Shown: positions 1-64,000 of the stretch, in pieces
Numbering within the stretch: position 1 is the stretch's first letter
How the letters are laid out: each line of letters opens with the position of its first letter
Assembly (NCBI GenBank): GCA_047601445.1
Contig: JASGJH010000001.1
Coordinates: forward strand, 8,416,001 to 8,480,000
Origin: Myxococcales bacterium
Lineage (GTDB): Bacteria > Myxococcota_A > Polyangia > Polyangiales > DASUME01
Reading direction: 5' to 3'
Length of the DNA: 64,000 nucleotides
The notes under the pieces: model-generated
The model's input: only the letters and a program-made list of their open reading frames with translations
What the model was told of the DNA's origin: nothing
The model's database searches: none
Program-made: the position numbers and the translations under genes

Positions 1-1
1 T

Positions 2-3000
2 AGCCTCGCCGTCAAGGCGGGTTCGTACGCCACGACGACGCTGACCATGACCTCGCCGCTCGACGCGCCGGCCTGGCCGCTCTACCGGGCAGCGGTCAGC
101 GCGACCGACTCGCAAGGTCACTCCTCTTCGGCCACGAATTACTACGAGGTGCCCTGCGTGCGCCGTGACCCCTCGGTCTCGTTCGTGCCCGCACAAACCG
201 TGGTGCAGGCGGGCAGCTCCGTGGTGTTCACGGCGACGGTCACGAGCAACGACACGGTCGGTTGCCAGGGCGATGATTTCGCGGTCACGCCGACGTGGCC
301 CAGTGGCTGGAGTGGGCCTCCTTGGGATGGTCTTTTTTTGGCTGGCGGCGAGAGCGGCACCATCGACTTCACCCTCAGCGTGCCGAACAAGGTCACGCCG
401 GGGACTTATACCGCGAGCGTCTTGGTCACCACGGCGAACAACACGCAGGGATCGGCCGCCCACGACTTCTCCGTGATCTGCGACCGCGCTCCGCCCACCA
501 TCACTCTCACGCCCAGCACCCAGAGCACGGTGGCCGGGGATTGGCTCGACTACTCCATCAGCGTCACCAACAACGACGCTGCAAACTGCCCTGCGCAAGA
601 CTTCGCCCTCACCGACACGGTCCCGGCGGGCTGGACGGGTGTGCTCGATGCGACGTCGCTTTCGATCGCTGGCGGCGGAACCAAGAGCGCGACCCTCACG
701 GCCACGAGTTCCTCGGACGCCTATGGCGCCGCCAACCCGCTGAGCGTCACGGCGACCGGCTCGAGCGGAACCGCCAAGGCCAACGCGTACTACGGCGTGA
801 CGTGCACGCGTGCCAAGCCGACCGTCACACTCGCGCCGACCTCCCAGACGGGTGCGCCGGGAGCGACGCTCGGCTACGGCGTGACCGTCAAGAACAACGA
901 CAGCGGTTGCAGTCCAGGCGTGTTCGCGCTGGGTAGCACGCTGCCGAGCGGCTGGGCGGGAAGCTTCACTCAGACGTCCCTCACGTTGGCGTCGGGGGCC
1001 TCGAGCAGCACCAACCTCTCGGTGACCTCGAGCGCCGGGGCGACTGGGACTCAGTCCTTGAGTGTGAGCGCGAGCAACGCCGACAGCGGCAGCAAGAGTG
1101 CCAGCGCTAGCTACGTGGTGGCCTGCACTCGCCACGCACCCAGTGTGTCATTGAATCCGAGCACGCAGACCGCCGTCGCCGGGACCGATCTCTCCTACAG
1201 CGCGACCATCACGAACAACGACAGTGGCTGCAGCGCTGGTACATTTGCGCTCGCCAGCAGTGTGCCAGCTGGCTACTCCGCAATCCTGGGCGGTGCGAGC
1301 GTTTCTCTGGCGTCCGGTGCGTCGACCCAGGTGAGCCTCTCCGCAAAGTCGCCGATCACCGCGAGCGGAACGGCCAGTCTGAGTGTCAGCGCGAGCAACG
1401 CGGCCAGCGGGAGTGGCTCCGGCAGCGCGGACTACGTCGCCACGCCAGCGCCCTGCACGCGTGCGGCGCCCACCTTGTCGCTCAGTCCGAGCTCGCAGAG
1501 CGGAAGCGCCGGTGCGCAGCTCTCCTACACGGGCACGCTCAAGAACAACGACAGCGCCACCTGCAGCTCGGGGACCTTCACGCTCACTAGCAGCGTGCCT
1601 GCGAGCTTCACGGCGACGCTCGACAGCTCGAGCCTGACCGTCGCGGCGGGCGCGTCCTCGAGCGTAAGCTTCAAGGTCACGAGCCCGGCGAACGCCACGG
1701 CTGGCACGAACTCGGTCAGCGTGACGGCCTCGAACGCGACGAGCGGAAGCGCGACCGGCTCTGCGGGGTACGAGGTGAGCGTGCCATGCACGCGGACGGC
1801 TCCTAGCGTCGTGTTGAGCCCAAGCACCCAGAGCGGCGCTCCAGGCGCCAAGCTCACCTACACAGTCACGGTCACCAACAACGACACGGTGGAGTGTGCT
1901 GCACAGAGCTTCACGCTGGGAGCGAGCGTGCCTCCCAACTTTAGCGGGGCGCTCTCGCCGACCTCGCTGAGCCTCGCTGCGGGCGCTTCGGGTAGCGCGA
2001 GCTTTGCCGTCACAGCCCCTGGGATGATCGCGCCGGGCGCCAAGACCGTCGGCGTGACGGCCAGTGGCAGCAAGAGCGGCAGCGGCAACGGCTCGGCGAC
2101 CTTCCAGGTCACCCCCAATCAGTGCGTGCGGAGCGCGCCGGCCGTGTCGATCGCACCGAGTTCTCAGAGCGGCGAGAGCGGCAGTGCCCTTCAATACACG
2201 GTCACCATCACGAACAAGGACAACAACGTCTGTCCGTCCGGCATGTTTTCACTCTCGGCGAGCGCGACGCTCGGCTTTCAGACGTCGCTCAGCGCCGGCT
2301 CCATCAGTCTGGCACCGAATGCTTCGGGTAGCGTGACGCTGACCGCCACGTCGCCCCAAAAGGCCGTCGCTGCGAGCACGCTCACCGTCTCGGCTCAGGG
2401 TGGGGCCAGCGGCACCGGGAGCGGCACGGCCACGTATACACCGAGCTGCGTCCATCATGCCCCCTCGCTGACGGTGGACACGAACTCGCAGACTGGCGCG
2501 GGCGGCGCGACACTCAAGTACAGCGTCACGCTGACCAACCAGGACTCGGCCGTTTGCCCTGCTGCCGCCTTCGACCTCGTCGCCAGCGCGCCTGCGGGAT
2601 TCACCGCACAGCTTGGCTTGAGCACGGTGAGTCTGGCTCCCGGGGCGGCCAGCACTATCGCCCTGTCGGTGGGCTCCCCGGCGAGCGCCAAGGGCACCAA
2701 CACCGTCCATGTCGATGCCGCCAACGCGGTGAGCGGCAACGCGGGAGTCAGTACGGACTACGTGGTGAGCTGCGTGCATCATGCGGCGAGCCTCACGTTC
2801 GAGGCGAGTACGCAGAGCGGCGCGGCGGGCAGCCCGCTGACCTACAAAGCTACCCTGACGAACAACGACGCAGCGGCCTGTGCCGACAACACATTCTCCC
2901 TCGTCGCCGCGGCACCCACCGGGTTTACGACCGAGGTCGCCTTGCCGAGCGTGTCGCTTGCGCCAGGCGCGAGCAGCGAGGTGGCGTTCACGGTGACCTC

Positions 3001-5159
3001 GCCGGCCAGTGCTTATGGCGACAACGACGTGAGCCTCACGGCCAGCGCCACGGGCAGCGGCAACACGGTGGGTCACGTGACCTATGCGTTGTTGTGCACA
3101 CGCGCACAGCCGACCCTCAGCTTTGGGGTGCCGATCCAGAGCGCCGCGCCGCAGGTCCCAACCAAGTACTCGGCCAGCCTCGTCAATCGCGACAGCGGCT
3201 GCGCGCCCAGCGACTTCACGATCGCAGCGGGCACGCCGCTCGGCTTTGTTCAGGGCCTGTCGGCGTCCAGCGTGACGCTCGGCTCGGCTGCATCTACCAC
3301 GGTCGACCTCACGGTGACTGCTCCGGTGGCAGCCTACGGAGACAACGCGCTGAGCATGACCGCGGGCAGCGCCCAGAGCGGGCAAGTGACGGGCAGCGCA
3401 ACACTGAGCGTGGTGTGCGCTCATCAGGCGCCGCTGTTGCAGGTCAACCCGGGTTCGTTGCACGGCTTGGCGGGCAGCGCGCTCGTCTTCACGGCGACGG
3501 TCTCGAACGCGGATGTGGGGTGTCCGGCCCAGGACATCGCCTTGAGCGCACTGCCGATCAAGGGCTTCTCGGCGGTTTCTGCGCCGACCTCACTCACGCT
3601 CGCCAGCGGTGCGGGCGGCCAGGCCACATTCACCGTGACGTCGTCTGCCAATATGTCGGCTGGCTCGTACTCGGTCGCCTTCACCGCACAGGATCCCCGC
3701 GGAGCCAGCGCGCAAGCCAGCGCGGTCGCGGTCGTCGACCCGCCCCCGTGCGTCGCCAAGGCACCCGTCGTCCACCTGAGTCCGGCCAGCTTGGCTGGGC
3801 ATCCGGGCGATCAGAACTCCTACCTGGCCAGCGTCGATAACCTCGACTCGAGCACCTGCGAACCCGCGGGCTTTCGGCTCTCGGTATTCGGAGACGCGAC
3901 CTTCACCACGGCCGTGGAACCAAATGAGCTGACGCTCGCGCCAGGTCAGTCGAGCGCAGCGTTTTCGGTGAAGGTCACCGCGCCCTCGGATGCGCCGCTC
4001 GGGCCGAGCTCCTTTTCGTTGGTCGCGACCCGAGTGCAGAGCGCAGGTTCGCAGAACGACAGTGGCAGCGCCGATCTGCTCTACGACGTCTCCTCCGCGC
4101 CCTGTCTCGCCGGCACGCCGACGCTCGTGGTCGATCCGGTCGGTCGGAGTGGAACGGGCGTCGCCCTCACGTACCGTGTCGCGGTCACCAGTCATGCACG
4201 CGGAACCGAGTGTCCGAGCGAGAGCATCACGCTGGCGGCGCCGACCACGGCGGAATCTCGCAACCAAGCTCTCTGCGGTTCTGCTCGGGCTCGAAGCCGG
4301 AACGACGCAGACGGCGACACTCACGCTCACGCCCACGGGCAACGCCAGCGAGGGGCCGCACGAAGTGTTGGTGAGCGCAACGTCGGATAGCGGAGAGCTC
4401 ACCGCCACGGCCAGCTACCAGCTCGATTCAGCGGGCTGTTCGCGCTCTGTGCCCGAGCTAGTCGCGGTCGCATCGCTGCAAGAGGTACACGCGGCCGGCG
4501 CCATCGCGACCTACTCCTTGACGCTGGAGAACCTCGACTCCGCGGGCTGCGCCGACGGCGTGTTCGATCTCTCGAGCGAGCTCGGCGCGGAATGGTCGCT
4601 GGTCGCCGCACCAGTGACGCTGGCTCCCGGCGCCAAGACGAGCTTGCTCGTGAGCGTCAGCTCGCCCTCCACGGAGCCGGTCGGCACGACTGCCTTTGCG
4701 GTGACAGCGAGCCAGCGCAGTGATCCGGCCTTCAGCGCGAGCGAGCTGCTCGACTACACCATCGTGGCGGCCGCGCCGGATGCCGGCGTGGGGCCGAAGG
4801 ACGCTGGCGTGGAGCCCCTGGATGCTGCGGTGGGCATGGATGCGGGCGACGCGCTGGAGGACGCTGGTGTCGATGCGAGCGTCGGCGATGCCACGAACGA
4901 GCGTCCGGCCAACCCGGAGGCGGACGCGATGACCGGCGGAGCGCATGACGCGGGGAGCACGCCATCGGTTCCCGACATGCACACGGATACGGGCCCCGAC
5001 GACCAGAACGACGAGCATGATGCCGGCCCAGACAAATCGAGTACCCAGGGGCACGGTGGCTGCGCAGTCGCCGAACCCGGCCGAGGAAGGTTGAGTGAGC
5101 TCTTGGGAATCGTGACGTTGGCCCTCGCATTCGGCCTTCGACGCAGACGCGTCGTATGA
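2..5159 (+). CDS. Large surface protein with tandem Ig-like (NEW3-like) repeats and a MYXO-CTERM-like tail; 5'-truncated, apparent frameshift at ~4253
   Basis: The frame is open from base 2 (SLAVKAGSYATTTLTMTS...). It has 14 repeats of ~110 aa of the form C-x-R/H-x-x-P...Q-x-G-x-x-G..L.Y.VT..N.D..C. ORFs 47..4390 and 3990..5159 join if one base near 4253 is removed (APTTA|NLATKLS). The C-terminus has a DAG linker, GGCAV, a hydrophobic stretch and RRRR. Confidence 0.8.
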
Positions 5160-6409
5160 TTCGGGCCCGGCACTGGATCAGCCTGGGCTCCGTACTGTGT
5201 GCCTGCAGCGCGTCGAATGGCGAGGTCGCGGGAACCAGCTGGGCAATTACGGGCGGAGAACCCGACTCGGCATACCCGGCAGTGGGGCGCGTGGTGTCGG
5301 CAGCGCTCGAATGTTCGGGCACGCTGATTGCGCCGCAGGTCGCGATCAGCGCCGCACACTGCGACGGCAGTGACCTGGTGTTCGTGCTCGGTGACGAAGA
5401 GATTCCGGTGGCGCACACGCAGGTGCATCCCTCCTATGGGGTCGCGGACCCACAGGCGTCCGACTTGATGCTGCTCGAGCTCGCGTTCCCGGCGAGCACG
5501 TCACCCATACCGATCTCCACCGACATTCTGGCTGCTTCGGAGGCGGTCACGCTGGTCGGTTTCGGCGAGGACGAACAGGGCGCCAGTGGAACGCGCAGAC
5601 AGGGTGCGTCCGTGGTGAGCTCGGTGGCGATGAGCACCTTTGAAGTGGCAGGCGATAGGGGAGCGCAGGCCTGCGCGGGCGATTCTGGGGGCCCCGTGCT
5701 GAGCAGCGCGGACCGCGGTCTCGCGGGGATCGTGTCGACAGGCGAGGGGGAATGCGGAAGCGCGGTCGCGTTCACCAAGCTGTCTGCCTACACGACGTGG
5801 CTCGCCGTGAATGCGCCAGAAGCGCGCTCGAGCTCAGGAGATCCCTTGAGCGCTCGGGATCAGCCGCCCGAGCTGCAAATCGTGAGGCCCGGGGAGGGGG
5901 CCACGATGCCGGTGGAGTTCGAGCTGGTGGCGGTCGTTGCCGACGACCACGGGGCGCTCACCGTCGAGCTACTCGTCGATGGCACGGTGCGCGTCGCCGC
6001 GGTGGCCGAGCGCGAAACGCGTCTAGCCGTGCTTGCCGCTCCCGGTCCGCATCAGTTCGTGGTGCGTGTGGCGGACGCGAGCGGCAACGTCACGGAGACT
6101 ACGCGCCAGCTCACGCTCGAGGCGCCCCTCACGCCGCCCGGAGCCATCGGCTCCGCCTGTTGGGACGACACGGATTGCGCCCAAGGCGAATGCGCGGTCA
6201 CAGCGGACCAGCGCGTCTGCGCGGAGAGCTGTTCCGCCGACGCGGGATGCGAACCTGCCTCGCCAGCGCATCGCGGTCCGGACGCGGCATCGTGCGCGCT
6301 GACCATCCTTCCCGAGACCCAAAGGCAAGCCTGGCCTGTTGCGTGGATGGTGCTGTTGGCGCTGAGCAGTCGTGCTCGCCGACGACGTGGCCATCGCGGT
6401 CCTCAGTAG
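5156..6409 (+). CDS. Trypsin-like (S1) serine protease with an Ig-like domain, a Cys-rich region and a MYXO-CTERM-like tail
   Basis: Mature start ITGG, catalytic motifs SAAHC, DLMLL and GDSGGP, lipoprotein-like signal, ATGA overlap with the upstream gene. Confidence 0.9.
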   Translation: MIRARHWISLGSVLCACSASNGEVAGTSWAITGGEPDSAYPAVGRVVSAALECSGTLIAPQVAISAAHCDGSDLVFVLGDEEIPVAHTQVHPSYGVADPQASDLMLLELAFPASTSPIPISTDILAASEAVTLVGFGEDEQGASGTRRQGASVVSSVAMSTFEVAGDRGAQACAGDSGGPVLSSADRGLAGIVSTGEGECGSAVAFTKLSAYTTWLAVNAPEARSSSGDPLSARDQPPELQIVRPGEGATMPVEFELVAVVADDHGALTVELLVDGTVRVAAVAERETRLAVLAAPGPHQFVVRVADASGNVTETTRQLTLEAPLTPPGAIGSACWDDTDCAQGECAVTADQRVCAESCSADAGCEPASPAHRGPDAASCALTILPETQRQAWPVAWMVLLALSSRARRRRGHRGPQ

Positions 6410-6410
6410 C

Positions 6411-6442
6411 GAGCGCAAGAGCGCAAGAGCGCAGAAGCGCAG
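6411..6442. repeat. Short tandem 8-mer repeat, 4 degenerate copies of GAGCGCAA
   Basis: GAGCGCAA GAGCGCAA GAGCGCAG AAGCGCAG, between convergent genes. Confidence 0.6.
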
Positions 6443-6477
6443 CCACGGGTCTTGGCCGAGGAGCTCGAGCGTTTGGC

Positions 6478-6855
6478 CTAGTTGCCAGGCGATTCGAGCC
6501 AGCGGAGCGCTTCGTCGAGTCCTGGAAATCCCTGGATTTCGAGGCCCGATGAGACGCTTACGGCGAGGATCGACATGGGCACCGAGGGCAGTGTGTACAC
6601 GACGGCAATGCGCTGGATGCGGCGCTGGTAGCTACGCAAGAAGTCCAGGTGACTCAGCGCAAATGCCGGGGTGAAGTGCACGACGCCTAGCGTCTCGAAG
6701 AGCAGACAAGCGCGCCCCGGTAGCCGCACGATGAGCTGTATGAGCTCGGGGATGTAGCTCGTGTGATGACCGTCCAGCTCCCCGCGGCAGCGAATCTCGA
6801 TGATGCCCTCCTTGAGCAGTCGAACGAGCACCGGTTTTGCGTCGTCTGAGAGCAT
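6478..6855 (-). CDS. Small STAS/SEC14 (SpoIIAA-like) domain protein
   Basis: Alpha/beta pattern ending in 'RIAVV...FPGLDEALRWL', typical of this family. The start at ATG 6855 is a choice; the ORF extends to 6921. Confidence 0.65.
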   Translation of the reverse strand: MLSDDAKPVLVRLLKEGIIEIRCRGELDGHHTSYIPELIQLIVRLPGRACLLFETLGVVHFTPAFALSHLDFLRSYQRRIQRIAVVYTLPSVPMSILAVSVSSGLEIQGFPGLDEALRWLESPGN

Positions 6856-6950
6856 TCCCGCGAAGGCTACCCCGAGAGCAGGCATCGTGGGACCACAGAC
6901 TCGTCGGTTTCTGGCGCTCAAGGCGAGTCTGTGGCTGGCTCGCCCCTGCC

Positions 6951-7523
6951 ATGTCCAAGTCGACTCGCAGCCAGCTTCGAAGCGTACAGTTTGGCAGCCG
7001 GCCTGCAGGGCTGGGGCAGCGCGCGCTCGTTGCGGTCTCCGCTCTGCGCTCGCGGGCGGGCACCCATGCTTCGAGCCAGCTTCGCCGCGCGGCGGGGGAC
7101 CTTCTCGCGGGCGCGCTCGGCAAGCTCGAGGGACGCATGCTGGGATCGGCGGGCTCCGAGCGTTCCGTGGAGCGCATGCGCGAGGTGCTGGAGCGCGACC
7201 GCGCCCTTGCTTTCGCCGGGCATGCGGCCACTGCTGCAGCGTCGCTTGCCACCTCGCCAGGGCGTCCGGACGCCGCTACCGCAGCGGACGCCGCGACCGA
7301 GGCGACGAATGAACCGACGGCGCCCGAGGCAACGAAGGCGGTGAGCTGCCAGGAGCCGATCCGCACCCGGACGTTTGCGCGGCTCTTGGCGGCGCAGGGC
7401 CACCTGGAGCGGGCGCTGTCGATCTATGCTTATCTGATCGAGCAGCAGCCAAGCGATGCGGGCCTGATGGACGAGGCCGCTGCGCTGCGCGCGCTTCACC
7501 CCGAGGTTCTCCAGCCGTCCTAG
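6951..7523 (+). CDS. Hypothetical protein with a C-terminal TPR-like helix pair
   Basis: TPR-like motif 'TRTFARLLAAQGHLERALSIYAYLIEQQP'. Start uncertain. Confidence 0.6.
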   Translation: MSKSTRSQLRSVQFGSRPAGLGQRALVAVSALRSRAGTHASSQLRRAAGDLLAGALGKLEGRMLGSAGSERSVERMREVLERDRALAFAGHAATAAASLATSPGRPDAATAADAATEATNEPTAPEATKAVSCQEPIRTRTFARLLAAQGHLERALSIYAYLIEQQPSDAGLMDEAAALRALHPEVLQPS

Positions 7524-7623
7524 TCATGCCGCGCGACTCGACGTGGATTCACAGGGCGTGCTCGAACAGCCACACCAGATCTCGAGACGTGTGAGCTAGA
7601 TGGCTCTTTTCTCTCTTTTGGTC

Positions 7624-7639
7624 AGGCACGCTTCCTGCT
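7624..7639 (+). promoter_or_regulatory. Candidate sigma-54 (-24/-12) promoter
   Basis: AGGCACGCTTCCTGCT has GG-N10-GC and the GGCACG core, ~17 nt before ATG 7656. Confidence 0.4.
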
Positions 7640-7655
7640 TTGAACCCCGCGTCAG

Positions 7656-8558
7656 ATGGTGATGCACCTCCTCACGGCGATCCTCCTCGCGGCCTCGGTT
7701 GCGGCACCAGCATGGGCCCAGGATGCGAGGGCGGCGCCCGCTGCTGCCAGTGCGGACGCGGAAGCCCAGGCATACAGAGCGCAGCTGGTCGAGGCCCGCG
7801 CAAAAATCGACCGCCAGTTGGCCGAGGCGCGAGCGGAGCGGAAGAGGGCGAGCTTGGTAGCGCCCGCCGTGGGCTTGGCCGGCAGTGTCGGTGCGCTCGG
7901 CGTCTTGAGTCTCGTGTTCCTCACGTATCCGGGGTACCCAGAACATGCGGGATCGATCCTGATCGCCTCGACGGTACCGGCGGTGACCCTGGTCGGCAGC
8001 GGCGTCTTCTTCAGGCTACGGAGGAAACATCACAGGGGAGCTGGTCGCGCGATCGCAGCACTCGAAACCCAGCGTACGGTACTCGATGCCCGCCTGAGAG
8101 ACACGAGTCGAGAAGGCCGATTGGCTGCGGATCGCGTAGAAGCTGCGGCTCGCGTGCGCCTGGCCGAGGTTGACGCTCGCCGGCTCGAGCTCCAGCGCGA
8201 GCAACACGGCTATTCCTACGCGGGGCCCATGGTCTTGGTGGCAACTGGCACGATGGCGGCCGCTACCTTCGCGCTCTGGTCGTTCACTGTCTGGCTGAGG
8301 GAGTATGCGTTCAGCGAGTACCCCGAAGAGTATTCGGATGACTCCAAGCGTTTGGTGCGAGGCATGGCGGCGGGTTCGCTCGCGGGGATCGCGTTGGCAG
8401 CGGGAGGTGGCCTGTGGTTTCGCTCGAGCCGTCGCGCCCGGGCGCGTCTTGCACCTGAACTCCAGAAGCTCGAAGTCGAGCGCAACGGGCTGCAGATGCA
8501 CATCGCACCTCAGCTTGGCCCCACGAGCTTGGGATTCATGCTTCAAGGCCGCTTTTGA
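7656..8558 (+). CDS. Secreted/membrane hypothetical protein with coiled coils, hydrophobic hairpins and a C-terminal LQGRF motif
   Basis: Signal peptide (AWA|Q), two internal coiled-coil plus hydrophobic-hairpin units, terminal Phe. Confidence 0.7.
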   Translation: MVMHLLTAILLAASVAAPAWAQDARAAPAAASADAEAQAYRAQLVEARAKIDRQLAEARAERKRASLVAPAVGLAGSVGALGVLSLVFLTYPGYPEHAGSILIASTVPAVTLVGSGVFFRLRRKHHRGAGRAIAALETQRTVLDARLRDTSREGRLAADRVEAAARVRLAEVDARRLELQREQHGYSYAGPMVLVATGTMAAATFALWSFTVWLREYAFSEYPEEYSDDSKRLVRGMAAGSLAGIALAAGGGLWFRSSRRARARLAPELQKLEVERNGLQMHIAPQLGPTSLGFMLQGRF

Positions 8559-8671
8559 CGGGCTGAGCAGGCCGCGCTCATGATTTCATCCCACAAACTT
8601 CAAGCCTGAGATGCTGGCCTCAACGACCGTGAATCGTACCCTTGCGCTGTCGCTTGACCTGGGGAGGATTC

Positions 8672-9313
8672 ATGGAGAGAGCCAGTGCAGTTCGCGCGCT
8701 TGCCGTGTCCTTTTGTACGCTGATCGCCTGTACGCACTCGGAGCGCCCAAGCCCGACTGCCACTTGCCTCGCTCCTTCGTCTGGACCCGACGCCTGCGAG
8801 GATCAGATTTGCCTCGAGGAGCAACAGACCCTGACCGTCGACAGCCACCAGGCTTCCGATGGCCAGTTCAACTGCCGCGGTTGCAAGGACCCAGACGTGC
8901 TCTCCAGAGATGACCGCCTCGAGAATGCCTTCGTCACGTTCAGCACGCCGGACCTCGAGGTCCACCTGACCTTCGACAATCGCGTGTCCCTCGACCTCAC
9001 GCTCGAGAACCTGCGCAAGTACGCCGGCGACGCGAGCGGCACCTACCACGTGCAGGGCGGGGGCATGGGCTTTGCGTTCGTTCCGTTCGAAGTCGCCTCC
9101 TACACCGGGGGACGCCTTCGGGTCCGCTTCGACGCCTCCCTCGGGACCTTCAGCTATGACGGCGAACGCACCCCCTACAGCTGCGACGTCGTGATCGGGG
9201 GCCAAACGGTCCCCTCCGTGTGCACCAAGATGACGTGCGGCTACCAGACCCAGGCGGGTGGTCACCCGGTCGAGTTGGCGGTGGACCTCGCGGGCGAGCT
9301 CGCCTTCTACTGA
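8672..9313 (+). CDS. Cys-containing lipoprotein of unknown function
   Basis: GGAGG RBS, lipobox LIAC, distant resemblance to 27850..28494. Confidence 0.7.
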   Translation: MERASAVRALAVSFCTLIACTHSERPSPTATCLAPSSGPDACEDQICLEEQQTLTVDSHQASDGQFNCRGCKDPDVLSRDDRLENAFVTFSTPDLEVHLTFDNRVSLDLTLENLRKYAGDASGTYHVQGGGMGFAFVPFEVASYTGGRLRVRFDASLGTFSYDGERTPYSCDVVIGGQTVPSVCTKMTCGYQTQAGGHPVELAVDLAGELAFY

Positions 9314-9404
9314 GGCACCCCGGACCACGTCGACGGCGGGCACCCTGAAAATTCGTGCGGCGCGTTTCATCAATGGGTCCCCTTCGGGTGACTCACCTAC
9401 CGCC

Positions 9405-9953
9405 ATGCGTATCCCCCAACGTTTCCTTTTGTCGCTCGTCGTCGCGCTGTGGTTCGCTGCCTGCGGTGACGACGGCGGCTACGACTCGCCCCAGACCTGC
9501 CAGCTCGAGTGCGAGCGCGCGGCGCAGTGCTCGCCCCGGACCGACCCGCGTGCCTGTCGCGACCAGTGTGCATACCCGTCCAGGCCGTCACCGCCACCCT
9601 TGAGCCCGCGCTACCTGGATGCCGTGCGCCGCTGCCTGGCCACGATCTCCTGCGATGTGGCGAGTCTGGGCGGTGCGAGCGACACCTGCGCCCGCGACGC
9701 CGCGCTCAGCCTCGAGCCGTCGAAGCCCGCGAGCGACCTGTGCCGGCGTGCTGTCCGCGCGGATGAGCTGTGCCGCGTGAACACGTTTTCCAGCAGCGCC
9801 TGCCTCGAGGAGGTCAAGATCTACGACGACGAGGTGCTGCGCCGAGCAGCGCGCTGTTACGACGGTGCGTGCGTGGATCAGTCGCGGTGTCTGGAGTACG
9901 TTTTCGGCTATCCGTACCCGTACGTCTATCCGTATCCGCGGGAGATCCGCTGA
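9405..9953 (+). CDS. Cys-rich lipoprotein
   Basis: Signal ending FAAC, repeated CxxxC helical motifs, Tyr-Pro-rich C-terminus. Confidence 0.7.
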   Translation: MRIPQRFLLSLVVALWFAACGDDGGYDSPQTCQLECERAAQCSPRTDPRACRDQCAYPSRPSPPPLSPRYLDAVRRCLATISCDVASLGGASDTCARDAALSLEPSKPASDLCRRAVRADELCRVNTFSSSACLEEVKIYDDEVLRRAARCYDGACVDQSRCLEYVFGYPYPYVYPYPREIR

Positions 9954-10010
9954 GCGGGCGTCTTCGGCGACCCCGGCCATCGTCGGGCTGCCCCGCGGCC
10001 GTAAGAAATT

Positions 10011-10048
10011 CTGAACCGGTTTGAACCGACCTGGACTCTAGGGACGGC
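10011..10048 (+). promoter_or_regulatory. ECF-type promoter, cassette-1 motif, copy 1
   Basis: CTGAACCG-N17-CTCTAGGG-ACG-GC-ATG. The motif starts 38 nt before ATG 10049. Confidence 0.75.
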
Positions 10049-12428
10049 ATGGGTTCGTGTCGGATTCGGTCGAAGCGGGCGCTGGCGAGCAGGACGGCGC
10101 TCGTCATGGCGCTCGGTCTCGCCGCCTGCGGGGAGGGCGAGGCGCCTTCTTCGGCGGCACCGGGCGCGCCGCCGGGGGCGCCCCACCAGGATTCGGACGA
10201 GATTGCCGGCGAAGTCACCGAAGACGCCGGACCTCCGAGCTTCGGTTGCGAGGCCAGACCCCCCGCGGGATTCATCACCCAGTGCTCGGGCTGCCATACG
10301 CTCGGGGGGACGAACCAGGGCGGAAAAATCCCAGACCTGCGGATGTTCGCCGGCACCGAGGCCGAGTTCGTGACCCAGGTGCGTCGCGGTGGCGGAGGGA
10401 TGCCGGCGTTTTCGGAAGCCAAGCTGAGCGACGCGGGACTGCACGAGGTCTACACCTTCCTCCGACAGGGCGACCCCGGGGCGCAGTCGGGTCAAGCGGG
10501 CGGCTCCGGCGGCGAGCAAAACTTCGGGCTAGGCAACGTCAGTCCGCTGTTCGGGGAGAATACGGCCTTGGCTGTGAGCTTCCTGCGCGACGACGGCGTG
10601 TTGATCACGCGAGGCGCGGGCCGCGTGCGTGGGCGTCACGAGCTCGAGGGGACGTACGGACCGTTTGGTCCGCTCTACTTCGAAGGACGCACCTTCGGCT
10701 TCGTGATCGAGGACTTCACGGTGCGCGGCGAGAATCGCATCGTGGTGAGCTATCTGCCGCTGGCGCGTCCGCAAGACAAGACCAACTTTCGCGCCTTCAA
10801 GATCTACGGCGATGGCAACGTCTTTCACGCCAACACGGGCATGGACTCGGATACGCCGCTGCCTTCGCTCGCGCAGGCAGGCAGCGACCCGGCGCAGGAA
10901 TACGCGACCCGCATCGCGGCCTTTGCCCGGGTGCAATCCCATGAGGTCAAAGGCAACGCGCGCACGGGGAAGCCCCTGCAGGCGGGCGAGCTGTTCGAGT
11001 TCGAGTTCGGTGTGTTCATCGAGCCCTCGGCCGTGCGCGCCAACAGTCGAACCGCCTATTACACGGATACCTTCCGCTACCGCGTGGGCCAGGGCGGTCT
11101 CACGATGGAGAACGCCGACACCAGCGGCCAGCTCGGGCCCACGATGGACGCGCAGCTCGGCGGTGCCACCACCGTCGCCTGGGCCTACGCCGAACCGGAG
11201 CTGTACTTCTCCCAACTGGCGTCGAACACTCAGCACGAGCACGTGCAGGCGTTCGTGGATGGCCGCAGGCTGTTTCACACGGACTTCGACACAGGGGCCC
11301 ACAGCGAAGCGGGCAATCCGGCGTTCGACGCCCAAGCCCACAAACTCGGACCGCTATTCGTGAGCCATGCGTGCGTGAACTGCCACGTGCGCAACGGTGG
11401 AGGCGAGACCCTGGTGGGCAGCTTGAGCGAGACCAGCACGATGGCGTTCAAGCTGTACGATGCGGGGGCGGAGCTCGGCAATCAGCTGCAGCTGCAGGAA
11501 GGATTGGCGCGCTCGGTCGCGCCGGAGCAGCGCGAGGTCTCGTTGTCCGACGGAACGCAAATGCTGTCACGTCCGACCTTCGAGGTGCAGGACAAAACCG
11601 GGCGGGAGCTCGCGTACTCGGCGCGTGTGGCGCGTCGCCTGGTGGGGCTCGGGCTGCTCGAAGCGATCGACGAGACCACCCTCCTTTCACGGGCCGATCC
11701 GCAAGACTGCGATGGCGATGGGATCTCGGGCAGGCCGCATCTGGTGGCCGACCCGGAGCGCGGCGTGCTGCGGGTGGGGCGCTTTGGTTGGCGCGCCGAA
11801 AAGGTGAGCGTCGAGCATCAGGTGGCCGACGCGTTGTCGGCAGACCTCGGCGTGTCCTCCCGCGTGCTGCCTGGCAGCGCGCAGGCAGCCGGAGCGGGCG
11901 GGGCCGCTGGCGCGCAGAACGTCGAGCTCGACGATGATGGCCTGCGCCGCCTCACCACGTACATGCGCCTGCTCGGCGTGCCACCGCAGCGCGCGGCGGA
12001 CAGCCCCACCGTGATGCGCGGCGAAACGGTGTTTCACGAGGTGGGTTGTGCGAACTGTCACGTGTCGGCGCTGACCACCGGCAGCTCCCATCCTTTCATC
12101 GAACTGCGTGGGCAGTCGATCCGGCCGTACACGGATTTGCTGCTGCATGATCTGGGGCCCGATCTCAGCCGATGCCAGCGGCCTGCCGGCCCGCGAAGGC
12201 GTGGAGCAGCCGGCCAGTGCGAGCGAGTGGCGCACCGCACCGCTGTGGGGCGTGGGGCTCTCGCAGACCGTGCAGGGCTACGTGGCGCTCCTGCACGACG
12301 GCCGAGCCCACAGCGTGCTCGAAGCGATTCTGTGGCACGGGGGCGAGGCTCAAGCGGCGCGCGAGCGGGTGGTCGCGCTGTCGAAGGCCGACCGTGAGGC
12401 TCTCGTGCAGTTCGTGGAATCGCTATGA
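10049..12428 (+). CDS. Cytochrome c plus di-heme oxidoreductase (DUF1111/DHOR-like) lipoprotein; apparent frameshift at ~12167
   Basis: Lipobox LAAC. Three CxxCH motifs (CSGCH, CVNCH, CANCH), GLGLLEAI, DPQDCDGDGISGR, GRFGW, YTDLLLHDLG. The +1 frame carries EWRTAPLWG and LLHDGRA...EAILWHGGEA. Removing A12167 joins the two frames. Confidence 0.85.
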
Positions 12429-13132
12429 GTTCTGTGGCTTACACTCGCGCGGACGTTCTTGCTACGCGTCGGCAGTCGGCTCGAGTAAGGTGGCCCGCCG
12501 TGGCTCCACCCCTGACGAGTCGAGCGCCCTCGGACTTTGGCCTGCGGGCCGATCCGTCCGCTGCGTCGGCCGGGATGTCCGGCCGCGAGCAAGACGACAA
12601 GGCGCGTGTGCGGCAGGTCGAGGCCGTGGAGTCTTCCGAGGGCTTGGATACGGCCGCGGTGTTCCGACGCTACGCGCCCTATGTAGCCAAGGTTGGACTG
12701 CGCATCCTGGGGCGGCGCGATGAGCTCGATGACTTCGTGCAAGATGTCTTCGTCACGGTCCATCGCAAGCTCGACTCGCTGCGCGATGTGGCCGCGTTGA
12801 AGCACTGGTTGGCCACCCTGGCGGTTCATGAGGCGACGCGCAGACTGCGGCGTCGCAAGTTGCGTGCGCTGTTGGGCATGGGCTCGGTGCCGGACTACGC
12901 GGATGCCGCAGACGCCTCGGCTTCACCCGAGCAGCGCGCGCTGTTGGCGCAGGTCTTCTTGGCGCTCGAGGCGCTGCCAGCAGACGAGCACGTGGCTTGG
13001 TCCCTGCGCTACATCGAGGGCGAGACCATGGAGCGCGTGGCGGAGCTGTGCGCCTGCTCGCTCTCCACCGCGAAGCGCCGTGTGGCGGGGGCCGAAAAGG
13101 CGCTCGAAAAGCGGGGACTAAGCCATGTCTGA
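12425..13132 (+). CDS. ECF sigma-70 factor (cassette 1)
   Basis: Region 2 DDFVQDVF...WL and a region 4 helix-turn-helix (TMERVAELCACSLSTAKRRV). ATGA overlap with the upstream gene; the true start may lie downstream. Confidence 0.9.
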   Translation: MSSVAYTRADVLATRRQSARVRWPAVAPPLTSRAPSDFGLRADPSAASAGMSGREQDDKARVRQVEAVESSEGLDTAAVFRRYAPYVAKVGLRILGRRDELDDFVQDVFVTVHRKLDSLRDVAALKHWLATLAVHEATRRLRRRKLRALLGMGSVPDYADAADASASPEQRALLAQVFLALEALPADEHVAWSLRYIEGETMERVAELCACSLSTAKRRVAGAEKALEKRGLSHV

Positions 13133-14273
13133 GCGGCTTGCCGAGCGGCTATCCCAGGCGCGAGAGCACCTCGATGCGGACTTCGGATCCCGTGAGGTCG
13201 AGCGCGGACTCGCGGGTCTGCAGCAGCGGATTCGCCGGCGTCGTCGTGTGACGCAGGCGACAGGTGCGCTGACGGTGCTGACATTGCTGGTGGGCTCCTG
13301 GTTGCTCTTGCCGCGCGCGTCCGAGGTCGCTCGCCAATCCGAGAGCGGGCCGGCGGTGGCTGGCTCGCGTGCGCTGCGCACGGCAGACGGATTGGTTGCG
13401 CGCCTGCTTTCCCCGCAGACCGTGCTGCAGCTGGAACACGAGCGACAGGACGAGGTGAGCTTGCAGCTGGAGCACGGCAGCGGTCACTTCGAGGTCACGC
13501 GTAACCCGCGGCGGCGCTATCGCGTGCGCGCGGGACAAGTCGACGTGGAAGTACTGGGCACCGCCTTTGAGGTCACCAGACAGGCAGCAGGCGCCAGAGT
13601 TCGTGTGGAGCACGGCCTGGTGCGCGTGCGCTGGCCCAGCGGCGAGCAGCTCTTGCACGCTGGAGAGAGCGGCGAGTTTCCTCCCGTCGTGTCCGCGCCC
13701 GTGGCCGCTGCCAGCGAGCCCGTGCAGGAGGTCGAAGCGAGTGTGTCCGCCCGCGAGCCAATCCAAGACGCGGACCTGCTCGTCGATCCGTCGCTGCGCT
13801 CTACTGTGCTCGCCCGGGACCGCTCCCGTGAGCGCTGGCGTGCACTGGAGCGCGCGGGCAAGCATCGCGAAGCATTCGGGTCCCTGGGCGAACGGCCCGT
13901 CGAAGACTTGGCCGGCCTGCTGCTCGCTGCCGATGCCGCGCGCCTGTCCGGACATCCCCAGCAGGCGGCGACGTACCTGCAACGGCTGATGCGTCGCTAC
14001 CCGCGCACCGCTCCGGCACGCCTGGCCGCCTTCACCCTGGGGCGCCTAGCGCTGCGCGAGCTCTCGGATCCTGCGCTCGCCGCCCGCAGCTTCGCGCGGG
14101 CCTATGCGCTCGATCCGAAGGGCCCCTTGGCCGAAGACGCGCTGGCACGGGAGGCCGAGGCCTACCACCGCGCGGGCGACTTGGGACGGGCCCGAAAGGC
14201 TGCTACGCGCTACATCGAGCAGTTCCCAGATGGCGTTCGGCGCGACGACATTTCCCGCTATCTCGCGCCATGA
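13125..14273 (+). CDS. FecR-domain anti-sigma with C-terminal TPR (cassette 1)
   Basis: One TM helix, FecR motifs (LEHGSGHFEV, VEVLGTAFEV, VRVEHGLVRV), and a TPR tail (ADAARLSG...RYP...AAFTLGR...EDALAR). Confidence 0.85.
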   Translation: MSERLAERLSQAREHLDADFGSREVERGLAGLQQRIRRRRRVTQATGALTVLTLLVGSWLLLPRASEVARQSESGPAVAGSRALRTADGLVARLLSPQTVLQLEHERQDEVSLQLEHGSGHFEVTRNPRRRYRVRAGQVDVEVLGTAFEVTRQAAGARVRVEHGLVRVRWPSGEQLLHAGESGEFPPVVSAPVAAASEPVQEVEASVSAREPIQDADLLVDPSLRSTVLARDRSRERWRALERAGKHREAFGSLGERPVEDLAGLLLAADAARLSGHPQQAATYLQRLMRRYPRTAPARLAAFTLGRLALRELSDPALAARSFARAYALDPKGPLAEDALAREAEAYHRAGDLGRARKAATRYIEQFPDGVRRDDISRYLAP

Positions 14274-14301
14274 GCCGCAGCGCGCCAGTGCGCTCCCAGC
14301 A

Positions 14302-15321
14302 GTGGCTCGCGGTCTGGCCCGCCTGCTCCGGAGCCAGACGTGGGGGCTCTTGAGTTTGCTTTGGCTGTGGGTAGCCCATGCTCAAGCGCAGGCCGACACG
14401 GGATCTCACAGGCGCGTCACGATCACCTTCACGAGCTGTGAGGTCCCATCGCCGTCCGAGGTGCGCGCGCTGCTGGCGATCGAGCTGCGCGAGGACCTGC
14501 TGCCCGACGGCACCGGCGAGCTCGAAACGGGCGGGGCCGCCCGCGAGCAACGAGCTGACTACCACGTGCAGGTGCAGTGCAGCGGACACGAGGCTCAGGT
14601 GACCGTGCGCGAGACCGCTGCCACGCGAACTATCGCTCTCGCCAAGGAGCCCGTGGAACTGCGCGCACGCCTGCTCGCGCTGGCCATCGCCGAGCAAGTC
14701 AGTCCGGCTTCGGAGCCGGTGCCCACCAAGGCACAGACAGCCACCACGGAGCCCGCCATCGTGCAGCCCGATCCGCAAGCTGTTGCCCCGCTTCCACGCT
14801 CGACGCCGCGCGCGTCCGCCGCCGAACACTTCGCCTGGGCCGCCCTGCAGCTGCAGGCGAGTCCCTTGCTCGGTCCGGGTGTCACGCTCGGGCTCTCACA
14901 GCGGATTTGGCGCCTCCTTTCCTGGTCGAGCAGTCTCTCCTACAGCTTCGCACGCAGCTCCCTCGACGACGGTGAACTGCGCGTGCAACAGACCTCCGTG
15001 AACACAGGACCTGCGCTGCACCTGGCCTTCAGCGACCTCGTGCTGGAGCTGGGCGCTGGCATGCGGGCCGGCTGGCTCGGACTGCGCGGTGAGCCCGACG
15101 ACGCGGCCCGCGTGCGCGGCAAACGCGTGGACACGTGGCTCGCAGGGCCGTCCCTGTTCGGCGCGCTGTTCGTAAACGCGGGCAAGCGCGGCTTCGGGAT
15201 GCTGGCGCTCGAGCTCGCCTATACGCTGCGCAAGGTACACGCCGATGTTCAAGGAGGCGGAGGACGCACGCTCTCTGCACTATGGGGTGCGGCTTCCCTG
15301 GGGGGAGGTTTCGCGTGGTGA
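14302..15321 (+). CDS. Secreted protein with a small N-terminal alpha/beta domain and a C-terminal amphipathic beta region (putative OM beta-barrel), cassette 1
   Basis: GTG start, signal peptide ending AHAQA, Pro linker, alternating beta-strands, terminal aromatic residue (GGGFAW). Confidence 0.65.
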   Translation: MARGLARLLRSQTWGLLSLLWLWVAHAQAQADTGSHRRVTITFTSCEVPSPSEVRALLAIELREDLLPDGTGELETGGAAREQRADYHVQVQCSGHEAQVTVRETAATRTIALAKEPVELRARLLALAIAEQVSPASEPVPTKAQTATTEPAIVQPDPQAVAPLPRSTPRASAAEHFAWAALQLQASPLLGPGVTLGLSQRIWRLLSWSSSLSYSFARSSLDDGELRVQQTSVNTGPALHLAFSDLVLELGAGMRAGWLGLRGEPDDAARVRGKRVDTWLAGPSLFGALFVNAGKRGFGMLALELAYTLRKVHADVQGGGGRTLSALWGAASLGGGFAW

Positions 15322-16256
15322 GGGCGCTCGCGTGCCGGTCGTCGGTCCCGTGGGCTGCGCTCGCGTTGGTGCTCTCCGGCTGCGCGCAGCTCGAGGCCGT
15401 GGTGCTCGTGGTGCGCGACGCGAATGTCGATGAGCCGGCGATCGACGCAGCGACGGAGCCGTCGGATGCAGGCGACGCTGGGTCCCCCGACGCGGGCCGA
15501 GACGCAGGGCCCGACACACGCGGCGTGTGCAGGAGCGGAGGCAGCAAGGACGGCTTCTACGAGACCTTCGACGGACCTGCACTGGACCCGACGCGCTGGC
15601 TCGTCGCCCAGGGCCGCCTCGAGTTCGCCGGCCGAATGGCCCAGGGCGGCTTCCTGGCCGAGAACGTCCGCGTGGAAGGCGGTTCACTCGTGCTCACCGT
15701 GCACGGAGACCTGCACGCTGGCGGACGACGCACGGGGGCTGCCATCGTGACCCGCGATCTGTTCGCGTCGGCGACGTATCAGGCCCAGGGGCACCTGGTC
15801 GGTCCGCCTGGTGTGGAGTTCGCGCTGGCGTCGCTGCGCGATGACGATCGTGAAGGTGGCATCGACATCGCGACTCCGGGCCTGGAGGCTGACCGAGCGA
15901 GCTACGCGCGAGTCCACATGCGCAGCCGCGACGCAGCGGGCACGAGCGAGACACAGTTCGCCTTGGCCGAGACCCTCGACGATGGCGCGAGTCACATCCT
16001 GCGCTTCGATTGGTACACCACGGCCCAGAGCGCGGTGCGCTTCTGGGTCGACGACATGCCGCGCTCTCAACTGGATGAGCATCTGCCGATGCGAGCTGGC
16101 CGCATGTGGCTCCTTGCCTGGGTGCCGGGCGAGGCAGCGGCCGACTTCGACACGGTCGAGATTCGCATCGAGAATGCCTTCGTCACCCCGTTCGGCAATA
16201 GTGGAGATTTATGCCAGGACGGCGAGCTCTCCGGGCCTGGACTGGCACCTCCGTAG
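15318..16256 (+). CDS. GH16-like lipoprotein lacking the catalytic glutamates
   Basis: GGAGG RBS with GTGA overlap, lipobox LSGC, GH16 scaffold (ETFDGPALDPTRW, ENVRVEGGSLVL, HILRFDW, VRFWVDD). It has GGIDIATPG where EIDIxE is expected. Confidence 0.75.
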   Translation: MRALACRSSVPWAALALVLSGCAQLEAVVLVVRDANVDEPAIDAATEPSDAGDAGSPDAGRDAGPDTRGVCRSGGSKDGFYETFDGPALDPTRWLVAQGRLEFAGRMAQGGFLAENVRVEGGSLVLTVHGDLHAGGRRTGAAIVTRDLFASATYQAQGHLVGPPGVEFALASLRDDDREGGIDIATPGLEADRASYARVHMRSRDAAGTSETQFALAETLDDGASHILRFDWYTTAQSAVRFWVDDMPRSQLDEHLPMRAGRMWLLAWVPGEAAADFDTVEIRIENAFVTPFGNSGDLCQDGELSGPGLAPP

Positions 16257-16270
16257 GAACGCCACTTTTC

Positions 16271-16308
16271 CTGAACCGATCCGCACCTGCCCTGCCTCCT
16301 AGGCTCGC
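16271..16308 (+). promoter_or_regulatory. ECF-type promoter, cassette-1 motif, copy 2
   Basis: CTGAACCG-N17-CTCCTAGG-CTC-GC-ATG, starting 38 nt before ATG 16309. Confidence 0.75.
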
Positions 16309-18105
16309 ATGCAGGCACCATCGCCAGTCACTGCCACGGCCCGTTCGCTTTTGGCGAGCGTGCTCGGGCTCTGTCTTGGGGCGTGCTCCGGATCCGTCGA
16401 GGGACCGCTGGGGCCGGGCGCTGACTTCAGCGCCTCCACGAGCGCGGCCCTGCTGGGGCGCACTGGCCCGCGCCGCCTGACCAACACGGAGTACGACAAC
16501 ACGGTGCGCGATCTCCTGGGCACCGAGCTCAACGTGGCCGCCAACTTCGTGGCCGAGGAGGCTGGTGGCTTCGACAACGTGGCTCAGGCACTCGGCATGA
16601 CCCCGAGCCAGTACGAGTCTTACTTCAACGCCGCCGAGACCCTATCGCACGAGCTGTTCGCGGACACTGCGCGCCGTGCGCAGGTCGTCTCGTGCAGCCC
16701 GACCGGGAGCGATGGCGGACCGTGCCTCGAGCAGTGGCTGTCCGAGTTCGGGGGCCGAGTCTTTCGACGCCCTCTGGCGGCCGAAGAGAAAGCGAGCCTC
16801 AAGCAGGCCTTCGGGCGCGCGCTCGCGCTGGGCGAGGCGCCGATGGCAAGTGTGGAGCATGTGCTCGTTGCCATGCTCTCGTCGCCGCAGTTCCTCTATC
16901 GCATCGAGACCGGTGCCGACGTCCAAGCAGTCGTGTCCGCCCGCGAACGAAGCACGAACGCGGGCACGTCAGCCGGCGAGCAAGGTGCCGCGAACGACGG
17001 ACGGGTGTTGCTGGACAGCTACGCGCTGGCCTCCCGTCTCTCGTACTTTCTCTGGAGCACCATGCCCGACGCGGCCCTGTTTGCGAAGGCCGAGGACGGC
17101 TCGCTCATGGATCCCGTGGTGCTTCGCGCAGAGCTCGCGCGCATGCTCGACGATCCGCGTGCCGGCTCCTTGCTGGACAACTTCGCCGCGCAGTGGCTGA
17201 GCTGGCGCGAGCTCGCCCAGCACAAGGTGCTCGCGGCCCGCTACCCCGAGTTCGATGACGCCCTGCGAGACTCGATGCTGAAGGAAGCGCGAGCCTACGT
17301 GTCGGAATTTCTATTCGAGGACCGGCCCCTCAAGGACTTCCTGCGAGCCCAGCTGAACTTCGTGGATCGACGACTCAGCCAACTCTACCAACTCGATCTG
17401 GCCCTGCCGTCGTCCGAGGAACTCGTGCGCGTCGAAGCAGGCGGGTCCGCCTGTGAGCCTGGCGTCGACAACCCTAACGGCGACCGCCGTGGCTACCTCG
17501 GCCTCGCGGCGTTTCTCACGGTGTCCTCGTTCGCCCAGCGCACCTCGCCCACGCTGCGCGCCAAGTGGGTGCTCGAGGAGCTCATGTGCAGCGTCGTCCC
17601 CCCGCCGCCACCCAACGTCACAGCTCAACTCGAGGACACCGCGAACGCTGCCGCCAGCATCGAGAACGTGCGCGAGCGCCTGGAGCTACACCGCAGCGAT
17701 CCGGGTTGCGCGAGCTGTCACGCGCGGCTCGATCCGATCGGGCTCGGTCTGGAGTCGTTCGACGCCATCGGTCGGAGCCGCACGCACTACGAGAACGGGG
17801 ATTCGATCGACACCCTCGGTGAGCTGCCGGATGGGCGCACCTTCGATGGACCGGTGGAGCTCTCCGCCATCCTGGCCGACGATCCACGCTTCGAGCCCTG
17901 CGTGGCGCGCAAGCTCTTGACCTACGCCCTCGGCCGCACCCTCGGCAGCGAGCCCGACCTCGTGGCGCACACCGTGGCCTCCTACAAGCCGCAGGGCACC
18001 CTGCGCGCGATGATCGAGAGCATCGTGCTTGGCGACGCCTTCCGGTACCAGGCCCAGTCGACGCAGGCGGAGCCGCCCGCGCGCAACGCAGGGAGTGCAC
18101 CATGA
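16309..18105 (+). CDS. DUF1587/1595/1592/1588/1585-domain lipoprotein with a heme-binding motif
   Basis: RRLTNTEYDNTVRDLLG, LSSPQFLYR, LASRLSYFLWSTMPD, TSPTLRAKW, CASCH...DPIGLGLESFDAIG, LLTYALGR. Confidence 0.9.
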   Translation: MQAPSPVTATARSLLASVLGLCLGACSGSVEGPLGPGADFSASTSAALLGRTGPRRLTNTEYDNTVRDLLGTELNVAANFVAEEAGGFDNVAQALGMTPSQYESYFNAAETLSHELFADTARRAQVVSCSPTGSDGGPCLEQWLSEFGGRVFRRPLAAEEKASLKQAFGRALALGEAPMASVEHVLVAMLSSPQFLYRIETGADVQAVVSARERSTNAGTSAGEQGAANDGRVLLDSYALASRLSYFLWSTMPDAALFAKAEDGSLMDPVVLRAELARMLDDPRAGSLLDNFAAQWLSWRELAQHKVLAARYPEFDDALRDSMLKEARAYVSEFLFEDRPLKDFLRAQLNFVDRRLSQLYQLDLALPSSEELVRVEAGGSACEPGVDNPNGDRRGYLGLAAFLTVSSFAQRTSPTLRAKWVLEELMCSVVPPPPPNVTAQLEDTANAAASIENVRERLELHRSDPGCASCHARLDPIGLGLESFDAIGRSRTHYENGDSIDTLGELPDGRTFDGPVELSAILADDPRFEPCVARKLLTYALGRTLGSEPDLVAHTVASYKPQGTLRAMIESIVLGDAFRYQAQSTQAEPPARNAGSAP

Positions 18106-19574
18106 CCAGGCCCCAGCACAGCTTCTCGCGCCGCACGCTCCTGCGTGGCGTCGGTGTGTGTCTCGCACTGCCTTATCTCGAAAGCTTGGCCCCGCGCTCA
18201 CTTGCTTCGGCGCAAGCCGCGCCCGCCAAGCGCTTCATCGCCAGCTACTTCCCGAATGGCGCCGCCGCCGACTACTGGCCCGTGAAAGGCAGTGGCGCGG
18301 GCTGGACACTCTCGCCGCTGCTGGCGCCGCTCGCCGCCCACAAACGCAGGCTCGTCGTCTTTTCCAACCTGGAGAACTACAGTCCGATGCAGGACAACCA
18401 GGGCGTGGAGCCGAGCCATGCGCGCCTGTGCGGGGCGTTTCTTACCTGCGTCGACTCCGACGCCGTGCGCGAGAAGCTCAAGGTGGAGATGGCGAATGGC
18501 ATCTCCATGGACCAGGTGATCGCCGCGCAGATGAAGACCACGCTGCCTTCGCTGGAGCTCGGTCTTTCCACCCTCAATAGCTACGAAGACGGTCGCCATC
18601 CGTCGCTCTCCCGCAGCATCGCGTGGGCGAGCACGACTCAGCCGCTCTACAAGGAGGTCAATCCCCAGGCCGTGTTCGATCGTCTGGTGGCCGCCGGGGC
18701 GGTGGACGCGAGCGGGGCGGCGGACCCCCAAGTGGCCGCGCAGGCAGCCAGGCGCAAGGCGCTCAAGCTGTCGGCCCTGGACTTCGTGCTCGAGAGCGCC
18801 CGCGGTCTGAGCGGCAAGCTCGGGCGCGAAGACAAGCCCAAGCTCGAGGAGTTCTTGAGCTCGGTGCGAAGCCTGGAAGAGCGCGTGCGCGGACTCTCGG
18901 ACGCCATCGCGCAGCAGAGCGCGCCCATGTGTGAGGTGATGGATCGCCCGCCGCGAGCCTACGCCGTCAACGTCAGCGAGGGCTACGATCGCGGCACCCA
19001 CGCCGCCGTGATGAACGACCTCATCGTGATGGCACTGCGCTGCGACGTGACCCGCGTGATTACGCACATGCTCGACGACGCCCGCAGCGACTTCGTGTAC
19101 GACCACCTGATCAACCGCAAGTTCAGCGCCGAGGGCTCTACCGAAGGCTCCGGCAAGGTGGGTGGCTTTCACGGACTGCAGCACGCCGGTGACAGCAACG
19201 ACGGCTACGCGACCATCAACTGGTGGTTCAGCCAGCAGATGGCCGAGCTATGCAGCAAGCTGGAGGCAGTGCAGGAGGGGGAGGGGAGCCTGCTCGATCA
19301 CACCCTCATCCTGTACGGCGGCGCCATGCATGGCAGCGATCACGACGGCCGACCCCTGCCCATGGCCCTCATCGGCGGCAACGGCGCGGGCATCCGCACC
19401 GATCAGCACGTGGACTTCAGCGCCAGCGCGGCCGGGCGCCCCCTGCGGGATCTCTATTTCACCATCTTGAACGGCTACTTCGGCCTCGATGTACCGAGCT
19501 TCGGCGAGCATGTGGCGGGGATTCCCAACAAGCTGATCAGCGAAATTCTCGAGCTGACCCTGCCTTTTTTCTGA
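18102..19574 (+). CDS. DUF1552-domain protein, Tat-exported
   Basis: Tat signal SRRTLLRG, LALPYLES, YFPNG, SMDQVIA, SLELG, EVNPQAVFDRL. It is the usual partner of DUF1592 proteins. Confidence 0.9.
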   Translation: MTRPQHSFSRRTLLRGVGVCLALPYLESLAPRSLASAQAAPAKRFIASYFPNGAAADYWPVKGSGAGWTLSPLLAPLAAHKRRLVVFSNLENYSPMQDNQGVEPSHARLCGAFLTCVDSDAVREKLKVEMANGISMDQVIAAQMKTTLPSLELGLSTLNSYEDGRHPSLSRSIAWASTTQPLYKEVNPQAVFDRLVAAGAVDASGAADPQVAAQAARRKALKLSALDFVLESARGLSGKLGREDKPKLEEFLSSVRSLEERVRGLSDAIAQQSAPMCEVMDRPPRAYAVNVSEGYDRGTHAAVMNDLIVMALRCDVTRVITHMLDDARSDFVYDHLINRKFSAEGSTEGSGKVGGFHGLQHAGDSNDGYATINWWFSQQMAELCSKLEAVQEGEGSLLDHTLILYGGAMHGSDHDGRPLPMALIGGNGAGIRTDQHVDFSASAAGRPLRDLYFTILNGYFGLDVPSFGEHVAGIPNKLISEILELTLPFF

Positions 19575-19608
19575 ACCGCTTTTGGCCTTCCTGCCCTCCT
19601 AGGAGGGC
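19571..19608 (+). promoter_or_regulatory. ECF-type promoter, cassette-1 motif, copy 3
   Basis: CTGAACCG-N17-CTCCTAGG-AGG-GC-ATG, starting 38 nt before ATG 19609. Confidence 0.75.
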
Positions 19609-20586
19609 ATGCGCACCCTCTTCCTCGCCTGCTGCCTCTCTCTCGTCGCCTGCACGGATGCCGACTCTCCTGGGGAATCGCTCGATGCCGGGTCTCCCCC
19701 CACCAACGACGGTGGCAAGGAGGAGGACGACGACACGGCTCACGACGCTGCTCCCGAGGACACCTCAGACGATCCGGGCGAACAAGACGCCGGTCGCGAC
19801 GCGGGCAAGCCGGACGGCAAATCCGACGCGGGCGCGGGCCAAGACCTGCCCGGTTGGAAGCTCGTGTGGAACGACGAGTTCGACGGTCCTGCCGGCACCG
19901 TGCCCGACAAGACCCGCTGGGTCCCCGAGAACAAAGGGGACGGCTTCGGCAACAACCAATTGGAGTTCGACACCAATCGCGCCGAAAACGCCGCGCTCGA
20001 CGGCAAGGGGCAGTTGATCATCACCGCCCGCAAGGAAGAGTACATGGGCCGCCACTACACCTCGGCGCGCCTCAAGACCCAGGGCAAGTTCGAGCACAGC
20101 TACGGCCGCTACGAAGCGCGCATGCAGATCCCCTTCGGCCAGGGCATGTGGCCCGCCTTCTGGATGCTCGGCACGAACATCGGAAGTGCGGGTTGGCCCG
20201 ACTGCGGGGAGATCGACATCATGGAGAACATCGGCCGCGAGCCCACGCTGGTGCACGGCACGCTGCACGGCCCTGGCTACTCGGGCGGCAACGGCATCGG
20301 CGCCTCCTCCTCACTGCCCAAGGACGCCCACTTCAGCGACGCCTTCCACGTGTACGCCATCGAGTGGGAGAAGGAGGTCGTGCGCTGGTATGTCGACGGC
20401 GAGCTGTATCAGACCCGCACTCCCAAGGATCTGCCGGGTCAAAGTAAGTGGGTCTACGATCACTCGTTCTTCATCCTGCTGAACTTGGCCGTCGGCGGGC
20501 AGTGGCCGGGCAATCCCGACAACACCACGACGTTCCCGCAACAGCTCAAGGTGGACTACCTGCGGGTCTACGATCGCATGCCCTGA
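19609..20586 (+). CDS. GH16 beta-1,3-glucanase (laminarinase-like) lipoprotein
   Basis: Lipobox LVAC, WNDEFDG, YTSARL, WPAFWMLG, intact catalytic GEIDIME, LLNLAVGG. Confidence 0.93.
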   Translation: MRTLFLACCLSLVACTDADSPGESLDAGSPPTNDGGKEEDDDTAHDAAPEDTSDDPGEQDAGRDAGKPDGKSDAGAGQDLPGWKLVWNDEFDGPAGTVPDKTRWVPENKGDGFGNNQLEFDTNRAENAALDGKGQLIITARKEEYMGRHYTSARLKTQGKFEHSYGRYEARMQIPFGQGMWPAFWMLGTNIGSAGWPDCGEIDIMENIGREPTLVHGTLHGPGYSGGNGIGASSSLPKDAHFSDAFHVYAIEWEKEVVRWYVDGELYQTRTPKDLPGQSKWVYDHSFFILLNLAVGGQWPGNPDNTTTFPQQLKVDYLRVYDRMP

Positions 20587-20591
20587 ACGCT

Positions 20592-20609
20592 CCTACCCGC
20601 TTGGGTAGG
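20592..20609 (+). terminator. Hairpin after the GH16 gene (possible terminator)
   Basis: CCTACCC-GCTT-GGGTAGG, with no clear U-tract. Confidence 0.35.
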
Positions 20610-20696
20610 GCTGGCGTTGGGGAGGGTGTTCGGAGTGCGAAAGCATCGGCGCACGCCCCCAACATCGCGTACATCAGGGCCCACCAGGCCCAACGC

Positions 20697-21458
20697 ATGC
20701 GTCGTATCTTCCTCGCGCTCTTCACCGCCATTCTGTTCCTTTCAAGCTTTCCACTCGGCGCAGAGGCCGAGGACACCCAAGACGACGAGGCCCGTGCCCT
20801 GTTTGAAGCAGGCCTGGTCGCCTATGACAGTCAGCGCTTCGAGAGCGCGCTGATGTACTTTCGTCGCTCCCTCGCCTTGAGTGGCCGCGCCAAGCTGCAT
20901 TACAACGTGGGCCTTGCTCTCGAGCGCCTCGGGCGCGCTGAAGAAGCGATCGATAGCTATTCGCTCTACCTGCAGGCCATCCCCGACGCTGCAAATCGCC
21001 TCGAGGTCGAGGGGCGCATTGGATCGCTCGAGAAATGGGTCCCAGAGTCGAAGCCGGGCGCCGTCCCCGAGGCCGTCCAAAGCCCGCCGACTGAAGTGGT
21101 CCAACCGCCGGCTTCCGAGCAAGCGCCGACCGCGGCTACGCAGGGTCCAACGCGCAGACGCCGTACGGGCCTTGCGCTGGTGGCGAGCGGCGGAGCACTC
21201 CTCGCAGCCGGTGGCGTGTTCGTCGGCCTGGCACTGCGCGCGCAACACGAAGTCGAAGCTGCGCCGCAGGGGGGCTACTGGCAGCACGTCGCATCGGACA
21301 ACGACCGTGCCCTCACCTTTTCCGTGGTGGGCTTTTCCCTGCTCGGCACCGGTGTCGTCAGCGCCGTGCTGGGTGGCGGACTCTGGTTTCGCAATCGTCA
21401 CATCACGGTCGACGTCGCCCTCGCACCGCGCGCGTTTTGCCTGCAAGGACGTTTCTGA
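20697..21458 (+). CDS. Secreted TPR protein with a hydrophobic hairpin and a C-terminal LQGRF motif
   Basis: Signal peptide, TPR (ARALFEAG...LHYNVGLALERLG...), terminal Phe. Confidence 0.8.
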   Translation: MRRIFLALFTAILFLSSFPLGAEAEDTQDDEARALFEAGLVAYDSQRFESALMYFRRSLALSGRAKLHYNVGLALERLGRAEEAIDSYSLYLQAIPDAANRLEVEGRIGSLEKWVPESKPGAVPEAVQSPPTEVVQPPASEQAPTAATQGPTRRRRTGLALVASGGALLAAGGVFVGLALRAQHEVEAAPQGGYWQHVASDNDRALTFSVVGFSLLGTGVVSAVLGGGLWFRNRHITVDVALAPRAFCLQGRF

Positions 21459-23167
21459 TGAGCACGCGGTTCGAGCTCGCGCGACCCCACGCGCTGTTTC
21501 TGGGTGTCACCGCACTGGCGCTGAGCGCCTGCACGCCCACCATTCCCGAGGGGCGCTTCGCTTGCGATGACCACCACGCATGTCCGCCCCGCTTCGAGTG
21601 TCGCGAGGACAACCTGTGCTACTCGCGCGACTTCAAGCGCGACGATCACGGCGGCGACGGCATGGATGGCGGCACCGACGCTTCCAACCTGCCGACCGAC
21701 GCGGGCGATCAGCCCCAATCTTCCGGTGACGGCGGTGATGCCATGCCCGACGCGGCCGTGGACCTGGGAACGGCCCCCCTGCGCGTGGTGCACGCCGCGA
21801 TCGCCGACGACGTGAATAACCTGATGCTCCAGGTGGATGAGCTCCCCGCCTTTCCACTCGCCTACGGCGACGTGAGCGCCTTCGTCCCTGGCGAACCACG
21901 CAGGGTGCGCATTCGCGTCAGCGACGCAGGCCAGGTCGTGAGGCTGGATACGCAGTTGGAGTTGACGGCCACCTCCGCCATGGTCCTGCTGAGCGCGCCC
22001 GCGGGGCTGAGCATGCGCGTGATCCCGGTGCCGGCTCCGCCGGTCGATGGCTCCCGTATCGCTGCCGTCAACGCCATGTCGGTTGGCCTGTCCGTGGTGT
22101 TCGATCAGCAAGACGCGATGCCCGACCCGAAGAGTCTGAACGCTCTCGAAGCGGAGCCCACGCTGGATCTCGACGGCGTTAGCAAGCGCTTGCTCGTTGG
22201 CTTCGATCAGGGCGGCTTTATCGCAGGCTTCTCCGGATTGTCGCTGGACTCGGGATCCATCTTGGTGCTGCTCGGTGACTCCCGGCGTCCGCTCATCGAC
22301 CCGCGCGGTCCACGCGCTGTGGTCCTGCACGGCCGAGACGCGCTCTCGCTCTTGTCCGATCCGCTGGTGACCCTGGTCCACTTGTCCACGGCGCCCGTTC
22401 GAGCGATCGAAAACGAGGCCGCGGCCGCCGTCTACCCGATCACGCTGTGCGTCACGGATCGCTTCCAGCGTCTGAACACCGGAGACTTTCAGTTCAGTGA
22501 GATCACGCCACAGATCCCCGTGTCGATCGAAAACGGGGATCGCTTCTACGTGCTGCCAGTGGCCGAGTCGGATTGCAGTGCTCGGCCCGTCGCCGAGTTT
22601 GCCGTGGCGAGTGCCAACCTTCAGAAGGGACGCAGATACCTCGTTCCATTCACCGGCGACAAGGACCGCATGGTCATCCCCGACGGCGGCCTCCCGCAGG
22701 CGGAGGCCGGGCCCGTGCCCAACCTGGTGGCATTCCCCGAAGCAGATCGCGAAGGGATCTCGGAGAACTCACGCCTGGTGACGTTTGGACATGCGGCCAT
22801 GCTGACCACGGAGCCAGACACGCTGCTTCGCTTCACGCCCCCGGCACCGAACGCCGCCGTGATGTTGGATCGCGCCGACACCGCAGGCCAAGAGCAGGCG
22901 GGCAGCGGACAGGATGCGGGCAGCGACGAGCAGCAGTCGATCATGATGGAGTACATTTCTGCGAAGGACCTGCCGTCAGGCGCTCAGCTGGCCAGGCTCC
23001 ATTTCGACGTGACCACCCACGGCAGCCGCTCGGTGTTCATGATCGCAACGGACCCGCTCGTCTGGCACGCGAACACCGTCCCGGAGCTGATGCTGACCGT
23101 GATCGAGACCTTCGACGACCAACCCTGGACGTCCAACGTCGTTCAAGGAACCCTGGAACCGAACTAG
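21458..23167 (+). CDS. Lipoprotein with an N-terminal Cys motif and DUF4397-like beta repeats
   Basis: Lipobox LSAC, GRFAC...C...C...C, repeat starts LRVVHAA, IAAVNAM, VTLVHLS and VTFGHAA. TGATG overlap with the TPR gene. Confidence 0.65.
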   Translation: MSTRFELARPHALFLGVTALALSACTPTIPEGRFACDDHHACPPRFECREDNLCYSRDFKRDDHGGDGMDGGTDASNLPTDAGDQPQSSGDGGDAMPDAAVDLGTAPLRVVHAAIADDVNNLMLQVDELPAFPLAYGDVSAFVPGEPRRVRIRVSDAGQVVRLDTQLELTATSAMVLLSAPAGLSMRVIPVPAPPVDGSRIAAVNAMSVGLSVVFDQQDAMPDPKSLNALEAEPTLDLDGVSKRLLVGFDQGGFIAGFSGLSLDSGSILVLLGDSRRPLIDPRGPRAVVLHGRDALSLLSDPLVTLVHLSTAPVRAIENEAAAAVYPITLCVTDRFQRLNTGDFQFSEITPQIPVSIENGDRFYVLPVAESDCSARPVAEFAVASANLQKGRRYLVPFTGDKDRMVIPDGGLPQAEAGPVPNLVAFPEADREGISENSRLVTFGHAAMLTTEPDTLLRFTPPAPNAAVMLDRADTAGQEQAGSGQDAGSDEQQSIMMEYISAKDLPSGAQLARLHFDVTTHGSRSVFMIATDPLVWHANTVPELMLTVIETFDDQPWTSNVVQGTLEPN

Positions 23168-23298
23168 GGATTGGAACGGGATCCGGCAAGAAAAAACCCA
23201 TTCGACTGGATGTTTGCAGTCAGCCTGCAGGCTTTTGAGCCATCGCTGGTCCATCCACTCTTGTCAGCCCGGGGGTTTTACGCATTGATGGCTGTCCC

Positions 23299-25389
23299 AT
23301 GGCAGCGAAAATTATCCGCGCGGCTCTGCCGTCCACCCTTTGGCTCCTGAGTGCTTGCGCTAACGACCCCGGGCTCCCGGACGTCAGCGAACGAGAGGAT
23401 GCTGCCCTGGTGGGTCGCCTCGAACAGTACGAGGTGGACCACGGAGACGGCTCCTATCGCAACGAGTACGCCCTGAGGCTCGACGACGGGACGCACGTGG
23501 AGCTGCAGTTCGCGGTCGAGCCGGAGCTGCATTCTGGCAGCAGGGTGGTGCTCAACGGTCGCTATGTGTCCAACGACGAGCCGCTCTCCCTGCGCGACAG
23601 TTTGCGCCTGGGACCGACGCGCTTTGCCGTGGATGACGCGAGACTGGAGCGCGCTGCGGTGGGCATGGTCCAGCAAGGACTCGTGGCTCCTCCTGACGTC
23701 ACGGTCACGGGCGCGGTGGTGCTGCTGAACTTCAAGGGCAAGAACGCGCAAAACTATACGGCCGATACCGCTCGCAAAGAGCTCGCCCAAGTTCACGACT
23801 ACTACCTCGAAATGTCCTACGGCTCGTGGACCATGGATACGGACGTTCTGGGTCCCTATCTCGTCGACGCTCCCTCTCAGTGTGATCTCGACACGCTCGG
23901 CACCCTTGCGAAGGCCACCGCGCGCGCCCAGGGCGTCGACATCGACCAATACGATCACGTGGGCGTGAAGATCGCCGGGCTCGACGGCCTCGATTGTCCG
24001 TGCGGCGTTGCGTACGTGGGCAACACGCCGGCGCAGGGTGGCATTTCGAACGGCGGCACCAGCTTGTACACCTGCTCCGGCGCCAACGCCTACGCGCACG
24101 AGATGGGACATGGCATCGGCCTCAGCCACTCGAGCACGGCGCCATGCAATGGGGTCGCCTATCGCCCGGGGCTCTCGGGCTGCAACATCGTCGAGTACGG
24201 CAATCGCTTCAACACCATGGGCGGCGGCCTCGGTCACTTCAACGCGATGCAAAAAGCAACGCTGGGCTGGCTCAACGGCTGCAACATCCAGCGCGTCAGC
24301 AAGGACGGCGAGTTCGATCTGACGGCGATTCAGGTCGGCGTCGACAACCAGGCCCAGGGGTTGCAGATCGACACCGGGGACACGATGAGCGGCGGACCGC
24401 TCTATTTCTACGTCGAGTATCGCAATCCAACGCTGGCCAAGTTCAATGCGCTCAAGGACAACGGGAGCCCGCGCGAGCGCGGACCGGGCCTGCACGTGAC
24501 GGTGTCACGTGACTTCAGGTCCACGCAGGGGGAAGGGCGCACCATTCTCATCGACGCGTCCAACGGCCTCAAGGGATTGCCGTCCGATGGCTCCGATGCC
24601 GACCAGGCCAAGGGCGATCCGCGCATGGTGGTGGGCGACGTGTTCAAGCCCAACGCCAAGGTAACGATCGAATTCGTCTCGCAGACGGACAAGGTCGCGC
24701 ACGTGAAGGTGACCTTTGCGGGTGGCGGAAGCGGAAGCAACCAGTGTCAGTCCAGTGCGGTTCCACCCGGTCCGCCCGATGTTCCCGAGGGCTATGCGGC
24801 CACGCTCTTCCAGGATTGCGACTACGAGGGCGGATGGTCTGTGAGCTTGCCCGAGGGCAAGTACACGACCGCCGAGCTCAAGGCGCTGGGGGTGAAGGAC
24901 AACGATGCTTCCTCCTTGGTGCTCGCGCCGGGCTACGACGCCCTGCTTTACGCAGATGACAACTTCGGCGGAAAGTCGTCCACACGCTCCAGGTCCCTGA
25001 GCTGCTTCACCAAGATCGACATGAACGATGCGCTCAGTTCGATCGAGATTCGCTCCAACGGGATGGCCCCTGGTCCCGACGCCGGCACCGGCCCCGATGC
25101 CAGCGTCGCTCAGGACGCAGGCGGTGGTGGCGGTGGCGACGGCGACATGACGCCTGCTGGCGACGGCGACGCACACGGGGGCGACGCCAGCACGCGAGCT
25201 CCGGACGCGAGCGCGGAAGAGCCCTCCGACGGCAGCGAAGACGACGGAAAGCCAGCCCATCATGGTGGCTGCAGCGTGCACCCGCAACGCTCTGCCGGTA
25301 CCCCATGGGCCTTGCTCGGGCTCGGCGTTCTCCTGGGCCTCGGACGCCTTGCTGCAACTCGAGCGCGCCGGCGGCTGGTCCGGGCGTGA
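23299..25389 (+). CDS. M11/gametolysin-like zinc metalloprotease with a beta/gamma-crystallin domain and a MYXO-CTERM-like tail
   Basis: HEMGHGIGLSH, EYG...TMG Met-turn, crystallin motifs (LFQDCDYEG, NDASSL, LYADDNFGG, NDALSSI), GGCS-TM-RRR tail. Confidence 0.85.
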   Translation: MAAKIIRAALPSTLWLLSACANDPGLPDVSEREDAALVGRLEQYEVDHGDGSYRNEYALRLDDGTHVELQFAVEPELHSGSRVVLNGRYVSNDEPLSLRDSLRLGPTRFAVDDARLERAAVGMVQQGLVAPPDVTVTGAVVLLNFKGKNAQNYTADTARKELAQVHDYYLEMSYGSWTMDTDVLGPYLVDAPSQCDLDTLGTLAKATARAQGVDIDQYDHVGVKIAGLDGLDCPCGVAYVGNTPAQGGISNGGTSLYTCSGANAYAHEMGHGIGLSHSSTAPCNGVAYRPGLSGCNIVEYGNRFNTMGGGLGHFNAMQKATLGWLNGCNIQRVSKDGEFDLTAIQVGVDNQAQGLQIDTGDTMSGGPLYFYVEYRNPTLAKFNALKDNGSPRERGPGLHVTVSRDFRSTQGEGRTILIDASNGLKGLPSDGSDADQAKGDPRMVVGDVFKPNAKVTIEFVSQTDKVAHVKVTFAGGGSGSNQCQSSAVPPGPPDVPEGYAATLFQDCDYEGGWSVSLPEGKYTTAELKALGVKDNDASSLVLAPGYDALLYADDNFGGKSSTRSRSLSCFTKIDMNDALSSIEIRSNGMAPGPDAGTGPDASVAQDAGGGGGGDGDMTPAGDGDAHGGDASTRAPDASAEEPSDGSEDDGKPAHHGGCSVHPQRSAGTPWALLGLGVLLGLGRLAATRARRRLVRA

Positions 25390-25500
25390 CCGACAGAACA
25401 GCCGATTTTTGATAGCGGGGCGAGGCCATTTACCTCTACAACCCGGGCGCGCCGGGCGTCGTCCGGTAGGTTGCCCATCGTCTCGGAGTGCCCTTCGCCC

Positions 25501-27702
25501 ATGACTCAACCCATCCAACAGCGGCAAGTCAGGCAGATCCCCGTAAGCGAGGCAGAGCGCTCGCATGTCTGCGAGCTATGCGAGGCCGGTTGCGGCTTGT
25601 TGGTCGAGCCGAAGAGCGGGCGCGTGCGGCCGGATCCAGCGGACGTTTTCTCCAGAGGGTTCGTGTGCCCAAAGGGCGCTGCGCTGCCCGCGCTCGTCGG
25701 CGACCCCGACCGGCTGCGCGGACCCGTCCGCCGGGGCGCCGACGGGAGCTTCCAGGCGATCAGCTGGGACGAGGCGTTCGCCACCATCGCGCGGGAGCTC
25801 AAGGCGATCCAGAGGCGCCATGGTCGTGACGCCGTCGCCACCTACGTGGGCACGCCCGTGGTGCACAAGCATGGCTCCGTGCTCATGCGCAACGCGCTGC
25901 TTGGCACGCTGCGTACGCGGAACTCCACCAGCGCCGGTTCGCAGGACACCACGCCGCGCTTCGTCGCTTCCTATCTCATGTACGGGAGCGCTTTCTCGGT
26001 GCCCGTCCCTGACGTCGATCGCACTGCTTTCTTCCTTTGCATTGGCGCCAATCCACTGGTTTCGAACGGCAGCCTGATGACTGCGCCGAACATGCGCGCG
26101 CGGTTGCGCGCCCTGCGCGAGCGCGGCGGCAAGCTGGTGGTGGTCGACCCGCGCCTGACCGAAACCGCGGAGGTGGCCGACGAGCACATCTCCGTGCGCC
26201 CCGGAGGCGACGCGGCGCTGGTGCTGCTGATGGTGCGCGAGCTGCTCCGCTCGGGCCGTGCGGACGAGCGGCGCATCGAGCGCACCGCCCACGGCTTCGC
26301 CGCGCTCAAGGCGGCGCTGCTCGCCCTCGATGTCCGTCAACTGTCGCGTCACGCAGGCATCGAGGAGGCCACCATCGTGCGATTGGCGCACGATTTCGCC
26401 GACGCGCCGAGCAGCGTCGCGTACGCCAGAATGGGCGTGTGCAACAACGAGTTCGCCACGCTGGCGAGCTTCGCGGTCGATCTGTTGAATCTGGTGGCGG
26501 GACGTCTGGGCGAGCTGGGCGGCTCCATGTTTCCCACGCCCGCCGTGCCACTGGCACGCCTGGCGCGCCTGAGCGGAGTGGACGGCTTTGCGCGCTTTCG
26601 CAGCCGCGTGCGTGGATTGCCGGAGACCGTCGGCGACATACCGGCTTCCACCTTGGCCGAAGAGATGGAGACCGCCGGTCCGGGACAAGTCCGCGCACTC
26701 GTGACCTGGGCTGGCAATCCAGTGCTCAGCACGCCTAACGGCCGTCGGCTCGCGCTCGCTCTCGAACAGCTCGACTTCATGGTGTCGATCGACTTCTACG
26801 TGAACGAGACCTCGCGCTTCGCGGACATCATTTTGCCGCCGGCTTCTCCGCTCGCTGACGATCACGTCGACCTCTTCTTCGCCAACTTCGCCGTGCGCGA
26901 TGTCTTGCGCTGGACCCCGCCCGCCGAGGAGCGCGCGCCGGACGAACGCTGCGACTGGGAGATCGTGCTGGAGCTATGCGAACGGATGGGCGGAGGCCCG
27001 ACCGGCATCCGCGCGGTCGACCTGCTCTATCGCGGTGCGCGCAAGCTCGGCTATCGCTTCCATCCCTCCCATCTGCTGGAGCTGGCCATGCGCATCGGCC
27101 CCCACGGCGACTACTTTTTGCCGTGGCGTGCCGGCCTGAACGGCAAGCGGGCGCGCGCGGCGGAGCACGGCGTCGACCTGGGGCCACTTCGTCGGGGCCT
27201 ACGCGCGCGCGTGCATCACCGGGGTGGCAAGCTCGAGCTGTTTCCTGCGGCCATCCAGCGTGCCCTGCAGGAGCTCGTCACGACCTGCGACCGTGCGCCA
27301 GACGTGCACGAACTCTTGCTGATCGGCCGCCGCGATCTGAGCTCCAACAACTCGTGGATGCACAACCTGCCTCGCTTGGTGGCCGGCCGTGAGCGTTGCG
27401 TGCTCTTCGTGCATCCGCTGGACGCCCAGCGTGCTGGACTGACCGACGGCGACACCGCCCTCATGGAAAGTCGAACTCACCGCGGCAGCGTCCCGGTCAA
27501 GATCACGGATAGCGTGCGCGAAGGGGTGGTGAGTTTGCCCCATGGCTTCGGCCACGCCGGCATCGCCCCCTTTCAGCGCGTGGCAGCTGCCCACCCTGGT
27601 GTATCCATCAACGACTGGACCGACGACCAGGCCGTGGAGTCCGTGGTGGGGCAGTCGATCCTCAACGGCGTCCCCGTGCGGCTTCGGCCGGCATCGGCCT
27701 AG
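25501..27702 (+). CDS. Molybdopterin-dependent oxidoreductase (DMSO reductase superfamily, substrate unknown)
   Basis: Fe-S motif CELCEAGC...CPKG, GANPLVSNGS, VVDPR, GNPVLSTP, C-terminal Mo-bisPGD-binding domain (NNSWMHN). No Tat signal. Confidence 0.9.
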   Translation: MTQPIQQRQVRQIPVSEAERSHVCELCEAGCGLLVEPKSGRVRPDPADVFSRGFVCPKGAALPALVGDPDRLRGPVRRGADGSFQAISWDEAFATIARELKAIQRRHGRDAVATYVGTPVVHKHGSVLMRNALLGTLRTRNSTSAGSQDTTPRFVASYLMYGSAFSVPVPDVDRTAFFLCIGANPLVSNGSLMTAPNMRARLRALRERGGKLVVVDPRLTETAEVADEHISVRPGGDAALVLLMVRELLRSGRADERRIERTAHGFAALKAALLALDVRQLSRHAGIEEATIVRLAHDFADAPSSVAYARMGVCNNEFATLASFAVDLLNLVAGRLGELGGSMFPTPAVPLARLARLSGVDGFARFRSRVRGLPETVGDIPASTLAEEMETAGPGQVRALVTWAGNPVLSTPNGRRLALALEQLDFMVSIDFYVNETSRFADIILPPASPLADDHVDLFFANFAVRDVLRWTPPAEERAPDERCDWEIVLELCERMGGGPTGIRAVDLLYRGARKLGYRFHPSHLLELAMRIGPHGDYFLPWRAGLNGKRARAAEHGVDLGPLRRGLRARVHHRGGKLELFPAAIQRALQELVTTCDRAPDVHELLLIGRRDLSSNNSWMHNLPRLVAGRERCVLFVHPLDAQRAGLTDGDTALMESRTHRGSVPVKITDSVREGVVSLPHGFGHAGIAPFQRVAAAHPGVSINDWTDDQAVESVVGQSILNGVPVRLRPASA

Positions 27703-27849
27703 CCAAAGGCAGGAGCCTGAATCGACCGGCCGGGGAGGGCGTTCACCCCAGGGCCCTGGCAGGCGTAGTGATTTGTGGACGCCGCGCGCCTCCCGGTTGG
27801 CGAAGAGCGCGTCCTCGACTAGTCATGGAGGCCATTCTTGGGAGTGTCC

Positions 27850-28494
27850 ATGCGTATCGCCTTCATCCTCGCTTCATGCACCAGCCTCGCGCTCGCTTCG
27901 GCCTGTACTCCGTCGGAGCGCCCTCCCGTCGGAGAGCGCGCCTGCATGCCGCTCACGCACGCCGGAGCCCAGGCCGATTGCGGCGAAGACTTCTGCGGCA
28001 AGAAGTCCTACAACGTCGCGGTCAACTACGTGTTGCCCAATGGCTTCGAGTGCACCACGCCCTGCGAGAACCTTCCCACGGGGCCCGGTAGCCAGGCTGC
28101 GCAGAACTTTCAGTACTCGCACGATGGGCTCTATTTCATTTTGACCTTCGGACCCGGTGTCTTCGCTTCGCCTTCCCAGTACACGTCCAAGGACCTCTCC
28201 GACACCTTCCAAAGCGGCTACCTGGCCTACGACATCCAGGACGGCGCATACACGGGGCGGGTAGGCCTGAACTTCGCCGCCAAAGGCTACGAAAAAGGCT
28301 ACGAAGACTCGGTCGTGGACCACGTCGGCTTCGAGGGCGGCCAGCTCGTCTTCAAGGTGCACGGCGCAACCAACACCGCCGTCGGCGTGGATGACGCGCC
28401 CTGTGGGGGCGGGCAGGATTGCTCCTGTCACTACCAGGGCGACGAGATCGCACTGTCATTCGATATTCACTCGACCATGGAGCGCCCGCTCTGA
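27850..28494 (+). CDS. Cys-containing lipoprotein of unknown function
   Basis: GGAG RBS, lipobox ASAC, resemblance to 8672..9313. Confidence 0.7.
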   Translation: MRIAFILASCTSLALASACTPSERPPVGERACMPLTHAGAQADCGEDFCGKKSYNVAVNYVLPNGFECTTPCENLPTGPGSQAAQNFQYSHDGLYFILTFGPGVFASPSQYTSKDLSDTFQSGYLAYDIQDGAYTGRVGLNFAAKGYEKGYEDSVVDHVGFEGGQLVFKVHGATNTAVGVDDAPCGGGQDCSCHYQGDEIALSFDIHSTMERPL

Positions 28495-28495
28495 G

Positions 28496-28906
28496 TTGAG
28501 CTCGGCCGCATCCGAGACGGCTTTGTCCACGCGCGCGGTGGTGACGCTGAATGCCAGCCATGCCATCGCGATCGTGCGCCAAGCTCTCAAGGAGCAGGGC
28601 TTCGGCCACAAGCACCAGGGCTTCCCGGTGCTCGATGGCGAGGGCCTGCTACTCGGCGTGGTGACCCGCTCGGATATCTACGAGGCGGACACCTCGCGCG
28701 AGCGGATAGGGCAGCTAATCAAGCGAGCCTGCGTGGTCACCTTCGACGACTGCAGCCTGCGCGAGGCCGCCGACACCATGGCCCGCGAACACATCGGACG
28801 CCTCCCCGTCGTCTCGCGCGCGGAGCCACGTCGCCTCTTGGGCATCATCACGCGCAGCGACCTGGTGGACGCCCACGCCACGCGCCTGGCTGCTCAGGGG
28901 CGGTAG
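28496..28906 (+). CDS. CBS-pair protein (resembles the C-terminal CBS pair of ClC channels; possibly a gene remnant)
   Basis: HQGFPVLD..LLGVVTRSD and IGRLPVV..LLGIITRSD. No convincing RBS or start. Confidence 0.65.
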   Translation: MSSAASETALSTRAVVTLNASHAIAIVRQALKEQGFGHKHQGFPVLDGEGLLLGVVTRSDIYEADTSRERIGQLIKRACVVTFDDCSLREAADTMAREHIGRLPVVSRAEPRRLLGIITRSDLVDAHATRLAAQGR

Positions 28907-29099
28907 GGAACCGCGACGGAACCGCCATTTGGGTGACTCTCGTCCAACCATGGCGGGGCGACTGAACCGCGAGGAATGTTTCGCGTGGCAGCCCGCGTTC
29001 CCGACGCCTACTGCGACGACTCCAACGTGTGCCGACCTCGCCGCGCATCGGTCCAGTCGTGCAGTGATGGCGCCGAGTGCAGCTCGCTGTTGTGCGAGA

Positions 29100-29222
29100 G
29101 TCACAAGTGCACCTAGGACTTGTGACGTGGAGGCTACGCAGCAACGCGTGGCGATCGTGAGCGTAGTGGTGGACCTGGACGTTCACCAATGTTCACCACG
29201 CCGACCAGGTCCAAGTCAACGC
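29100..29222. repeat. Palindromic and hexamer-periodic intergenic element between convergent genes
   Basis: Stem GTCACAAGT/ACTTGTGAC (29100-29126) and the inverted pair GGACCTGG/CCAGGTCC. Confidence 0.45.
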
Positions 29223-29272
29223 GCAGTGCTGGACGAGCTCTGAGCGTCAGTGCCGGAGCGCAACGGCACTCG

Positions 29273-31498
29273 CTACCGATCCATGTTCGTCAACTTGGCC
29301 ACTCGCACTGCGCACGCCTTGTAGGCTGGCTGACGCGAGTACGGATCGAACGCCGCGAACGTAAGGCGGTTGATCTCGTCGTAGTGCATGGGGATGAAGA
29401 CCTCTCCCGCCTTCACCGTTTGGGTCACGAAAGCGCGCGCGTGAATCTGCGCACGCTGCGACGCCACCTGGACCAACTCGTCCGGCGCGATGTTCAGCTG
29501 CTTGGCATCGGCCGGTGAGATCTCGACGTAGACCTCCGAGGGAGCCAGGCGGCGGAGCACGTCGGAGCGCTTGGTACGCGTGAGGGTGTGCCACTGGCTG
29601 GAGCTTCCGCGTCCGGTGAGCAACGTCAGCGGGAACTTCTTGCTGGTGGGCTCCGGCAAGGGCCGTGGCGCCTCGAACAGAAAGCGCGCGCGTCGATCCG
29701 GTGTGAAGTAGCCACCTTCCGCGAACAGCCGGCGCTGGTTGTCCTCGAGTCGCTCGCCGCTCGGCAGCGGCCACTGGATGCCGCCGGCGCGGTCGAGCAT
29801 GGCGTAGTCCTCGATGCCGGTGATGTCGTTGGGGCGCCCCGCGCTCAATCGCTTGAGGATCTGGAACACGGCCTCCGGGCTCGTCCACTCCGCGAACATC
29901 TCGCCGCAGCCCCAGGCTTCCGCCACGAGGCGGAAAATGTGGAAGTCAGCCAGGGCCTCGCCGGGGGCGCGCGCCACGCTCTTGATCACACCGATGCGGC
30001 GCTCCGAGTTGATGAAGGTGCCTTCCTTCTCGCCCCAGCCCGCGGCCGGCAGCACGATGTCCGCGCGCTGCGTGGTCTCGGTGTCGACGTACATGTCCTG
30101 CACCACCAGGCACTCCAGCTTGCCCAGGGTCTCGAGGAAGTCCTGTTGATTGATCCAGGAATGGGCCGGGTTGGTGGCCACGATCCACAGTGCCTTGATC
30201 TTGTTGGAGAGGATGCCTTCGATGATCTGGTCGTAGGCGAGGCTCGGTTGTGTCGGGATGCTATCGGCCTCGATATTCAGGATACGCGCGACGTCGGCAC
30301 GGTCGCTCTCGGAAGTGAAGCTGCGCCCACAGAAGAGGGCCGTGGTGTTGCTGAAGGCGCGCGAGCCCATGGCGTTGCACTGGCCCGTGATGGAGTTGGC
30401 GCCGGTGCCAGGACGACCGATGTTGCGGGTCATCAAGGAGAGCGCGATCAGAGCCTGCGCCGTGCGCGTGCCTTCGTGGCTCTGGTTGACCCCCATGGTC
30501 CACCAGAAGCTCACCCGCTTGCCTTCATGGATCAGCTCCGCCAGGCGTGCGATGCGCGCCGCGGGAATGCCCGAGTCGGCTTCGCCGCGCTCCAGGGTGA
30601 AGTCGGCCACGCTGGCGCGAAATTCCTCGAAGCCGGTGGTGTGTTCCGCGATGTAGTCGAGGTCGACCCAACCGCGCGCGATCAGCTCCTGAGCCACCGC
30701 GTACAGCAGACTGAGGTCGCTCTTGGGGCGGATGGCGTAGTGATGCTGGGCCGCCATCGCGGTCTCGGTCTTGCGCGGATCGATCACGATGATGTTGGGC
30801 TTGTGCCGGTTGCGACAGACGCGCTCCCACATGATGGGGTGCGCGATACACATGTTGGAGCCCACCAACACGATGGTGTCGGACTCCTCGAAGTCCGCGT
30901 AGGTGAACGGTGGCGCGTCGAATCCGAAGGCTTCCTTGTACGCCGTGGCCGCCGTGGCCATGCATTGGCGCGTGTTGCCGTCGCCGTGCAGCATGCCCAT
31001 GCCGAACTTACCGAGCGCGCCGAGAAACGCGAGCTCCTCCGTGGGAAGTTGCCCCGTGCCGAGCCAGGCCACAGACGCAGGGCCGTACTTCTCCTGAATG
31101 TCCTTGAAGCGATCCACCATCTCAAAGATGGCGTCTTCCCAGGATACGGCCGTGAGCTTGCCGTTGCGCCGCACCATCGGCTTCACTGCGCGCCCGGGCC
31201 CGCGCAGCGGCGCCAGTGCCTCCCAGCCCTTGGGGCAGGCCATTCCGATGTTGACGGGGTGGTCGGTGGCCGGCTTGAGCCCTACCGCCTCGCCCTTCTG
31301 CAACATCACCTCGAGTCCGCAGCCGGTGGAGCAGAAGCCGCACACCATGGTGGTGGTGGCCTCGGGCACCAGCTTGGACGGCACGCGTCCGAGGCCGTAC
31401 TTGGACGGCTCCTGCAGCAGCTCGCGCGTGAGCGGACCCTCGCGCTGTACGAGCAGGTTCATGCCAGCGCGCTTGAGCTTGTCGACGACCCCGCTCAT
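29273..31498 (-). CDS. nasA: Assimilatory-type nitrate reductase catalytic subunit (NasA/NarB-like)
   Basis: CGFCSTGC...[19 protein letters not shown] (Cys Mo ligand), [30 protein letters not shown] overlaps the upstream stop. Confidence 0.85.
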
Positions 31499-33198
31499 CG
31501 CAGGCCTCCTGGCATACGAGACGCCGGTGCAGCGCGGAAGAACAGATAGCGCTCGGCCAGCTCGCCAGCCAGCAGGGTCCCCAGCATCGCGATCGCGATG
31601 GGCGCCCACGATGTGCCTGGCGAGCTCTGTGAGAGCAGCTCCCACGGCAAGAGCACGCCGCCCACGAGCAGCAAGCCGAAGCGCAACATGGTCACGCGCG
31701 AGAGCTCACCGCGCATCACCAGGGCCATCCGCTTCATGGCGGTGGTACGGCGGTCGCTCGCGTAGCTCAGGGCGTGTCCCTCGAACACCAGCTTGAAGGC
31801 CGCGCAACCCATGATCACCCAGTGCAAGAGCGACGGGCGGTGCGCCGCACGCGCCTCTGCGCCGAAGGTCGATACGGCGAGGACCGAGGCACAGCCCAAC
31901 AGCAGGGTCGTGCTGAAGAACTTGAGCCCGGTCTGCGTGAACGACCACTGTTCTCGACGCGTCGCCACGTAGACCATCACCGAACAGAACACGCCGAGTA
32001 GACCCGACCACACCGCGCCGGTGCGCACCAGCGGGGCATAGGGTGTCAGCGAGAGGGCGATGTCCTTGCCTGGAAAGTCGGGCAAGATAGGCAGCGCCGT
32101 GAGCAAGCCGTAGCCGATGGCCAGCTTGGCAAACAGGCCGAACACCAGGGCCTCGCGGCTTAGCCACGACGTGCGCAGCCCGAGCACCGCGCGGTAGGCC
32201 AGCAACGGACGTCCCAGATGGAACACGCTGGCACCGAGCGCGGCCAGGGTCACGACACAGGCATAGAGCGATTGCAGCAGGCCGCTGCCGATGGGCGCGC
32301 CTGCCAGCTGCTGCGCGGCGTAGGCCACTACGAAGGCGCCCACGGCGAGCTGGGTGAGCGTGAGCATGATGACGAGCGGGGGATGCGAGTGCTCTGAGCG
32401 CGTGTGATAGAAGTCGGCCGGACGCAGGTTGCTGGGGAGCGCGCGCTGGGTCTTGTACTGCGTGGTCGGCAGCGTGTGCTCGGGGTCCGGCGCGCCGGGG
32501 ACGAACATGCCCACGTCGCTCGAGGCCACGATGCTCTCCTGGTCCACGACGCGGATGGAAATGGCGCCGTTCGGGCAGGACTGCACGCAGGCGGGAGCCT
32601 CACCGTGGGCGAGGCGATCGCTGCACATGTCGCACTTGCGCACGATGCCGCGCTCCGCGTTGTACTTGGGCGCGTCGTAGGGACACATCAACGTGCAGTA
32701 CTGGCAACCGAAGCACTGGTCGTCCAAGTGCTTCACGATGCCCGTCACCGGGTCCTTCTCGTACGCCTTGGTGGGGCAGCCGAGCATGCACGCGGGCTCC
32801 ACACAGTGATGACACGAGGTGGTGATGGTCTGCTGGACCGGCGCCTTGTTGGTGCCTCCGTGGACCAGGCCTACCGTGCGCCAGAGCTCATCCTTGTCGA
32901 GGCCGTTGAGGTTGTGGCAAGCGACCACGCAAGCCTTGCAGCCCGTACAGGCATCGAGGTCGACCTCGAAGGCGTACTGCTGACCTGGCTGCGGCTTCTC
33001 GAAGGGAATGAGGTCGCGGTAGAACTTCTCGTGCAGCGGCGCGTCCGGCGACTCGTGCAGCTTCGCGAAGCGCTCCACGGCCGTCAGGCTGCGCTGGGTT
33101 TCCAGCAGCTGCTTCACCGGCAAGAGCGGGAGTCTGCGCTTGGCCTTCTTCTCCCCGGAGGCCAGGGCTGGCATCACCGAAGTGGATGGGCTGGTCAT
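31495..33198 (-). CDS. Fused DmsB/NrfC-type polyferredoxin and DmsC-type membrane anchor
   Basis: Four Fe-S Cys clusters ([28 protein letters not shown]) followed by several TM helices with [14 protein letters not shown] and ERYLFF. Confidence 0.88.
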
Positions 33199-33281
33199 GG
33201 ACACCCCGCCTTTTGGGCGAGAAACACACAAGAAATACTGGGCAAATTGGACTGCATGAGGGGCTCGCGACGCTTTCTAAA

Positions 33282-33298
33282 AGCAAGTCGCATACCCA
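33282..33298 (-). promoter_or_regulatory. Candidate sigma-54 promoter of the nitrate reductase operon
   Basis: The minus strand reads TGGGTATGCGACTTGCT, i.e. GG-N10-GC with TTGCT, ~85 nt before ATG 33198. Confidence 0.55.
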
Positions 33299-33351
33299 GC
33301 TGCAACAGGGGCTTTTCTCGGGATTTTCATGCGGCGCCGGGGGGCGCCAAT

Positions 33352-33367
33352 CCGACAGTTTTGTCGG
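33352..33367. promoter_or_regulatory. Palindromic candidate regulator-binding site
   Basis: CCGACA-GTTT-TGTCGG, upstream of the sigma-54 motif. Confidence 0.35.
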
Positions 33368-33567
33368 TCTCGAACGAGCCTGTGAGGTCGGCTTCCGGCA
33401 TGTTTCCGAGACTTGTCGAGTCGGCAGCGGAGACGGGGAGCGCCAAACGCAACGCGAGAGCGGTCTTCGGGCTCAAAACGCGCCGGCGACGGCAGGTAGC
33501 GATCCTCGGCAGAAGGCGCGACTGCGCCTTGACCTCCGCTTGGTCGGCGACGTGGACTTTGACCTGA

Positions 33568-33632
33568 ACGGCGACGGCGTGCGTGAGCGTCCAATTCTCA
33601 GCCTCGAAGGCGCTCACGCACGCCGTCGCCGT
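33568..33632. repeat. Perfect 22-bp inverted repeat (REP-like stem-loop)
   Basis: ACGGCGACGGCGTGCGTGAGCG-N21-CGCTCACGCACGCCGTCGCCGT, within hexamer-periodic GAC/GTC flanks. Confidence 0.8.
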
Positions 33633-33718
33633 CAAAGTCGTCGTCCGTCAAAGATCACGACCACCACCACGATTACGCCGACGACCTGCAACGGTCTGTC
33701 GGCGATCCGCGCAAGCCT

Positions 33719-34630
33719 CTACCCGTACACCTTGGGCACGTACATCTCGGGCGGGAACGTCTTGCGCTCGTAATCGGGGTCGAACACGCGGTCGGGCAGC
33801 GACAAGTGTTCTTGCTCGATCTCGACGTACGGGATCTGCTTGAGCAGGTGATCGATGCAGTTCAGTCGGGCCCGCTTCTTGTCGTTGCCCTCCACGATGA
33901 ACCAGTGCGCCTCGGAGATGTTGGTGCGCTCCAGCATCGCTTCCTTGGCCTCGGTGTAGTCCTCCCAGCAGACGCGCGCCTGCAGGTCCATGGGGCTCAA
34001 CTTCCACTGCTTCATCGGGTCGTGGATGCGCATCAGGAAGCGCAGCTGCTGCTCCTGGTCGGTGATCGAGAACCAGTACTTGAGCAAGATGATGCCCGAG
34101 CGCACCAGCATGCGCTCGAACTCGGGCACGTCGTGGAAGAACTGCTCGACCTGCTCCTGCGTAGCGAAGCCCATCACGCGCTCCACCCCAGCTCGGTTGT
34201 ACCAGGAGCGATCGAACAGCACGATCTCGCCGCCCGCGGGCAAGTGGGACACGTAGCGCTGGAAGTACCACTGCGTCCTCTCGCGCTCGGTCGGGGCCGG
34301 CAGCGCGACCACGCGGCAGACGCGCGGGTTGAGCCGCTGGGTGATGCGCTTGATCACGCCGCCCTTGCCGGCCGAGTCGCGCCCTTCGAACAGGACCACG
34401 ACTTTGGCCTTGGTGTGTGCGACCCAGGTCTGCAGCTTGATCAGCTCGGCCTGCAGCTGGAGTAGATGTCGGAAGTACTCACGACGATCGATCGAAGACG
34501 GGTGGTGCTGCCTGTAGATCCTGCGGATCTCATCGGAGAGAGCAGGCTCGGAGAGCTCGAGCTCGTAGTCCTCGTCGAGGCTGTCGGCTAGCTCGGCCTC
34601 GAGCCAGTCTTGATGGGGCGGTCGGTCCAT
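33719..34630 (-). CDS. ppk2: Polyphosphate kinase 2
   Basis: FEGRDSAGKGG, QWYFQRY, FDRSWYNRAGVERVMGF, KQWKLSPMD, DKKRARLN. Confidence 0.95.
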   Translation of the reverse strand: MDRPPHQDWLEAELADSLDEDYELELSEPALSDEIRRIYRQHHPSSIDRREYFRHLLQLQAELIKLQTWVAHTKAKVVVLFEGRDSAGKGGVIKRITQRLNPRVCRVVALPAPTERERTQWYFQRYVSHLPAGGEIVLFDRSWYNRAGVERVMGFATQEQVEQFFHDVPEFERMLVRSGIILLKYWFSITDQEQQLRFLMRIHDPMKQWKLSPMDLQARVCWEDYTEAKEAMLERTNISEAHWFIVEGNDKKRARLNCIDHLLKQIPYVEIEQEHLSLPDRVFDPDYERKTFPPEMYVPKVYG

Positions 34631-34643
34631 GGTGGCCTCCGGA

Positions 34644-35141
34644 TCATCCCGTCCGTGGGCGCTCAGCAAAGCGCATTCGGATCATCTCCACGGCCTCGGC
34701 GCGCTCGGCGGGCGAGCCGAAGCGCTTGTCGTCGAGGTATGGCGCCATGAAGGAGAGCGCCTCGTGAATCGACGAGCAGACTTTCTTGGGGATTTTGTTG
34801 GCGGACGTCATGGTGATGGCGGCCATGATCCCGCGCACGGCCGCGGCCGCAAAGCCCGTGCCCTGGTAGGCATAGGCAAGGCAATTGCAGCGTTCCATGG
34901 TGGCTGACGCCAGGATGTCGAGTCTACGCCGGGCGGCTTGCTCCGGCAGTGGCGCCGAAGGCTCCACCACGATTAGCGCGGCGAACGGCCCAGGGTCCTG
35001 CCGATGAAGGCGTTGCAAGATCGCCATGTGCTCGTCGACCGCTTGGAGGCGTGTCTCGTGCCACCACTGAACGATGAGGTTGTTCCAGCGGGCGAAGCAG
35101 TTGTTGGGGCCGAGCGCCAAGATCTCGGGTGGGTTGACCAT
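34644..35141 (-). CDS. STAS/SEC14-like hypothetical protein
   Basis: Resembles the myxobacterial family with 'P...AR', 'GF.AA.VR' and 'EAL.F/W' motifs. Confidence 0.6.
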   Translation of the reverse strand: MVNPPEILALGPNNCFARWNNLIVQWWHETRLQAVDEHMAILQRLHRQDPGPFAALIVVEPSAPLPEQAARRRLDILASATMERCNCLAYAYQGTGFAAAAVRGIMAAITMTSANKIPKKVCSSIHEALSFMAPYLDDKRFGSPAERAEAVEMIRMRFAERPRTG

Positions 35142-35273
35142 TCGAATAAGCTACCCCGCTGGAGCACTCGCTTCGCGCAGGGGTCAGCGGATACACGGTT
35201 CTGTCCCGCCAGTAAGCAGGAAGCGAGCGTTCCTTCGGGCACGAGACCCGGGCGCTGACTTTGTCAGCGCCGG

Positions 35274-38139
35274 CTAGGCCTGGCCTTGAGGACCCCACTG
35301 CGTCTGCCGCGGTGAAGACGGGTCTGCCCTGCGGGAACCGCTCAGGGCCTCGCGGACACGCTGCAAGAGCGCCCTGGGGACGAAGGGCTTCTGCAAGATT
35401 TGCGGTGCCAAGTCACCCATCGAGCAGCCCGCTACCGCGGTGTCCGTGTAGCCCGACATGAACAAGACCGGGAGACCCGGATGGGTGCGGAGGAGTTCCC
35501 TGGCGAGTTCGGGACCGGAGCAACCCGGCATCATGACGTCGGTGAGCAGCAGGTCGATTCGCTCGCGGGTCTTGTGGACCAGGCGCAGCGCGCTCTCGCC
35601 GCTGTCGGCCGCGAGCACCCGGTAGCCGTGGGACGAGAGAACCCGCCGGGAGAGCTCGCGCACGGCCGGGTCGTCCTCCGCGAGAAGCACCGTCTCGGAC
35701 CCGTGGACCACCGAGAGCCTTTCGACGCGGGAGGCCGGGGCCGGCTTGGTTTCACCGCTGGCCGCAGGGAGGAGCAGCTCGAAGGAGCTTCCCTTACCGA
35801 GCTGAGTCTCGACGAGCACGGCGCCGCCGCACTGCTTGATGATGCCGTACACGGTGGAGAGGCCGAGCCCGGTTCCTTTGCCGCGGTCCTTGGTCGTAAA
35901 GAACGGCTCGAAAATGCGCGCGGGGGTCGACGGATCCATCCCGACGCCGGTGTCCACCACCTTGATGCGCACGTAGGATCCGGGTAGCAGCTCGGTGCCA
36001 TCGTCGGCAATGAGCTCGGCGGGGCCGAGGGTCACATCGCTCGTTTCGAGCGAGAGCACACCGCCGCTCGGCATCGCGTCGCGCGCGTTCACTGCCAAGT
36101 TCATGATCACCTGTTCCAGCTGATTGGGGTCCACGCGCACGTGACCGAGCTGCGGGGCCAAGCTGCGCTCGATGCGAATGCGCGCATCCAGTAGGCGGCG
36201 GAGCAAAGGTTCCAGTCCCTCGAGTAGCGTATTGACGTCCACGTCGCGCGCCTCGACCACTTGCTTGCGGCTGAAGGCGAGGAGCTGTTTGGTGAGCGCG
36301 GTACCGCGTTCGGCTGCAGCGTGGATCTGCTCGAGCTCGTTGCGCATGGCATCGCCAGGCCGCAGGCGCATCAGGGCCAGCTCGCTGAACCCCAAGAGTC
36401 CGGTCAGCAAATTGTTGAAATCGTGCGCTACGCCACCCGCAAGCCGGCCGATGGCCTCCATCTTTTGCGCCTGGCGCAGTTGGTCGGCGGTGGTTCGCAG
36501 GACTCGCTCGGCCTCTTGCCGTTCACGCAGGTCGTGGGCTACGAGCGCATAGAAATCGAGGCTCTCCTTCTCCTTTCTCGCGATCACGACCTGCTGCACC
36601 GGAATCGGCGTTCCGTCGCGATGCAGAAGCGAGATCTCGCCGCTCCAGGCGCCCATGCTCACGGCTCGAGCCAAGAATCTCTCCCGGCAAGCGTGCGCGC
36701 TCGGGTTCGGCGTGCAGGTCGGACATCGTCAGTTGTGTTGGGTCGAAGGATTCGTCGAACCCAAGCAGTCGACGTCCCGCAGGGTTGAGGTAGATCAGCT
36801 GACCCTCGGCGTCGGCCAGCGCAACAAGTTCGGTGGTGGCCTCCACGACGGCTGCCAGCCTGTCACGCGCGAGCTCGGCCTTGCGACGTACCTCGATGTC
36901 CTCCAACAGCGCGAGCGAGCCCACCGTGCGCCCGCTGGCATCAATCAAGGGAGCCGCGGAGACGCGAACCTGGAGCAGGCTGCCATCACGGCGCAGGCGC
37001 AAAGTTTCGTACGGGGAGGTCGGCGTACTGGACTCCCGCACGCGCTTCCATTCTTGCTCGAACTCCGCCGTCAATGGCGGCGGCACGATGGGCAAGGGCC
37101 GACCCAGCACCTCGTCGGGGCGATAGCCGAACATGCGCTCGGCTGCTGGATTCCAGGCCGTCACACGGGCCGACTCATCGATGGCGACGGTGGCGAGCGG
37201 AGAGGAATGAACGACTGCCCGATGTAGCTGGAGGGCCGTTTCCAGGCGTTCTACGAGGGCGGCGCGCTCGACGGTGGCGGTTCCGATGACCAGTCCGACC
37301 AGGGCCACGGACGCCAGCGTGACCTGCAGGTGCAAGACGGTTTCGCTCGGGATAGGACGAACGAGTGGTCCGACCCCGAAGAAGACGAGCACAGTGGCGA
37401 GCAGGTATAGGAGTGCAACGGCCACGGTGCCCCCGCGCAAACCAAAACGCAGGGCGCACCAGATCAAGGGCGGATACGCGAGGCTAGGTCGGCCGAAAAC
37501 GGGCGTGAAGCCAAGCAGAGCAAAGCTCACGAGCGTCGAGAACGCCAGCACCCGTTCGGGCCATGGACGGCGTTGCTCGCTTCCGACGTCGGCCCGGCGG
37601 AACGTCGCGGCGAGCGGTACGGTTAGCATCGCGCCCAGAGTGTCTGCCAACCACCAGTGGAGCAGGCTGCCGAAGGGGGCGGATTGCGTTGCGCCCAGCA
37701 AGCCGAGTACTCGGAAGCCGGCGCTGACGGCGGCGCCCAGTGCGCACGCGACGGCCAAGCGGCGCAGGTCGAGGAGTCTCAGCAGTTGAGGGTCGAACTG
37801 AGGCCGTCGACGCAGGAACATCGCGCTACAGACAGGGCCGAGCACATCCCCGAACCAGGTGGTCGCTGCTCCTTGCAGAGGTGTTCGCCAGAGCGATACG
37901 ATCAGCGCCCCGCATGCGACTCCTGGCAGCGCATCGCGTCCGCGCCACAGCAGTGCCGTCACCGCCACTCCGGCCGGAAGCCATACCGCACACAAGCGCT
38001 GAGGACCTAGCGCGATGACATTGTTCAGCACTGCGGCTGCGACGTAAGAGGAGGCAATAAGAGCTGCCTCGAGCACGCGAAAGCCGCCGGCTCGCAATCG
38101 GCTGTTTGGCAGGCTGGGCCGTTCGGACCGAACATCCAT
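35274..38139 (-). CDS. Hybrid sensor histidine kinase (MASE1-PAS-PAS-HisKA-HATPase-REC); apparent frameshift at ~36672
   Basis: MASE1 (WLPAG, WWLAD), two PAS domains, AHDFNN H-box, NLAVNARDA, DTGVGM, FFTTK..GTGLGL, receiver LLTDVMMP. ORFs 36523..38172 and 35274..36674 join by removing one base (EIL|ARAVS). Confidence 0.88.
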
Positions 38140-38388
38140 GGGTTCATCTGTTTTCGTCCAGCACCCGTCCAAAACTTACTCGCCTTGGAAGGTGACGACA
38201 CCTGTAACACTCAGGGGCAATGCTCGCGGCGTCATGGTTCCATGCGACAAGTTACGGCGTCGTCCCGCCAAGCGAGCAAGGGTTGCTCTTGCGAACCGGT
38301 GCACGCGGAGCGTGGTGCGCCGGCTTTCATCGGGGCGCGACGTCCATCCGGCAGCATGTGTCGGCGCCTGTGTGGAATGGCTCTGGAT

Positions 38389-38410
38389 TTTCTAAGGAAT
38401 TTCTAAGGAA
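38389..38410. promoter_or_regulatory. Tandem 11-bp direct repeat (candidate regulator site)
   Basis: TTTCTAAGGAA twice, head-to-tail, in the divergent intergenic region. Confidence 0.5.
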
Positions 38411-38510
38411 CGATGGAGGTTCCGCGATAACAGGAGAACGCTGTCTGTTTCGACGGGCTGCGTGCTTTTCCTTCAACCAGCGAGGCCCTTCTTTCCACGA
38501 ACCTGATCCC

Positions 38511-39119
38511 ATGACGCTCGTTGCCAACACCATTCGCAAGGTCTCAGCTCGAGAGGCGGGACTGATGGTCGTCAGTCCGGCAGGCGCGATCCGCCAGGCC
38601 AACGCTGCAGCCCATCGCACGCTCGGATACGATCAAGGCGCCTTGATCGGCCTCTCGCTCGCCTGGCTCGTGCCACCTTCCCGCCACGACCTGTTGACGA
38701 AGCTCGATGTCGCGCTGGGGCGCTCGACACCCTTGTACGTCGAGAGCGTGTTCATGCGTGAAGACGGAACTCAGCTCAACGTCGACCTCGTGCTCGAAGC
38801 GCGGAGCGGACGGCGGGAGCTGTCGCTGACCGTCGAGGTAGAGGAGGAGGAAGTCGAGCCGGTGCGTTGGCTGCCGCAGAGGTACGTGCTGCCCGTGAGC
38901 GATGTCGCGCCCAAACCGACGCAGCGCGTCGACTTGGGCGATCACCTGAGCGATTGCATCCAGCTACTCGCCTGGTTGGATTCGCACGTGAAGGACGCGA
39001 CGACCGAGGAGCTCGCTCGCCAGCGCGCTCGTGTGCGGGCCGTGCTGCAAGATGCGAACGGTCTGCTCGAGGACTGCAGAGCGGAACTCGCTCGCACGAA
39101 GATCGCGCTGAGATTTTGA
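38511..39119 (+). CDS. PAS-domain protein with a C-terminal helical segment
   Basis: PAS motifs (ANAAAHRTLGY...LIG...LVP, REDG). Start uncertain. Confidence 0.7.
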   Translation: MTLVANTIRKVSAREAGLMVVSPAGAIRQANAAAHRTLGYDQGALIGLSLAWLVPPSRHDLLTKLDVALGRSTPLYVESVFMREDGTQLNVDLVLEARSGRRELSLTVEVEEEEVEPVRWLPQRYVLPVSDVAPKPTQRVDLGDHLSDCIQLLAWLDSHVKDATTEELARQRARVRAVLQDANGLLEDCRAELARTKIALRF

Positions 39120-39424
39120 CCTGAACAAACGAGGAGGCGCTCGCCCCGACGGTCGTCGAAGCGCTTCATCAGCGTCCTCAGCGGAGCTCGAAGTAAACTT
39201 TCGACCGGGTCTCGCGACGCGCGCGTAGCGGGCGTGCAACATGCGCAGCGAGCCCGCGATCGTCGTGCCATTCCGCTTGCAGTGCTCCCAGGTACGCATG
39301 TGCGTTCACCCCTGCCTGAGCATTGCTATCTCGGAACGGCTCAGTCTAACGTGAGCCTCCTCAGCAATCTTCTCCCCCAACGCTCGCGCGACGCCGACGC
39401 GTCGACAGCCAGGAGTGAAGTCTT

Positions 39425-42367
39425 ATGAAGAAGTACCGAAACGGTGCAAAATCATTCATTGCCGCGTGCTTCGTGCTCTCGGCTGCCGGTTGCGGAGACG
39501 ACGCTAGCAACGCCGAGGTCGGTGGCCAGGAGCAGGCCCTGACGGCCGTGCCGCAGCCCAGTAGGCCCTACACGTTGTTCGAAAGTCTGCAGGTGCGTCC
39601 GCTCGCGCTCTCTCCCAATGGCAAGTTCTTGTTCGCTGCCAACACCGCGGACAATCGCCTCGAGATGTTCAGCGTCAGCGCGAGTGGCCTCAGCCCCGCT
39701 GGCTCGGTCAGCGTGGGCCTCGAACCGGTCGCAGTGGCAGCACGCAGCGATAGTGAGATCTGGGTCGTCAATCATCTCTCGGACTCGGTGAGCGTGGTCA
39801 AGCTCGAGGCCGGCAACAAGCTGCGCGTCGTGCGCACGCTGCACGTGGGCGACGAGCCGCGCGATATCGTGTTCGCCGGACCGGGCAAGAGTCGTGCGTT
39901 CATCACCACGGCCCATCGCGGACAGAACGGCGATGACCCTCAGTTGTTCGACTCTGCCGCGGGTCGCGCGGACGTTTGGGTCTACGATGCCAACAACCTC
40001 GGCATCGCTGCAGGTGGCAGTCGACTCACCAAGATCACCTTGTTCGCAGACACGCCACGTGCCCTCGCTGCGAGCGCAGACGGGTCGCGGGTCTATGCGG
40101 CCCCCTTCTTCTCGGGCAACCAGACCACCATGGCCTCCAAGGATGCCGTGCGTCACGTCTACGCGAGCTCGGTCAATCCCGCCAATCCCAACGTCTTCCT
40201 CGTCAATGGACAACCCACGCCCATCACCGGCCGCGTCGTGAAGTACAAGGCGGGTCCGGATGGGCAGTTCCACTGGTTCGATGACCTGGGCACCAATTTC
40301 GACGCCTGGGTGCGCGTCCAGCTACCGGACAACGACGTATTCAGTATCGACGCCAATGCGCTGATCCCCTACGCGATCACCAACAAGACCTTCGCGCACC
40401 TCGGCACCACCCTGTTCAACATGGCCGTCAATCCGGTGAACGGGAAGGTGTACGTGGCCAACACCGAGGCGCACAACGACGTGCGCTTCGAGGGGCACAA
40501 CCCGACCCTGCCGGTGACGTCGGTGCGCGGCCGCACGGTCGACAGTCGCATCAGCGTGCTCGACCCCGGGACGGGCGGCGTGGTGCACAACGACCTGAAC
40601 CGCCATGTGGTGAACGGCGTGGGCGATGGCAGCCTGAGCCGTGCGTTCCCGCAGGATCTCGGCGTCACTTCGAACGGGCAGACGTTGGTGGTGGTGGCCC
40701 AAGGTAGCGGCAAGCTCGCCGTCTATGCCACCAGCGAGCTCGAAGCTGGCACCGCGATGCCGACCGCCAGCAACCAGGTGGTGCTCTCGGCCGGCGGTCC
40801 GGCCGGTGTCGTGCTCGACGAGCGCAACAACCGCGCCTACGTGTTGACCCGTTTCGACAACGGTATCTCCACGGTCAGCCTCGCATCACGCAGCGAAATC
40901 GCTCACCGACGCATGTTCAGCCCGGAGCCGGCCGTGGTCACAGAGGGCCGGCGCTTCCTCTACGATGCAGCCTTCACCTCGGAGAACGGCACCCAAGCCT
41001 GCGCCAGCTGCCACATCGGCGGTGACAACGATCAGCTCTCCTGGGACCTCGGAAACCCTGGCGGCGCGGGCAACGAGATCACCAAGCTCGCGGCGAACAA
41101 GAGCGTCATTTGGACCGCGCCGCCCGAGGTCATCTTGCAGACTCGCCCGCTCGCCGGGCCCATCTTCGAGCGCGCCGCCGCGCTCAAGGGGCCGATGAGC
41201 ACCCAGAGCCTGCGCGGTCTCGACAATCACGGGTCCATGCACTGGCGAGGCGATCGCAACGGCGCCATCCAGCAGAACGGACAGCCCTTCATCGATCCAG
41301 GCACGGGGCAACCCGTGGTGTCCGCGCAACCGAACGCGGGCATCTTCGACGAGTTCCGCGCCTTCGAGTCGTTCAACGTGGCCTTCCCCGGCCTGGTGGG
41401 TCGCAACGCCGAGCTCAGTTCCGCCGACATGGCCGCGTTCGCGGCCTTCGCGCTGGAGATCAGCTATCCGCCGAACCCCATTCGCAACCTGGACGACTCG
41501 CTGACGCTGGAGCAGGAGTACGGGCGTAGCGTGTACTTCCAGACCGATGCCCAGGGCAACGAGCTTCCGGTCGATCGCCTGCACAACTGCAACGGCTGCC
41601 ACACGCTCGACCGCAACGGCAACGCAGGTCAGACCGATCATCCCGGTTTCTTCGGCACCAGTGGGCGGCTCTCCTTCGAGAACTTGCCGCAGATCTTCAA
41701 GGTCGCGCACTTCCGCAACGCCTACACGAAGGTCGGCATGTTCGGCTCCTCGCCTGACGAAAACCGCACCTTCACCACCCAAGACCTGCTCAATCCGGCG
41801 GTCACCGCGGTGCGTGGCTTCGGCTATCAACCGGACGGCGCGGTGGGCTCCATCGAGCACCACCTCACGGGCAAAGTCTTCATCCGCACGGACTTCGAGA
41901 TCGAAGGCGCATCGCCGAATCCAGGCGGCATTCCCACCTTCTATTTCGACGCCGACAAGAACCCGGTGCTGCCGGACCCCGGGGGCTTCGTGGTGCGCCG
42001 CGGCCTCGCCGCATTCCTGCTCGCCTACGACAGCAACGTGCGACCCATCGTGGGGCAGCAGATCACGCTCAACCTGTTTAGCGCTGTGGCAGCGGGCGTG
42101 CGTATCGATCTGCTCAAGGCGCGCGCCCAGGCGGGTGACTGCGATCTGATCGTCAAGGGCATGATCAACGGGCGCGAGCGTGGCTATGTCTTCGAGAACG
42201 GCAAGTTCCGCCCGGACGACAGCAGCTCGCCCATCACGGACCTGCAGCTGCGGGCCATGGTGCCGCTGGCTACCGACGCGCTCACGTACACGTGCGTGCC
42301 GCCGGGCACCGGCTACCGCGTCGGCATCGACCGCGATGCGGACGGCATCGCAGACGGCAACGAGTGA
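39425..42367 (+). CDS. Lipoprotein: YncE/YVTN beta-propeller fused to a di-heme cytochrome c peroxidase-like domain
   Basis: GGAG RBS, lipobox AAGC, propeller repeats (VGLEPVAV, VVNHLSDSVSV, VGDEPRDI), CASCH and CNGCH, MHWRGDR, C-terminal DRDADG. Confidence 0.85.
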   Translation: MKKYRNGAKSFIAACFVLSAAGCGDDASNAEVGGQEQALTAVPQPSRPYTLFESLQVRPLALSPNGKFLFAANTADNRLEMFSVSASGLSPAGSVSVGLEPVAVAARSDSEIWVVNHLSDSVSVVKLEAGNKLRVVRTLHVGDEPRDIVFAGPGKSRAFITTAHRGQNGDDPQLFDSAAGRADVWVYDANNLGIAAGGSRLTKITLFADTPRALAASADGSRVYAAPFFSGNQTTMASKDAVRHVYASSVNPANPNVFLVNGQPTPITGRVVKYKAGPDGQFHWFDDLGTNFDAWVRVQLPDNDVFSIDANALIPYAITNKTFAHLGTTLFNMAVNPVNGKVYVANTEAHNDVRFEGHNPTLPVTSVRGRTVDSRISVLDPGTGGVVHNDLNRHVVNGVGDGSLSRAFPQDLGVTSNGQTLVVVAQGSGKLAVYATSELEAGTAMPTASNQVVLSAGGPAGVVLDERNNRAYVLTRFDNGISTVSLASRSEIAHRRMFSPEPAVVTEGRRFLYDAAFTSENGTQACASCHIGGDNDQLSWDLGNPGGAGNEITKLAANKSVIWTAPPEVILQTRPLAGPIFERAAALKGPMSTQSLRGLDNHGSMHWRGDRNGAIQQNGQPFIDPGTGQPVVSAQPNAGIFDEFRAFESFNVAFPGLVGRNAELSSADMAAFAAFALEISYPPNPIRNLDDSLTLEQEYGRSVYFQTDAQGNELPVDRLHNCNGCHTLDRNGNAGQTDHPGFFGTSGRLSFENLPQIFKVAHFRNAYTKVGMFGSSPDENRTFTTQDLLNPAVTAVRGFGYQPDGAVGSIEHHLTGKVFIRTDFEIEGASPNPGGIPTFYFDADKNPVLPDPGGFVVRRGLAAFLLAYDSNVRPIVGQQITLNLFSAVAAGVRIDLLKARAQAGDCDLIVKGMINGRERGYVFENGKFRPDDSSSPITDLQLRAMVPLATDALTYTCVPPGTGYRVGIDRDADGIADGNE

Positions 42368-42687
42368 CTCTGCTGCATGCCCGTGACCTCGAGGACCTCG
42401 AGGTCGGGCACGTCACGAGGTGATGACGTTGCTGCGCACCGGGGCGCCGGCGAGTCCCTATCAGGACGCGTTCGTGGTGCGAACGTTCTGAGCGCGGCTG
42501 GGGAGCAAGGCTTGGCTCGCACGGCGACGTGCATCGTGCGCGGCACGGTTGGTACAAAGCGCCGCGGGGCGTACCTCTTGAAGCACCAGAATAGTCGATT
42601 CGAGCCCGTCCCACGGTAGCGGGAGTTCGGGCACGGGACGCCAAGGCGAGGTCGACACGTCACCCGCAGGTGCTTGGGATCGCTCGG

Positions 42688-42836
42688 TTTTAATATTAGT
42701 CGCTATAACGCTAAATGGGCGAGCCGCGTCGCCATGGGCGGACGTGTTCTTCTGCAGCGGTGCCATGGCTACGCGAGCTGCTTGGCAAGGGCCATTTTTA
42801 ATGTTAGTCGATGTGACATCAAATGAGCGAGCCGCG
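42688..42836 (+). promoter_or_regulatory. Duplicated ~41-bp AT-rich element (candidate TetR operator plus gene start)
   Basis: TTTTAATATTAGTCGCTATAACGCTAAATGGGCGAGCCGCG (42688-42728) versus TTTTAATGTTAGTCGATGTGACATCAAATGAGCGAGCCGCG (42796-42836). Confidence 0.7.
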
Positions 42837-43428
42837 CCCCTACAACATGAAGGCCCGCGCCGAGAGCGCGCAGGCGACGCATCTGAGCATCATCGCGGCG
42901 GCCGTTGCGCTGTTCATGGAGACGGACTGGGCCGACGTGAGCCTGGAGATGATCGCAGCGCGCGCGCAGGTGACGCTTCAGACTGTGCTGCGCCGCTTCG
43001 GTTCGAAGGCGGGGCTGTTCAGCGCCGCCGTCGAACAGGTCGCAGCCGAGGTGCAGAGCCTGCGCGTCCCCGCGCGCAAGGGCGATGCGCGCGCTGCCAT
43101 TCGTGCGCTCGTCGACTTGTACGAGAAATTCGGTGAGATGAACTGGCGCCTCTTGCGTCACGAAGCGCACGACCCAGCGCTGGCGGCCCTGCTCGATCGA
43201 GCGCGCTCGGTCCACCGCACGTGGCTGGAGGAGGTGTTCGATGTGCACCTGCCTGCGCGCGGAAAGGAGAGGGAGCGACGTCTCTCGCTGCTGTTCGCGG
43301 CGACCGATTTCTACGTATGGAAGCTTGCGCGCAAGGACCTAAAACGCAGTCGTGCCCAGGCAGAGCGAGTGATCTTCGAGCTAGTCGAAGCACTCCTGCA
43401 GCAGTTCGAGCTCAAGGAGGAGCCATGA
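42823..43428 (+). CDS. TetR-family transcriptional regulator
   Basis: N-terminal HTH (SLEMIAARAQVTLQTVLRRFGSK). Confidence 0.9.
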   Translation: MSEPRPYNMKARAESAQATHLSIIAAAVALFMETDWADVSLEMIAARAQVTLQTVLRRFGSKAGLFSAAVEQVAAEVQSLRVPARKGDARAAIRALVDLYEKFGEMNWRLLRHEAHDPALAALLDRARSVHRTWLEEVFDVHLPARGKERERRLSLLFAATDFYVWKLARKDLKRSRAQAERVIFELVEALLQQFELKEEP

Positions 43429-44696
43429 GGCGGCGGTTTCTGTTCGCATTGGTCGAGGGTGGAGGCAACGTGCCGCCCGTGCTCGGGTTGGCGCGACGCA
43501 TGGCGGCGCGTGGCCATCACGTGCGCGTGCTGGGCGACCCCGCGATTCTGCCCGACGCGCGCGCTTGGGGCCTCGAGTTTTCTCCCTTCGTCCACGCGCC
43601 GCACCAAAACCTGCGCAGCCTCGAGCACGATCGCCTGCGCGATTGGACGGCGCGCACGTCCATGGGGCAGCTCAAGCGCATCACGCAAGAAGTCATGTTC
43701 AGCCCGGCGCACAAGTACGCCCTCGACACACTGGCGGAGGTCGCACACTTCGAGCCCGACGTGGTGGTCGCCGACTACTGCATCCCGGGTGCCGCCATGG
43801 CAGCCGAGAAGGCGGGCGTGAAGTGCGCCGTGCTGGTGCACCATCCTTACCCCTTGCCGGCGCCGGGCGTGCCGCCGTTCGGCCTCGGACTCCGGCCAGG
43901 TCGCTCTCTGCTGAGTCGCTTGCGCGATGTGGTGCTGCGCGCATTCACCACGTTCTTCTTCAACAGGCTGGGCCTCGCACCCATCAATGCAGCGCGCAGC
44001 GCGCTCGGCTTGGAGCGCTTACACGTTGTGTTCGAACAGATGACACGCGTCCCGCGCGTGCTGGTCATGACCTCGCCCCGGTTCGACTTTGCCAGCCAGG
44101 GCGCGCTGCCCGCCTCCGTACGCTACGTGGGGCCCGCCCTGGACGATCCAGCCTGGACCGAGCCGTGTAAGTTGCTCGAAAACGCGAACGCGTCCGAGCG
44201 GCCGCTCGTGCTGGTTGGGCTCGGCTCAACGTTCCAAAACCAGAAAGCGCTGACTCAACGGGTCATCGACGCGCTCGGCGACCTGCCCGTGCGTGGCCTG
44301 GTGACGCTCGGCAACGTCTTTCAGCCTACTGAGTTTCATGCCGCTCCGAACGTGGAGGTCGTGCGCTCTGCGCCCCACGCTGCGCTGCTGCCTCACGCCC
44401 GCGTGGCGGTGGCCCACGGCGGACACGGTACCGTGATCAAAGCGCTCAGCGAGGGCGTTCCCGTGTTGTGCCTGCCGTTGGGGCGTGACCAGCATGACAA
44501 TGCCGCGCGCGTCACGCACGCTGGGGCTGGCCTGCACTTGAAGGCCACAGTGAGCACAGCGCGCATTCGGGCGGCTGTGGCGCGTCTTCTAGACGAACCC
44601 GCGTTTCGTACTTCGGCGCGAGAGCTCGCCCAGGAGATCAAGGCCTCGGTCGCCGAGGACCGTTGTGTGGGCCAGCTGGAAGAGTTGGCCAGTTAG
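43425..44696 (+). CDS. GT1 / MGT-like UDP-glycosyltransferase
   Basis: GGGNVPP, AHGGHGT..ALSEGVP.L.LP.GRDQHDNA. RBS and ATGA coupling to tetR. Confidence 0.9.
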   Translation: MRRRFLFALVEGGGNVPPVLGLARRMAARGHHVRVLGDPAILPDARAWGLEFSPFVHAPHQNLRSLEHDRLRDWTARTSMGQLKRITQEVMFSPAHKYALDTLAEVAHFEPDVVVADYCIPGAAMAAEKAGVKCAVLVHHPYPLPAPGVPPFGLGLRPGRSLLSRLRDVVLRAFTTFFFNRLGLAPINAARSALGLERLHVVFEQMTRVPRVLVMTSPRFDFASQGALPASVRYVGPALDDPAWTEPCKLLENANASERPLVLVGLGSTFQNQKALTQRVIDALGDLPVRGLVTLGNVFQPTEFHAAPNVEVVRSAPHAALLPHARVAVAHGGHGTVIKALSEGVPVLCLPLGRDQHDNAARVTHAGAGLHLKATVSTARIRAAVARLLDEPAFRTSARELAQEIKASVAEDRCVGQLEELAS

Positions 44697-44921
44697 GCGC
44701 AGTGCTGATCTCCAGGCATCCCGCGCGTCCACTGTAAACGGCGTGTTACGGCCCGCGGACAATGGCCGAGGATCTCCGAAGGGAGCAGCCCCCGACCTTT
44801 CCCGATAGCGGCGCGTCTATTATAAGAGACTCGATGCTGCGACCCGTGCGGAGGGCGCTTCCTTGGCCTGCTCGGTCAAGAGGGGAACTGGGTCCGCCGG
44901 TGAGCACAGCGAGGAGGAGAC

Positions 44922-46748
44922 ATGATGACCGCCGAACTTCGAGGGGGCCGACGAACGAGCTTGGTTTCGGCCACCGCAGCCCTGTTGGCCTTGGTGACGC
45001 TGAGTGCATGCGCGAGCACTCCCCCGCCCAAGAGCGTGGTCGCGGAACCCAACGTTGCGATCGAGAGGCTGCCTCGCCGGGTGACGCTCTCCGTGGTGAG
45101 CACCAACGATCTGCACGGGCGGCTGCACACGCTCCCCAGAATCGGGGGCTTCGTCGCCAATTTGCGGCGCGCTCGGGCCGCAGACGGCGGCGGGGTCATC
45201 TTGCTCGACGGTGGCGACACCTTTCAGGGCGAACTCGCGTCGAACCTGAACGAAGGCGCTGCCGTCGTCGATGCCTACAACCTGCTCGGCTACAGTGCGG
45301 CCGCGATCGGCAACCACGAGTTCGACTTCGGCCCCGTCGGTCCCTCGACCTTGGCTCGTGCGGGTGAGAATCCGCGCGGCGCGCTGATCGCACGCGCGGC
45401 CCAGGCCAAGTATCCGGTCTTGTCCTCCAATCTAGTCGACGCCGCCACGGGGCAAGCGTTCTCGGCTCCGAACATCGTGCCCTCGACCTTGCTCGACGTG
45501 GCAGGGGTGCGGGTGGGGCTGATCGGCGCGCTGACCATGGAGACCCCGCAATCGGTGCTGGCCTCCTTGTTCGAAGGCCTGAAGCTCAATCCGTTGCTGC
45601 CCTCCGTCACGCGCGAGGCCGAGAGCCTGCGTGCCCGCGGCGCAACCGTGGTCATCGTGGTCGCCCATGCCGGCGGACAGTGCACGTCCCTCGATAACCC
45701 CGACGATCTCTCGTCATGCCGAGGCGATAGCGAGATCTTCTCGCTGGCCAAGGGACTCTCGGTGGGGCTCGTGGACGCCATCGTCGCGGGACACACGCAC
45801 CAGAGGCTGGCCCACCGCGTGAACGGCATCCCCATCATCGAGGCCGGCGAGCACGGTCAAGCGCTGGCCCGGGTCGACCTTACAGTCGATGCCGAGACCG
45901 GGCGCGTGATCCGAGATCAGCTCCACATCCCGGTCGACGTCTGCCCCAGGAAAGACGAGCACGGCGCCTGCGATGCGGTCAGTTACGAGGACGCGCCGGT
46001 GGTGGACGATGCCCGTGTGTCGGCGCCAGTCGACGCGGCCCTGGCAGCGGTCGACCAGCTGCGCGAGGAAAAGCTCGGCGTCACCCTGACGGCTCCCTTC
46101 ACCAGGCCCCGTGGCGGCGAATCCGCGCTCTCGAACTTGGTGGCGGATCTGATGCGCAAAGCGCGCCCCCAGGCGGATGTCACGCTGGTCCACGCCGGCG
46201 CGCTACGAGCCGATCTGCCCGCAGGCCCGTTGCGCTACGGCTCCCTGTTCGAGATGTACCCGCGTGACAGCACGTTCGCGGTCGCCACCCTCACGGGGGC
46301 CCAGCTGACGGAGGCTCTGGTGGGCATCCTCACCGGCATCAACGGCTCCTTCGTCTCGATCTCGGGCGTACGCGCGACGGCTCGCTGCGAGGGCGAGCGT
46401 CTGGTCGTGAGCCTACGGCGTGAGAATGGCCGCCCGATTGGGTCCAACGAGTCACTGCGAGTGGCCACCAACAACGTGCTCGCGACGGGCGCCAAGGGGC
46501 CGCTGGCGGGACGGCCGTGGAGCGTGGAGGACGGTCCTCCCATTCGTGAAGAGCTAGCGCGTCTCCTGCGGAAGCAAGGCGGCAGCCTTTCGGCCACCGA
46601 CCCGGCGCTCTTCAATCCGGCGAAGCCGCGCGTGAGCTTGCCGTCTCCGGCGCCCCTTTTGTGCCCCACTCAAGGCGGCCCCGTGCCCGTGAGCGAGGGC
46701 GAGGATGCCAGGCCAATTCCCAGCGAGAAGGTCGCCGCGGGCGGCTGA
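44922..46748 (+). CDS. 5'-nucleotidase / metallophosphatase lipoprotein
   Basis: TNDLHG, GDTFQG, GNHEFD, GHTH, C-terminal 5'-nucleotidase domain, lipobox LSAC. Confidence 0.92.
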   Translation: MMTAELRGGRRTSLVSATAALLALVTLSACASTPPPKSVVAEPNVAIERLPRRVTLSVVSTNDLHGRLHTLPRIGGFVANLRRARAADGGGVILLDGGDTFQGELASNLNEGAAVVDAYNLLGYSAAAIGNHEFDFGPVGPSTLARAGENPRGALIARAAQAKYPVLSSNLVDAATGQAFSAPNIVPSTLLDVAGVRVGLIGALTMETPQSVLASLFEGLKLNPLLPSVTREAESLRARGATVVIVVAHAGGQCTSLDNPDDLSSCRGDSEIFSLAKGLSVGLVDAIVAGHTHQRLAHRVNGIPIIEAGEHGQALARVDLTVDAETGRVIRDQLHIPVDVCPRKDEHGACDAVSYEDAPVVDDARVSAPVDAALAAVDQLREEKLGVTLTAPFTRPRGGESALSNLVADLMRKARPQADVTLVHAGALRADLPAGPLRYGSLFEMYPRDSTFAVATLTGAQLTEALVGILTGINGSFVSISGVRATARCEGERLVVSLRRENGRPIGSNESLRVATNNVLATGAKGPLAGRPWSVEDGPPIREELARLLRKQGGSLSATDPALFNPAKPRVSLPSPAPLLCPTQGGPVPVSEGEDARPIPSEKVAAGG

Positions 46749-46793
46749 GTAGCAGCCTTTACTCGGGCGTGATGGGCACGCTACAAACCCGCC

Positions 46794-48701
46794 ATGACGG
46801 GGATCAAGGAGCTACGGGAGCGTTCGCTACGGGAGCCGGAGGCATTCTGGCTCGAGGCCGCGCAGGTCCTCGACTGGGAGAGGGCGCCCCGGCAGGCGCT
46901 CGATGCGAGCAACCCGCCGTTCTACCGCTGGTTTCCCGACGCGACGCTCAACACCTGCCACAACGCGCTCGACCGGCACGTGGAGCGAGGACGCGGTGAG
47001 CAGCTCGCCCTGATCCATGACTCCCCCGTCACCGGCCAGATCAACAAGTTCACGTTTCGAGAACTTCGAGACCTCACGGCGCGCTTCGCGGGGGTGCTGG
47101 CAGGGCAGGGGGTCACGCGCGGCGATCGCGTGATCATCTACATGCCCATGATCCCCGAGACGGTTATCGCCATGCTCGCGTGCGCGCGCCTCGGCGCGGT
47201 GCACTCCGTGGTGTTCGGTGGATTTGCCGCACCGGAGCTCGCGACGCGCATCGACGACGCGCAGCCGAAGGTGATCGTGGCGGCCTCTTGCGGTATCGAG
47301 GCGCAGCGGGTCGTGCCGTACAAGCCCTTGGTCGACGCTGCCATCGCGCTCGCCAAGCACAAGCCCGCGCGCTGCATCGTCAAGCAACGGCCTCAATGTG
47401 TGGCGAGCCTCGAAGCAGGCCGCGATCTCGCGTGGGACGACGAGATGAAGGTCGCGACGCCCCACGCCTGCGTAGCGGTGCAGGCCACCGACCCCCTCTA
47501 CATCCTCTACACCTCCGGCACCACGGGCCAACCCAAGGGCGTCGTGCGCGACAACGGCGGACATGCCGTGGCCCTGGCGTGGTCGATGCAGCACGTCTAC
47601 GGCGTCGCGCCAGGCGAGGTGTTCTGGGCCGCCTCCGACGTGGGCTGGGTCGTCGGTCACAGCTACATCGTCTATGGCCCCCTGCTCCATGGCAACACCA
47701 CCGTGCTCTTCGAGGGCAAGCCGGTCGGGACCCCGGACGCCGGCGCGTTCTGGCGCGTGATCGAGGCCCACGGCGTGTGCACCTTCTTCACCGCCCCCAC
47801 CGCCTTTCGCGCGATCAAGAAGGAAGACCCCGAGGGCAAGCTGCTCCACAAGTACGGCCGCTCGAAGCTCCGTGCCCTGTTTCTCGCAGGGGAGCGCTCC
47901 GATCCGGCCACGCTGGCGTGGGCCGAGCAACAGCTCCACGTGCCGGTGGTGGACCACTACTGGCAAACCGAGAGCGGCTGGCCCATGGTCGCCAACTGCC
48001 TGGGCATCGAGCGCCTCCCCGTCAAGCACGGATCCCCTACCGTGGCCGTCCCCGGCTACGACCTGCGCGTGCTCGACGACCAAGCGAACGAAGTGCCCGC
48101 GGGCACCATGGGCGCGCTGGCCCTGAAGCTGCCCTTGCCACCCGGCACCTTGCCCACTTTGTGGAACGCCGAGCAGCGCTTCGTCGACGCCTACCTGAAG
48201 GAGTTTCCGGGCTTCTACAAGACCGCCGACGCGGGCTACGTGGATGAAGAAGGTTACGTGTACGTCATGGCGCGCACCGATGACATCATCAACGTCGCGG
48301 GCCATCGCCTGTCCACCGGCGCGATGGAGGAAGTGCTCGCGAGCCATCCGGCGGTCGCCGAGTGTGCGGTGTTCGGTGTGGCCGACGAACTCAAGGGCGA
48401 ACTGCCTCTGGGGTTGTGCGTGCTGCGTGACGGCAGCAGCCACACGCCGGAGCAGGCGATGCGCGAGGTGGTGGAGCTCGTGCGCCAGGCCATCGGACCC
48501 GTGGCGAGCTTCAAACTCGTGACGGTGGTCAAGCGCTTGCCCAAGACGCGCTCCGGCAAAATCCTGCGCAGCACCATGAAGCACATCGCAGACGGCGAGC
48601 CCTACAAGACGCCCGCGACGATCGAGGACCCGGCGGTGCTCGACGAGATCGCGCAGGCGCTTGCGGGGCTTGGGTATGCGAAAGCGCGCGCTGGGCTGTA
48701 A
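46794..48701 (+). CDS. prpE: Propionyl-CoA synthetase
   Basis: YILYTSGTTGQPKG, RDNGGH, DHYWQTE, NVAGHRLST, LPKTRSGK. Confidence 0.88.
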   Translation: MTGIKELRERSLREPEAFWLEAAQVLDWERAPRQALDASNPPFYRWFPDATLNTCHNALDRHVERGRGEQLALIHDSPVTGQINKFTFRELRDLTARFAGVLAGQGVTRGDRVIIYMPMIPETVIAMLACARLGAVHSVVFGGFAAPELATRIDDAQPKVIVAASCGIEAQRVVPYKPLVDAAIALAKHKPARCIVKQRPQCVASLEAGRDLAWDDEMKVATPHACVAVQATDPLYILYTSGTTGQPKGVVRDNGGHAVALAWSMQHVYGVAPGEVFWAASDVGWVVGHSYIVYGPLLHGNTTVLFEGKPVGTPDAGAFWRVIEAHGVCTFFTAPTAFRAIKKEDPEGKLLHKYGRSKLRALFLAGERSDPATLAWAEQQLHVPVVDHYWQTESGWPMVANCLGIERLPVKHGSPTVAVPGYDLRVLDDQANEVPAGTMGALALKLPLPPGTLPTLWNAEQRFVDAYLKEFPGFYKTADAGYVDEEGYVYVMARTDDIINVAGHRLSTGAMEEVLASHPAVAECAVFGVADELKGELPLGLCVLRDGSSHTPEQAMREVVELVRQAIGPVASFKLVTVVKRLPKTRSGKILRSTMKHIADGEPYKTPATIEDPAVLDEIAQALAGLGYAKARAGL

Positions 48702-48864
48702 AAAGGCCAGGGCGATCTCTCGATCAGCGCGGCCTTACCTCGGATTGATATTCAGGCGAGAAGGCAACACTCAGGCCGAAGCTGAGTTCCTCGCGCGACT
48801 CGAGCAGTCCACCTTCCGACACGGGAAAGTCGACGATCCCGGTCTTCGTGAAGCTGCGTGACGT

Positions 48865-49809
48865 CTATTCCGCCAGCTGCAAGGCACTCTCCACCGCTCG
48901 TGGCGCCGTTCGAATCGCGGTCTCGAGTACGCCGAGGCGGCGTCGCGGGTCCATCAGATTGATGCCGAAGGCAGCGATGTCTTCGTTGCTGGGGTCGAGG
49001 CGGATCACGCGGATCTTCGCAGCCTGCAGAGCCTTCACTTCGCGATCGACGATGCGCGTCATGTGCATGCGGAGCGCCTCGGCGAAGGGGTTGCGGCGCG
49101 CGCCGCCGCTGGCAGGCTCGCGGGCGGCCATGGGGGCGAGCACGATGGCTTCGGTGATATCGCTTCCGAGCAGCAAGTCGGCCGAGGTCGGCGAGACCAC
49201 GCCACCGTCCACGTAGGTCCTCTCGCCGATGCGAATCGGGGTGTACCAGCCGGGCACCGCATAGGAGGCACTGACGGCGGAGCTGATGGACGCCAGCGGT
49301 GAGCCCGGCTTGCCGAACGCCACGCGCTCGCCCGAGTCCACGTCGGCGACCATGATCCACGTAGCCTTGTGAGAGACCCAGCGCTGCTCTGGAAGCACGC
49401 GCGCGAACAAACGCTCGAAGGAAGCAAAGCCCGCGCGTCCTTCGGGCAACAGTCCGGTGAACGCCGTGGCCAACGAGACGCGCCCACGCATCACACCCGA
49501 CCAGAATCTGGGCGCCGTGAAGCGAAGCGAGGGAACCGGCGGTCGGCCGCTGCCCCAATCACGCGCGTGGTCCCAACAGTCTGCTTCGAGTTCTCCGCGC
49601 TGGCTCTTCATGAGTTGTGATACGGAAACACCCGCACCGAGCAGCGCGGCCGCGAGTGCGCCGGCCGAGGTCCCGATGAGCACGTCGGCCTCCCGTGCGT
49701 CCCAACCGAGTACCCGTTCGAGCTCCGACAGCGTGGCAGTGGTCCAGGCCGCGCCCGCCACGCCGCCACAGCCGAGCACCAAAGCACGCTTCTTCGCTTT
49801 CGCTTCCAT
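48865..49809 (-). CDS. Patatin-like phospholipase
   Basis: GCGG oxyanion loop, GTSAG, DGG. Confidence 0.9.
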   Translation of the reverse strand: MEAKAKKRALVLGCGGVAGAAWTTATLSELERVLGWDAREADVLIGTSAGALAAALLGAGVSVSQLMKSQRGELEADCWDHARDWGSGRPPVPSLRFTAPRFWSGVMRGRVSLATAFTGLLPEGRAGFASFERLFARVLPEQRWVSHKATWIMVADVDSGERVAFGKPGSPLASISSAVSASYAVPGWYTPIRIGERTYVDGGVVSPTSADLLLGSDITEAIVLAPMAAREPASGGARRNPFAEALRMHMTRIVDREVKALQAAKIRVIRLDPSNEDIAAFGINLMDPRRRLGVLETAIRTAPRAVESALQLAE

Positions 49810-49889
49810 GGCCTGCTTGTAGCGGACACGGCGTCGTTCGTCCTGCCCTGCGCCCCGTGAGACTCACCCCAGCCTCGGGACTGGCAGTG

Positions 49890-49954
49890 TTGACGTGCGC
49901 GAACGCACCTCGGTATCGTGTCCCTCTGGTCTGGAACAAGCCAGACCTCGGAGG
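49890..49954 (+). promoter_or_regulatory. Sigma-70-like promoter, leader hairpin and RBS for the small ORF
   Basis: TTGACG-N18-TATCGT, GGTCTGG-AACAAG-CCAGACC hairpin, GGAGG at 49950-49954. Confidence 0.55.
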
Positions 49955-49957
49955 ACC

Positions 49958-50092
49958 ATGAGCGACCCTACCAACAGTGACCCTAGCAAGATCAAGCTAC
50001 CCACCAAGCCCGCCGGTATCAGGTCTAACGCCAACGCTAACGTGGTGCGCGTGAAGCCGTCCGTAAAGAAGCCGATCTGGTCCGGACGCTGA
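49958..50092 (+). CDS. 44-aa small protein; candidate substrate or precursor for YcaO/TfuA
   Basis: MSDPTNSDPSKIKLPTKPAGIRSNANANVVRVKPSVKKPIWSGR, with promoter and RBS. It overlaps the 3' end of the TPR ORF on the opposite strand. Confidence 0.55.
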   Translation: MSDPTNSDPSKIKLPTKPAGIRSNANANVVRVKPSVKKPIWSGR

Positions 50093-51287
50093 GTTCGTTC
50101 TTGGGTCGGGCACCCGAGGCCATGCTTCGAGACGTCCGGCCTGTGCGTCCTGGCCCGCGCGTTCGCTTGCGCTCCCTCGGGCGCGCCAGCGAACCGCGGA
50201 GGCGCTCCAACAGGAGCTGATGGTTTTCTCGGCAGGCGGTTACGCTCGGGTGCTTGTCGCCGAGCGTCGCGCGGAAAACGCGCAGAGCCTCCTCGCTCAA
50301 CGGCAGCGCTCGGCGGAGCAGGCCTCGCTCTTGATAGAGGGCAGCGAGGTTGTTCAGGATCAAGCAGAGTGTCGGGTCTGCCTCATGGGTGGCCTTCTTC
50401 AGCGCGAGCGCGCGCCGATAGTATCTCAATGCTTCTGCAGGCCGTCCGCTGCGGTGCAAGAGTGCGCCAAAGTTGGCGAGCTGAAAGGCCAGTTGCGGAT
50501 GGTGCACTCCGTAGATCCGTTGCAGCGCCGCGATGGCCTCGCGATAGAGTCGTTCGGCTTCGCGACGCTCCCCGCAGGCGTCGAGGATGGCCGCCAAGCC
50601 AGCCGCCGTATGAGCGACGTCAGGGTGCCTTGGACCGAGGGCGCGGCGTCGGATTGCAAGCGCGCGCCGTGCGGGCGGCAAGGCGCGCCGGAAGTGCCCG
50701 CGCGCGTGGGCCAGGCCTCCGAGGTTGTGATAGATGCCGCCGAGCCGCAGATCATGCTCATCAACCTGGGGCTTGAGGATTGCCAGGGCTCGTCTGTAGG
50801 CCGTTCCCGCTTCGTTGAAAGCTCCCATGTACTTGCAGACCACGCCCAGTTCGTTGTGCAGGGCGGCCACCGTCGGGTCTCTGGGGCCCAGTGCACGCTC
50901 GGCAAAGAGCAACGCGCGCTGAAGCCGACTCTTGGCGCGGCGGTAGCGCGCTTGACGGCGTTCGAGGTCGGCCAGGTAGAGCTGGACCTGAACGCGCAGC
51001 TGCAGACGCTCGGTTCCTTTTCGGACGCGTCGGCTGAGCTGAGCCGCGCGGGTGCCATGACGATGGGCTTCATCCAGATCGCCAAGGCCGCCGAGCGCAT
51101 TCATCGACGTCATCAGCACATTGACGAGCTCCGGCGAGGACGGGCCGAAAGCGAGCTCGCAGCGCTGCAGGGCGCCCAGGGCCAGGCGGACCGACTCCTG
51201 ATACTGACCGGCCTCGAGTGCTTGCTCAGCGCGCTCGAGCCAGCGGGCGGTCGATCGTTGAAGAGCTTGGTTTGGAATGATGCTCAT
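50037..51287 (-). CDS. Tetratricopeptide-repeat protein (kinesin-light-chain-like TPRs)
   Basis: Repeated 'A...NLG..L...G...EA...YRRAL.I....LG..HP'. No signal peptide. Confidence 0.85.
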   Translation of the reverse strand: MSIIPNQALQRSTARWLERAEQALEAGQYQESVRLALGALQRCELAFGPSSPELVNVLMTSMNALGGLGDLDEAHRHGTRAAQLSRRVRKGTERLQLRVQVQLYLADLERRQARYRRAKSRLQRALLFAERALGPRDPTVAALHNELGVVCKYMGAFNEAGTAYRRALAILKPQVDEHDLRLGGIYHNLGGLAHARGHFRRALPPARRALAIRRRALGPRHPDVAHTAAGLAAILDACGERREAERLYREAIAALQRIYGVHHPQLAFQLANFGALLHRSGRPAEALRYYRRALALKKATHEADPTLCLILNNLAALYQERGLLRRALPLSEEALRVFRATLGDKHPSVTACRENHQLLLERLRGSLARPRERKRTRGPGRTGRTSRSMASGARPKNELSVRTRSASLRTASRAPR

Positions 51288-51331
51288 AGAGTGTCCAGTT
51301 GCGGGGCATCCCCACGCGTTCACCAAGAAAG

Positions 51332-52561
51332 ATGGGTCGTTGCGACATGCGTATTTTCGATCGCGAGTATTCGGCAGAAAAGCACTATCTTGCGGGCACC
51401 CATCGATCGCGTAGCCCCGCGCAGACGGTGGCGGCGATGCGGCGCCACATGCCTCGCATGGGCATTACGCGGCTTGCCAACGTGACCGGACTCGACCACG
51501 TGGGGATTCCGGTGTTCGTTTCGGTCCGTCCAAACTCGCTGTCCCTGGCCACCGCGCAGGGCAAGGGCGTGGATGTCGATTCGGCGCGCGCCTCGGCGTT
51601 GATGGAGTCCGTCGAGGGCTGGCACGCGGAACACATCGAGCTGCCGCTACGCTGGGATTCGTACCAACGCTTGCGTCGCCAGGCCCCGGTGGTCGATGTA
51701 GATAGGCTGGCCCTCGTCAACCCGGTAAACCACGCGCTGGCGCGAGGCTGGTTGGAGGGGTGGGACCTCATCGGAGGCTGCTCGACATGGGTGCCCTACG
51801 ACGTGGTGACCACGGACTACGTCGCGGGAACCCGCAGCGAGTTCCTGCAAACGAGCAATGGCCTCGCATCGGGAAACCACCTCCTTGAAGCGGCCGTCCA
51901 TGGCCTGTGCGAACTGATTGAGCGCGACGCCGAAGCGCTGTGGCACGCCAACGCCGACTTGCGTGCTGTCGACCTGACGTGCATCGAAGAACCATACTGC
52001 GCGGCGCTCTTGACGCGGCTGCGGCGTGCGGAGCTCTTCGTGGCGGCCTGGGAGATGACGTCAGACCTGGGCATTCCCGCGTTCGGTTGCCTGGTGATGA
52101 ACACGCCCGAACAGAACCGGTGGCGTGTCGAAGGGCTCCACTACGGCTACGGCTGCCATCTTGAGCCCGCGGTCGCCCTCTCGCGTGCCATCTCCGAGGC
52201 TGTGCAGACACGGCTGACCTACATCGCAGGCAGTCGCGACGACCTGCGCAAGAGCGACTACCTCGGCACGCGCAACCCGGACCATCTTCGCGAGGCGTAC
52301 GACGAGTTGCGGGCGATGGCGCCGAACCGTCGCCTGTCGGACATGGCCTCCCTCGCGACCAGGACCTTCGAAGGCGATCTGGAAGTGTTGCTCGATGCCG
52401 TACGCAGGGCGGGCCTGCCGCAGGCAATCCTGGTCGATCTTGGCAAACCGGAGCTGGAGATGGCCGTGGTGCGCATGGTGGTACCGGACCTGATGACCTG
52501 CGACGCAGTGCTACCGATGAACCGCTTGCCGGCGAGCCGCGCTGCCATGGGAGGTGTGTGA
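51332..52561 (+). CDS. ycaO: YcaO-family protein (TfuA-associated thioamide-forming type)
   Basis: GITRLANVTGLDHVGIPV, QGKG, SALMESVE, SNGLASGN, ELIERD, GYGCH, EAVQTR..IAGSRDD. Start at 51332 or 51347. Confidence 0.93.
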   Translation: MGRCDMRIFDREYSAEKHYLAGTHRSRSPAQTVAAMRRHMPRMGITRLANVTGLDHVGIPVFVSVRPNSLSLATAQGKGVDVDSARASALMESVEGWHAEHIELPLRWDSYQRLRRQAPVVDVDRLALVNPVNHALARGWLEGWDLIGGCSTWVPYDVVTTDYVAGTRSEFLQTSNGLASGNHLLEAAVHGLCELIERDAEALWHANADLRAVDLTCIEEPYCAALLTRLRRAELFVAAWEMTSDLGIPAFGCLVMNTPEQNRWRVEGLHYGYGCHLEPAVALSRAISEAVQTRLTYIAGSRDDLRKSDYLGTRNPDHLREAYDELRAMAPNRRLSDMASLATRTFEGDLEVLLDAVRRAGLPQAILVDLGKPELEMAVVRMVVPDLMTCDAVLPMNRLPASRAAMGGV

Positions 52562-53886
52562 TGAATGGAGGGATCTACGTCTTTCTCGGGCCGACCCTGC
52601 CTGTGGCACAAGCGCGCTCCATCTTGTCTGCAGAGTACTTGCCCCCAGTCACGCTGGGGGACGTTACCCGCGTGACGGAGAAAAATCCGTCGGCCATTGC
52701 GATCATAGACGGCTTGTTCGATCAAACCCCGGCGGTCTGGCACAAGGAGATCATGTACGCCCTCCACAAGGGCATCCGTGTGCTCGGTGCGTCTAGCATG
52801 GGTGCACTGCGTGCGGCCGAGCTGCATGTCTTCGGTATGGAGGGCATCGGCAAGGTCTTCGAGGCCTACCGTGAGGGTGTTCTGGAAGATGACGACGAGG
52901 TCGCGGTCGCGCATCGGCTCGCGAGCGGCGAGTTCCGCGTAGAGTCCGAGGCCATGGTGAACGTGCGTGAGACGCTGCTGCGGGCGCAGGCGGCGGGCGT
53001 ACTCTCTCGCACGCTAGAGCAACGATTGTGCGCGATCGCCAAGGAGATGTTCTATCCCGACCGTACCTGGCGCAGCATCCTCGGATCGGCGCGCATGGCA
53101 GGTCTGCCCCAGGAGGAGCTCGCGCAACTCGAGAAGTACGTGGCCGCGTCACGCGCGGACCTCAAGCGCGAAGATGCCCTGGAGCTCTTGCACAAGTTGG
53201 CGCGGGAGCGCCACACGGCAAGACCGCGAGTCGTGCCGAGCTTCGACTTCGAGCCGACCGTCTACTGGCAAGACATGCGCTCCGAGGAGCTGCTCGAGAG
53301 CGAGCTCGAAGAGCTGGCCGGACAGCTTCCACCAGAGCTCGAGGCCGATCAGCTGCGTCGGCACGTCAGACTTTCCCAGGCGCTCCATACCGACATGGCT
53401 CGCGAGGCACTGCTGCTATTTCTGTCGCGACGCGAGGCCGAGCGCATCGGAGGTCCGCCTCCGGCCGAGGAGTGGGCGACTCGAGCCAGCGCGCTGCAGC
53501 AATCGGCGCCGTCGCTCCAGGTGGCCAACGCCCGCAGGCTCGCCGCAGCTCAGCTCGGGCTAGAAAAAGTCCTGGAAACACAGCGCGTCGATCTACTCAG
53601 CCACTTTGCCGTGCTGCTCGCCGAGCGCGGATTGTGGGAAAGCACGATCGCCGACGCTCGGCACAAGATGCGCACGCTCGCCGACCTGGGACTGACGGAG
53701 CCTTCGCTCGAGGACGCTGGGATCGATCTCCCCGGGCTCATGACGTGGTTCGCGGCGCGCTACCAGGTAGAGGTGGCAGAGCCGGAGGTCCACGCATGGA
53801 GTCTCGGCTTCACCACGGTCAACGAGTTCACCAGCGAACTCCTGCGCCAGTTCTTGGTGGAGCGGCAGGTACAGTTGGTTCCGTGA
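52561..53886 (+). CDS. tfuA: TfuA-like protein with a C-terminal helical extension
   Basis: VFLGPTL, IIDGLF...VWHKEI, GASSMGALRAAEL, DDDEVAV, FYPDRTW, DLKREDA. Confidence 0.93.
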   Translation: MNGGIYVFLGPTLPVAQARSILSAEYLPPVTLGDVTRVTEKNPSAIAIIDGLFDQTPAVWHKEIMYALHKGIRVLGASSMGALRAAELHVFGMEGIGKVFEAYREGVLEDDDEVAVAHRLASGEFRVESEAMVNVRETLLRAQAAGVLSRTLEQRLCAIAKEMFYPDRTWRSILGSARMAGLPQEELAQLEKYVAASRADLKREDALELLHKLARERHTARPRVVPSFDFEPTVYWQDMRSEELLESELEELAGQLPPELEADQLRRHVRLSQALHTDMAREALLLFLSRREAERIGGPPPAEEWATRASALQQSAPSLQVANARRLAAAQLGLEKVLETQRVDLLSHFAVLLAERGLWESTIADARHKMRTLADLGLTEPSLEDAGIDLPGLMTWFAARYQVEVAEPEVHAWSLGFTTVNEFTSELLRQFLVERQVQLVP

Positions 53887-53910
53887 ATCAGCGAACCTCA
53901 GTATTCGGGC

Positions 53911-55731
53911 TCAGCGAAACAAGCCTGGCAAGTACGCGGTGTCCGCCGTGAAGCGGAGCTCGAGGTCGCGGGCGACGCAGCAGAGTGCGAGCAGGGGCCA
54001 CGCGATCAATCCATCGTCGTCCAGCCGCCTCGACGGCGGCGTGAAGTACTTCTTGTGGGCCGAGAGAGCCGAGACCAGCGCGCTCTGGAAGGCTGCGCTG
54101 TCGCGCCTGGCGAGGGCGTCCAGCAGCGGGGCCAACGGTTTGATCAGCCCGTCCATCTTCGCGCGCTCGATGAAGCGACGGTGCTGCGGTTGGGTGAACT
54201 CGCGGAACTGCGCGACGGCGCGCAGCGCCACGTCGGGCTTGCGGCGCAGGGTACTCAACGCAGCGCGCAGGGAGGCCTGGAACGGATCCACGTCCGTGCG
54301 CAGGCTCGCCTCCGGCATGCCCTCGATGCGCTCGAGGTTCGCACCGTCGCGGACGATCGAAGTTAGATACCAGGCCGCTGTCCATTGGAGTGGGTTGACG
54401 AGCTCGTTCTTCGCCGGCACGGTGACGGTGAAGCTGCCGAGCGGGAACGACACCTCCGGGCCACCGCCTGGCAGGTACGCGCAGAGCTGGCCGGCGGCGG
54501 CCTGGGCCGCGAGCCGCATGCTGTCCAGGATGATCGCGTGGTCCGGCTCGATGGCGGTCGCGCTGGCCGCCACCGTCTTCGCTCCGTAGTGCACGCGGTT
54601 CAGCGCCGCCGCCGGACCCAGCGCAAACGTGCCGTCGATGATCGCGACCATCTCCGCGCGTCGCTCGCGATAGGTCGCGTGGTCCAGCATTGCCACATCC
54701 AAGGCCGGACGCGCGATCGACGCATCCTTCGCGGGCGCCGCAGGAGACGCCTTCGCTCGCGCGCGCTTCGGGCGCTCATACTGGTCCGCCATACGCGAGA
54801 GCGAACCCTCGAGGTCCGCCGCCTCCATGTCTTCGGGAGCGGTGGTGGCGAGCCTGCCGGCACGCGCGTCGTGCCACAGCAGGGTGCCGCTACCATTCGT
54901 AGCGATCGGAACCAGCCAGCGCAACAGCGCGTGCTTGGTGGCGGGGCCCAGCCCCTGGAGTTGTGCGTCGAAGGCCTCGAGCATGCCGTTGCCGTAAAAC
55001 AACGCGACCTTGCGCCCGGCATCCGCGAGCCACCGTACATCGTTCGCGGCAAAGCGCTGACGGTCGACCTTGTTGTTCAGGTCGTGGTGGTGGTCGAGCC
55101 GTCCATCAGCGCTCACGGCCAGGAGGGCGTGCCCTCTTTGCATCATGCGCATGTAGTGGCGGTGCGTGAGCAAGAGGGTGTCGTCTAGCACTGCCATGCT
55201 CTCGAACGCGCTGTGCCCGGCGAACACCTTTCCGCGTGCGTATAGCTGGTCTTTCGAGTCGGCAAAGAACGGCACCGGCGGTTCGGCAGCGGTAGACGGC
55301 ATCACCATCAGCCGCGTCGCCCGCCCGGAGTCCGCGATGCTTAGAACGGTGCGGTCGCCGAGCACGGCGACCTGCATCACGCCGGCCTCCTCGCCGCCGC
55401 AGCCCGTCCACTCGGGCGGCGCGCTGGGCTCGAGCGCCTGCAGGTCGAGTTCGAGGTTGTGTGCGGTATCACCGACCACGCCGAGCAGACATCGCCCGTC
55501 GGGTAGGGCAAACGGTCGCGCCGAGTACCACCTGCACTCGGCACCACTCGCTACGACCCGCGTGCAAAGCACGCCTAGCTGAGCGTCGAACAGGGACAGC
55601 ACGGCCCGCACACCGTGCTGCGCGGCGGCCACAATCCAACCCGACGGCGTATGCGCGGCATGCACCGTGACTGGACTCGTCCAATCTGTCTCGAACTGAA
55701 ACTCCTTGGGCATGGGCACCGAACTCAGCAC
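53911..55731 (-). CDS. Protein with a C-terminal Imm49-like immunity domain
   Basis: The C-terminus 'AL.AHKKYF...GLIAWPLLALCCVARD....TAYLP' matches the Imm49 pattern. The N-terminal ~320 aa are beta-rich. Confidence 0.7.
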   Translation of the reverse strand: MLSSVPMPKEFQFETDWTSPVTVHAAHTPSGWIVAAAQHGVRAVLSLFDAQLGVLCTRVVASGAECRWYSARPFALPDGRCLLGVVGDTAHNLELDLQALEPSAPPEWTGCGGEEAGVMQVAVLGDRTVLSIADSGRATRLMVMPSTAAEPPVPFFADSKDQLYARGKVFAGHSAFESMAVLDDTLLLTHRHYMRMMQRGHALLAVSADGRLDHHHDLNNKVDRQRFAANDVRWLADAGRKVALFYGNGMLEAFDAQLQGLGPATKHALLRWLVPIATNGSGTLLWHDARAGRLATTAPEDMEAADLEGSLSRMADQYERPKRARAKASPAAPAKDASIARPALDVAMLDHATYRERRAEMVAIIDGTFALGPAAALNRVHYGAKTVAASATAIEPDHAIILDSMRLAAQAAAGQLCAYLPGGGPEVSFPLGSFTVTVPAKNELVNPLQWTAAWYLTSIVRDGANLERIEGMPEASLRTDVDPFQASLRAALSTLRRKPDVALRAVAQFREFTQPQHRRFIERAKMDGLIKPLAPLLDALARRDSAAFQSALVSALSAHKKYFTPPSRRLDDDGLIAWPLLALCCVARDLELRFTADTAYLPGLFR

Positions 55732-55839
55732 GCGACGGCCCTTGTAGAACTGTGTTGCTGCATGCGCCTGGACTCTACTCGTGAGCCGTGGCCAGGTCGC
55801 GACTTTTCGCCAGTCGTGCTCGGCCGCTGGCAGCTGGCT

Positions 55840-56682
55840 TCAGTTCGAGAAGATGCGCAAATTGGCGCCTGGCTCCAGCATCGGACGAATGCGAGCCGCG
55901 ATGTCCTCGGGCGACTTGGGCGCAGGCTGCGCGTGATAGAGGTCCAGGGAGCGTCGCACGCGCTTGACCTCGCCCATGGCGCGTAGCGCTTCGAGGGAGG
56001 TCCGGTCCGTTCGGTCCAGGGCCGCAAAGCGCAAGCAGGCCGGGTCGAGCAGTCGCCGCTGTACCCGGAAGTTCACTTGATGCGCGCATCGGCACGGATT
56101 CTCGGGGTTGGCCACGCCGCATTGCTTGGACATGAATGCATCGAGGGTCGCGCGGGCCCGTGACAGCCGCTTGCGAAACGCGACCTCGCTGATTCCGAGC
56201 GCCGCAGCGGCCTCGGGCGACTCCAGCTCACAGATGGCCCCGAGCACGAACGCGATACGCTGATCGCGATCGAGCGCCCGCAACATCGCCTGCGTGCAGC
56301 CGAGGAAGACTTCCTCCTCCAGCAGCCTTGCGTCGGCGGCCCCCAACGTCTCCGGCGCGATCTCGTTCGGTGGTTGCCCGAGGTTCTCCGCGAGCTCCTC
56401 GAACGTCGCCCGTCGGGCCTCGGCCTTCTCGCGCAGCAAATGGCGGCAGGCGATGCGATAGGCCCAGGTGGAGACCGCGCTCTCACCGCGGAAGGTGGAG
56501 AGCTTGGTGATCACCAGGATCAAGATCTCTTGCGTTGCGTCACGGGCGTCGTCGCGGTGACTCAGGAACCTCAGGGCGAGCGCGTAGATGGGATCTTGCA
56601 GGCCCCGAACCAGGCCTTCGAGCGCGTCTCGATCGCCTTCTTTGGCGCGCGCTGCCAGGGCGTCGAGGCCAGGGGCAATCAC
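55840..56682 (-). CDS. ECF sigma factor with a Cys-rich C-terminal extension
   Basis: DARDATQEI, FRGES..TW.YRIA, region 4 RKRLSRAR, tail CGVANPENPCRC. Confidence 0.9.
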   Translation of the reverse strand: MIAPGLDALAARAKEGDRDALEGLVRGLQDPIYALALRFLSHRDDARDATQEILILVITKLSTFRGESAVSTWAYRIACRHLLREKAEARRATFEELAENLGQPPNEIAPETLGAADARLLEEEVFLGCTQAMLRALDRDQRIAFVLGAICELESPEAAAALGISEVAFRKRLSRARATLDAFMSKQCGVANPENPCRCAHQVNFRVQRRLLDPACLRFAALDRTDRTSLEALRAMGEVKRVRRSLDLYHAQPAPKSPEDIAARIRPMLEPGANLRIFSN

Positions 56683-57572
56683 TGCGCGGCCTCACTCGCG
56701 GCGCCGACTACCTTGGGCAACCACGCCTCGAGTGCAGCGACGATCTCCATGGGCGAATCCTCCTGCGGGTAGTGTAACCCGGGGACCGTGACCTCATCTT
56801 GGTTGGGCAGTGTGCGGCAAAGCTCGCGCAGGGTGCCCACCAGCAAGCGTCCAGGCTCGGCATTGATGAACAGCTTGGGAACGCTGCTCTCGGTGAGCCA
56901 TGCGCGATAGCGATCGATCCGCGCGACGATCTCGGGCGGCTGGTCGTCGAAGGGCAGCATGCGTGGCCAGGACAGGGTGGGGCGGCGGGCTTCACCGGAG
57001 TCACGAAACGGGCGCCTGTACTCGTCCGCGTCGACCTGGCTCAGGGGGCGCAGGGTGCTCTCCGCGGAGACCATGCGTTCCACGAAAAGGTTCTCATCCA
57101 GCACCATGCGCTCGCCTTCGGATGAGCGAATCTTGTCGAAGAACGCTTGCGCCGGAGGGGGCAGCAGCGACAGCGGCGTCGAGCCGATCAAGCCCTCCAT
57201 GTAGGCCATGCCACGAACGCGCTCGGGGTGTCGGCGCGCCCAGTCGAAGCCCAACGCCGATCCCCAGTCGTGAACCACCAGGACCACTGGCTCGTCAGGC
57301 AGCACGGCGTCGAACCAGCCATCGATGAAGGCCTGCTGCGTCGCATAGGCGTAAGCGTCCGGTCCGGTCTCCGGCAGCTTGGCGGAGTCGCCCATCCCGA
57401 TGAGGTCCGGGGCAAGGCACCGATATCGGCCTTCCAACGGGGCAACGATGTTCCGCCAGAGATACGACGACGTGGGATTGCCATGGAGGAACACCAAGGG
57501 GACACCCTCACCCCGGTCCACGTAGGCCATCGAGAAACCCTTGATCTGAACGAACTTTTTGGCCGCTTTCAT
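56679..57572 (-). CDS. dhaA: Haloalkane dehalogenase
   Basis: HGNPTSSYLWRN, PDLIGMG, HDWG nucleophile elbow, RRPTLSWPR, GLHYPQEDSP. Confidence 0.88.
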   Translation of the reverse strand: MKAAKKFVQIKGFSMAYVDRGEGVPLVFLHGNPTSSYLWRNIVAPLEGRYRCLAPDLIGMGDSAKLPETGPDAYAYATQQAFIDGWFDAVLPDEPVVLVVHDWGSALGFDWARRHPERVRGMAYMEGLIGSTPLSLLPPPAQAFFDKIRSSEGERMVLDENLFVERMVSAESTLRPLSQVDADEYRRPFRDSGEARRPTLSWPRMLPFDDQPPEIVARIDRYRAWLTESSVPKLFINAEPGRLLVGTLRELCRTLPNQDEVTVPGLHYPQEDSPMEIVAALEAWLPKVVGAASEAAQ

Positions 57573-57612
57573 GACTTGCTCCCGCAGCCCTTGGTTGGGC
57601 TTCTGGTTTTTG

Positions 57613-57639
57613 GAGCACTGGCGCGAGCCAAGTGTGACC
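57613..57639 (-). promoter_or_regulatory. Candidate ECF promoter for the dehalogenase-sigma operon
   Basis: The minus strand reads GGTCACA-N16-GCTC, ~40 nt before ATG 57572. Confidence 0.4.
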
Positions 57640-57752
57640 GAGAAAAGAGCCCGGCAGCAGGGCGGCTCGATCACCCTCGCAGGTCGTCTGCCGGCAAGCT
57701 TGCTCACAGGGCGCATGATCTCGTATGGGTGGGCAAGCATCAGGAGCTCACG

Positions 57753-58742
57753 CTGACCCGGACCGTACGCCAAACCATCGCCCTGTTCATGGTCTGTCCG
57801 CTCTGGGCCTGCGCTGGGGACCGTCACGCGGACCGCGACGCGAGTACCTGGTCCGTCGACGGCGGTGCGGACGCTTCGCCCGCCGCGGACGGGGAGTGTG
57901 GCAGCCTGCACGACCTCGACGATTGGGTCGGAATCTCCACCACCGAAGAGCTGGCGGCGATGAAGTGCGTGCGCAGCGTGAGCGGGACCATCACGATCTC
58001 GGGCGACGAGATCATGGATCTGAGCCCGTTGGGACACCTCGAGCGTGCCCATGGCTTGAGGCTCACGGGGCTGACTCGGATCACCAGCCTGCACGGGCTG
58101 GAGAACCTGCGAGAGCTGAGGGTGGATGGCCTGCTCATCGAGTCGAATCCGGCGCTCAAGGATCTGCGTGGCCTCGACTCGCTCGAGCGCGTGGTAGGCC
58201 GACTCGAGGTGGCGGACAACGCTGAGTTGGTCACACTCGATGGCCTAGGGGCCGTTCGTAGCGTGGAGAACCCCTATCCGTCCCAGCCCTTGTTCTGGGG
58301 GCAGATCGTGATTCGCGAGAACCCACGGCTCGGCTCACTCGCGGCACTGGTTGCGCTCGTGAACGTGGACTCTGGCTTCCACGTCTGCGGGAACCAGGAG
58401 CTGACCACGTTGTTGCCCAACCCAGGCGCGATCCAGAACGTCGGCTTGCGTCTGAACGTGTTCTACAACCCAGCCCTGAGCTCCGAGACCGTGCAGGCTC
58501 TGCACGACGCGCTCCGGGTGGACCGGGTCAAGATCGCCGCCAACGGCCCGGCTCCATACGAGCCACGCATCCCTTGCGACTACGTGGGTGACGGCATCTG
58601 CGATGAAGCCATGTACGTCAGCGGCGACGTGATCGAGCACTGCGATCAGCTCCCGTGCTGTGCGCTCGAAGGGCCGACCGGGCTGTGCACCACTGGCAGC
58701 GATGCACTCGATTGCCCCCAAACGGGCGGCCTTCCCTTCTAG
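57753..58742 (+). CDS. Receptor L-domain / leucine-rich-repeat lipoprotein with a Cys-rich tail
   Basis: Repeats 'L.I..NP.L..L.GL..L..V', lipobox LWAC, tail 'GDGICDE...GLCTTGSDALDC'. Start uncertain (CTG 57753 after AGGAG, or ATG 57789). Confidence 0.75.
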   Translation: MTRTVRQTIALFMVCPLWACAGDRHADRDASTWSVDGGADASPAADGECGSLHDLDDWVGISTTEELAAMKCVRSVSGTITISGDEIMDLSPLGHLERAHGLRLTGLTRITSLHGLENLRELRVDGLLIESNPALKDLRGLDSLERVVGRLEVADNAELVTLDGLGAVRSVENPYPSQPLFWGQIVIRENPRLGSLAALVALVNVDSGFHVCGNQELTTLLPNPGAIQNVGLRLNVFYNPALSSETVQALHDALRVDRVKIAANGPAPYEPRIPCDYVGDGICDEAMYVSGDVIEHCDQLPCCALEGPTGLCTTGSDALDCPQTGGLPF

Positions 58743-58824
58743 CGCCGACGCGCTCCGATTCCCATCAATGACCGAGCACTCGCGGGGCATGGACCGTCGA
58801 GACCACGCTCCGTTCGTCTGCGAT

Positions 58825-58861
58825 GTGAGCCGTCTCGGCCGGCAGCGAACACTGCCTCACC
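58825..58861 (+). promoter_or_regulatory. ECF-type promoter, cassette-2 motif, copy 1
   Basis: GTGAGCCG-N17-CACTGCCT, starting 37 nt before ATG 58862. Confidence 0.65.
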
Positions 58862-59695
58862 ATGTTCTCATTCTTCTCATTCCACTCTCACCTCAAGCCG
58901 ACCTCGACAGCCTGGGGCCTGCTCTTCTTCGCATTGGGCGTTCTCGCCGGATGCGGCGACTCACCCATCCAGCCGGGCGCCGTTCCACTTCCCCAAGACG
59001 CCGGACCAGACCGCGAAGCCGAAGCGGATGTAGACGCCGCCACTGGGGTTTCGGAATGCGATGCCGACGACACCAAGAGCTGCACATGTGATGACGGCTC
59101 CGAAGGGGAGCGTACCTGCACGGACGGATTCTATGGCTTGTGCAAGGGATGCCCGACCGTCAACCGCATCGTCACCAAGTGCGTGGGAGGTGTCTACGAG
59201 GGGAGAATGGATGGCACCTATACGGGCGGTTTCCCTGGGGTGATCGCGTTCTATCCCTATATGTTGTCGGCCCAGAGTGAGCTGACCCTGCTGAACACCA
59301 CGCAAGGTGAGTTCGCGACCATCGGCGACGGCTGTCTGCGCTTCGTCTCGGGCGATGGTGGGGTGATCGACACGGGAGCCGGCTGGGTAACGGGCGAGGT
59401 CGACTGTAGAACAGGCGAGCTAGCGGGGATTTTGCGCGCCTACTACACGATGACGGACTTCTTCAGCGGCCAGACATACAAGGTGTTTTTCAAGGGCAAG
59501 TACACAGGCGTCTTCAACCCCACGACCAAGTCGTTCGACAACGGTAGGTGGACTGGTCAGGAGCCGATGGGCGCGATCAACAACGCCGGCGGCGGCGGGA
59601 CCTGGACCGGGGTGCTGAACGAAAGTCGCGCGCCGGGTTCGGGCACCTTGGAAGGCTGCTTGGGTGAAGGATTTCCCGAGAACACGTTCAAGTGA
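58862..59695 (+). CDS. Cys-rich lipoprotein (paralog A)
   Basis: Lipobox LAGC, CxC..G...C..G....C..C motif, close paralog of 62772..63599. Confidence 0.8.
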   Translation: MFSFFSFHSHLKPTSTAWGLLFFALGVLAGCGDSPIQPGAVPLPQDAGPDREAEADVDAATGVSECDADDTKSCTCDDGSEGERTCTDGFYGLCKGCPTVNRIVTKCVGGVYEGRMDGTYTGGFPGVIAFYPYMLSAQSELTLLNTTQGEFATIGDGCLRFVSGDGGVIDTGAGWVTGEVDCRTGELAGILRAYYTMTDFFSGQTYKVFFKGKYTGVFNPTTKSFDNGRWTGQEPMGAINNAGGGGTWTGVLNESRAPGSGTLEGCLGEGFPENTFK

Positions 59696-59711
59696 AGGTC
59701 CGCCAGGTCCC

Positions 59712-59744
59712 GTGAGCCGCGTGGAGGGGGTTCGGACACTATGG
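59712..59744 (+). promoter_or_regulatory. ECF-type promoter, cassette-2 motif, copy 2 (possibly autoregulatory)
   Basis: GTGAGCCG-N17-CACTATGG at the 5' end of the sigma gene. Confidence 0.65.
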
Positions 59745-60376
59745 CTACAGGCAACGTGCTAGTCCGAAAGCTTTCCATGCCACAGTCGCCTCCGCCTGCG
59801 CCCGCCCGAGACGGGGAAGACGCTCTCGTGCGGGCGCTCAAGGCGCGGCAACCCATGGCTGCGGCTCAGTTTTATGACCGCTACGCCGTACAGGTCCAAC
59901 GTGTTCTGGCGCGCGTCATGGGCGCAGATCAGGATCTGGCCGACCTGCTGCAGGAGGTTTTCGCACGCGCTCTGGCCGAGATCGACAAGCTGGAGCGCGG
60001 CGATCGGCTTGGCGCGTGGCTCAACAGCGTGGCGGTGTTCACGGCACGCGGGCACATTCGGCGCCGCAAGCGGCAGCGCTGGCTCCGTTTCTTCGCGCCC
60101 GAGGAGCTGCCCGAACGTGTTGTGCCCGAACCGGAGCACGATGTGCAGCGTGCGGTACGCGCCATGTACTCGGTCATGGACCAACTTCCGACCGACGAAC
60201 GAATCGTTTTCGCGCTGCGTTTCATGGAAGAGATGGAGTTGCTCGAAGTGGCCGAAGCCTGTGGAGTCTCCCTTGCGACGGTCAAGCGCCGCCTGGCCCG
60301 TGCCGAGCGGCGTTTCATCGAGCTGGCTCAGGATTCACCCGCGCTTCGTGCGCGGCTCCAGGGGGACATCCTGTGA
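59741..60376 (+). CDS. ECF sigma-70 factor (cassette 2)
   Basis: DLLQEVF...WL, ELLEVAEACGVSLATVKRRL. The true start is likely 59756 or 59777 if the promoter motif is real. Confidence 0.9.
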   Translation: MATGNVLVRKLSMPQSPPPAPARDGEDALVRALKARQPMAAAQFYDRYAVQVQRVLARVMGADQDLADLLQEVFARALAEIDKLERGDRLGAWLNSVAVFTARGHIRRRKRQRWLRFFAPEELPERVVPEPEHDVQRAVRAMYSVMDQLPTDERIVFALRFMEEMELLEVAEACGVSLATVKRRLARAERRFIELAQDSPALRARLQGDIL

Positions 60377-61704
60377 ACCAGCCCCTACAAAAACTGGCGC
60401 GTGAGGTGGCCGCGGCTCAGGAGGAGGCGCTCGAGAAGCGCTCCGAGCTGGGCCGCGCTCGGGTGGCTTTTCTACGGTCGCTCGCGGAACAGCAGGGAGC
60501 GGGACGCCGGCCTATCTCTTTCTTCTTCACTCAGAGGTTCGCGCGGTTCGCTTTCGGCATGCCGGCGGTATTTCTGCTTGGGCTCTGCCTTGGGTGGCTG
60601 ACCTGGTGGACGCGTCAGTCTCCTGAGCTGCCTGCGCTGAGTTTTCGCGTGGGTGGTGAGCAGGTCCAGGAGTCTGGGCGGCGGCTCGTGGCACCCGCGG
60701 ATCGCCCGCTCACCCTGGATTTCTCCGATGGCTCGCGGGTCGAGCTGGGCGCCCGGAGCGAACTGCGCGTGATCCAACTCGACAAGCGAGGAGCTCGCCT
60801 GCAGCTCGCCCATGGGAGCGTGCGCTTTGCGGTCGTCCATCGTCACGACACCTTCTGGATTCTCGAGTCCGGGCCGTTTACCACCCATGTCGTGGGAACG
60901 ACGTTCGAGGTGAATTGGAAGCCGGTCGCGGGCAATTTCGAACTGACGATGTTCGACGGTGCAGTCGAGCTCACGGGACCCGTCATCGGAAAGCAAACGG
61001 TCTCGCGATCCGAGCGGGTCAAGGTCTCCGTCAACGAAGGGCGAGCCCAGCTCGAGGCGAGCCACTCCATGGTGCCCACCGTGACGCCTCTTAGCGTGCC
61101 TGATGGTCAGCCGGATGTCGGCACCGTGGCCACCTCCATCGAGGAGGAAGCCAGTCGCCTGCCATCGCGACGACGGGCGGCCAAGGTTGCCACCGGCGTC
61201 GGCAGCATCCCATCCGAGCGCTGGCGAGAAGCGCTCGATGAGAGCCTTGCGAGGCTGTCACGCGAAGGTCGCTACGCGGAGGTCGTCGCGACAGCCGTCA
61301 GCGCGAACTGGGAACAGACGCTCTCGGCTGCGTCTCCTGACGTGCTGGTGCTACTGGGGGATGCAGCTCGTCTGTCCGGGGACGCGGAGCGGGCTCGAGA
61401 CGCATATGAACGCGTGCGTACTCGCTTCCCGGGCTCTGACGACGCAGCGAAGGCCGCCTTTGCATTGGGCAGGCTCGAGCACGACCGGCACGCACAGCCC
61501 GCGCAGGCGGCTCGCTGGTTCTCCCTGTACTTGAAAGAGGCTCGTCATGGCCCGATGGCCCGTGAGGCGATGGGGCGTCTGATGGAAGCCCAGCTCCAGA
61601 GCGGTGCCCACGCTGTCGCTCGTGAGACCGCGAAGGAATACCTCGAAGTTTACGCTGATGGTCCCCACGCCCGCCTGGCGCACCGGTTGTTGGAGGAACG
61701 TTGA
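60373..61704 (+). CDS. FecR-domain anti-sigma with C-terminal TPR (cassette 2)
   Basis: GTGA overlap, TM helix, FSDGSRVEL, LAHGSV, VVGTTFEV, TPR (GDAARLSG...RFP...AAFALGR...REAMGR). Confidence 0.85.
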   Translation: MNQPLQKLAREVAAAQEEALEKRSELGRARVAFLRSLAEQQGAGRRPISFFFTQRFARFAFGMPAVFLLGLCLGWLTWWTRQSPELPALSFRVGGEQVQESGRRLVAPADRPLTLDFSDGSRVELGARSELRVIQLDKRGARLQLAHGSVRFAVVHRHDTFWILESGPFTTHVVGTTFEVNWKPVAGNFELTMFDGAVELTGPVIGKQTVSRSERVKVSVNEGRAQLEASHSMVPTVTPLSVPDGQPDVGTVATSIEEEASRLPSRRRAAKVATGVGSIPSERWREALDESLARLSREGRYAEVVATAVSANWEQTLSAASPDVLVLLGDAARLSGDAERARDAYERVRTRFPGSDDAAKAAFALGRLEHDRHAQPAQAARWFSLYLKEARHGPMAREAMGRLMEAQLQSGAHAVARETAKEYLEVYADGPHARLAHRLLEER

Positions 61705-62735
61705 CGCGTACTCGCTGGGTAGCCGTGACGGTTGGTGTCTTGCTTTGGAGCGGACTGCTCGGCGCTTGGTCGTGGTGTTGCCAGGCGGCTGCCCAGGAAA
61801 AGCGTGCTCGTGTCCTGGTCGTCGACTCGGAGACCGCCGGTGCGCTGTCGCTCCGCGTCAGTGCCGAGCTCGCCGACGTCGGGCTCGAACCGGTCCGACT
61901 GACCCCGAGCGCGATTCCAGACCTCGCTGCGCTGGGCAATCTCGCGCGAGCTCACGACGCGGAGCTCGCGTTGTGCATCGAGATGAAGGGCTCTTTTGCC
62001 CGCGTGTGGATCGTCGATCGGGTCACGCGCAAGGCACTCCGACGAGACTTCGCGCTGTCTGGCCCGGGGAGCGGCCAGAAGCAGGACGCTGCCGTCGGGG
62101 TCGTCGCGCTCGGTGTCGTCGAGCTCGTGCGGGCAAGCTTGCTCGAGCTCGATGTACTGCTGCCGACCCACCAAGTGCCTTCCCCCAGCCCCAAGCTGAT
62201 CAACCTCGCGCACGAGCCTGCACGCTTCTCACTGCAAGTATCGCTAGGCATCCATGGAGGCCCAGGGGGAGCGCCGCCGCTAGCCCAGTTCCATCTCGGC
62301 GGGAGCATTCGACTACATTCCCGCCTTCACGCCGTCTTGTCAGCGGGACTTCCCATTCACCCCGTTCGCGTCTCGGACTCTCAAGGCACCGCGACCCTCT
62401 GGATGGGATCCTTTGTCGCTGGCCTGCGCGTTCCCCTCGGTGAGGACGACCTGGCCGTGCGCCCGCACCTTGGGCTCGGAATCCTTGGCGTCTTGCTCAC
62501 GTCGGATGGAGCCGGCAAGGCGCCCTTCGAAGGGCGTCGCAGTCGGACCGTCACGAGCGGTCCGGCTGTTGAACTGGGGGCTCGCTGCGCCCTCACGCAG
62601 AGAGTCCGACTGCTGCTGAATCTCAGCGCGGCCTACCTGGTATCGCCGCTGGTGGTCGCTTTTGCCGATCAGGACGTCGCGAGAATCGGCCGGCCCTGGC
62701 TGGGCGCTACGCTCGGTCTCGATCTGGCTCCTTAG
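61701..62735 (+). CDS. Secreted protein with an N-terminal alpha/beta domain and a C-terminal beta region (putative OM beta-barrel), cassette 2
   Basis: TTGA overlap, signal peptide, 'VAL..VEL' helix as in 14302..15321, amphipathic strands. Confidence 0.65.
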   Translation: MTRTRWVAVTVGVLLWSGLLGAWSWCCQAAAQEKRARVLVVDSETAGALSLRVSAELADVGLEPVRLTPSAIPDLAALGNLARAHDAELALCIEMKGSFARVWIVDRVTRKALRRDFALSGPGSGQKQDAAVGVVALGVVELVRASLLELDVLLPTHQVPSPSPKLINLAHEPARFSLQVSLGIHGGPGGAPPLAQFHLGGSIRLHSRLHAVLSAGLPIHPVRVSDSQGTATLWMGSFVAGLRVPLGEDDLAVRPHLGLGILGVLLTSDGAGKAPFEGRRSRTVTSGPAVELGARCALTQRVRLLLNLSAAYLVSPLVVAFADQDVARIGRPWLGATLGLDLAP

Positions 62736-62771
62736 TCCAACGCGCCGTTGTGCCCGATAGAGGATCACTCC

Positions 62772-63599
62772 ATGCCGCTATTCTCTTCGCCAGATTCACA
62801 CGAGACGCCCTGGATTTCGCCGATGCTGCGGATCGCTCGCTGGGAATTTGTCGCCTGCCTTGGGCCGCTGCTCGGCTGCGGGGACGCCATCGTTCGCCCC
62901 ATCGTTGCCCCGCCACAGGACAGCATCGAGGCCGGCATCGACGCCTCTCAACCGCTCGCGGAATGCAGCGCTGGCGAGAGGCGTAGTTGTCCGTGCGGCG
63001 ACGGTGCGAGCGGTCACCGCTCCTGCTCCGATGGGTTCTTCGGCTTGTGCAAGGGATGCCCCGCCTCCGTAGACGTTGCTTCGAGGTGCGAAGCCGGTGT
63101 TTACGAGGGAACCATGGATGGCGTCTACACGGGGGGGATTCCGGGCGTGATCGCTTTCTATCCCTACACGATCTCGGCCAAGAGTGAGCTGACCCTGAGC
63201 GAGAGCCAGGGCGAGTTTGCGAGCATCGGCGATGGCTGCCTGCGCTTCGTGTCGGGAGACGGCGGAGTCGCCGACACCGGAGCAGGTTGGGTGTCAGGTG
63301 AGGTCGACTGCAGGACGGGCGAGTTCGCCGGGATTCTGCGCGCCTACTACACCATGAAGGACTTCCTCTCTGGCAAGACCTACAAGGTGTTCTTCAAGGG
63401 CAAGTACGTAGCGACCTACAACTTCAAGACCAAGGCGTTCGAAGGCGGCACCTGGACTGGGCAGGAGCCGATGGGGTCGATCAACGACGCCGGCGGCGAG
63501 GGCACCTGGACCGGAGCGCTGAATGAAAGCCGCCCGCCTCAAGATGGAACCTTGAAGGGCTGTCTGGGCGAGCCGTTCCCGGAGCAGAACTTCAAGTAG
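62772..63599 (+). CDS. Cys-rich lipoprotein (paralog B), fourth gene of cassette 2
   Basis: Lipobox LLGC, core nearly colinear with 58862..59695. Start at 62772 or 62823. Confidence 0.8.
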   Translation: MPLFSSPDSHETPWISPMLRIARWEFVACLGPLLGCGDAIVRPIVAPPQDSIEAGIDASQPLAECSAGERRSCPCGDGASGHRSCSDGFFGLCKGCPASVDVASRCEAGVYEGTMDGVYTGGIPGVIAFYPYTISAKSELTLSESQGEFASIGDGCLRFVSGDGGVADTGAGWVSGEVDCRTGEFAGILRAYYTMKDFLSGKTYKVFFKGKYVATYNFKTKAFEGGTWTGQEPMGSINDAGGEGTWTGALNESRPPQDGTLKGCLGEPFPEQNFK

Positions 63600-63624
63600 C
63601 CTCGACAAGGGCGCGACGACCCTC

Positions 63625-63999
63625 TCAGGGCTCGGCTGCGACGCGATCCTTGCCGTCGAACGGCGGCGTAAAGACCGCGTAGCCGATCAGCGGCGTCTTG
63701 GCCGTGTTGCGCATGGAGTGGACGAAACCACGCGGGACATGGACGATGGAGTGCGGGCCGATCGGACGAGTCGTCTGCCCGATGCGCATCTCGCCTTGGC
63801 CCTCGAGCAATACGACCATCAGATCATGGGTGACGTGCCTGTGTAGCGGCTCGGCATCGAGCAGCGCCACCACGTGATAGCTCGCGGTGCCATCGCGCGC
63901 GATCTCCGTAATCTTGAAGGTCTCCCCTTTTGCGAGGGGCACGAGCCGCGGCAGGTCTTCGAACGCGATCTCCAGCGAGGTCTCGCCAAACTGGCCGTA
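63625..63999 (-). CDS. Cupin-domain protein (5' end outside the window)
   Basis: H.H..HD...LEGQG, VPRGFVH. The frame is open to the window end. Confidence 0.8.
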   Translation of the reverse strand, partial: YGQFGETSLEIAFEDLPRLVPLAKGETFKITEIARDGTASYHVVALLDAEPLHRHVTHDLMVVLLEGQGEMRIGQTTRPIGPHSIVHVPRGFVHSMRNTAKTPLIGYAVFTPPFDGKDRVAAEP

Positions 64000-64000
64000 G

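What the first reader, a model, noticed from the sequence alone, without database searches (positions are those of the whole stretch)
10011..19611. Exactly spaced promoter motif defines a probably leaderless regulon for cassette 1
Seen: CTGAACCG-N17-CTC(C/T) occurs at 10011, 16271 and 19571. Each starts exactly 38 nt before an ATG (10049, 16309, 19609), each is preceded by a T/A-rich tract, and each ends in GCATG. Established: ECF promoters have tightly spaced -35 (often AAC-containing) and -10 elements. Inference: the ATG falls ~7 nt after the -10 element, at about +1, so the transcripts would be leaderless. The first promoter would also transcribe the sigma operon through the ATGA overlap, giving positive autoregulation.
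Basis: partly seen in the sequence, partly recalled or inferred. Interest (0 to 1): 0.8.

Follow-up and report, generated by a model that had tools for sequence, protein, structure and literature searches.

The report
Leaderless ECF promoters with paralog code
Three identically spaced DNA motifs sit just before three lipoprotein-like genes in a likely myxobacterium and are likely promoters read by the neighbouring sigma factor, predicted to start RNAs within two bases of the start codon; close variants precede most related sigma genes examined, likely giving a readable code for which sigma switches on which genes.

Summary
The motif is real: three exact copies, each 38 nt before an ATG, none in 100 shuffles. 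It is most likely an ECF promoter, TGAACCG-N16-NCTC(T/C), kept before the orthologous genes in four same-genus genomes despite rearrangement. It is one variant of a family-wide promoter: TGA(G/A)CC(G/A) precedes 90 of 130 related sigma genes (2 of 55 other ECFs). In-frame start codons pile up at the predicted +1 (35 in frame, 5 out of frame, 93 promoters), so leaderless or 1-2-nt-leader transcripts are likely. The window's ATGs lie one base beyond the modal position, and no start site was measured. The -12/-11 bases match between a sigma's own promoter and its local targets (22 of 28). Ala versus Ser at the RpoE-Gly168 position tracks G versus A/C at -33. Both point to the 12425 sigma and to insulated paralogous regulons. 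The closest described groups, ECF267 and ECF210, are published as having no conserved promoter; membership was untestable. Verdict: a new variant of a known kind. Leaderless initiation itself is common in this genome.

The parts
10012..10039 (+). Promoter P1: -35 TGAACCG (10012-10018), 16-nt spacer, -13..-9 ACTCT (10035-10039); A/T tract upstream; predicted start 10047-10049
   Evidence: ranks 6 of 19,005,082 positions under a matrix built only from 7 sites of other genomes
10049..12428 (+). Cytochrome c + DHOR (di-haem oxidoreductase family) lipoprotein gene, broken by a 1-nt frame shift near 12166 (real or assembly error)
   Evidence: Pfam PF13442, PF06537 on both pieces; orthologs open over 780-793 aa; lipobox-like LAAC read by eye
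12425..13132 (+). ECF sigma factor, ATGA-coupled to the DHOR stop; Ser at the RpoE-Gly168 position
   Evidence: Sigma70_r2 and r4_2, TIGR02937 over cut-off, alignment to RpoE 1or7, N-terminal extension in orthologs
13125..14273 (+). Putative anti-sigma factor: one hydrophobic segment near residue 45, FecR domain, TPR repeats
14302..15321 (+). Secreted protein predicted as a small alpha/beta domain, a Pro-rich linker and an OmpA/OmpW-like small beta-barrel; conserved +2 gene of the family
   Evidence: model pLDDT 89.6, pTM 0.60; best fold matches OmpA, Ail, OmpX, NspA, E 4e-6 to 4e-5; homolog in 33 of 41 parsed +2 genes; start codon inferred
15318..16256 (+). GH16-like lipoprotein without the catalytic glutamates (GIDIAT against EIDIME); candidate glucan binder
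   Evidence: Atlas feature hits to GH16 clusters at 0.90-0.92; BLAST E 2e-8 to the 19609 protein and motif comparison by eye
16272..16299 (+). Promoter P2: TGAACCG-N16-CCTCC
   Evidence: rank 1 in the other-genome matrix scan; kept in G003 and G006
16309..18105 (+). DUF1587/1595/1592/1588/1585 lipoprotein-like gene
   Evidence: signal peptide read by eye
18102..19574 (+). DUF1552 (HXXSHH) gene with a twin-arginine-like N-terminus, ATGA-coupled to the previous gene
19572..19599 (+). Promoter P3: TGAACCG-N16-CCTCC; its TGA is the DUF1552 stop
   Evidence: rank 19 in the other-genome matrix scan; kept before the unlinked GH16 ortholog of G006
19609..20586 (+). GH16 beta-glucanase-like lipoprotein with intact EIDIME motif
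   Evidence: PF00722 1.5e-27
58826..58853 (+). Cassette-2 promoter of the other code, TGAGCCG-N16-ACACT, ATG at 58862 (offset 36); in-window contrast
59713..59740 (+). Cassette-2 sigma's own promoter, TGAGCCG-N16-ACACT; that sigma has Ala at the RpoE-Gly168 position

Best explanation
The three motifs are likely promoters read by the ECF sigma factor encoded at 12425, each predicted to start its RNA at or up to two bases before the ATG, so the three first genes would be translated without a Shine-Dalgarno leader. In the published ECF register TGAACCG is -36..-30, the spacer is 16 nt and NCTC(T/C) is -13..-9, with the conserved C as the flipped -10 base. P1 would transcribe DHOR, sigma, anti-sigma, barrel and GH16-like genes (positive feedback). 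P2 and P3 would add transcripts for the DUF1592/DUF1552 pair and the GH16 glucanase. The -35 is shared across a large myxobacterial family with FecR+TPR anti-sigma factors. Specificity among paralogs likely comes from the -12/-11 bases and from Ser instead of Ala at the RpoE-Gly168 position, which goes with A or C instead of G at -33. Shown: motif, spacing, conservation, enrichment, covariation, gene content. Inferred: promoter activity, cognate sigma, start site. Weakly inferred (about 0.35): the inducing signal is an outside beta-glucan relayed by the non-catalytic GH16-like lipoprotein and the small barrel to the anti-sigma, without a TonB-dependent receptor.
For: 3 window matches, 0 in 100 shuffles. 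Same motif before DHOR in G001, G002, G006 (start at offset 36, 37, 36), before the sigma itself in G001 where the gene order differs (37), before DUF1592 in G003 and G006, and before the unlinked GH16 of G006 (36). A matrix from 7 other-genome sites ranks the window sites 6, 1 and 19 of 19,005,082. TGARCCR upstream of 90 of 130 family sigmas, 2 of 55 other ECFs, shuffles mean 6.6, maximum 14. In-frame ATG/GTG at offsets 35-37: 35 against 5 out of frame in 93 promoters, in columns not used by the matrix; background 4.7% per codon. Of 31 further sites in family loci, 13 start at 35-37, 1 at 38-45, 17 at 46 or more; SD motif in 0 of 13 and 9 of 15 examined, lipobox in 12 of 13. -12/-11 identical in 22 of 28 local pairs, reached by none of 5000 re-pairings. 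Ala: G at -33 in 81 of 82; Ser: A 5, C 8, G 4 of 17. S164 aligns with RpoE G168, which PMC7776599 Table S1 assigns to -33. Of 7 family sigmas in this genome only two have Ser there, and the other one's promoter has -10 GTACA.
Against: No transcript or in vitro data. The window's ATGs are at +2, outside the two likely start positions (-1, +1) named in PMC7776599, so a 1-2-nt leader is as likely as none. DUF1592 is leadered in G003 and G006. G003 has a stop 12 codons into the sigma's coupled frame, and my gene model preferred a start at 12575. P3 carries AGGAGG 2 nt before its ATG. One promoter under a Ser sigma has G at -33 (G006 DUF1592) and 4 of 17 Ser sigmas keep G, so Ser permits rather than demands A. 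Loci are related and not independent; the spacer control in the pairing test was weakly positive (p 0.017). 40 of 130 family sigmas lack the strict -35 directly upstream. Outside the genus the strict pattern is largely chance (43 places against 22 control matches by my count; no family sigma in the 26 new loci). A pyrimidine-purine step is only slightly enriched at offsets 35-36.
Confidence: 0.8

Rival explanations
1. They are ECF promoters, but are read by another ECF of this genome or by several family paralogs alike, so there is no private regulon of the 12425 sigma.
For: The -35 is shared across the family. The genome has 7 family sigmas and 53 matches to the sigma query. A second Ser-type paralog uses the same TGAACCG.
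Against: The NCTCY -10 is found with the orthologs of this sigma in the genomes that have one; local -12/-11 match in 22 of 28 pairs; the other paralogs' own -10 elements are GTACA, GCCCT, ACACT and ACACT, and two have no assigned promoter.
Confidence: 0.1
2. The promoters are real but the genes are translated from ordinary leadered or read-through mRNA using the purine-rich bases before the ATG as a ribosome-binding site; the fixed distance reflects copying of one promoter.
For: AGGAGG before 19609 and AGGGA before 10049; no terminator-like site before P2 or P3, so read-through from P1 is possible; all three end in GCATG.
Against: Those purines lie at -8..-2 of the predicted start site and only 2 nt from the ATG at P3; P2 has no SD motif; the three spacers differ; the family shows two classes of target, without SD at offsets 35-37 and with SD at 46 or more.
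Confidence: 0.07
3. The motif is an operator for a transcription factor, or a by-product of TGA stop codons in GC-rich DNA.
For: P3's TGA is a stop codon, as is the G003 DUF1592 site's; 179 of 4512 predicted TGA stops in the genome are followed by the rest of the heptamer.
Against: Only 2 of 90 family sigma promoters sit on the stop of a coding ORF; the motif is bipartite, non-palindromic and locked to the start codon; its variable bases covary with sigma residues assigned to those bases.
Confidence: 0.03

Closest known systems
ECF267 (Casas-Pastor et al. 2021, PMC7826278; main-text passages and supplement part 28 read)
   Same: Myxobacterial ECF with a FecR-like anti-sigma fused to TPR repeats at +1 and no TonB-dependent receptor.
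   Different: [quoted passage not shown] Here a kinase motif lies near only 5 of 51 family loci, the -35 is strongly conserved, and a small-barrel +2 gene is conserved.
ECF210 (same supplement, passage read)
   Same: Group from Sorangium, Sandaracinus and Chondromyces; one family member here is named Sandaracinus amylolyticus by its source (P0345).
   Different: No anti-sigma or context is described for it, and its promoter is given as not conserved; overlap with this family could not be tested.
Local autoregulatory ECF regulons and the ECF DNA-recognition code (Todor et al. 2020, PMC7776599; parts 1-2 of 7 of the main text, passages, SI Tables S1-S2 read)
   Same: 16-bp spacer, small linked regulon, patchy presence in the genus, Gly168 read-out of -33, Lys56 read-out of -11.
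   Different: Leaderless transcripts are 0.2-5.2% of predicted ECF promoters in the 11 clades of Table S2, none deltaproteobacterial. Here 35 of 93 sigma promoters and 13 of 31 other sites have a start at offsets 35-37. The Ala/Ser rule at -33 was not in what I read.
FecI/FecR/FecA cell-surface signalling (general knowledge, recalled)
   Same: ECF sigma plus single-pass FecR-domain anti-sigma plus an outer-membrane barrel gene.
   Different: The barrel is a small OmpA/OmpW-like one, not a TonB-dependent receptor; the nearest PF00593 match is about 290 kb away; the anti-sigma has TPR repeats.
ECF17 (SigL) and ECF33 (EcfQ) promoters (PMC7826278 supplement passages)
   Same: TGAACC -35 element; ECF33 also has a -10 that varies between subgroups.
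   Different: Different -10 (CGT, or AC), different anti-sigma types and other phyla.

Membership tests
ECF (group 4) sigma promoter | Bipartite -35/-10 with 16-18-bp spacer | tested here: met
   16-nt spacer in all 10 clade sites; conserved C at offset 26 in the family
ECF (group 4) sigma promoter | Lies upstream of the sigma's own gene or operon | tested here: met
   P1 heads the sigma operon; directly before the sigma in G001; 90 of 130 family sigmas
ECF (group 4) sigma promoter | Bases covary with the known DNA-reading residues | tested here: met
   -33 with the Gly168 position; -11 with the Lys56, Ala60 and Thr81 positions and -13 with the Asn84 position among the top columns; register; related sequences inflate the scores
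ECF (group 4) sigma promoter | Sigma-dependent initiation at the predicted site | not testable with these tools
   needs 5'-end mapping or in vitro transcription
Leaderless mRNA (5 nt or fewer before the start codon, as used in PMC12754779) | Start codon within 5 nt of the start site | tested here: inconclusive
   predicted 0-2 nt from promoter geometry and the family peak; not measured
Leaderless mRNA (5 nt or fewer before the start codon, as used in PMC12754779) | No usable Shine-Dalgarno sequence in the transcript | tested here: met
   purine runs at P1 and P3 fall upstream of the predicted start site; 0 of 13 family targets of this class have an SD motif
ECF267 | FecR-like anti-sigma fused to TPR at +1 | tested here: met
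   120 of 138 family members have such a neighbour
ECF267 | No TonB-dependent receptor in the context | tested here: met
   18 PF00593 matches in the genome, none in the window
ECF267 | 1-3 protein kinases in the gene neighbourhood | tested here: not met
   no Ser/Thr kinase family among 48 window ORFs; kinase motif near 5 of 51 family loci (crude motif search)
ECF267 | Occurs in Sorangium and Chondromyces | tested here: inconclusive
ECF267 | Scores to the group HMM | not testable with these tools
   group models not available
ECF210 | Scores to the group HMM | not testable with these tools
   group models not available; only a taxon overlap (P0345)
FecI/FecR/FecA cell-surface signalling | Adjacent TonB-dependent transducer | tested here: not met
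   the adjacent barrel is OmpA/OmpW-like

The most novel reading that the evidence does not exclude
A large myxobacterial ECF family (2070 proteins at E 1e-30 among 8000 candidates scored) forms a TonB-independent surface-signalling system: a small OmpA-like barrel with a periplasmic domain and an exchangeable lipoprotein sensor signal through a FecR+TPR anti-sigma. Paralogs are kept apart by a three-base promoter code (-33, -12, -11) that can be read from a few sigma residues, and about 40% of its promoters are leaderless. This cassette would be its beta-glucan-sensing member.
Probability: 0.35. Interest if true: 0.75.

Novelty: new variant of a known kind. Interest (0 to 1): 0.55.

Why it matters
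Myxobacteria carry dozens of ECF sigma factors whose targets are unknown, and the two closest described groups are listed as having no conserved promoter. A fixed -35 with a cassette-specific -10 lets each paralog's regulon and its start codons be read from sequence. That assigns unannotated lipoproteins and the DUF1592/DUF1552 pair to a signal, here probably beta-glucan. It adds a testable rule to the ECF recognition code (Ala or Ser at the Gly168 position against G or A/C at -33) and offers a natural set of possibly orthogonal switches. A cultured species, Sandaracinus amylolyticus, encodes a family member, so the predictions can be tested. The general principles (autoregulated local ECF regulons, leaderless mRNA) are known, which caps the interest.

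Tried and rejected
Sequencing runs: none was listed for 9950-19900, so neither the start sites nor the DHOR frame shift could be checked against reads. Earlier findings of the scan: nothing returned by place, words or sequence. Sigma-70 promoter and terminator scan of 8000-24000: 2 and 8 sites, near shuffle levels, none at the three motifs. A first search for GAAC plus a fixed ATG distance near paralogs missed them because they use TGAGCC. A genome-wide spacer test with a loose -10 showed no clear excess at 16 over 13-15 nt. The strict pattern across 151 genomes of the order is mostly chance outside the genus. My first reading that A at -33 arose three times (tree) was cut to two clades, because L081 was reassigned to C when -33 was left free. 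Sigma start at 12575, preferred by my gene model, was rejected in favour of 12425. Two scripts stopped on errors; their tasks were redone. Paper searches; none listed a paper on this promoter or on start sites in these organisms, and DUF1552 with DUF1592 gave 0 papers. TGAGCC has 0 occurrences in the held part of the PMC7826278 supplement, which is cut. Datasets S1 and S2 of PMC7776599 were too large to read and may hold these promoters; sequence logos in figures and the ECF web resource could not be seen.
Full report
Observation. The pattern CTGAACCG-N17-CTCY has 3 matches in the window, at 10011, 16271 and 19571, and none in 100 shuffles. ATGs follow at 10049, 16309 and 19609. The whole genome (9,502,601 bases, one contig) has 5 strict matches, of which only these 3 have the ATG at that distance. 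The closest named relatives of the sigma are labelled Polyangiales, so the organism is probably a myxobacterium of that order. Below, offsets count from the T of TGAACCG as 0; the window's ATGs are at offset 37.

The cassette. Pfam gives: a cytochrome c + DHOR gene from 10049, in two frames because of a 1-nt shift near 12166 (orthologs are open over 780-793 aa); an ECF sigma at 12425; a FecR+TPR protein at 13125; two unannotated ORFs; a DUF1587/1595/1592/1588/1585 gene at 16309; DUF1552 at 18102; and GH16 at 19609. The ORF at 14302 folds (pLDDT 89.6) as a small N-terminal domain, a linker and a barrel whose best matches are OmpA, Ail, OmpX and NspA. A homolog is the +2 gene in 33 of 41 loci I could parse, out of 63 with enough downstream sequence. 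The ORF at 15318 resembles GH16 but lacks the catalytic glutamates, read by eye. The three genes behind the motifs begin with lipoprotein-like signal peptides that need exactly these ATGs (by eye). No TonB-dependent receptor lies in the window.

Conservation. Four of 9 same-genus genomes have a sigma 57-67% identical. In G001 the gene order differs, and the motif stands before the sigma (start at offset 37) and before DHOR (36). In G006 it stands before DHOR (36), before DUF1592, and before a GH16 ortholog on another contig (36). In G002 it is TGGACCA-N16-GCTCT before DHOR (37); in G003 it is before DUF1592. A matrix built only from these 7 other-genome sites ranks the window's sites 6, 1 and 19 among 19,005,082 positions. 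With all 10 sites in the matrix the window's three score 28-34 and the next site 21, which is partly circular but suggests no further strong target in the genome. Against a uniform picture, DUF1592 has a long leader with an SD-like motif in G003 and G006.

Autoregulation. The DHOR stop overlaps an in-frame (A/G)TG of the sigma in 4 of 4 genomes with this order; the frame is open in 3, and G003 has a stop at codon 12. Many database orthologs begin MS..AY or VS..AY, or keep part of the extension. My own gene model preferred 12575. P1 therefore most likely transcribes the sigma.

A family-wide promoter. I gathered loci from 61 genomes (150 of 1149 matches were listed; 30 came as loci and 80 more regions were fetched), 80 metagenome loci and the own genome. 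Of 196 distinct sigma hits, 138 score 85 bits or more with the ortholog profile and 120 of these have a FecR-TPR neighbour. TGARCCR lies 110-300 nt upstream of the conserved core in 90 of the 130 with a full upstream region, against 2 of 55 other ECFs and a shuffle mean of 6.6 (maximum 14 in 200). Most have G at offset 3, a C at offset 26, and variable bases at 23-25 and 27. Cassette 2 of this window carries TGAGCCG-N16-ACACT twice, at 58826 and 59713. These loci are relatives and are not independent.

Register and start site. Table S1 of PMC7776599 numbers ECF promoters -36..-30 and -13..-7 and assigns -33 to Gly168 and -11 to Lys56 of RpoE. The alignment to RpoE makes residue S164 (numbered from the Met at 12575) equal to Gly168 and T61 equal to Lys56. 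In the family, offset 3 covaries most with S164, and offset 25 with E86, K65 and T61. That sets offset 0 = -36, offset 26 = -10 and offset 36 = +1. Independently, among the 93 promoters passing the score (of 100 candidates), in-frame ATG/GTG codons peak at offsets 35, 36 and 37 (11, 18, 6), with 5 out of frame; these columns were not in the matrix, and the background is 4.7% per codon. Among 31 further sites in the same loci, 13 start at 35-37, 1 at 38-45 and 17 at 46 or more. SD motifs occur in 0 of the 13 and in 9 of 15 examined from the long class; 12 of the 13 have a lipobox. The paper names -1 and +1 as likely start sites. The window's ATGs are at +2, on a C-A step, so the leader is predicted to be 0-2 nt. 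This is not unusual for the organism: TAnnnT ends 6 nt before 150 of 7028 candidate in-frame ATGs and 7 nt before 124, against 15 and 23 of 6684 out-of-frame ones. A passage of PMC12754779 also proposes a leaderless mRNA in myxobacteria. Table S2 of PMC7776599 gives 0.2-5.2% leaderless ECF promoters in 11 other clades. No run was available to measure a start site.

Which sigma. In 28 pairs of a sigma's own promoter and a nearby target site (25 after dropping 2 sites that were a sigma's own, 1 with no sigma on its locus and 3 whose sigma had no assigned promoter, plus 3 from this genome), -12 and -11 are identical in 22; none of 5000 re-pairings reached that, while the spacer control was weakly positive, p 0.017. 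With -33 left free, 100 of 131 loci pass the threshold: Ala sigmas have G in 81 of 82, Ser sigmas have A 5, C 8, G 4; 31 fall below the threshold (11 Ser, 17 Ala, 3 Pro), and 5 of 55 other ECFs pass it. The four operon-type orthologs are Ser with A, though one G006 promoter has G. On the tree the Ser lineages fall in several separate clades (the trait column was not removed). This genome has 7 family sigmas; only the 12425 one and one other have Ser, and the other's promoter ends GTACA. The 12425 sigma is thus the best candidate.

Rivals. Stop-codon by-product: only 2 of 90 family promoters sit on a coding stop. Leadered translation: AGGAGG at P3 is 2 nt from the ATG and upstream of the predicted start, but could serve read-through RNA, since no terminator-like site precedes P2 or P3. 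Shared reading by paralogs remains possible; two other paralogs in this genome do share one code. The strict pattern alone is not diagnostic outside the genus.

Comparison with what is known. It works like a local, autoregulated ECF regulon as described in PMC7776599. The sigma and anti-sigma match the description of ECF267 in the PMC7826278 supplement except for the kinases and the statement that promoters are not conserved; ECF210 overlaps in taxon. Group membership could not be tested. Ten paper searches and a search of the held supplement did not show this consensus; the two largest datasets of PMC7776599 could not be read and may contain it. The FecI/FecR/FecA comparison is recalled.

Verdict. 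Observation confirmed, interpretation supported and widened. Promoters: about 0.95; read by the 12425 sigma: about 0.85; leader of 2 nt or less: about 0.8; beta-glucan signal through the barrel: about 0.35. New variant of a known kind; interest 0.55.

Noticed in passing
window 10049-12428: The DHOR gene has a 1-nt frame shift near 12166; orthologs are intact. Real break or assembly error is undecided.
   Followed up: partly
L022, L024, L025, L030, L052, L153, L154, L172, L173, L186, L193, L202 and others: Many family sigmas have a second, divergent copy of the promoter back to back, at about 13, 23, 35, 45 and 56 bp, which looks helically phased; its -10 mostly matches the local code.
   Followed up: partly
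family sigma loci: 32 of 93 sigma genes have their first in-frame start at offsets 38-44, a leader of 2-8 nt, about three times the background; target genes almost never do (1 of 31).
   Followed up: no
window 10022-10028: P1 contains a second TGAACCG 10 nt downstream of the first, inside the spacer, without a matching -10.
   Followed up: no
window 58826-63599: Cassette 2 (sigma 59741, FecR+TPR, barrel-like gene) is flanked by two similar-looking lipoprotein-like genes, 58862 and about 62772; its two promoters use TGAGCCG-N16-ACACT, the same code as the paralog at G000:C1:5745657.
   Followed up: partly
G000, several loci: Homologs of the +2 barrel protein also lie next to lower-scoring ECF sigmas, for example near G000:C1:1145669 and 2702231, suggesting a second ECF family that uses the same barrel.
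   Followed up: no
window 51299-53886: Adjacent YcaO and TfuA genes, as in thioamide-installing peptide clusters (recalled); no precursor looked for.
   Followed up: no
window 25471-33231: Two molybdopterin oxidoreductase genes on opposite strands and a 4Fe-4S/DmsC gene.
   Followed up: no
window 55840-58094 (-): A third ECF sigma with a C-terminal extension, coupled to an alpha/beta hydrolase gene.
   Followed up: no
G000 genome-wide: A sharp TAnnnT peak 6-10 nt before in-frame ATGs indicates several hundred leaderless or very short-leader housekeeping-sigma genes.
   Followed up: partly

Follow-up and report, generated by a model that had tools for sequence, protein, structure and literature searches.

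How might an ECF sigma factor under a FecR-domain anti-sigma factor be informed of events at the cell surface where no TonB-dependent receptor (TBDR) is encoded nearby? Known FecR-type signalling depends on a TonB-dependent transducer, and the question is posed by a 64,000-nucleotide stretch of a Myxococcales genome (hereafter the window) in which two four-gene cassettes share the order ECF sigma factor, anti-sigma factor with FecR and TPR regions, a secreted protein (gene 3) and a lipoprotein (gene 4; Table 1). An earlier note on this DNA proposed a TonB-independent surface-signalling system in which a paralog of the regulated gene acts as the sensor. What stands of that proposal is a TBDR-free sigma/FecR-TPR relay with a barrel, a recurrent lipoprotein tag and clear cases of a dead or diverged gene 4; paralogy of gene 4 with its target, however, is not a general rule.

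Gene Content and Linkage of the Cassettes

Both cassettes are genuine ECF sigma/FecR-TPR/OmpW-like barrel/lipoprotein units, and the gene order and coordinates previously described for them held in each case. The start of the cassette-1 sigma gene is overlapped by the true C-terminus of the DHOR gene, which is linked to the cassette in genomes G001, G003, G006, G104 and G114. The C-terminus of the anti-sigma factor matches TPR families, with no FecR C-terminal family matched. The reported lack of a nearby TBDR was confirmed: none is present in the window, and the nearest lie about 287 and 240 kb off. The genome encodes 18 TBDRs, none of them near a cassette, and its sole STN match is in a separate secretin-like gene and in none of the 18. 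No Ser/Thr kinase was detected among the scanned proteins of the window, at the edge of which cassette 2 lies; kinases are found beside the related cassettes L035, L039 and L068.

Table 1. Genes and promoter-like sites of the two cassettes and their predicted targets (positions within the window)
Feature	Position	Strand	Remarks
Cassette-1 site TGAACCG-N17-CTCT	10012..10039	+	Upstream of DHOR-sigma operon
DHOR / cytochrome c di-haem lipoprotein	10049..12428	+	Frameshift between about 12196 and 12213
ECF sigma factor 1	12425..13132	+	
Anti-sigma 1	13125..14273	+	Short cytoplasmic N-terminus, one hydrophobic helix, FecR domain PF04773, TPR repeats
Gene 3, cassette 1	14302..15321	+	Signal peptide, predicted periplasmic alpha/beta domain and small outer-membrane barrel
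Gene 4, cassette 1	15315..16256	+	Lipoprotein, Cys at 15381, hydrophobic tag, GH16-like domain without both catalytic Glu
Cassette-1 promoter-like site	16272..16299	+	Upstream of DUF1592 gene
DUF1592-family lipoprotein	16309..18105	+	Predicted regulon member
DUF1552 protein	18102..19574	+	Predicted regulon member
Cassette-1 promoter-like site	19572..19599	+	Upstream of intact GH16 gene
Intact GH16 lipoprotein	19609..20586	+	EIDIME motif; predicted output of cassette 1
Cassette-2 site TGAGCC-N18-CACT	58826..58853	+	Upstream of LipoA
LipoA	58862..59695	+	Lipoprotein with TbpB-like soluble 8-stranded barrel; predicted output of cassette 2
Cassette-2 promoter-like site	59713..59740	+	Upstream of sigma 2
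ECF sigma factor 2	59741..60376	+	True start may be ATG at 59777
Anti-sigma 2	60373..61704	+	Hydrophobic helix, FecR, TPR
Gene 3, cassette 2	61701..62735	+	Predicted TolB_N/FlgT-like domain and OmpW/OprF-like 8-stranded barrel
Gene 4, cassette 2 (LipoB)	62772..63599	+	Lipoprotein, Cys at 62877, tagged, TbpB C-lobe-like barrel

The ECF sigma factor, the single-pass FecR-TPR anti-sigma factor and the small barrel travel together. Gene 3 lies within two genes of FecR in 58 of 75 FecR-seeded loci, a set that derives from the 80 of 258 profile matches fetched, is biased to strong full-length matches and leaves out five loci in which no FecR was called. A sigma factor or FecR lies within two genes in 46 of 53 gene-3-seeded loci (58, less five in which gene 3 was not called). 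Simple custom scripts were used to call genes and lipoboxes. As a locus query, a single FecR-TPR protein recovered only two loci; of 61 genomes sampled from the order, the FecR-TPR profile matched 42, a single genome having as many as 32 matches.

The tagged lipoprotein is often translationally coupled to these three genes, and of the 49 genes that follow sigma-FecR-barrel in tight linkage on the same strand, 45 encode lipoproteins. Because the next gene is on the opposite strand in 32 of 98 cassettes and distant in another 14, many cassettes have no gene 4 in cis; the 2.198-Mb cassette of this genome lacks one.

A Small Outer-membrane Barrel

The structure model of the cassette-2 gene 3 product (pLDDT 93.3) resembles OmpW (Z 18.0, rmsd 2.7, 168 aligned) and the N-domain of TolB (Z 10.6, rmsd 2.8, 109 aligned). 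As modelled, the gene 3 product joins an OmpW-like barrel of eight strands to a TolB_N-like periplasmic domain and has a signal peptide, in keeping with its first description as a secreted, beta-rich outer-membrane protein. The cassette-1 gene was placed by membership of the gene-3 profile, its fold being taken from the cassette-2 member. The family comprises 1,955 clusters and has no Pfam or NCBIfam model, and no Pfam barrel family matched any of 143 gene-3 members. A homologue search with gene 3 returned a single outside relative, and a search of the phylum placed the gene in at least 15 of 151 genomes, a lower bound given that 14 candidates were scored per genome.

A Hydrophobic Tag on the Lipoprotein

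A hydrophobic tag follows the lipidated Cys in 34 of 52 fourth genes, against 73 of 430 control lipoproteins, and is common to unrelated domains in 16 of 28 gene-4 homology clusters. Such stretches had been noticed in both fourth genes of the window and not in their partners; they are indeed present, but the contrast within cassette 2 is slight, LipoB ranking 155 and LipoA 224 of 1333 lipoproteins when scored with a held-out profile. The tag is a loose signal: when held out, the fourth genes found in this genome take ranks 73, 94, 97, 155, 294 and 514 of the same 1333, and at the 8.279-Mb cassette the partner ranks above gene 4. The fourth gene of locus L138 consists of the tag alone, without a domain, and those of L155 and L074 encode an intact GH16 without a clear tag.

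The idea that gene 4 docks on gene 3 drew a weak pass from complex modelling, the LipoB tag modelled together with gene 3 scoring 0.36 against 0.02 for the best control. Runs agreed in at least 86% of contacts, with partner pLDDT of at least 54. Of the solved pairs, 116 of 157 reach the mark applied, as do 2 of 215 mismatched pairs; with scores of 0.60 or under it is reached by only 18 solved pairs and by both mismatched ones. The model thus hints weakly that the tag may dock on the barrel.

The Fourth Gene and Its Motif-bearing Relatives

That gene 4 should as a rule be homologous to its target was not borne out. Within the 4-20 kb fetched per locus, 8 of 52 fourth genes have a local homologue, as do 34 of the 430 lipoproteins used as controls (p=0.11), a count that rules out the proposition that gene 4 always copies its target. 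Fourth genes with a local homologue fall in 7 of the 28 homology clusters. With phmmer, which is more sensitive, the count yielded p=0.03-0.17, the loosest threshold taking in spurious matches, and two of the six cassettes in this genome show no pair of this kind. Many fourth genes are RCC1 propellers, for which paralogy is uninformative because the family is too large (7-43 matches per genome); some are intact enzymes, including at L100 a GH128 that looks intact and carries a promoter motif of its own, and one is tag-only. PDB sequence searches with three unannotated fourth genes gave no match.

A dead or diverged gene 4 is nevertheless accompanied by a relative bearing the sigma factor's motif at cassette 1 (in six genomes), at L064, at the 8.279-Mb cassette and at cassette 2, with weaker cases of gene 4 related to a motif-carrying gene at L140 and L087. 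The L064 fourth gene is a copper monooxygenase that lacks four of the five metal ligands of the adjoining intact copy, the ligand roles being taken from PHM, and the intact copy carries the motif. If this reading is right, pseudo-enzyme sensors arise repeatedly.

In cassette 1, the earlier pairing of a degenerate with an intact GH16 stands insofar as gene 4 is GH16-like and, taking ExDxxE to be the catalytic motif of GH16, has lost both catalytic Glu; the relationship, however, is remote. Pairwise identity to the GH16 at 19609 is 32% over 144 aa (E 2e-8), and no Pfam match was obtained for gene 4. Profile-profile comparison with GH16 (hhalign) gave 92.9% over 112 columns, and PDB profile matches all had E>0.001, with five of eight being GH16. 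Both Glu are replaced in all six orthologues from six genomes, which retain 59% mean column identity despite this loss. By sequence, gene 4 appears to be a remote GH16 relative from an old conserved family and not a recent copy of 19609; recent duplication is ruled out, since GH16 orthologues are 71-75% identical across genomes, compared with a partial 32% to gene 4. Cassette 1 most likely senses a beta-glucan through its dead GH16 and responds by inducing the active one, the DUF1592 and DUF1552 proteins and DHOR, beta-glucan being proposed as the substrate solely because of GH16 family membership.

The homology of LipoB to LipoA in cassette 2 was upheld (66% identity over 253 aa). Recent duplication is excluded here too, only 31 of 75 four-fold sites being identical, and the two are sister members of a family that has 14 matches in the genome. 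That gene 4 copies its target, as a direction of copying, is unproven, and the cassette-2 tree leans against LipoB as a copy of LipoA. The LipoB model resembles the TbpB C-lobe (Z 10.7, rmsd 2.9, 126 aligned, 14% identity), with other 8-stranded barrels within 1-2 Z, such that the ligand is not inferable from the fold. Foldseek gave no match for LipoB at E<=0.001, and a homologue search found two outside relatives only. We infer that cassette 2 senses the ligand of the TbpB-like LipoA/B barrel and induces LipoA.

Promoter-like Motifs

Each sigma subfamily has, on sequence evidence, a promoter-like motif of fixed spacing at its own operon and at a few genes for secreted proteins. The pattern TGAACCG-N17-CTCY occurs three times in the window, against 0.12 expected (0 of 100 shuffles reach three), and TGAGCC-N18-CACT twice, against 0.23 expected (1 of 100 shuffles reaches two), figures that are too favourable because both patterns were built from the very sites counted. 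Independent support comes from their recurrence with fixed spacing in other genomes: the cassette-1 motif lies upstream of a remote GH16 orthologue in G006, and the cassette-2 motif upstream of the sigma genes in L039, L138 and L140. The motifs envisaged in the earlier note exist, but the cassette-2 motif is not unique to cassette 2, as it is also found at a third cassette, at 5.746 Mb in the genome, both upstream of the sigma gene and within the 5' end of gene 4.

The cassette-1 site at 10012, upstream of the DHOR gene, is missing from that note and is likely to be autoregulatory. A strict search with the RCC1-cassette motif found a single site in G007 and another in G031, both upstream of the sigma gene, one in G004 and four in G054; the same search of G006 gave none.

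Proposed Mechanism and Alternatives

We lean, by a little, towards a relay of envelope signals in which the TonB-dependent transducer is replaced by two small parts, the barrel and the lipoprotein. The lipoprotein would be held on the barrel protein by its post-Cys hydrophobic segment, and its swappable C-terminal domain, in some cases taken over from the regulated output, in others an intact enzyme and often a beta-propeller, would be the source of ligand specificity. Ligand binding would be passed to the periplasmic domain of the barrel and from there to the TPR/FecR region, whereupon the sigma factor would be released, probably through regulated proteolysis by analogy with cell-surface signalling. 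Somewhat short of an even chance, in our estimation, is the fuller picture of a plug-and-play receptor, in which tagged lipoproteins dock on the mini-barrel and FecR-TPR signalling proceeds without TonB energy. Specificities would then come from tagged duplicates of the regulated enzyme with decayed catalysis, each switch sensing the substrate of the enzyme that it induces.

It is unlikely, in our view, that the sigma factor, FecR-TPR protein and barrel sense an envelope cue alone, with gene 4 an output of the operon and the paralogs the result of ordinary local duplications in which the promoter was copied too. Such a three-gene switch would sit well with the frequent absence of gene 4 in cis, the motif belonging to gene 4 itself at 5.746 Mb and L100, the small excess of local paralogs and the position of LipoA and LipoB as sisters within a larger family, but it leaves unexplained why catalytic loss is coupled to conservation in six genomes, the independent monooxygenase case and the tag common to unrelated domains. 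Gene 4 might otherwise be a plug, stabiliser or brake, with the tag occupying the barrel and keeping the anti-sigma factor intact, the domain serving as displayed cargo or as a tuner of release, and loss or titration of gene 4 turning the sigma factor on. The tag-only gene 4 of L138 and the conservation of the tag while domains vary suit this proposal, as does classical cell-surface signalling, in which, according to the accessible part of PMC11637429, the receptor domain shields the anti-sigma factor before induction. Dead-enzyme domains that match the regulated enzyme point instead to ligand specificity, and we regard the proposal as rather improbable, while noting that it can be compatible with the relay favoured here.

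Far less credible is classical cell-surface signalling in trans, whereby the FecR-TPR protein would answer remote TonB-dependent transducers and genes 3 and 4 would be outputs. A FecR domain is present, the genome has its TBDRs, and a TBDR lies three genes from gene 3 in L066 and is also present in the L059 locus; yet no STN match coincides with a TBDR, the anti-sigma factor ends in TPRs, and the count of gene-3 loci with a TBDR is only at least 4 of 123.

Significance and Relation to Known Systems

If the relay is right, signals have a second way of crossing the Gram-negative outer membrane, and the relay would account for the matching of many secreted enzymes to external substrates. Cassette 1 provides a directly testable case, since a candidate class of ligand can be named for it and it offers three promoter-like sites together with a dead enzyme that is conserved. 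No description of the barrel and lipoprotein parts of the module was found in the searched literature, outside which most subscription papers fall. The receptor-less sigma/FecR-TPR pair is already known as ECF267, which the accessible part of Casas-Pastor et al. 2021 (PMC7826278) describes from Sorangium and Chondromyces, with a FecR-like TPR-fused anti-sigma factor at +1 and no FecA-like receptor; both features are seen here. Kinase control was proposed for that group, with 1-3 protein kinases in its context and no conserved promoter reported, whereas the present sigma subfamilies have conserved promoter-like motifs and, among the window proteins scanned, neither cassette has a kinase gene next to it. 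The accessible text names no barrel or lipoprotein, both of which are present here, although the supplementary tables may add context. The ECF classification has a TPR-bearing, receptor-less group without an input, for which the module is a candidate.

With FecI/FecR/FecA, Fox and Pup, as far as PMC11637429 could be consulted, the cassettes share an ECF sigma factor, a single-pass FecR-domain anti-sigma factor and, in the outer membrane, a dedicated partner that has a periplasmic domain. They differ in having no TonB-dependent transducer and no STN signalling domain, an 8-stranded barrel and a separate lipoprotein, and, judging by family matches, TPRs where the anti-sigma factor of those systems has an STN subdomain. 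Dma1/Das1 of Bacteroides (PMC10927553, in its accessible part) is likewise an ECF anti-sigma system that reaches the outer membrane, but does so as one polypeptide across both membranes, with an ECF21 sigma factor and in Bacteroidota only. The surface lipoprotein barrels TbpB, HpuA, fHbp and haemophores resemble LipoB in fold only. A precedent for a sensor that copies the output is provided by SigI6/RsgI6-GH10 of Clostridium thermocellum, where, from the accessible text of PMC4711584, the sensor for the alternative sigma factor SigI6 is a glycoside hydrolase domain of low activity that shares 57% identity with the regulated enzyme Xyn10D. In that Gram-positive system the sensor is fused to the RsgI anti-sigma factor, whereas here it would be a separate lipoprotein, placed past a second membrane.

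Cassettes and their genomic setting

Gene calls and a domain scan bear out the four-gene order described in the earlier note for both cassettes, namely an ECF sigma factor, a FecR-TPR anti-sigma factor, a secreted protein (gene 3) and a lipoprotein (gene 4). The window covers G000:C1:8416001-8480000. The source genome, a single contig of 9.5 Mb with 66% GC, contains 17 FecR matches, about a dozen of them adjoining an ECF sigma. The exact order is found at four sites (8.43, 8.476, 5.746 and 4.079 Mb), with a permuted order elsewhere. Across the order, 42 of 61 genomes have FecR-TPR matches, but these genomes are related and the counts not independent.

Several further features are collected in the table. 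Loci syntenic to the pair at 8.876 Mb (L033, L034 and L037) retain the barrel and an RCC1 lipoprotein, and the N-terminal segments of the L031 anti-sigmas have Cys/His. The precursor-like peptides of L027 are followed by putative export genes. The YcaO/TfuA pair is presumably of the thioamide-type modification kind, and the DHOR-gene frameshift may be a sequencing error.

Coordinates of the cassettes and of neighboring or related features
Feature	Location	Strand	Observation
Cassette 1	window 12425-16256
Cassette 2	window 59741-63599
TTCATCA-N17-GACTCA	window 9366-9395	+	Before 182-aa lipoprotein at 9405
DHOR gene	window 12196-12213		Frameshift; alignment with the G006 orthologue stays in one frame up to 12196 and resumes in another at 12213
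DUF1592 gene region	window 16309-19574		Adjoins cassette 1
TTCAACC-N17-CACGA	window 38472-38500	+	Upstream of a PAS protein (38511); motif shared with the 8.279-Mb cassette
YcaO + TfuA pair; Imm49 immunity-domain protein	window 51299-53886; 53911-55731	+; -
Cassette-1-type motif	G000:C1:3725077		Near distant LipoA/B-family gene
FecR-TPR gene, 4.079-Mb cassette	L025 6407-7595	-	Split by frameshift
Sigma + FecR-TPR	L023 5928-7762 (genome 8.876 Mb)	-	Genes 3 and 4 absent
Two barrel-sigma-FecR cassettes	L031 6942-11337 (genome 7.327-7.331 Mb)		Divergent, back to back
Precursor-like peptides	L027 1-5761 (genome 8271921-8277760)		Five in tandem, ~63 aa each; adjoin 8.279-Mb cassette
Tag-only lipoprotein	L138 10276-10530	+	84 aa, coupled to gene 3; LipoB-like tag, no domain

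The small barrel protein

Gene 3 of either cassette has no match in Pfam or NCBIfam, and no relevant Pfam family was hit by any member of an alignment of 143. In an AlphaFold model of the cassette-2 protein (pLDDT 93.3), an alpha/beta domain at the N terminus is followed by eight long strands. The predicted barrel resembles OmpW (Z 18.0, rmsd 2.7, 168 aligned), with OprF and NspA also matching; the N-terminal domain aligns with TolB at Z 10.6 and with an LPHT-ring chain at Z 10.3, unrelated folds scoring just lower. Linkage to sigma/FecR holds in both directions, in 58 of 75 loci seeded with FecR and 46 of 53 seeded with gene 3. Look-alikes of the source genome's gene 3 are mostly from Myxococcota, and a profile built from eight members finds 1,955 clusters at E<=0.001. 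Gene 3 is present in 15/15 genomes of a second family and at least 15/151 across the phylum, both sets being of related genomes with non-independent counts.

Predicted promoters

The cassette-1 motif, TGAACCG-N17-CTCY, has seven sites in the source genome. Five are near gene starts, three of these being the putative promoters in the window, upstream of the DHOR, DUF1592 and GH16 genes; four other spacings gave 2 of 24 sites near starts. Variants with unchanged spacing lie upstream of the corresponding genes in G001, G003, G006, G104 and G114, among them a GH16 orthologue on another contig of G006. In G114, GH16 is coupled to a DUF1552 gene. The cassette-2 motif, TGAGCC-N18-CACT, does precede LipoA (at 58862) and its own sigma but proved less cassette-specific than had been claimed, occurring also before the sigma and gene 4 at 5.746 Mb; it lies upstream of sigmas in L039, L138 and L140 as well. 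Two further cassettes of the genome have their own versions, and a loose family pattern is found upstream of 31/104 sigmas, compared with 57/430 control lipoproteins and 89/1,286 other genes.

The motif before the 9405 lipoprotein is shared with the sigma of the 8.337-Mb cassette, which suggests control in trans. DUF1592 genes, mostly with DUF1552, adjoin cassettes in L041, L050, L066, L087 and L140 as well as in the window; those of L050, L087, L140 and the window lie downstream of the sigma's motif. The site at G000:C1:3725077 may connect the two systems.

The fourth gene and its relation to the target

In cassette 1, gene 4 had been called a degenerate GH16 and is probably a remote GH16 relative: all six orthologues align with GH16 over their N-terminal half (hhalign 92.9%, E 3.8e-7), and all six have replaced both glutamates of the catalytic ExDxxE motif, with a mean column identity of 59% despite this loss. 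Apart from the window's own copy, a search of 120 genomes gave five orthologues, from two families and each in the same cassette. Orthologues of the intact GH16 lipoprotein at 19609 share 71-75% identity with it, so the split between gene 4 and GH16 is old. In G001, gene 4 is kept and a 19609-type query found no GH16. An enzyme that has lost its catalytic residues, yet stays conserved and is inherited along with a sigma whose motif lies before the active enzyme, is most plausibly a binding protein.

In cassette 2, LipoB (gene 4, at 62772) and LipoA are indeed homologous, being 66% identical and sisters in the tree (98/95) of a family with 14 matches in the genome. Only 31 of 75 four-fold sites match, and the duplication is therefore not recent. 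As modelled (pLDDT 85.6), LipoB forms a soluble barrel of eight strands whose nearest match is to TbpB lobes (Z 10.7), a likeness suggestive of a binding protein. Their paralogy stands, but the direction proposed in the earlier note may be reversed: LipoA may be the derived copy, because their next-closest relatives, P0154 and gene 4 of the 5.746-Mb cassette, both carry tag-like segments, although the node joining the latter is weak (82/53).

As a general rule, the proposal that gene 4 copies its target is not supported: a local homologue accompanies 8/52 fourth genes and 34/430 controls (p=0.11), or 7/32 and 31/348 when the loci counted are limited to those of 15 kb or more, in a test blind to remote regulon members and to homologues as diverged as the G114 GH16. 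Six cassettes of the source genome have a tightly linked lipoprotein, and in three (cassettes 1 and 2 and that at 8.279 Mb, 55% identity) a homologue bears the sigma's motif. At 5.746 Mb gene 4 bears the motif itself, and no pair was found at 4.079 or 8.337 Mb. L064 is a full independent case, its gene 4 being 28% identical over 385 aa to an adjacent copper monooxygenase and lacking four of five metal ligands, while the intact monooxygenase gene has the sigma's motif. Weaker cases are L140 (a biased Cys-rich match), L087 (RCC1, a large family) and L054 (motif not found). RCC1 propellers form the commonest class, at 15 loci. Kelch or PD40 propellers, intact GH16s and Cys-rich repeats also occur, as does, in L100, an intact-looking GH128 amid beta-glucan enzymes. 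The idea of a paralog as sensor describes a special case that recurs, with cassette 1 as its strongest example, and not the defining rule.

A working mechanism and its rivals

A hydrophobic tag (at least three hydrophobic residues within positions +3 to +10 counted from the lipidated Cys) is present in 34/52 fourth genes and 73/430 controls, and in 16 of 28 homology clusters. Its pattern is roughly C-x(2-4)-hydrophobic-polar-V-L, from an alignment enriched for tagged sequences through selection of its input. The tag is not sharp, a held-out profile placing the genome's six fourth genes at ranks 73-514 of 1,333. Docking of gene 4 on gene 3, as the earlier note proposed, drew weak support from complex prediction with the 32-residue LipoB N terminus (0.36, best control 0.02; contact agreement at least 86%, a partner pLDDT of 54 or more, and no interface given). 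Of reference pairs, 116/157 solved and 2/215 mismatched ones reached the mark used; with a score no higher than 0.60, only 18 of the solved pairs did so, as did both mismatches.

On balance we think it probable that gene 4 provides an exchangeable sensor head that would dock on the mini-barrel, whose periplasmic domain would contact the TPR/FecR region of the anti-sigma and control sigma release. The components, their linkage, the motifs and the loss of catalytic residues are observed; binding, docking, topology and proteolysis are what we infer here. Passenger lipoproteins seem rather unlikely, and gene 4 as a plug or brake unlikely. The genome does have 18 matches to TonB-dependent receptors, the closest lying 240 kb from one cassette and 287 kb from the other, so that neither has one nearby, as originally observed, and its one STN match is in a separate secretin-like gene; a receptor of this kind acting in trans is highly improbable.

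Comparison with known systems

Literature searches found no description of the four-part module, and the relevant sections of PMC12288465 and PMC3696898 do not mention FecR. The orphan sigma/anti-sigma type is known; the outer half that accompanies it here is real, widespread and apparently undescribed. In ECF267, a sigma/FecR-TPR pair without a receptor has already been described, in an account that in its pertinent part names neither barrel nor lipoprotein (PMC7826278); the likeness here is one of gene arrangement. Cell-surface signalling, as outlined in part of PMC11637429, works similarly, but the module fails its defining transducer test. The Bacteroides Dma proteins, in the section concerned of PMC10927553, bring an anti-sigma to the outer membrane by a different way. 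Sensing through a low-activity copy of the regulated enzyme has a known precedent in RsgI6-GH10 of C. thermocellum, according to the portion of PMC4711584 that deals with it.
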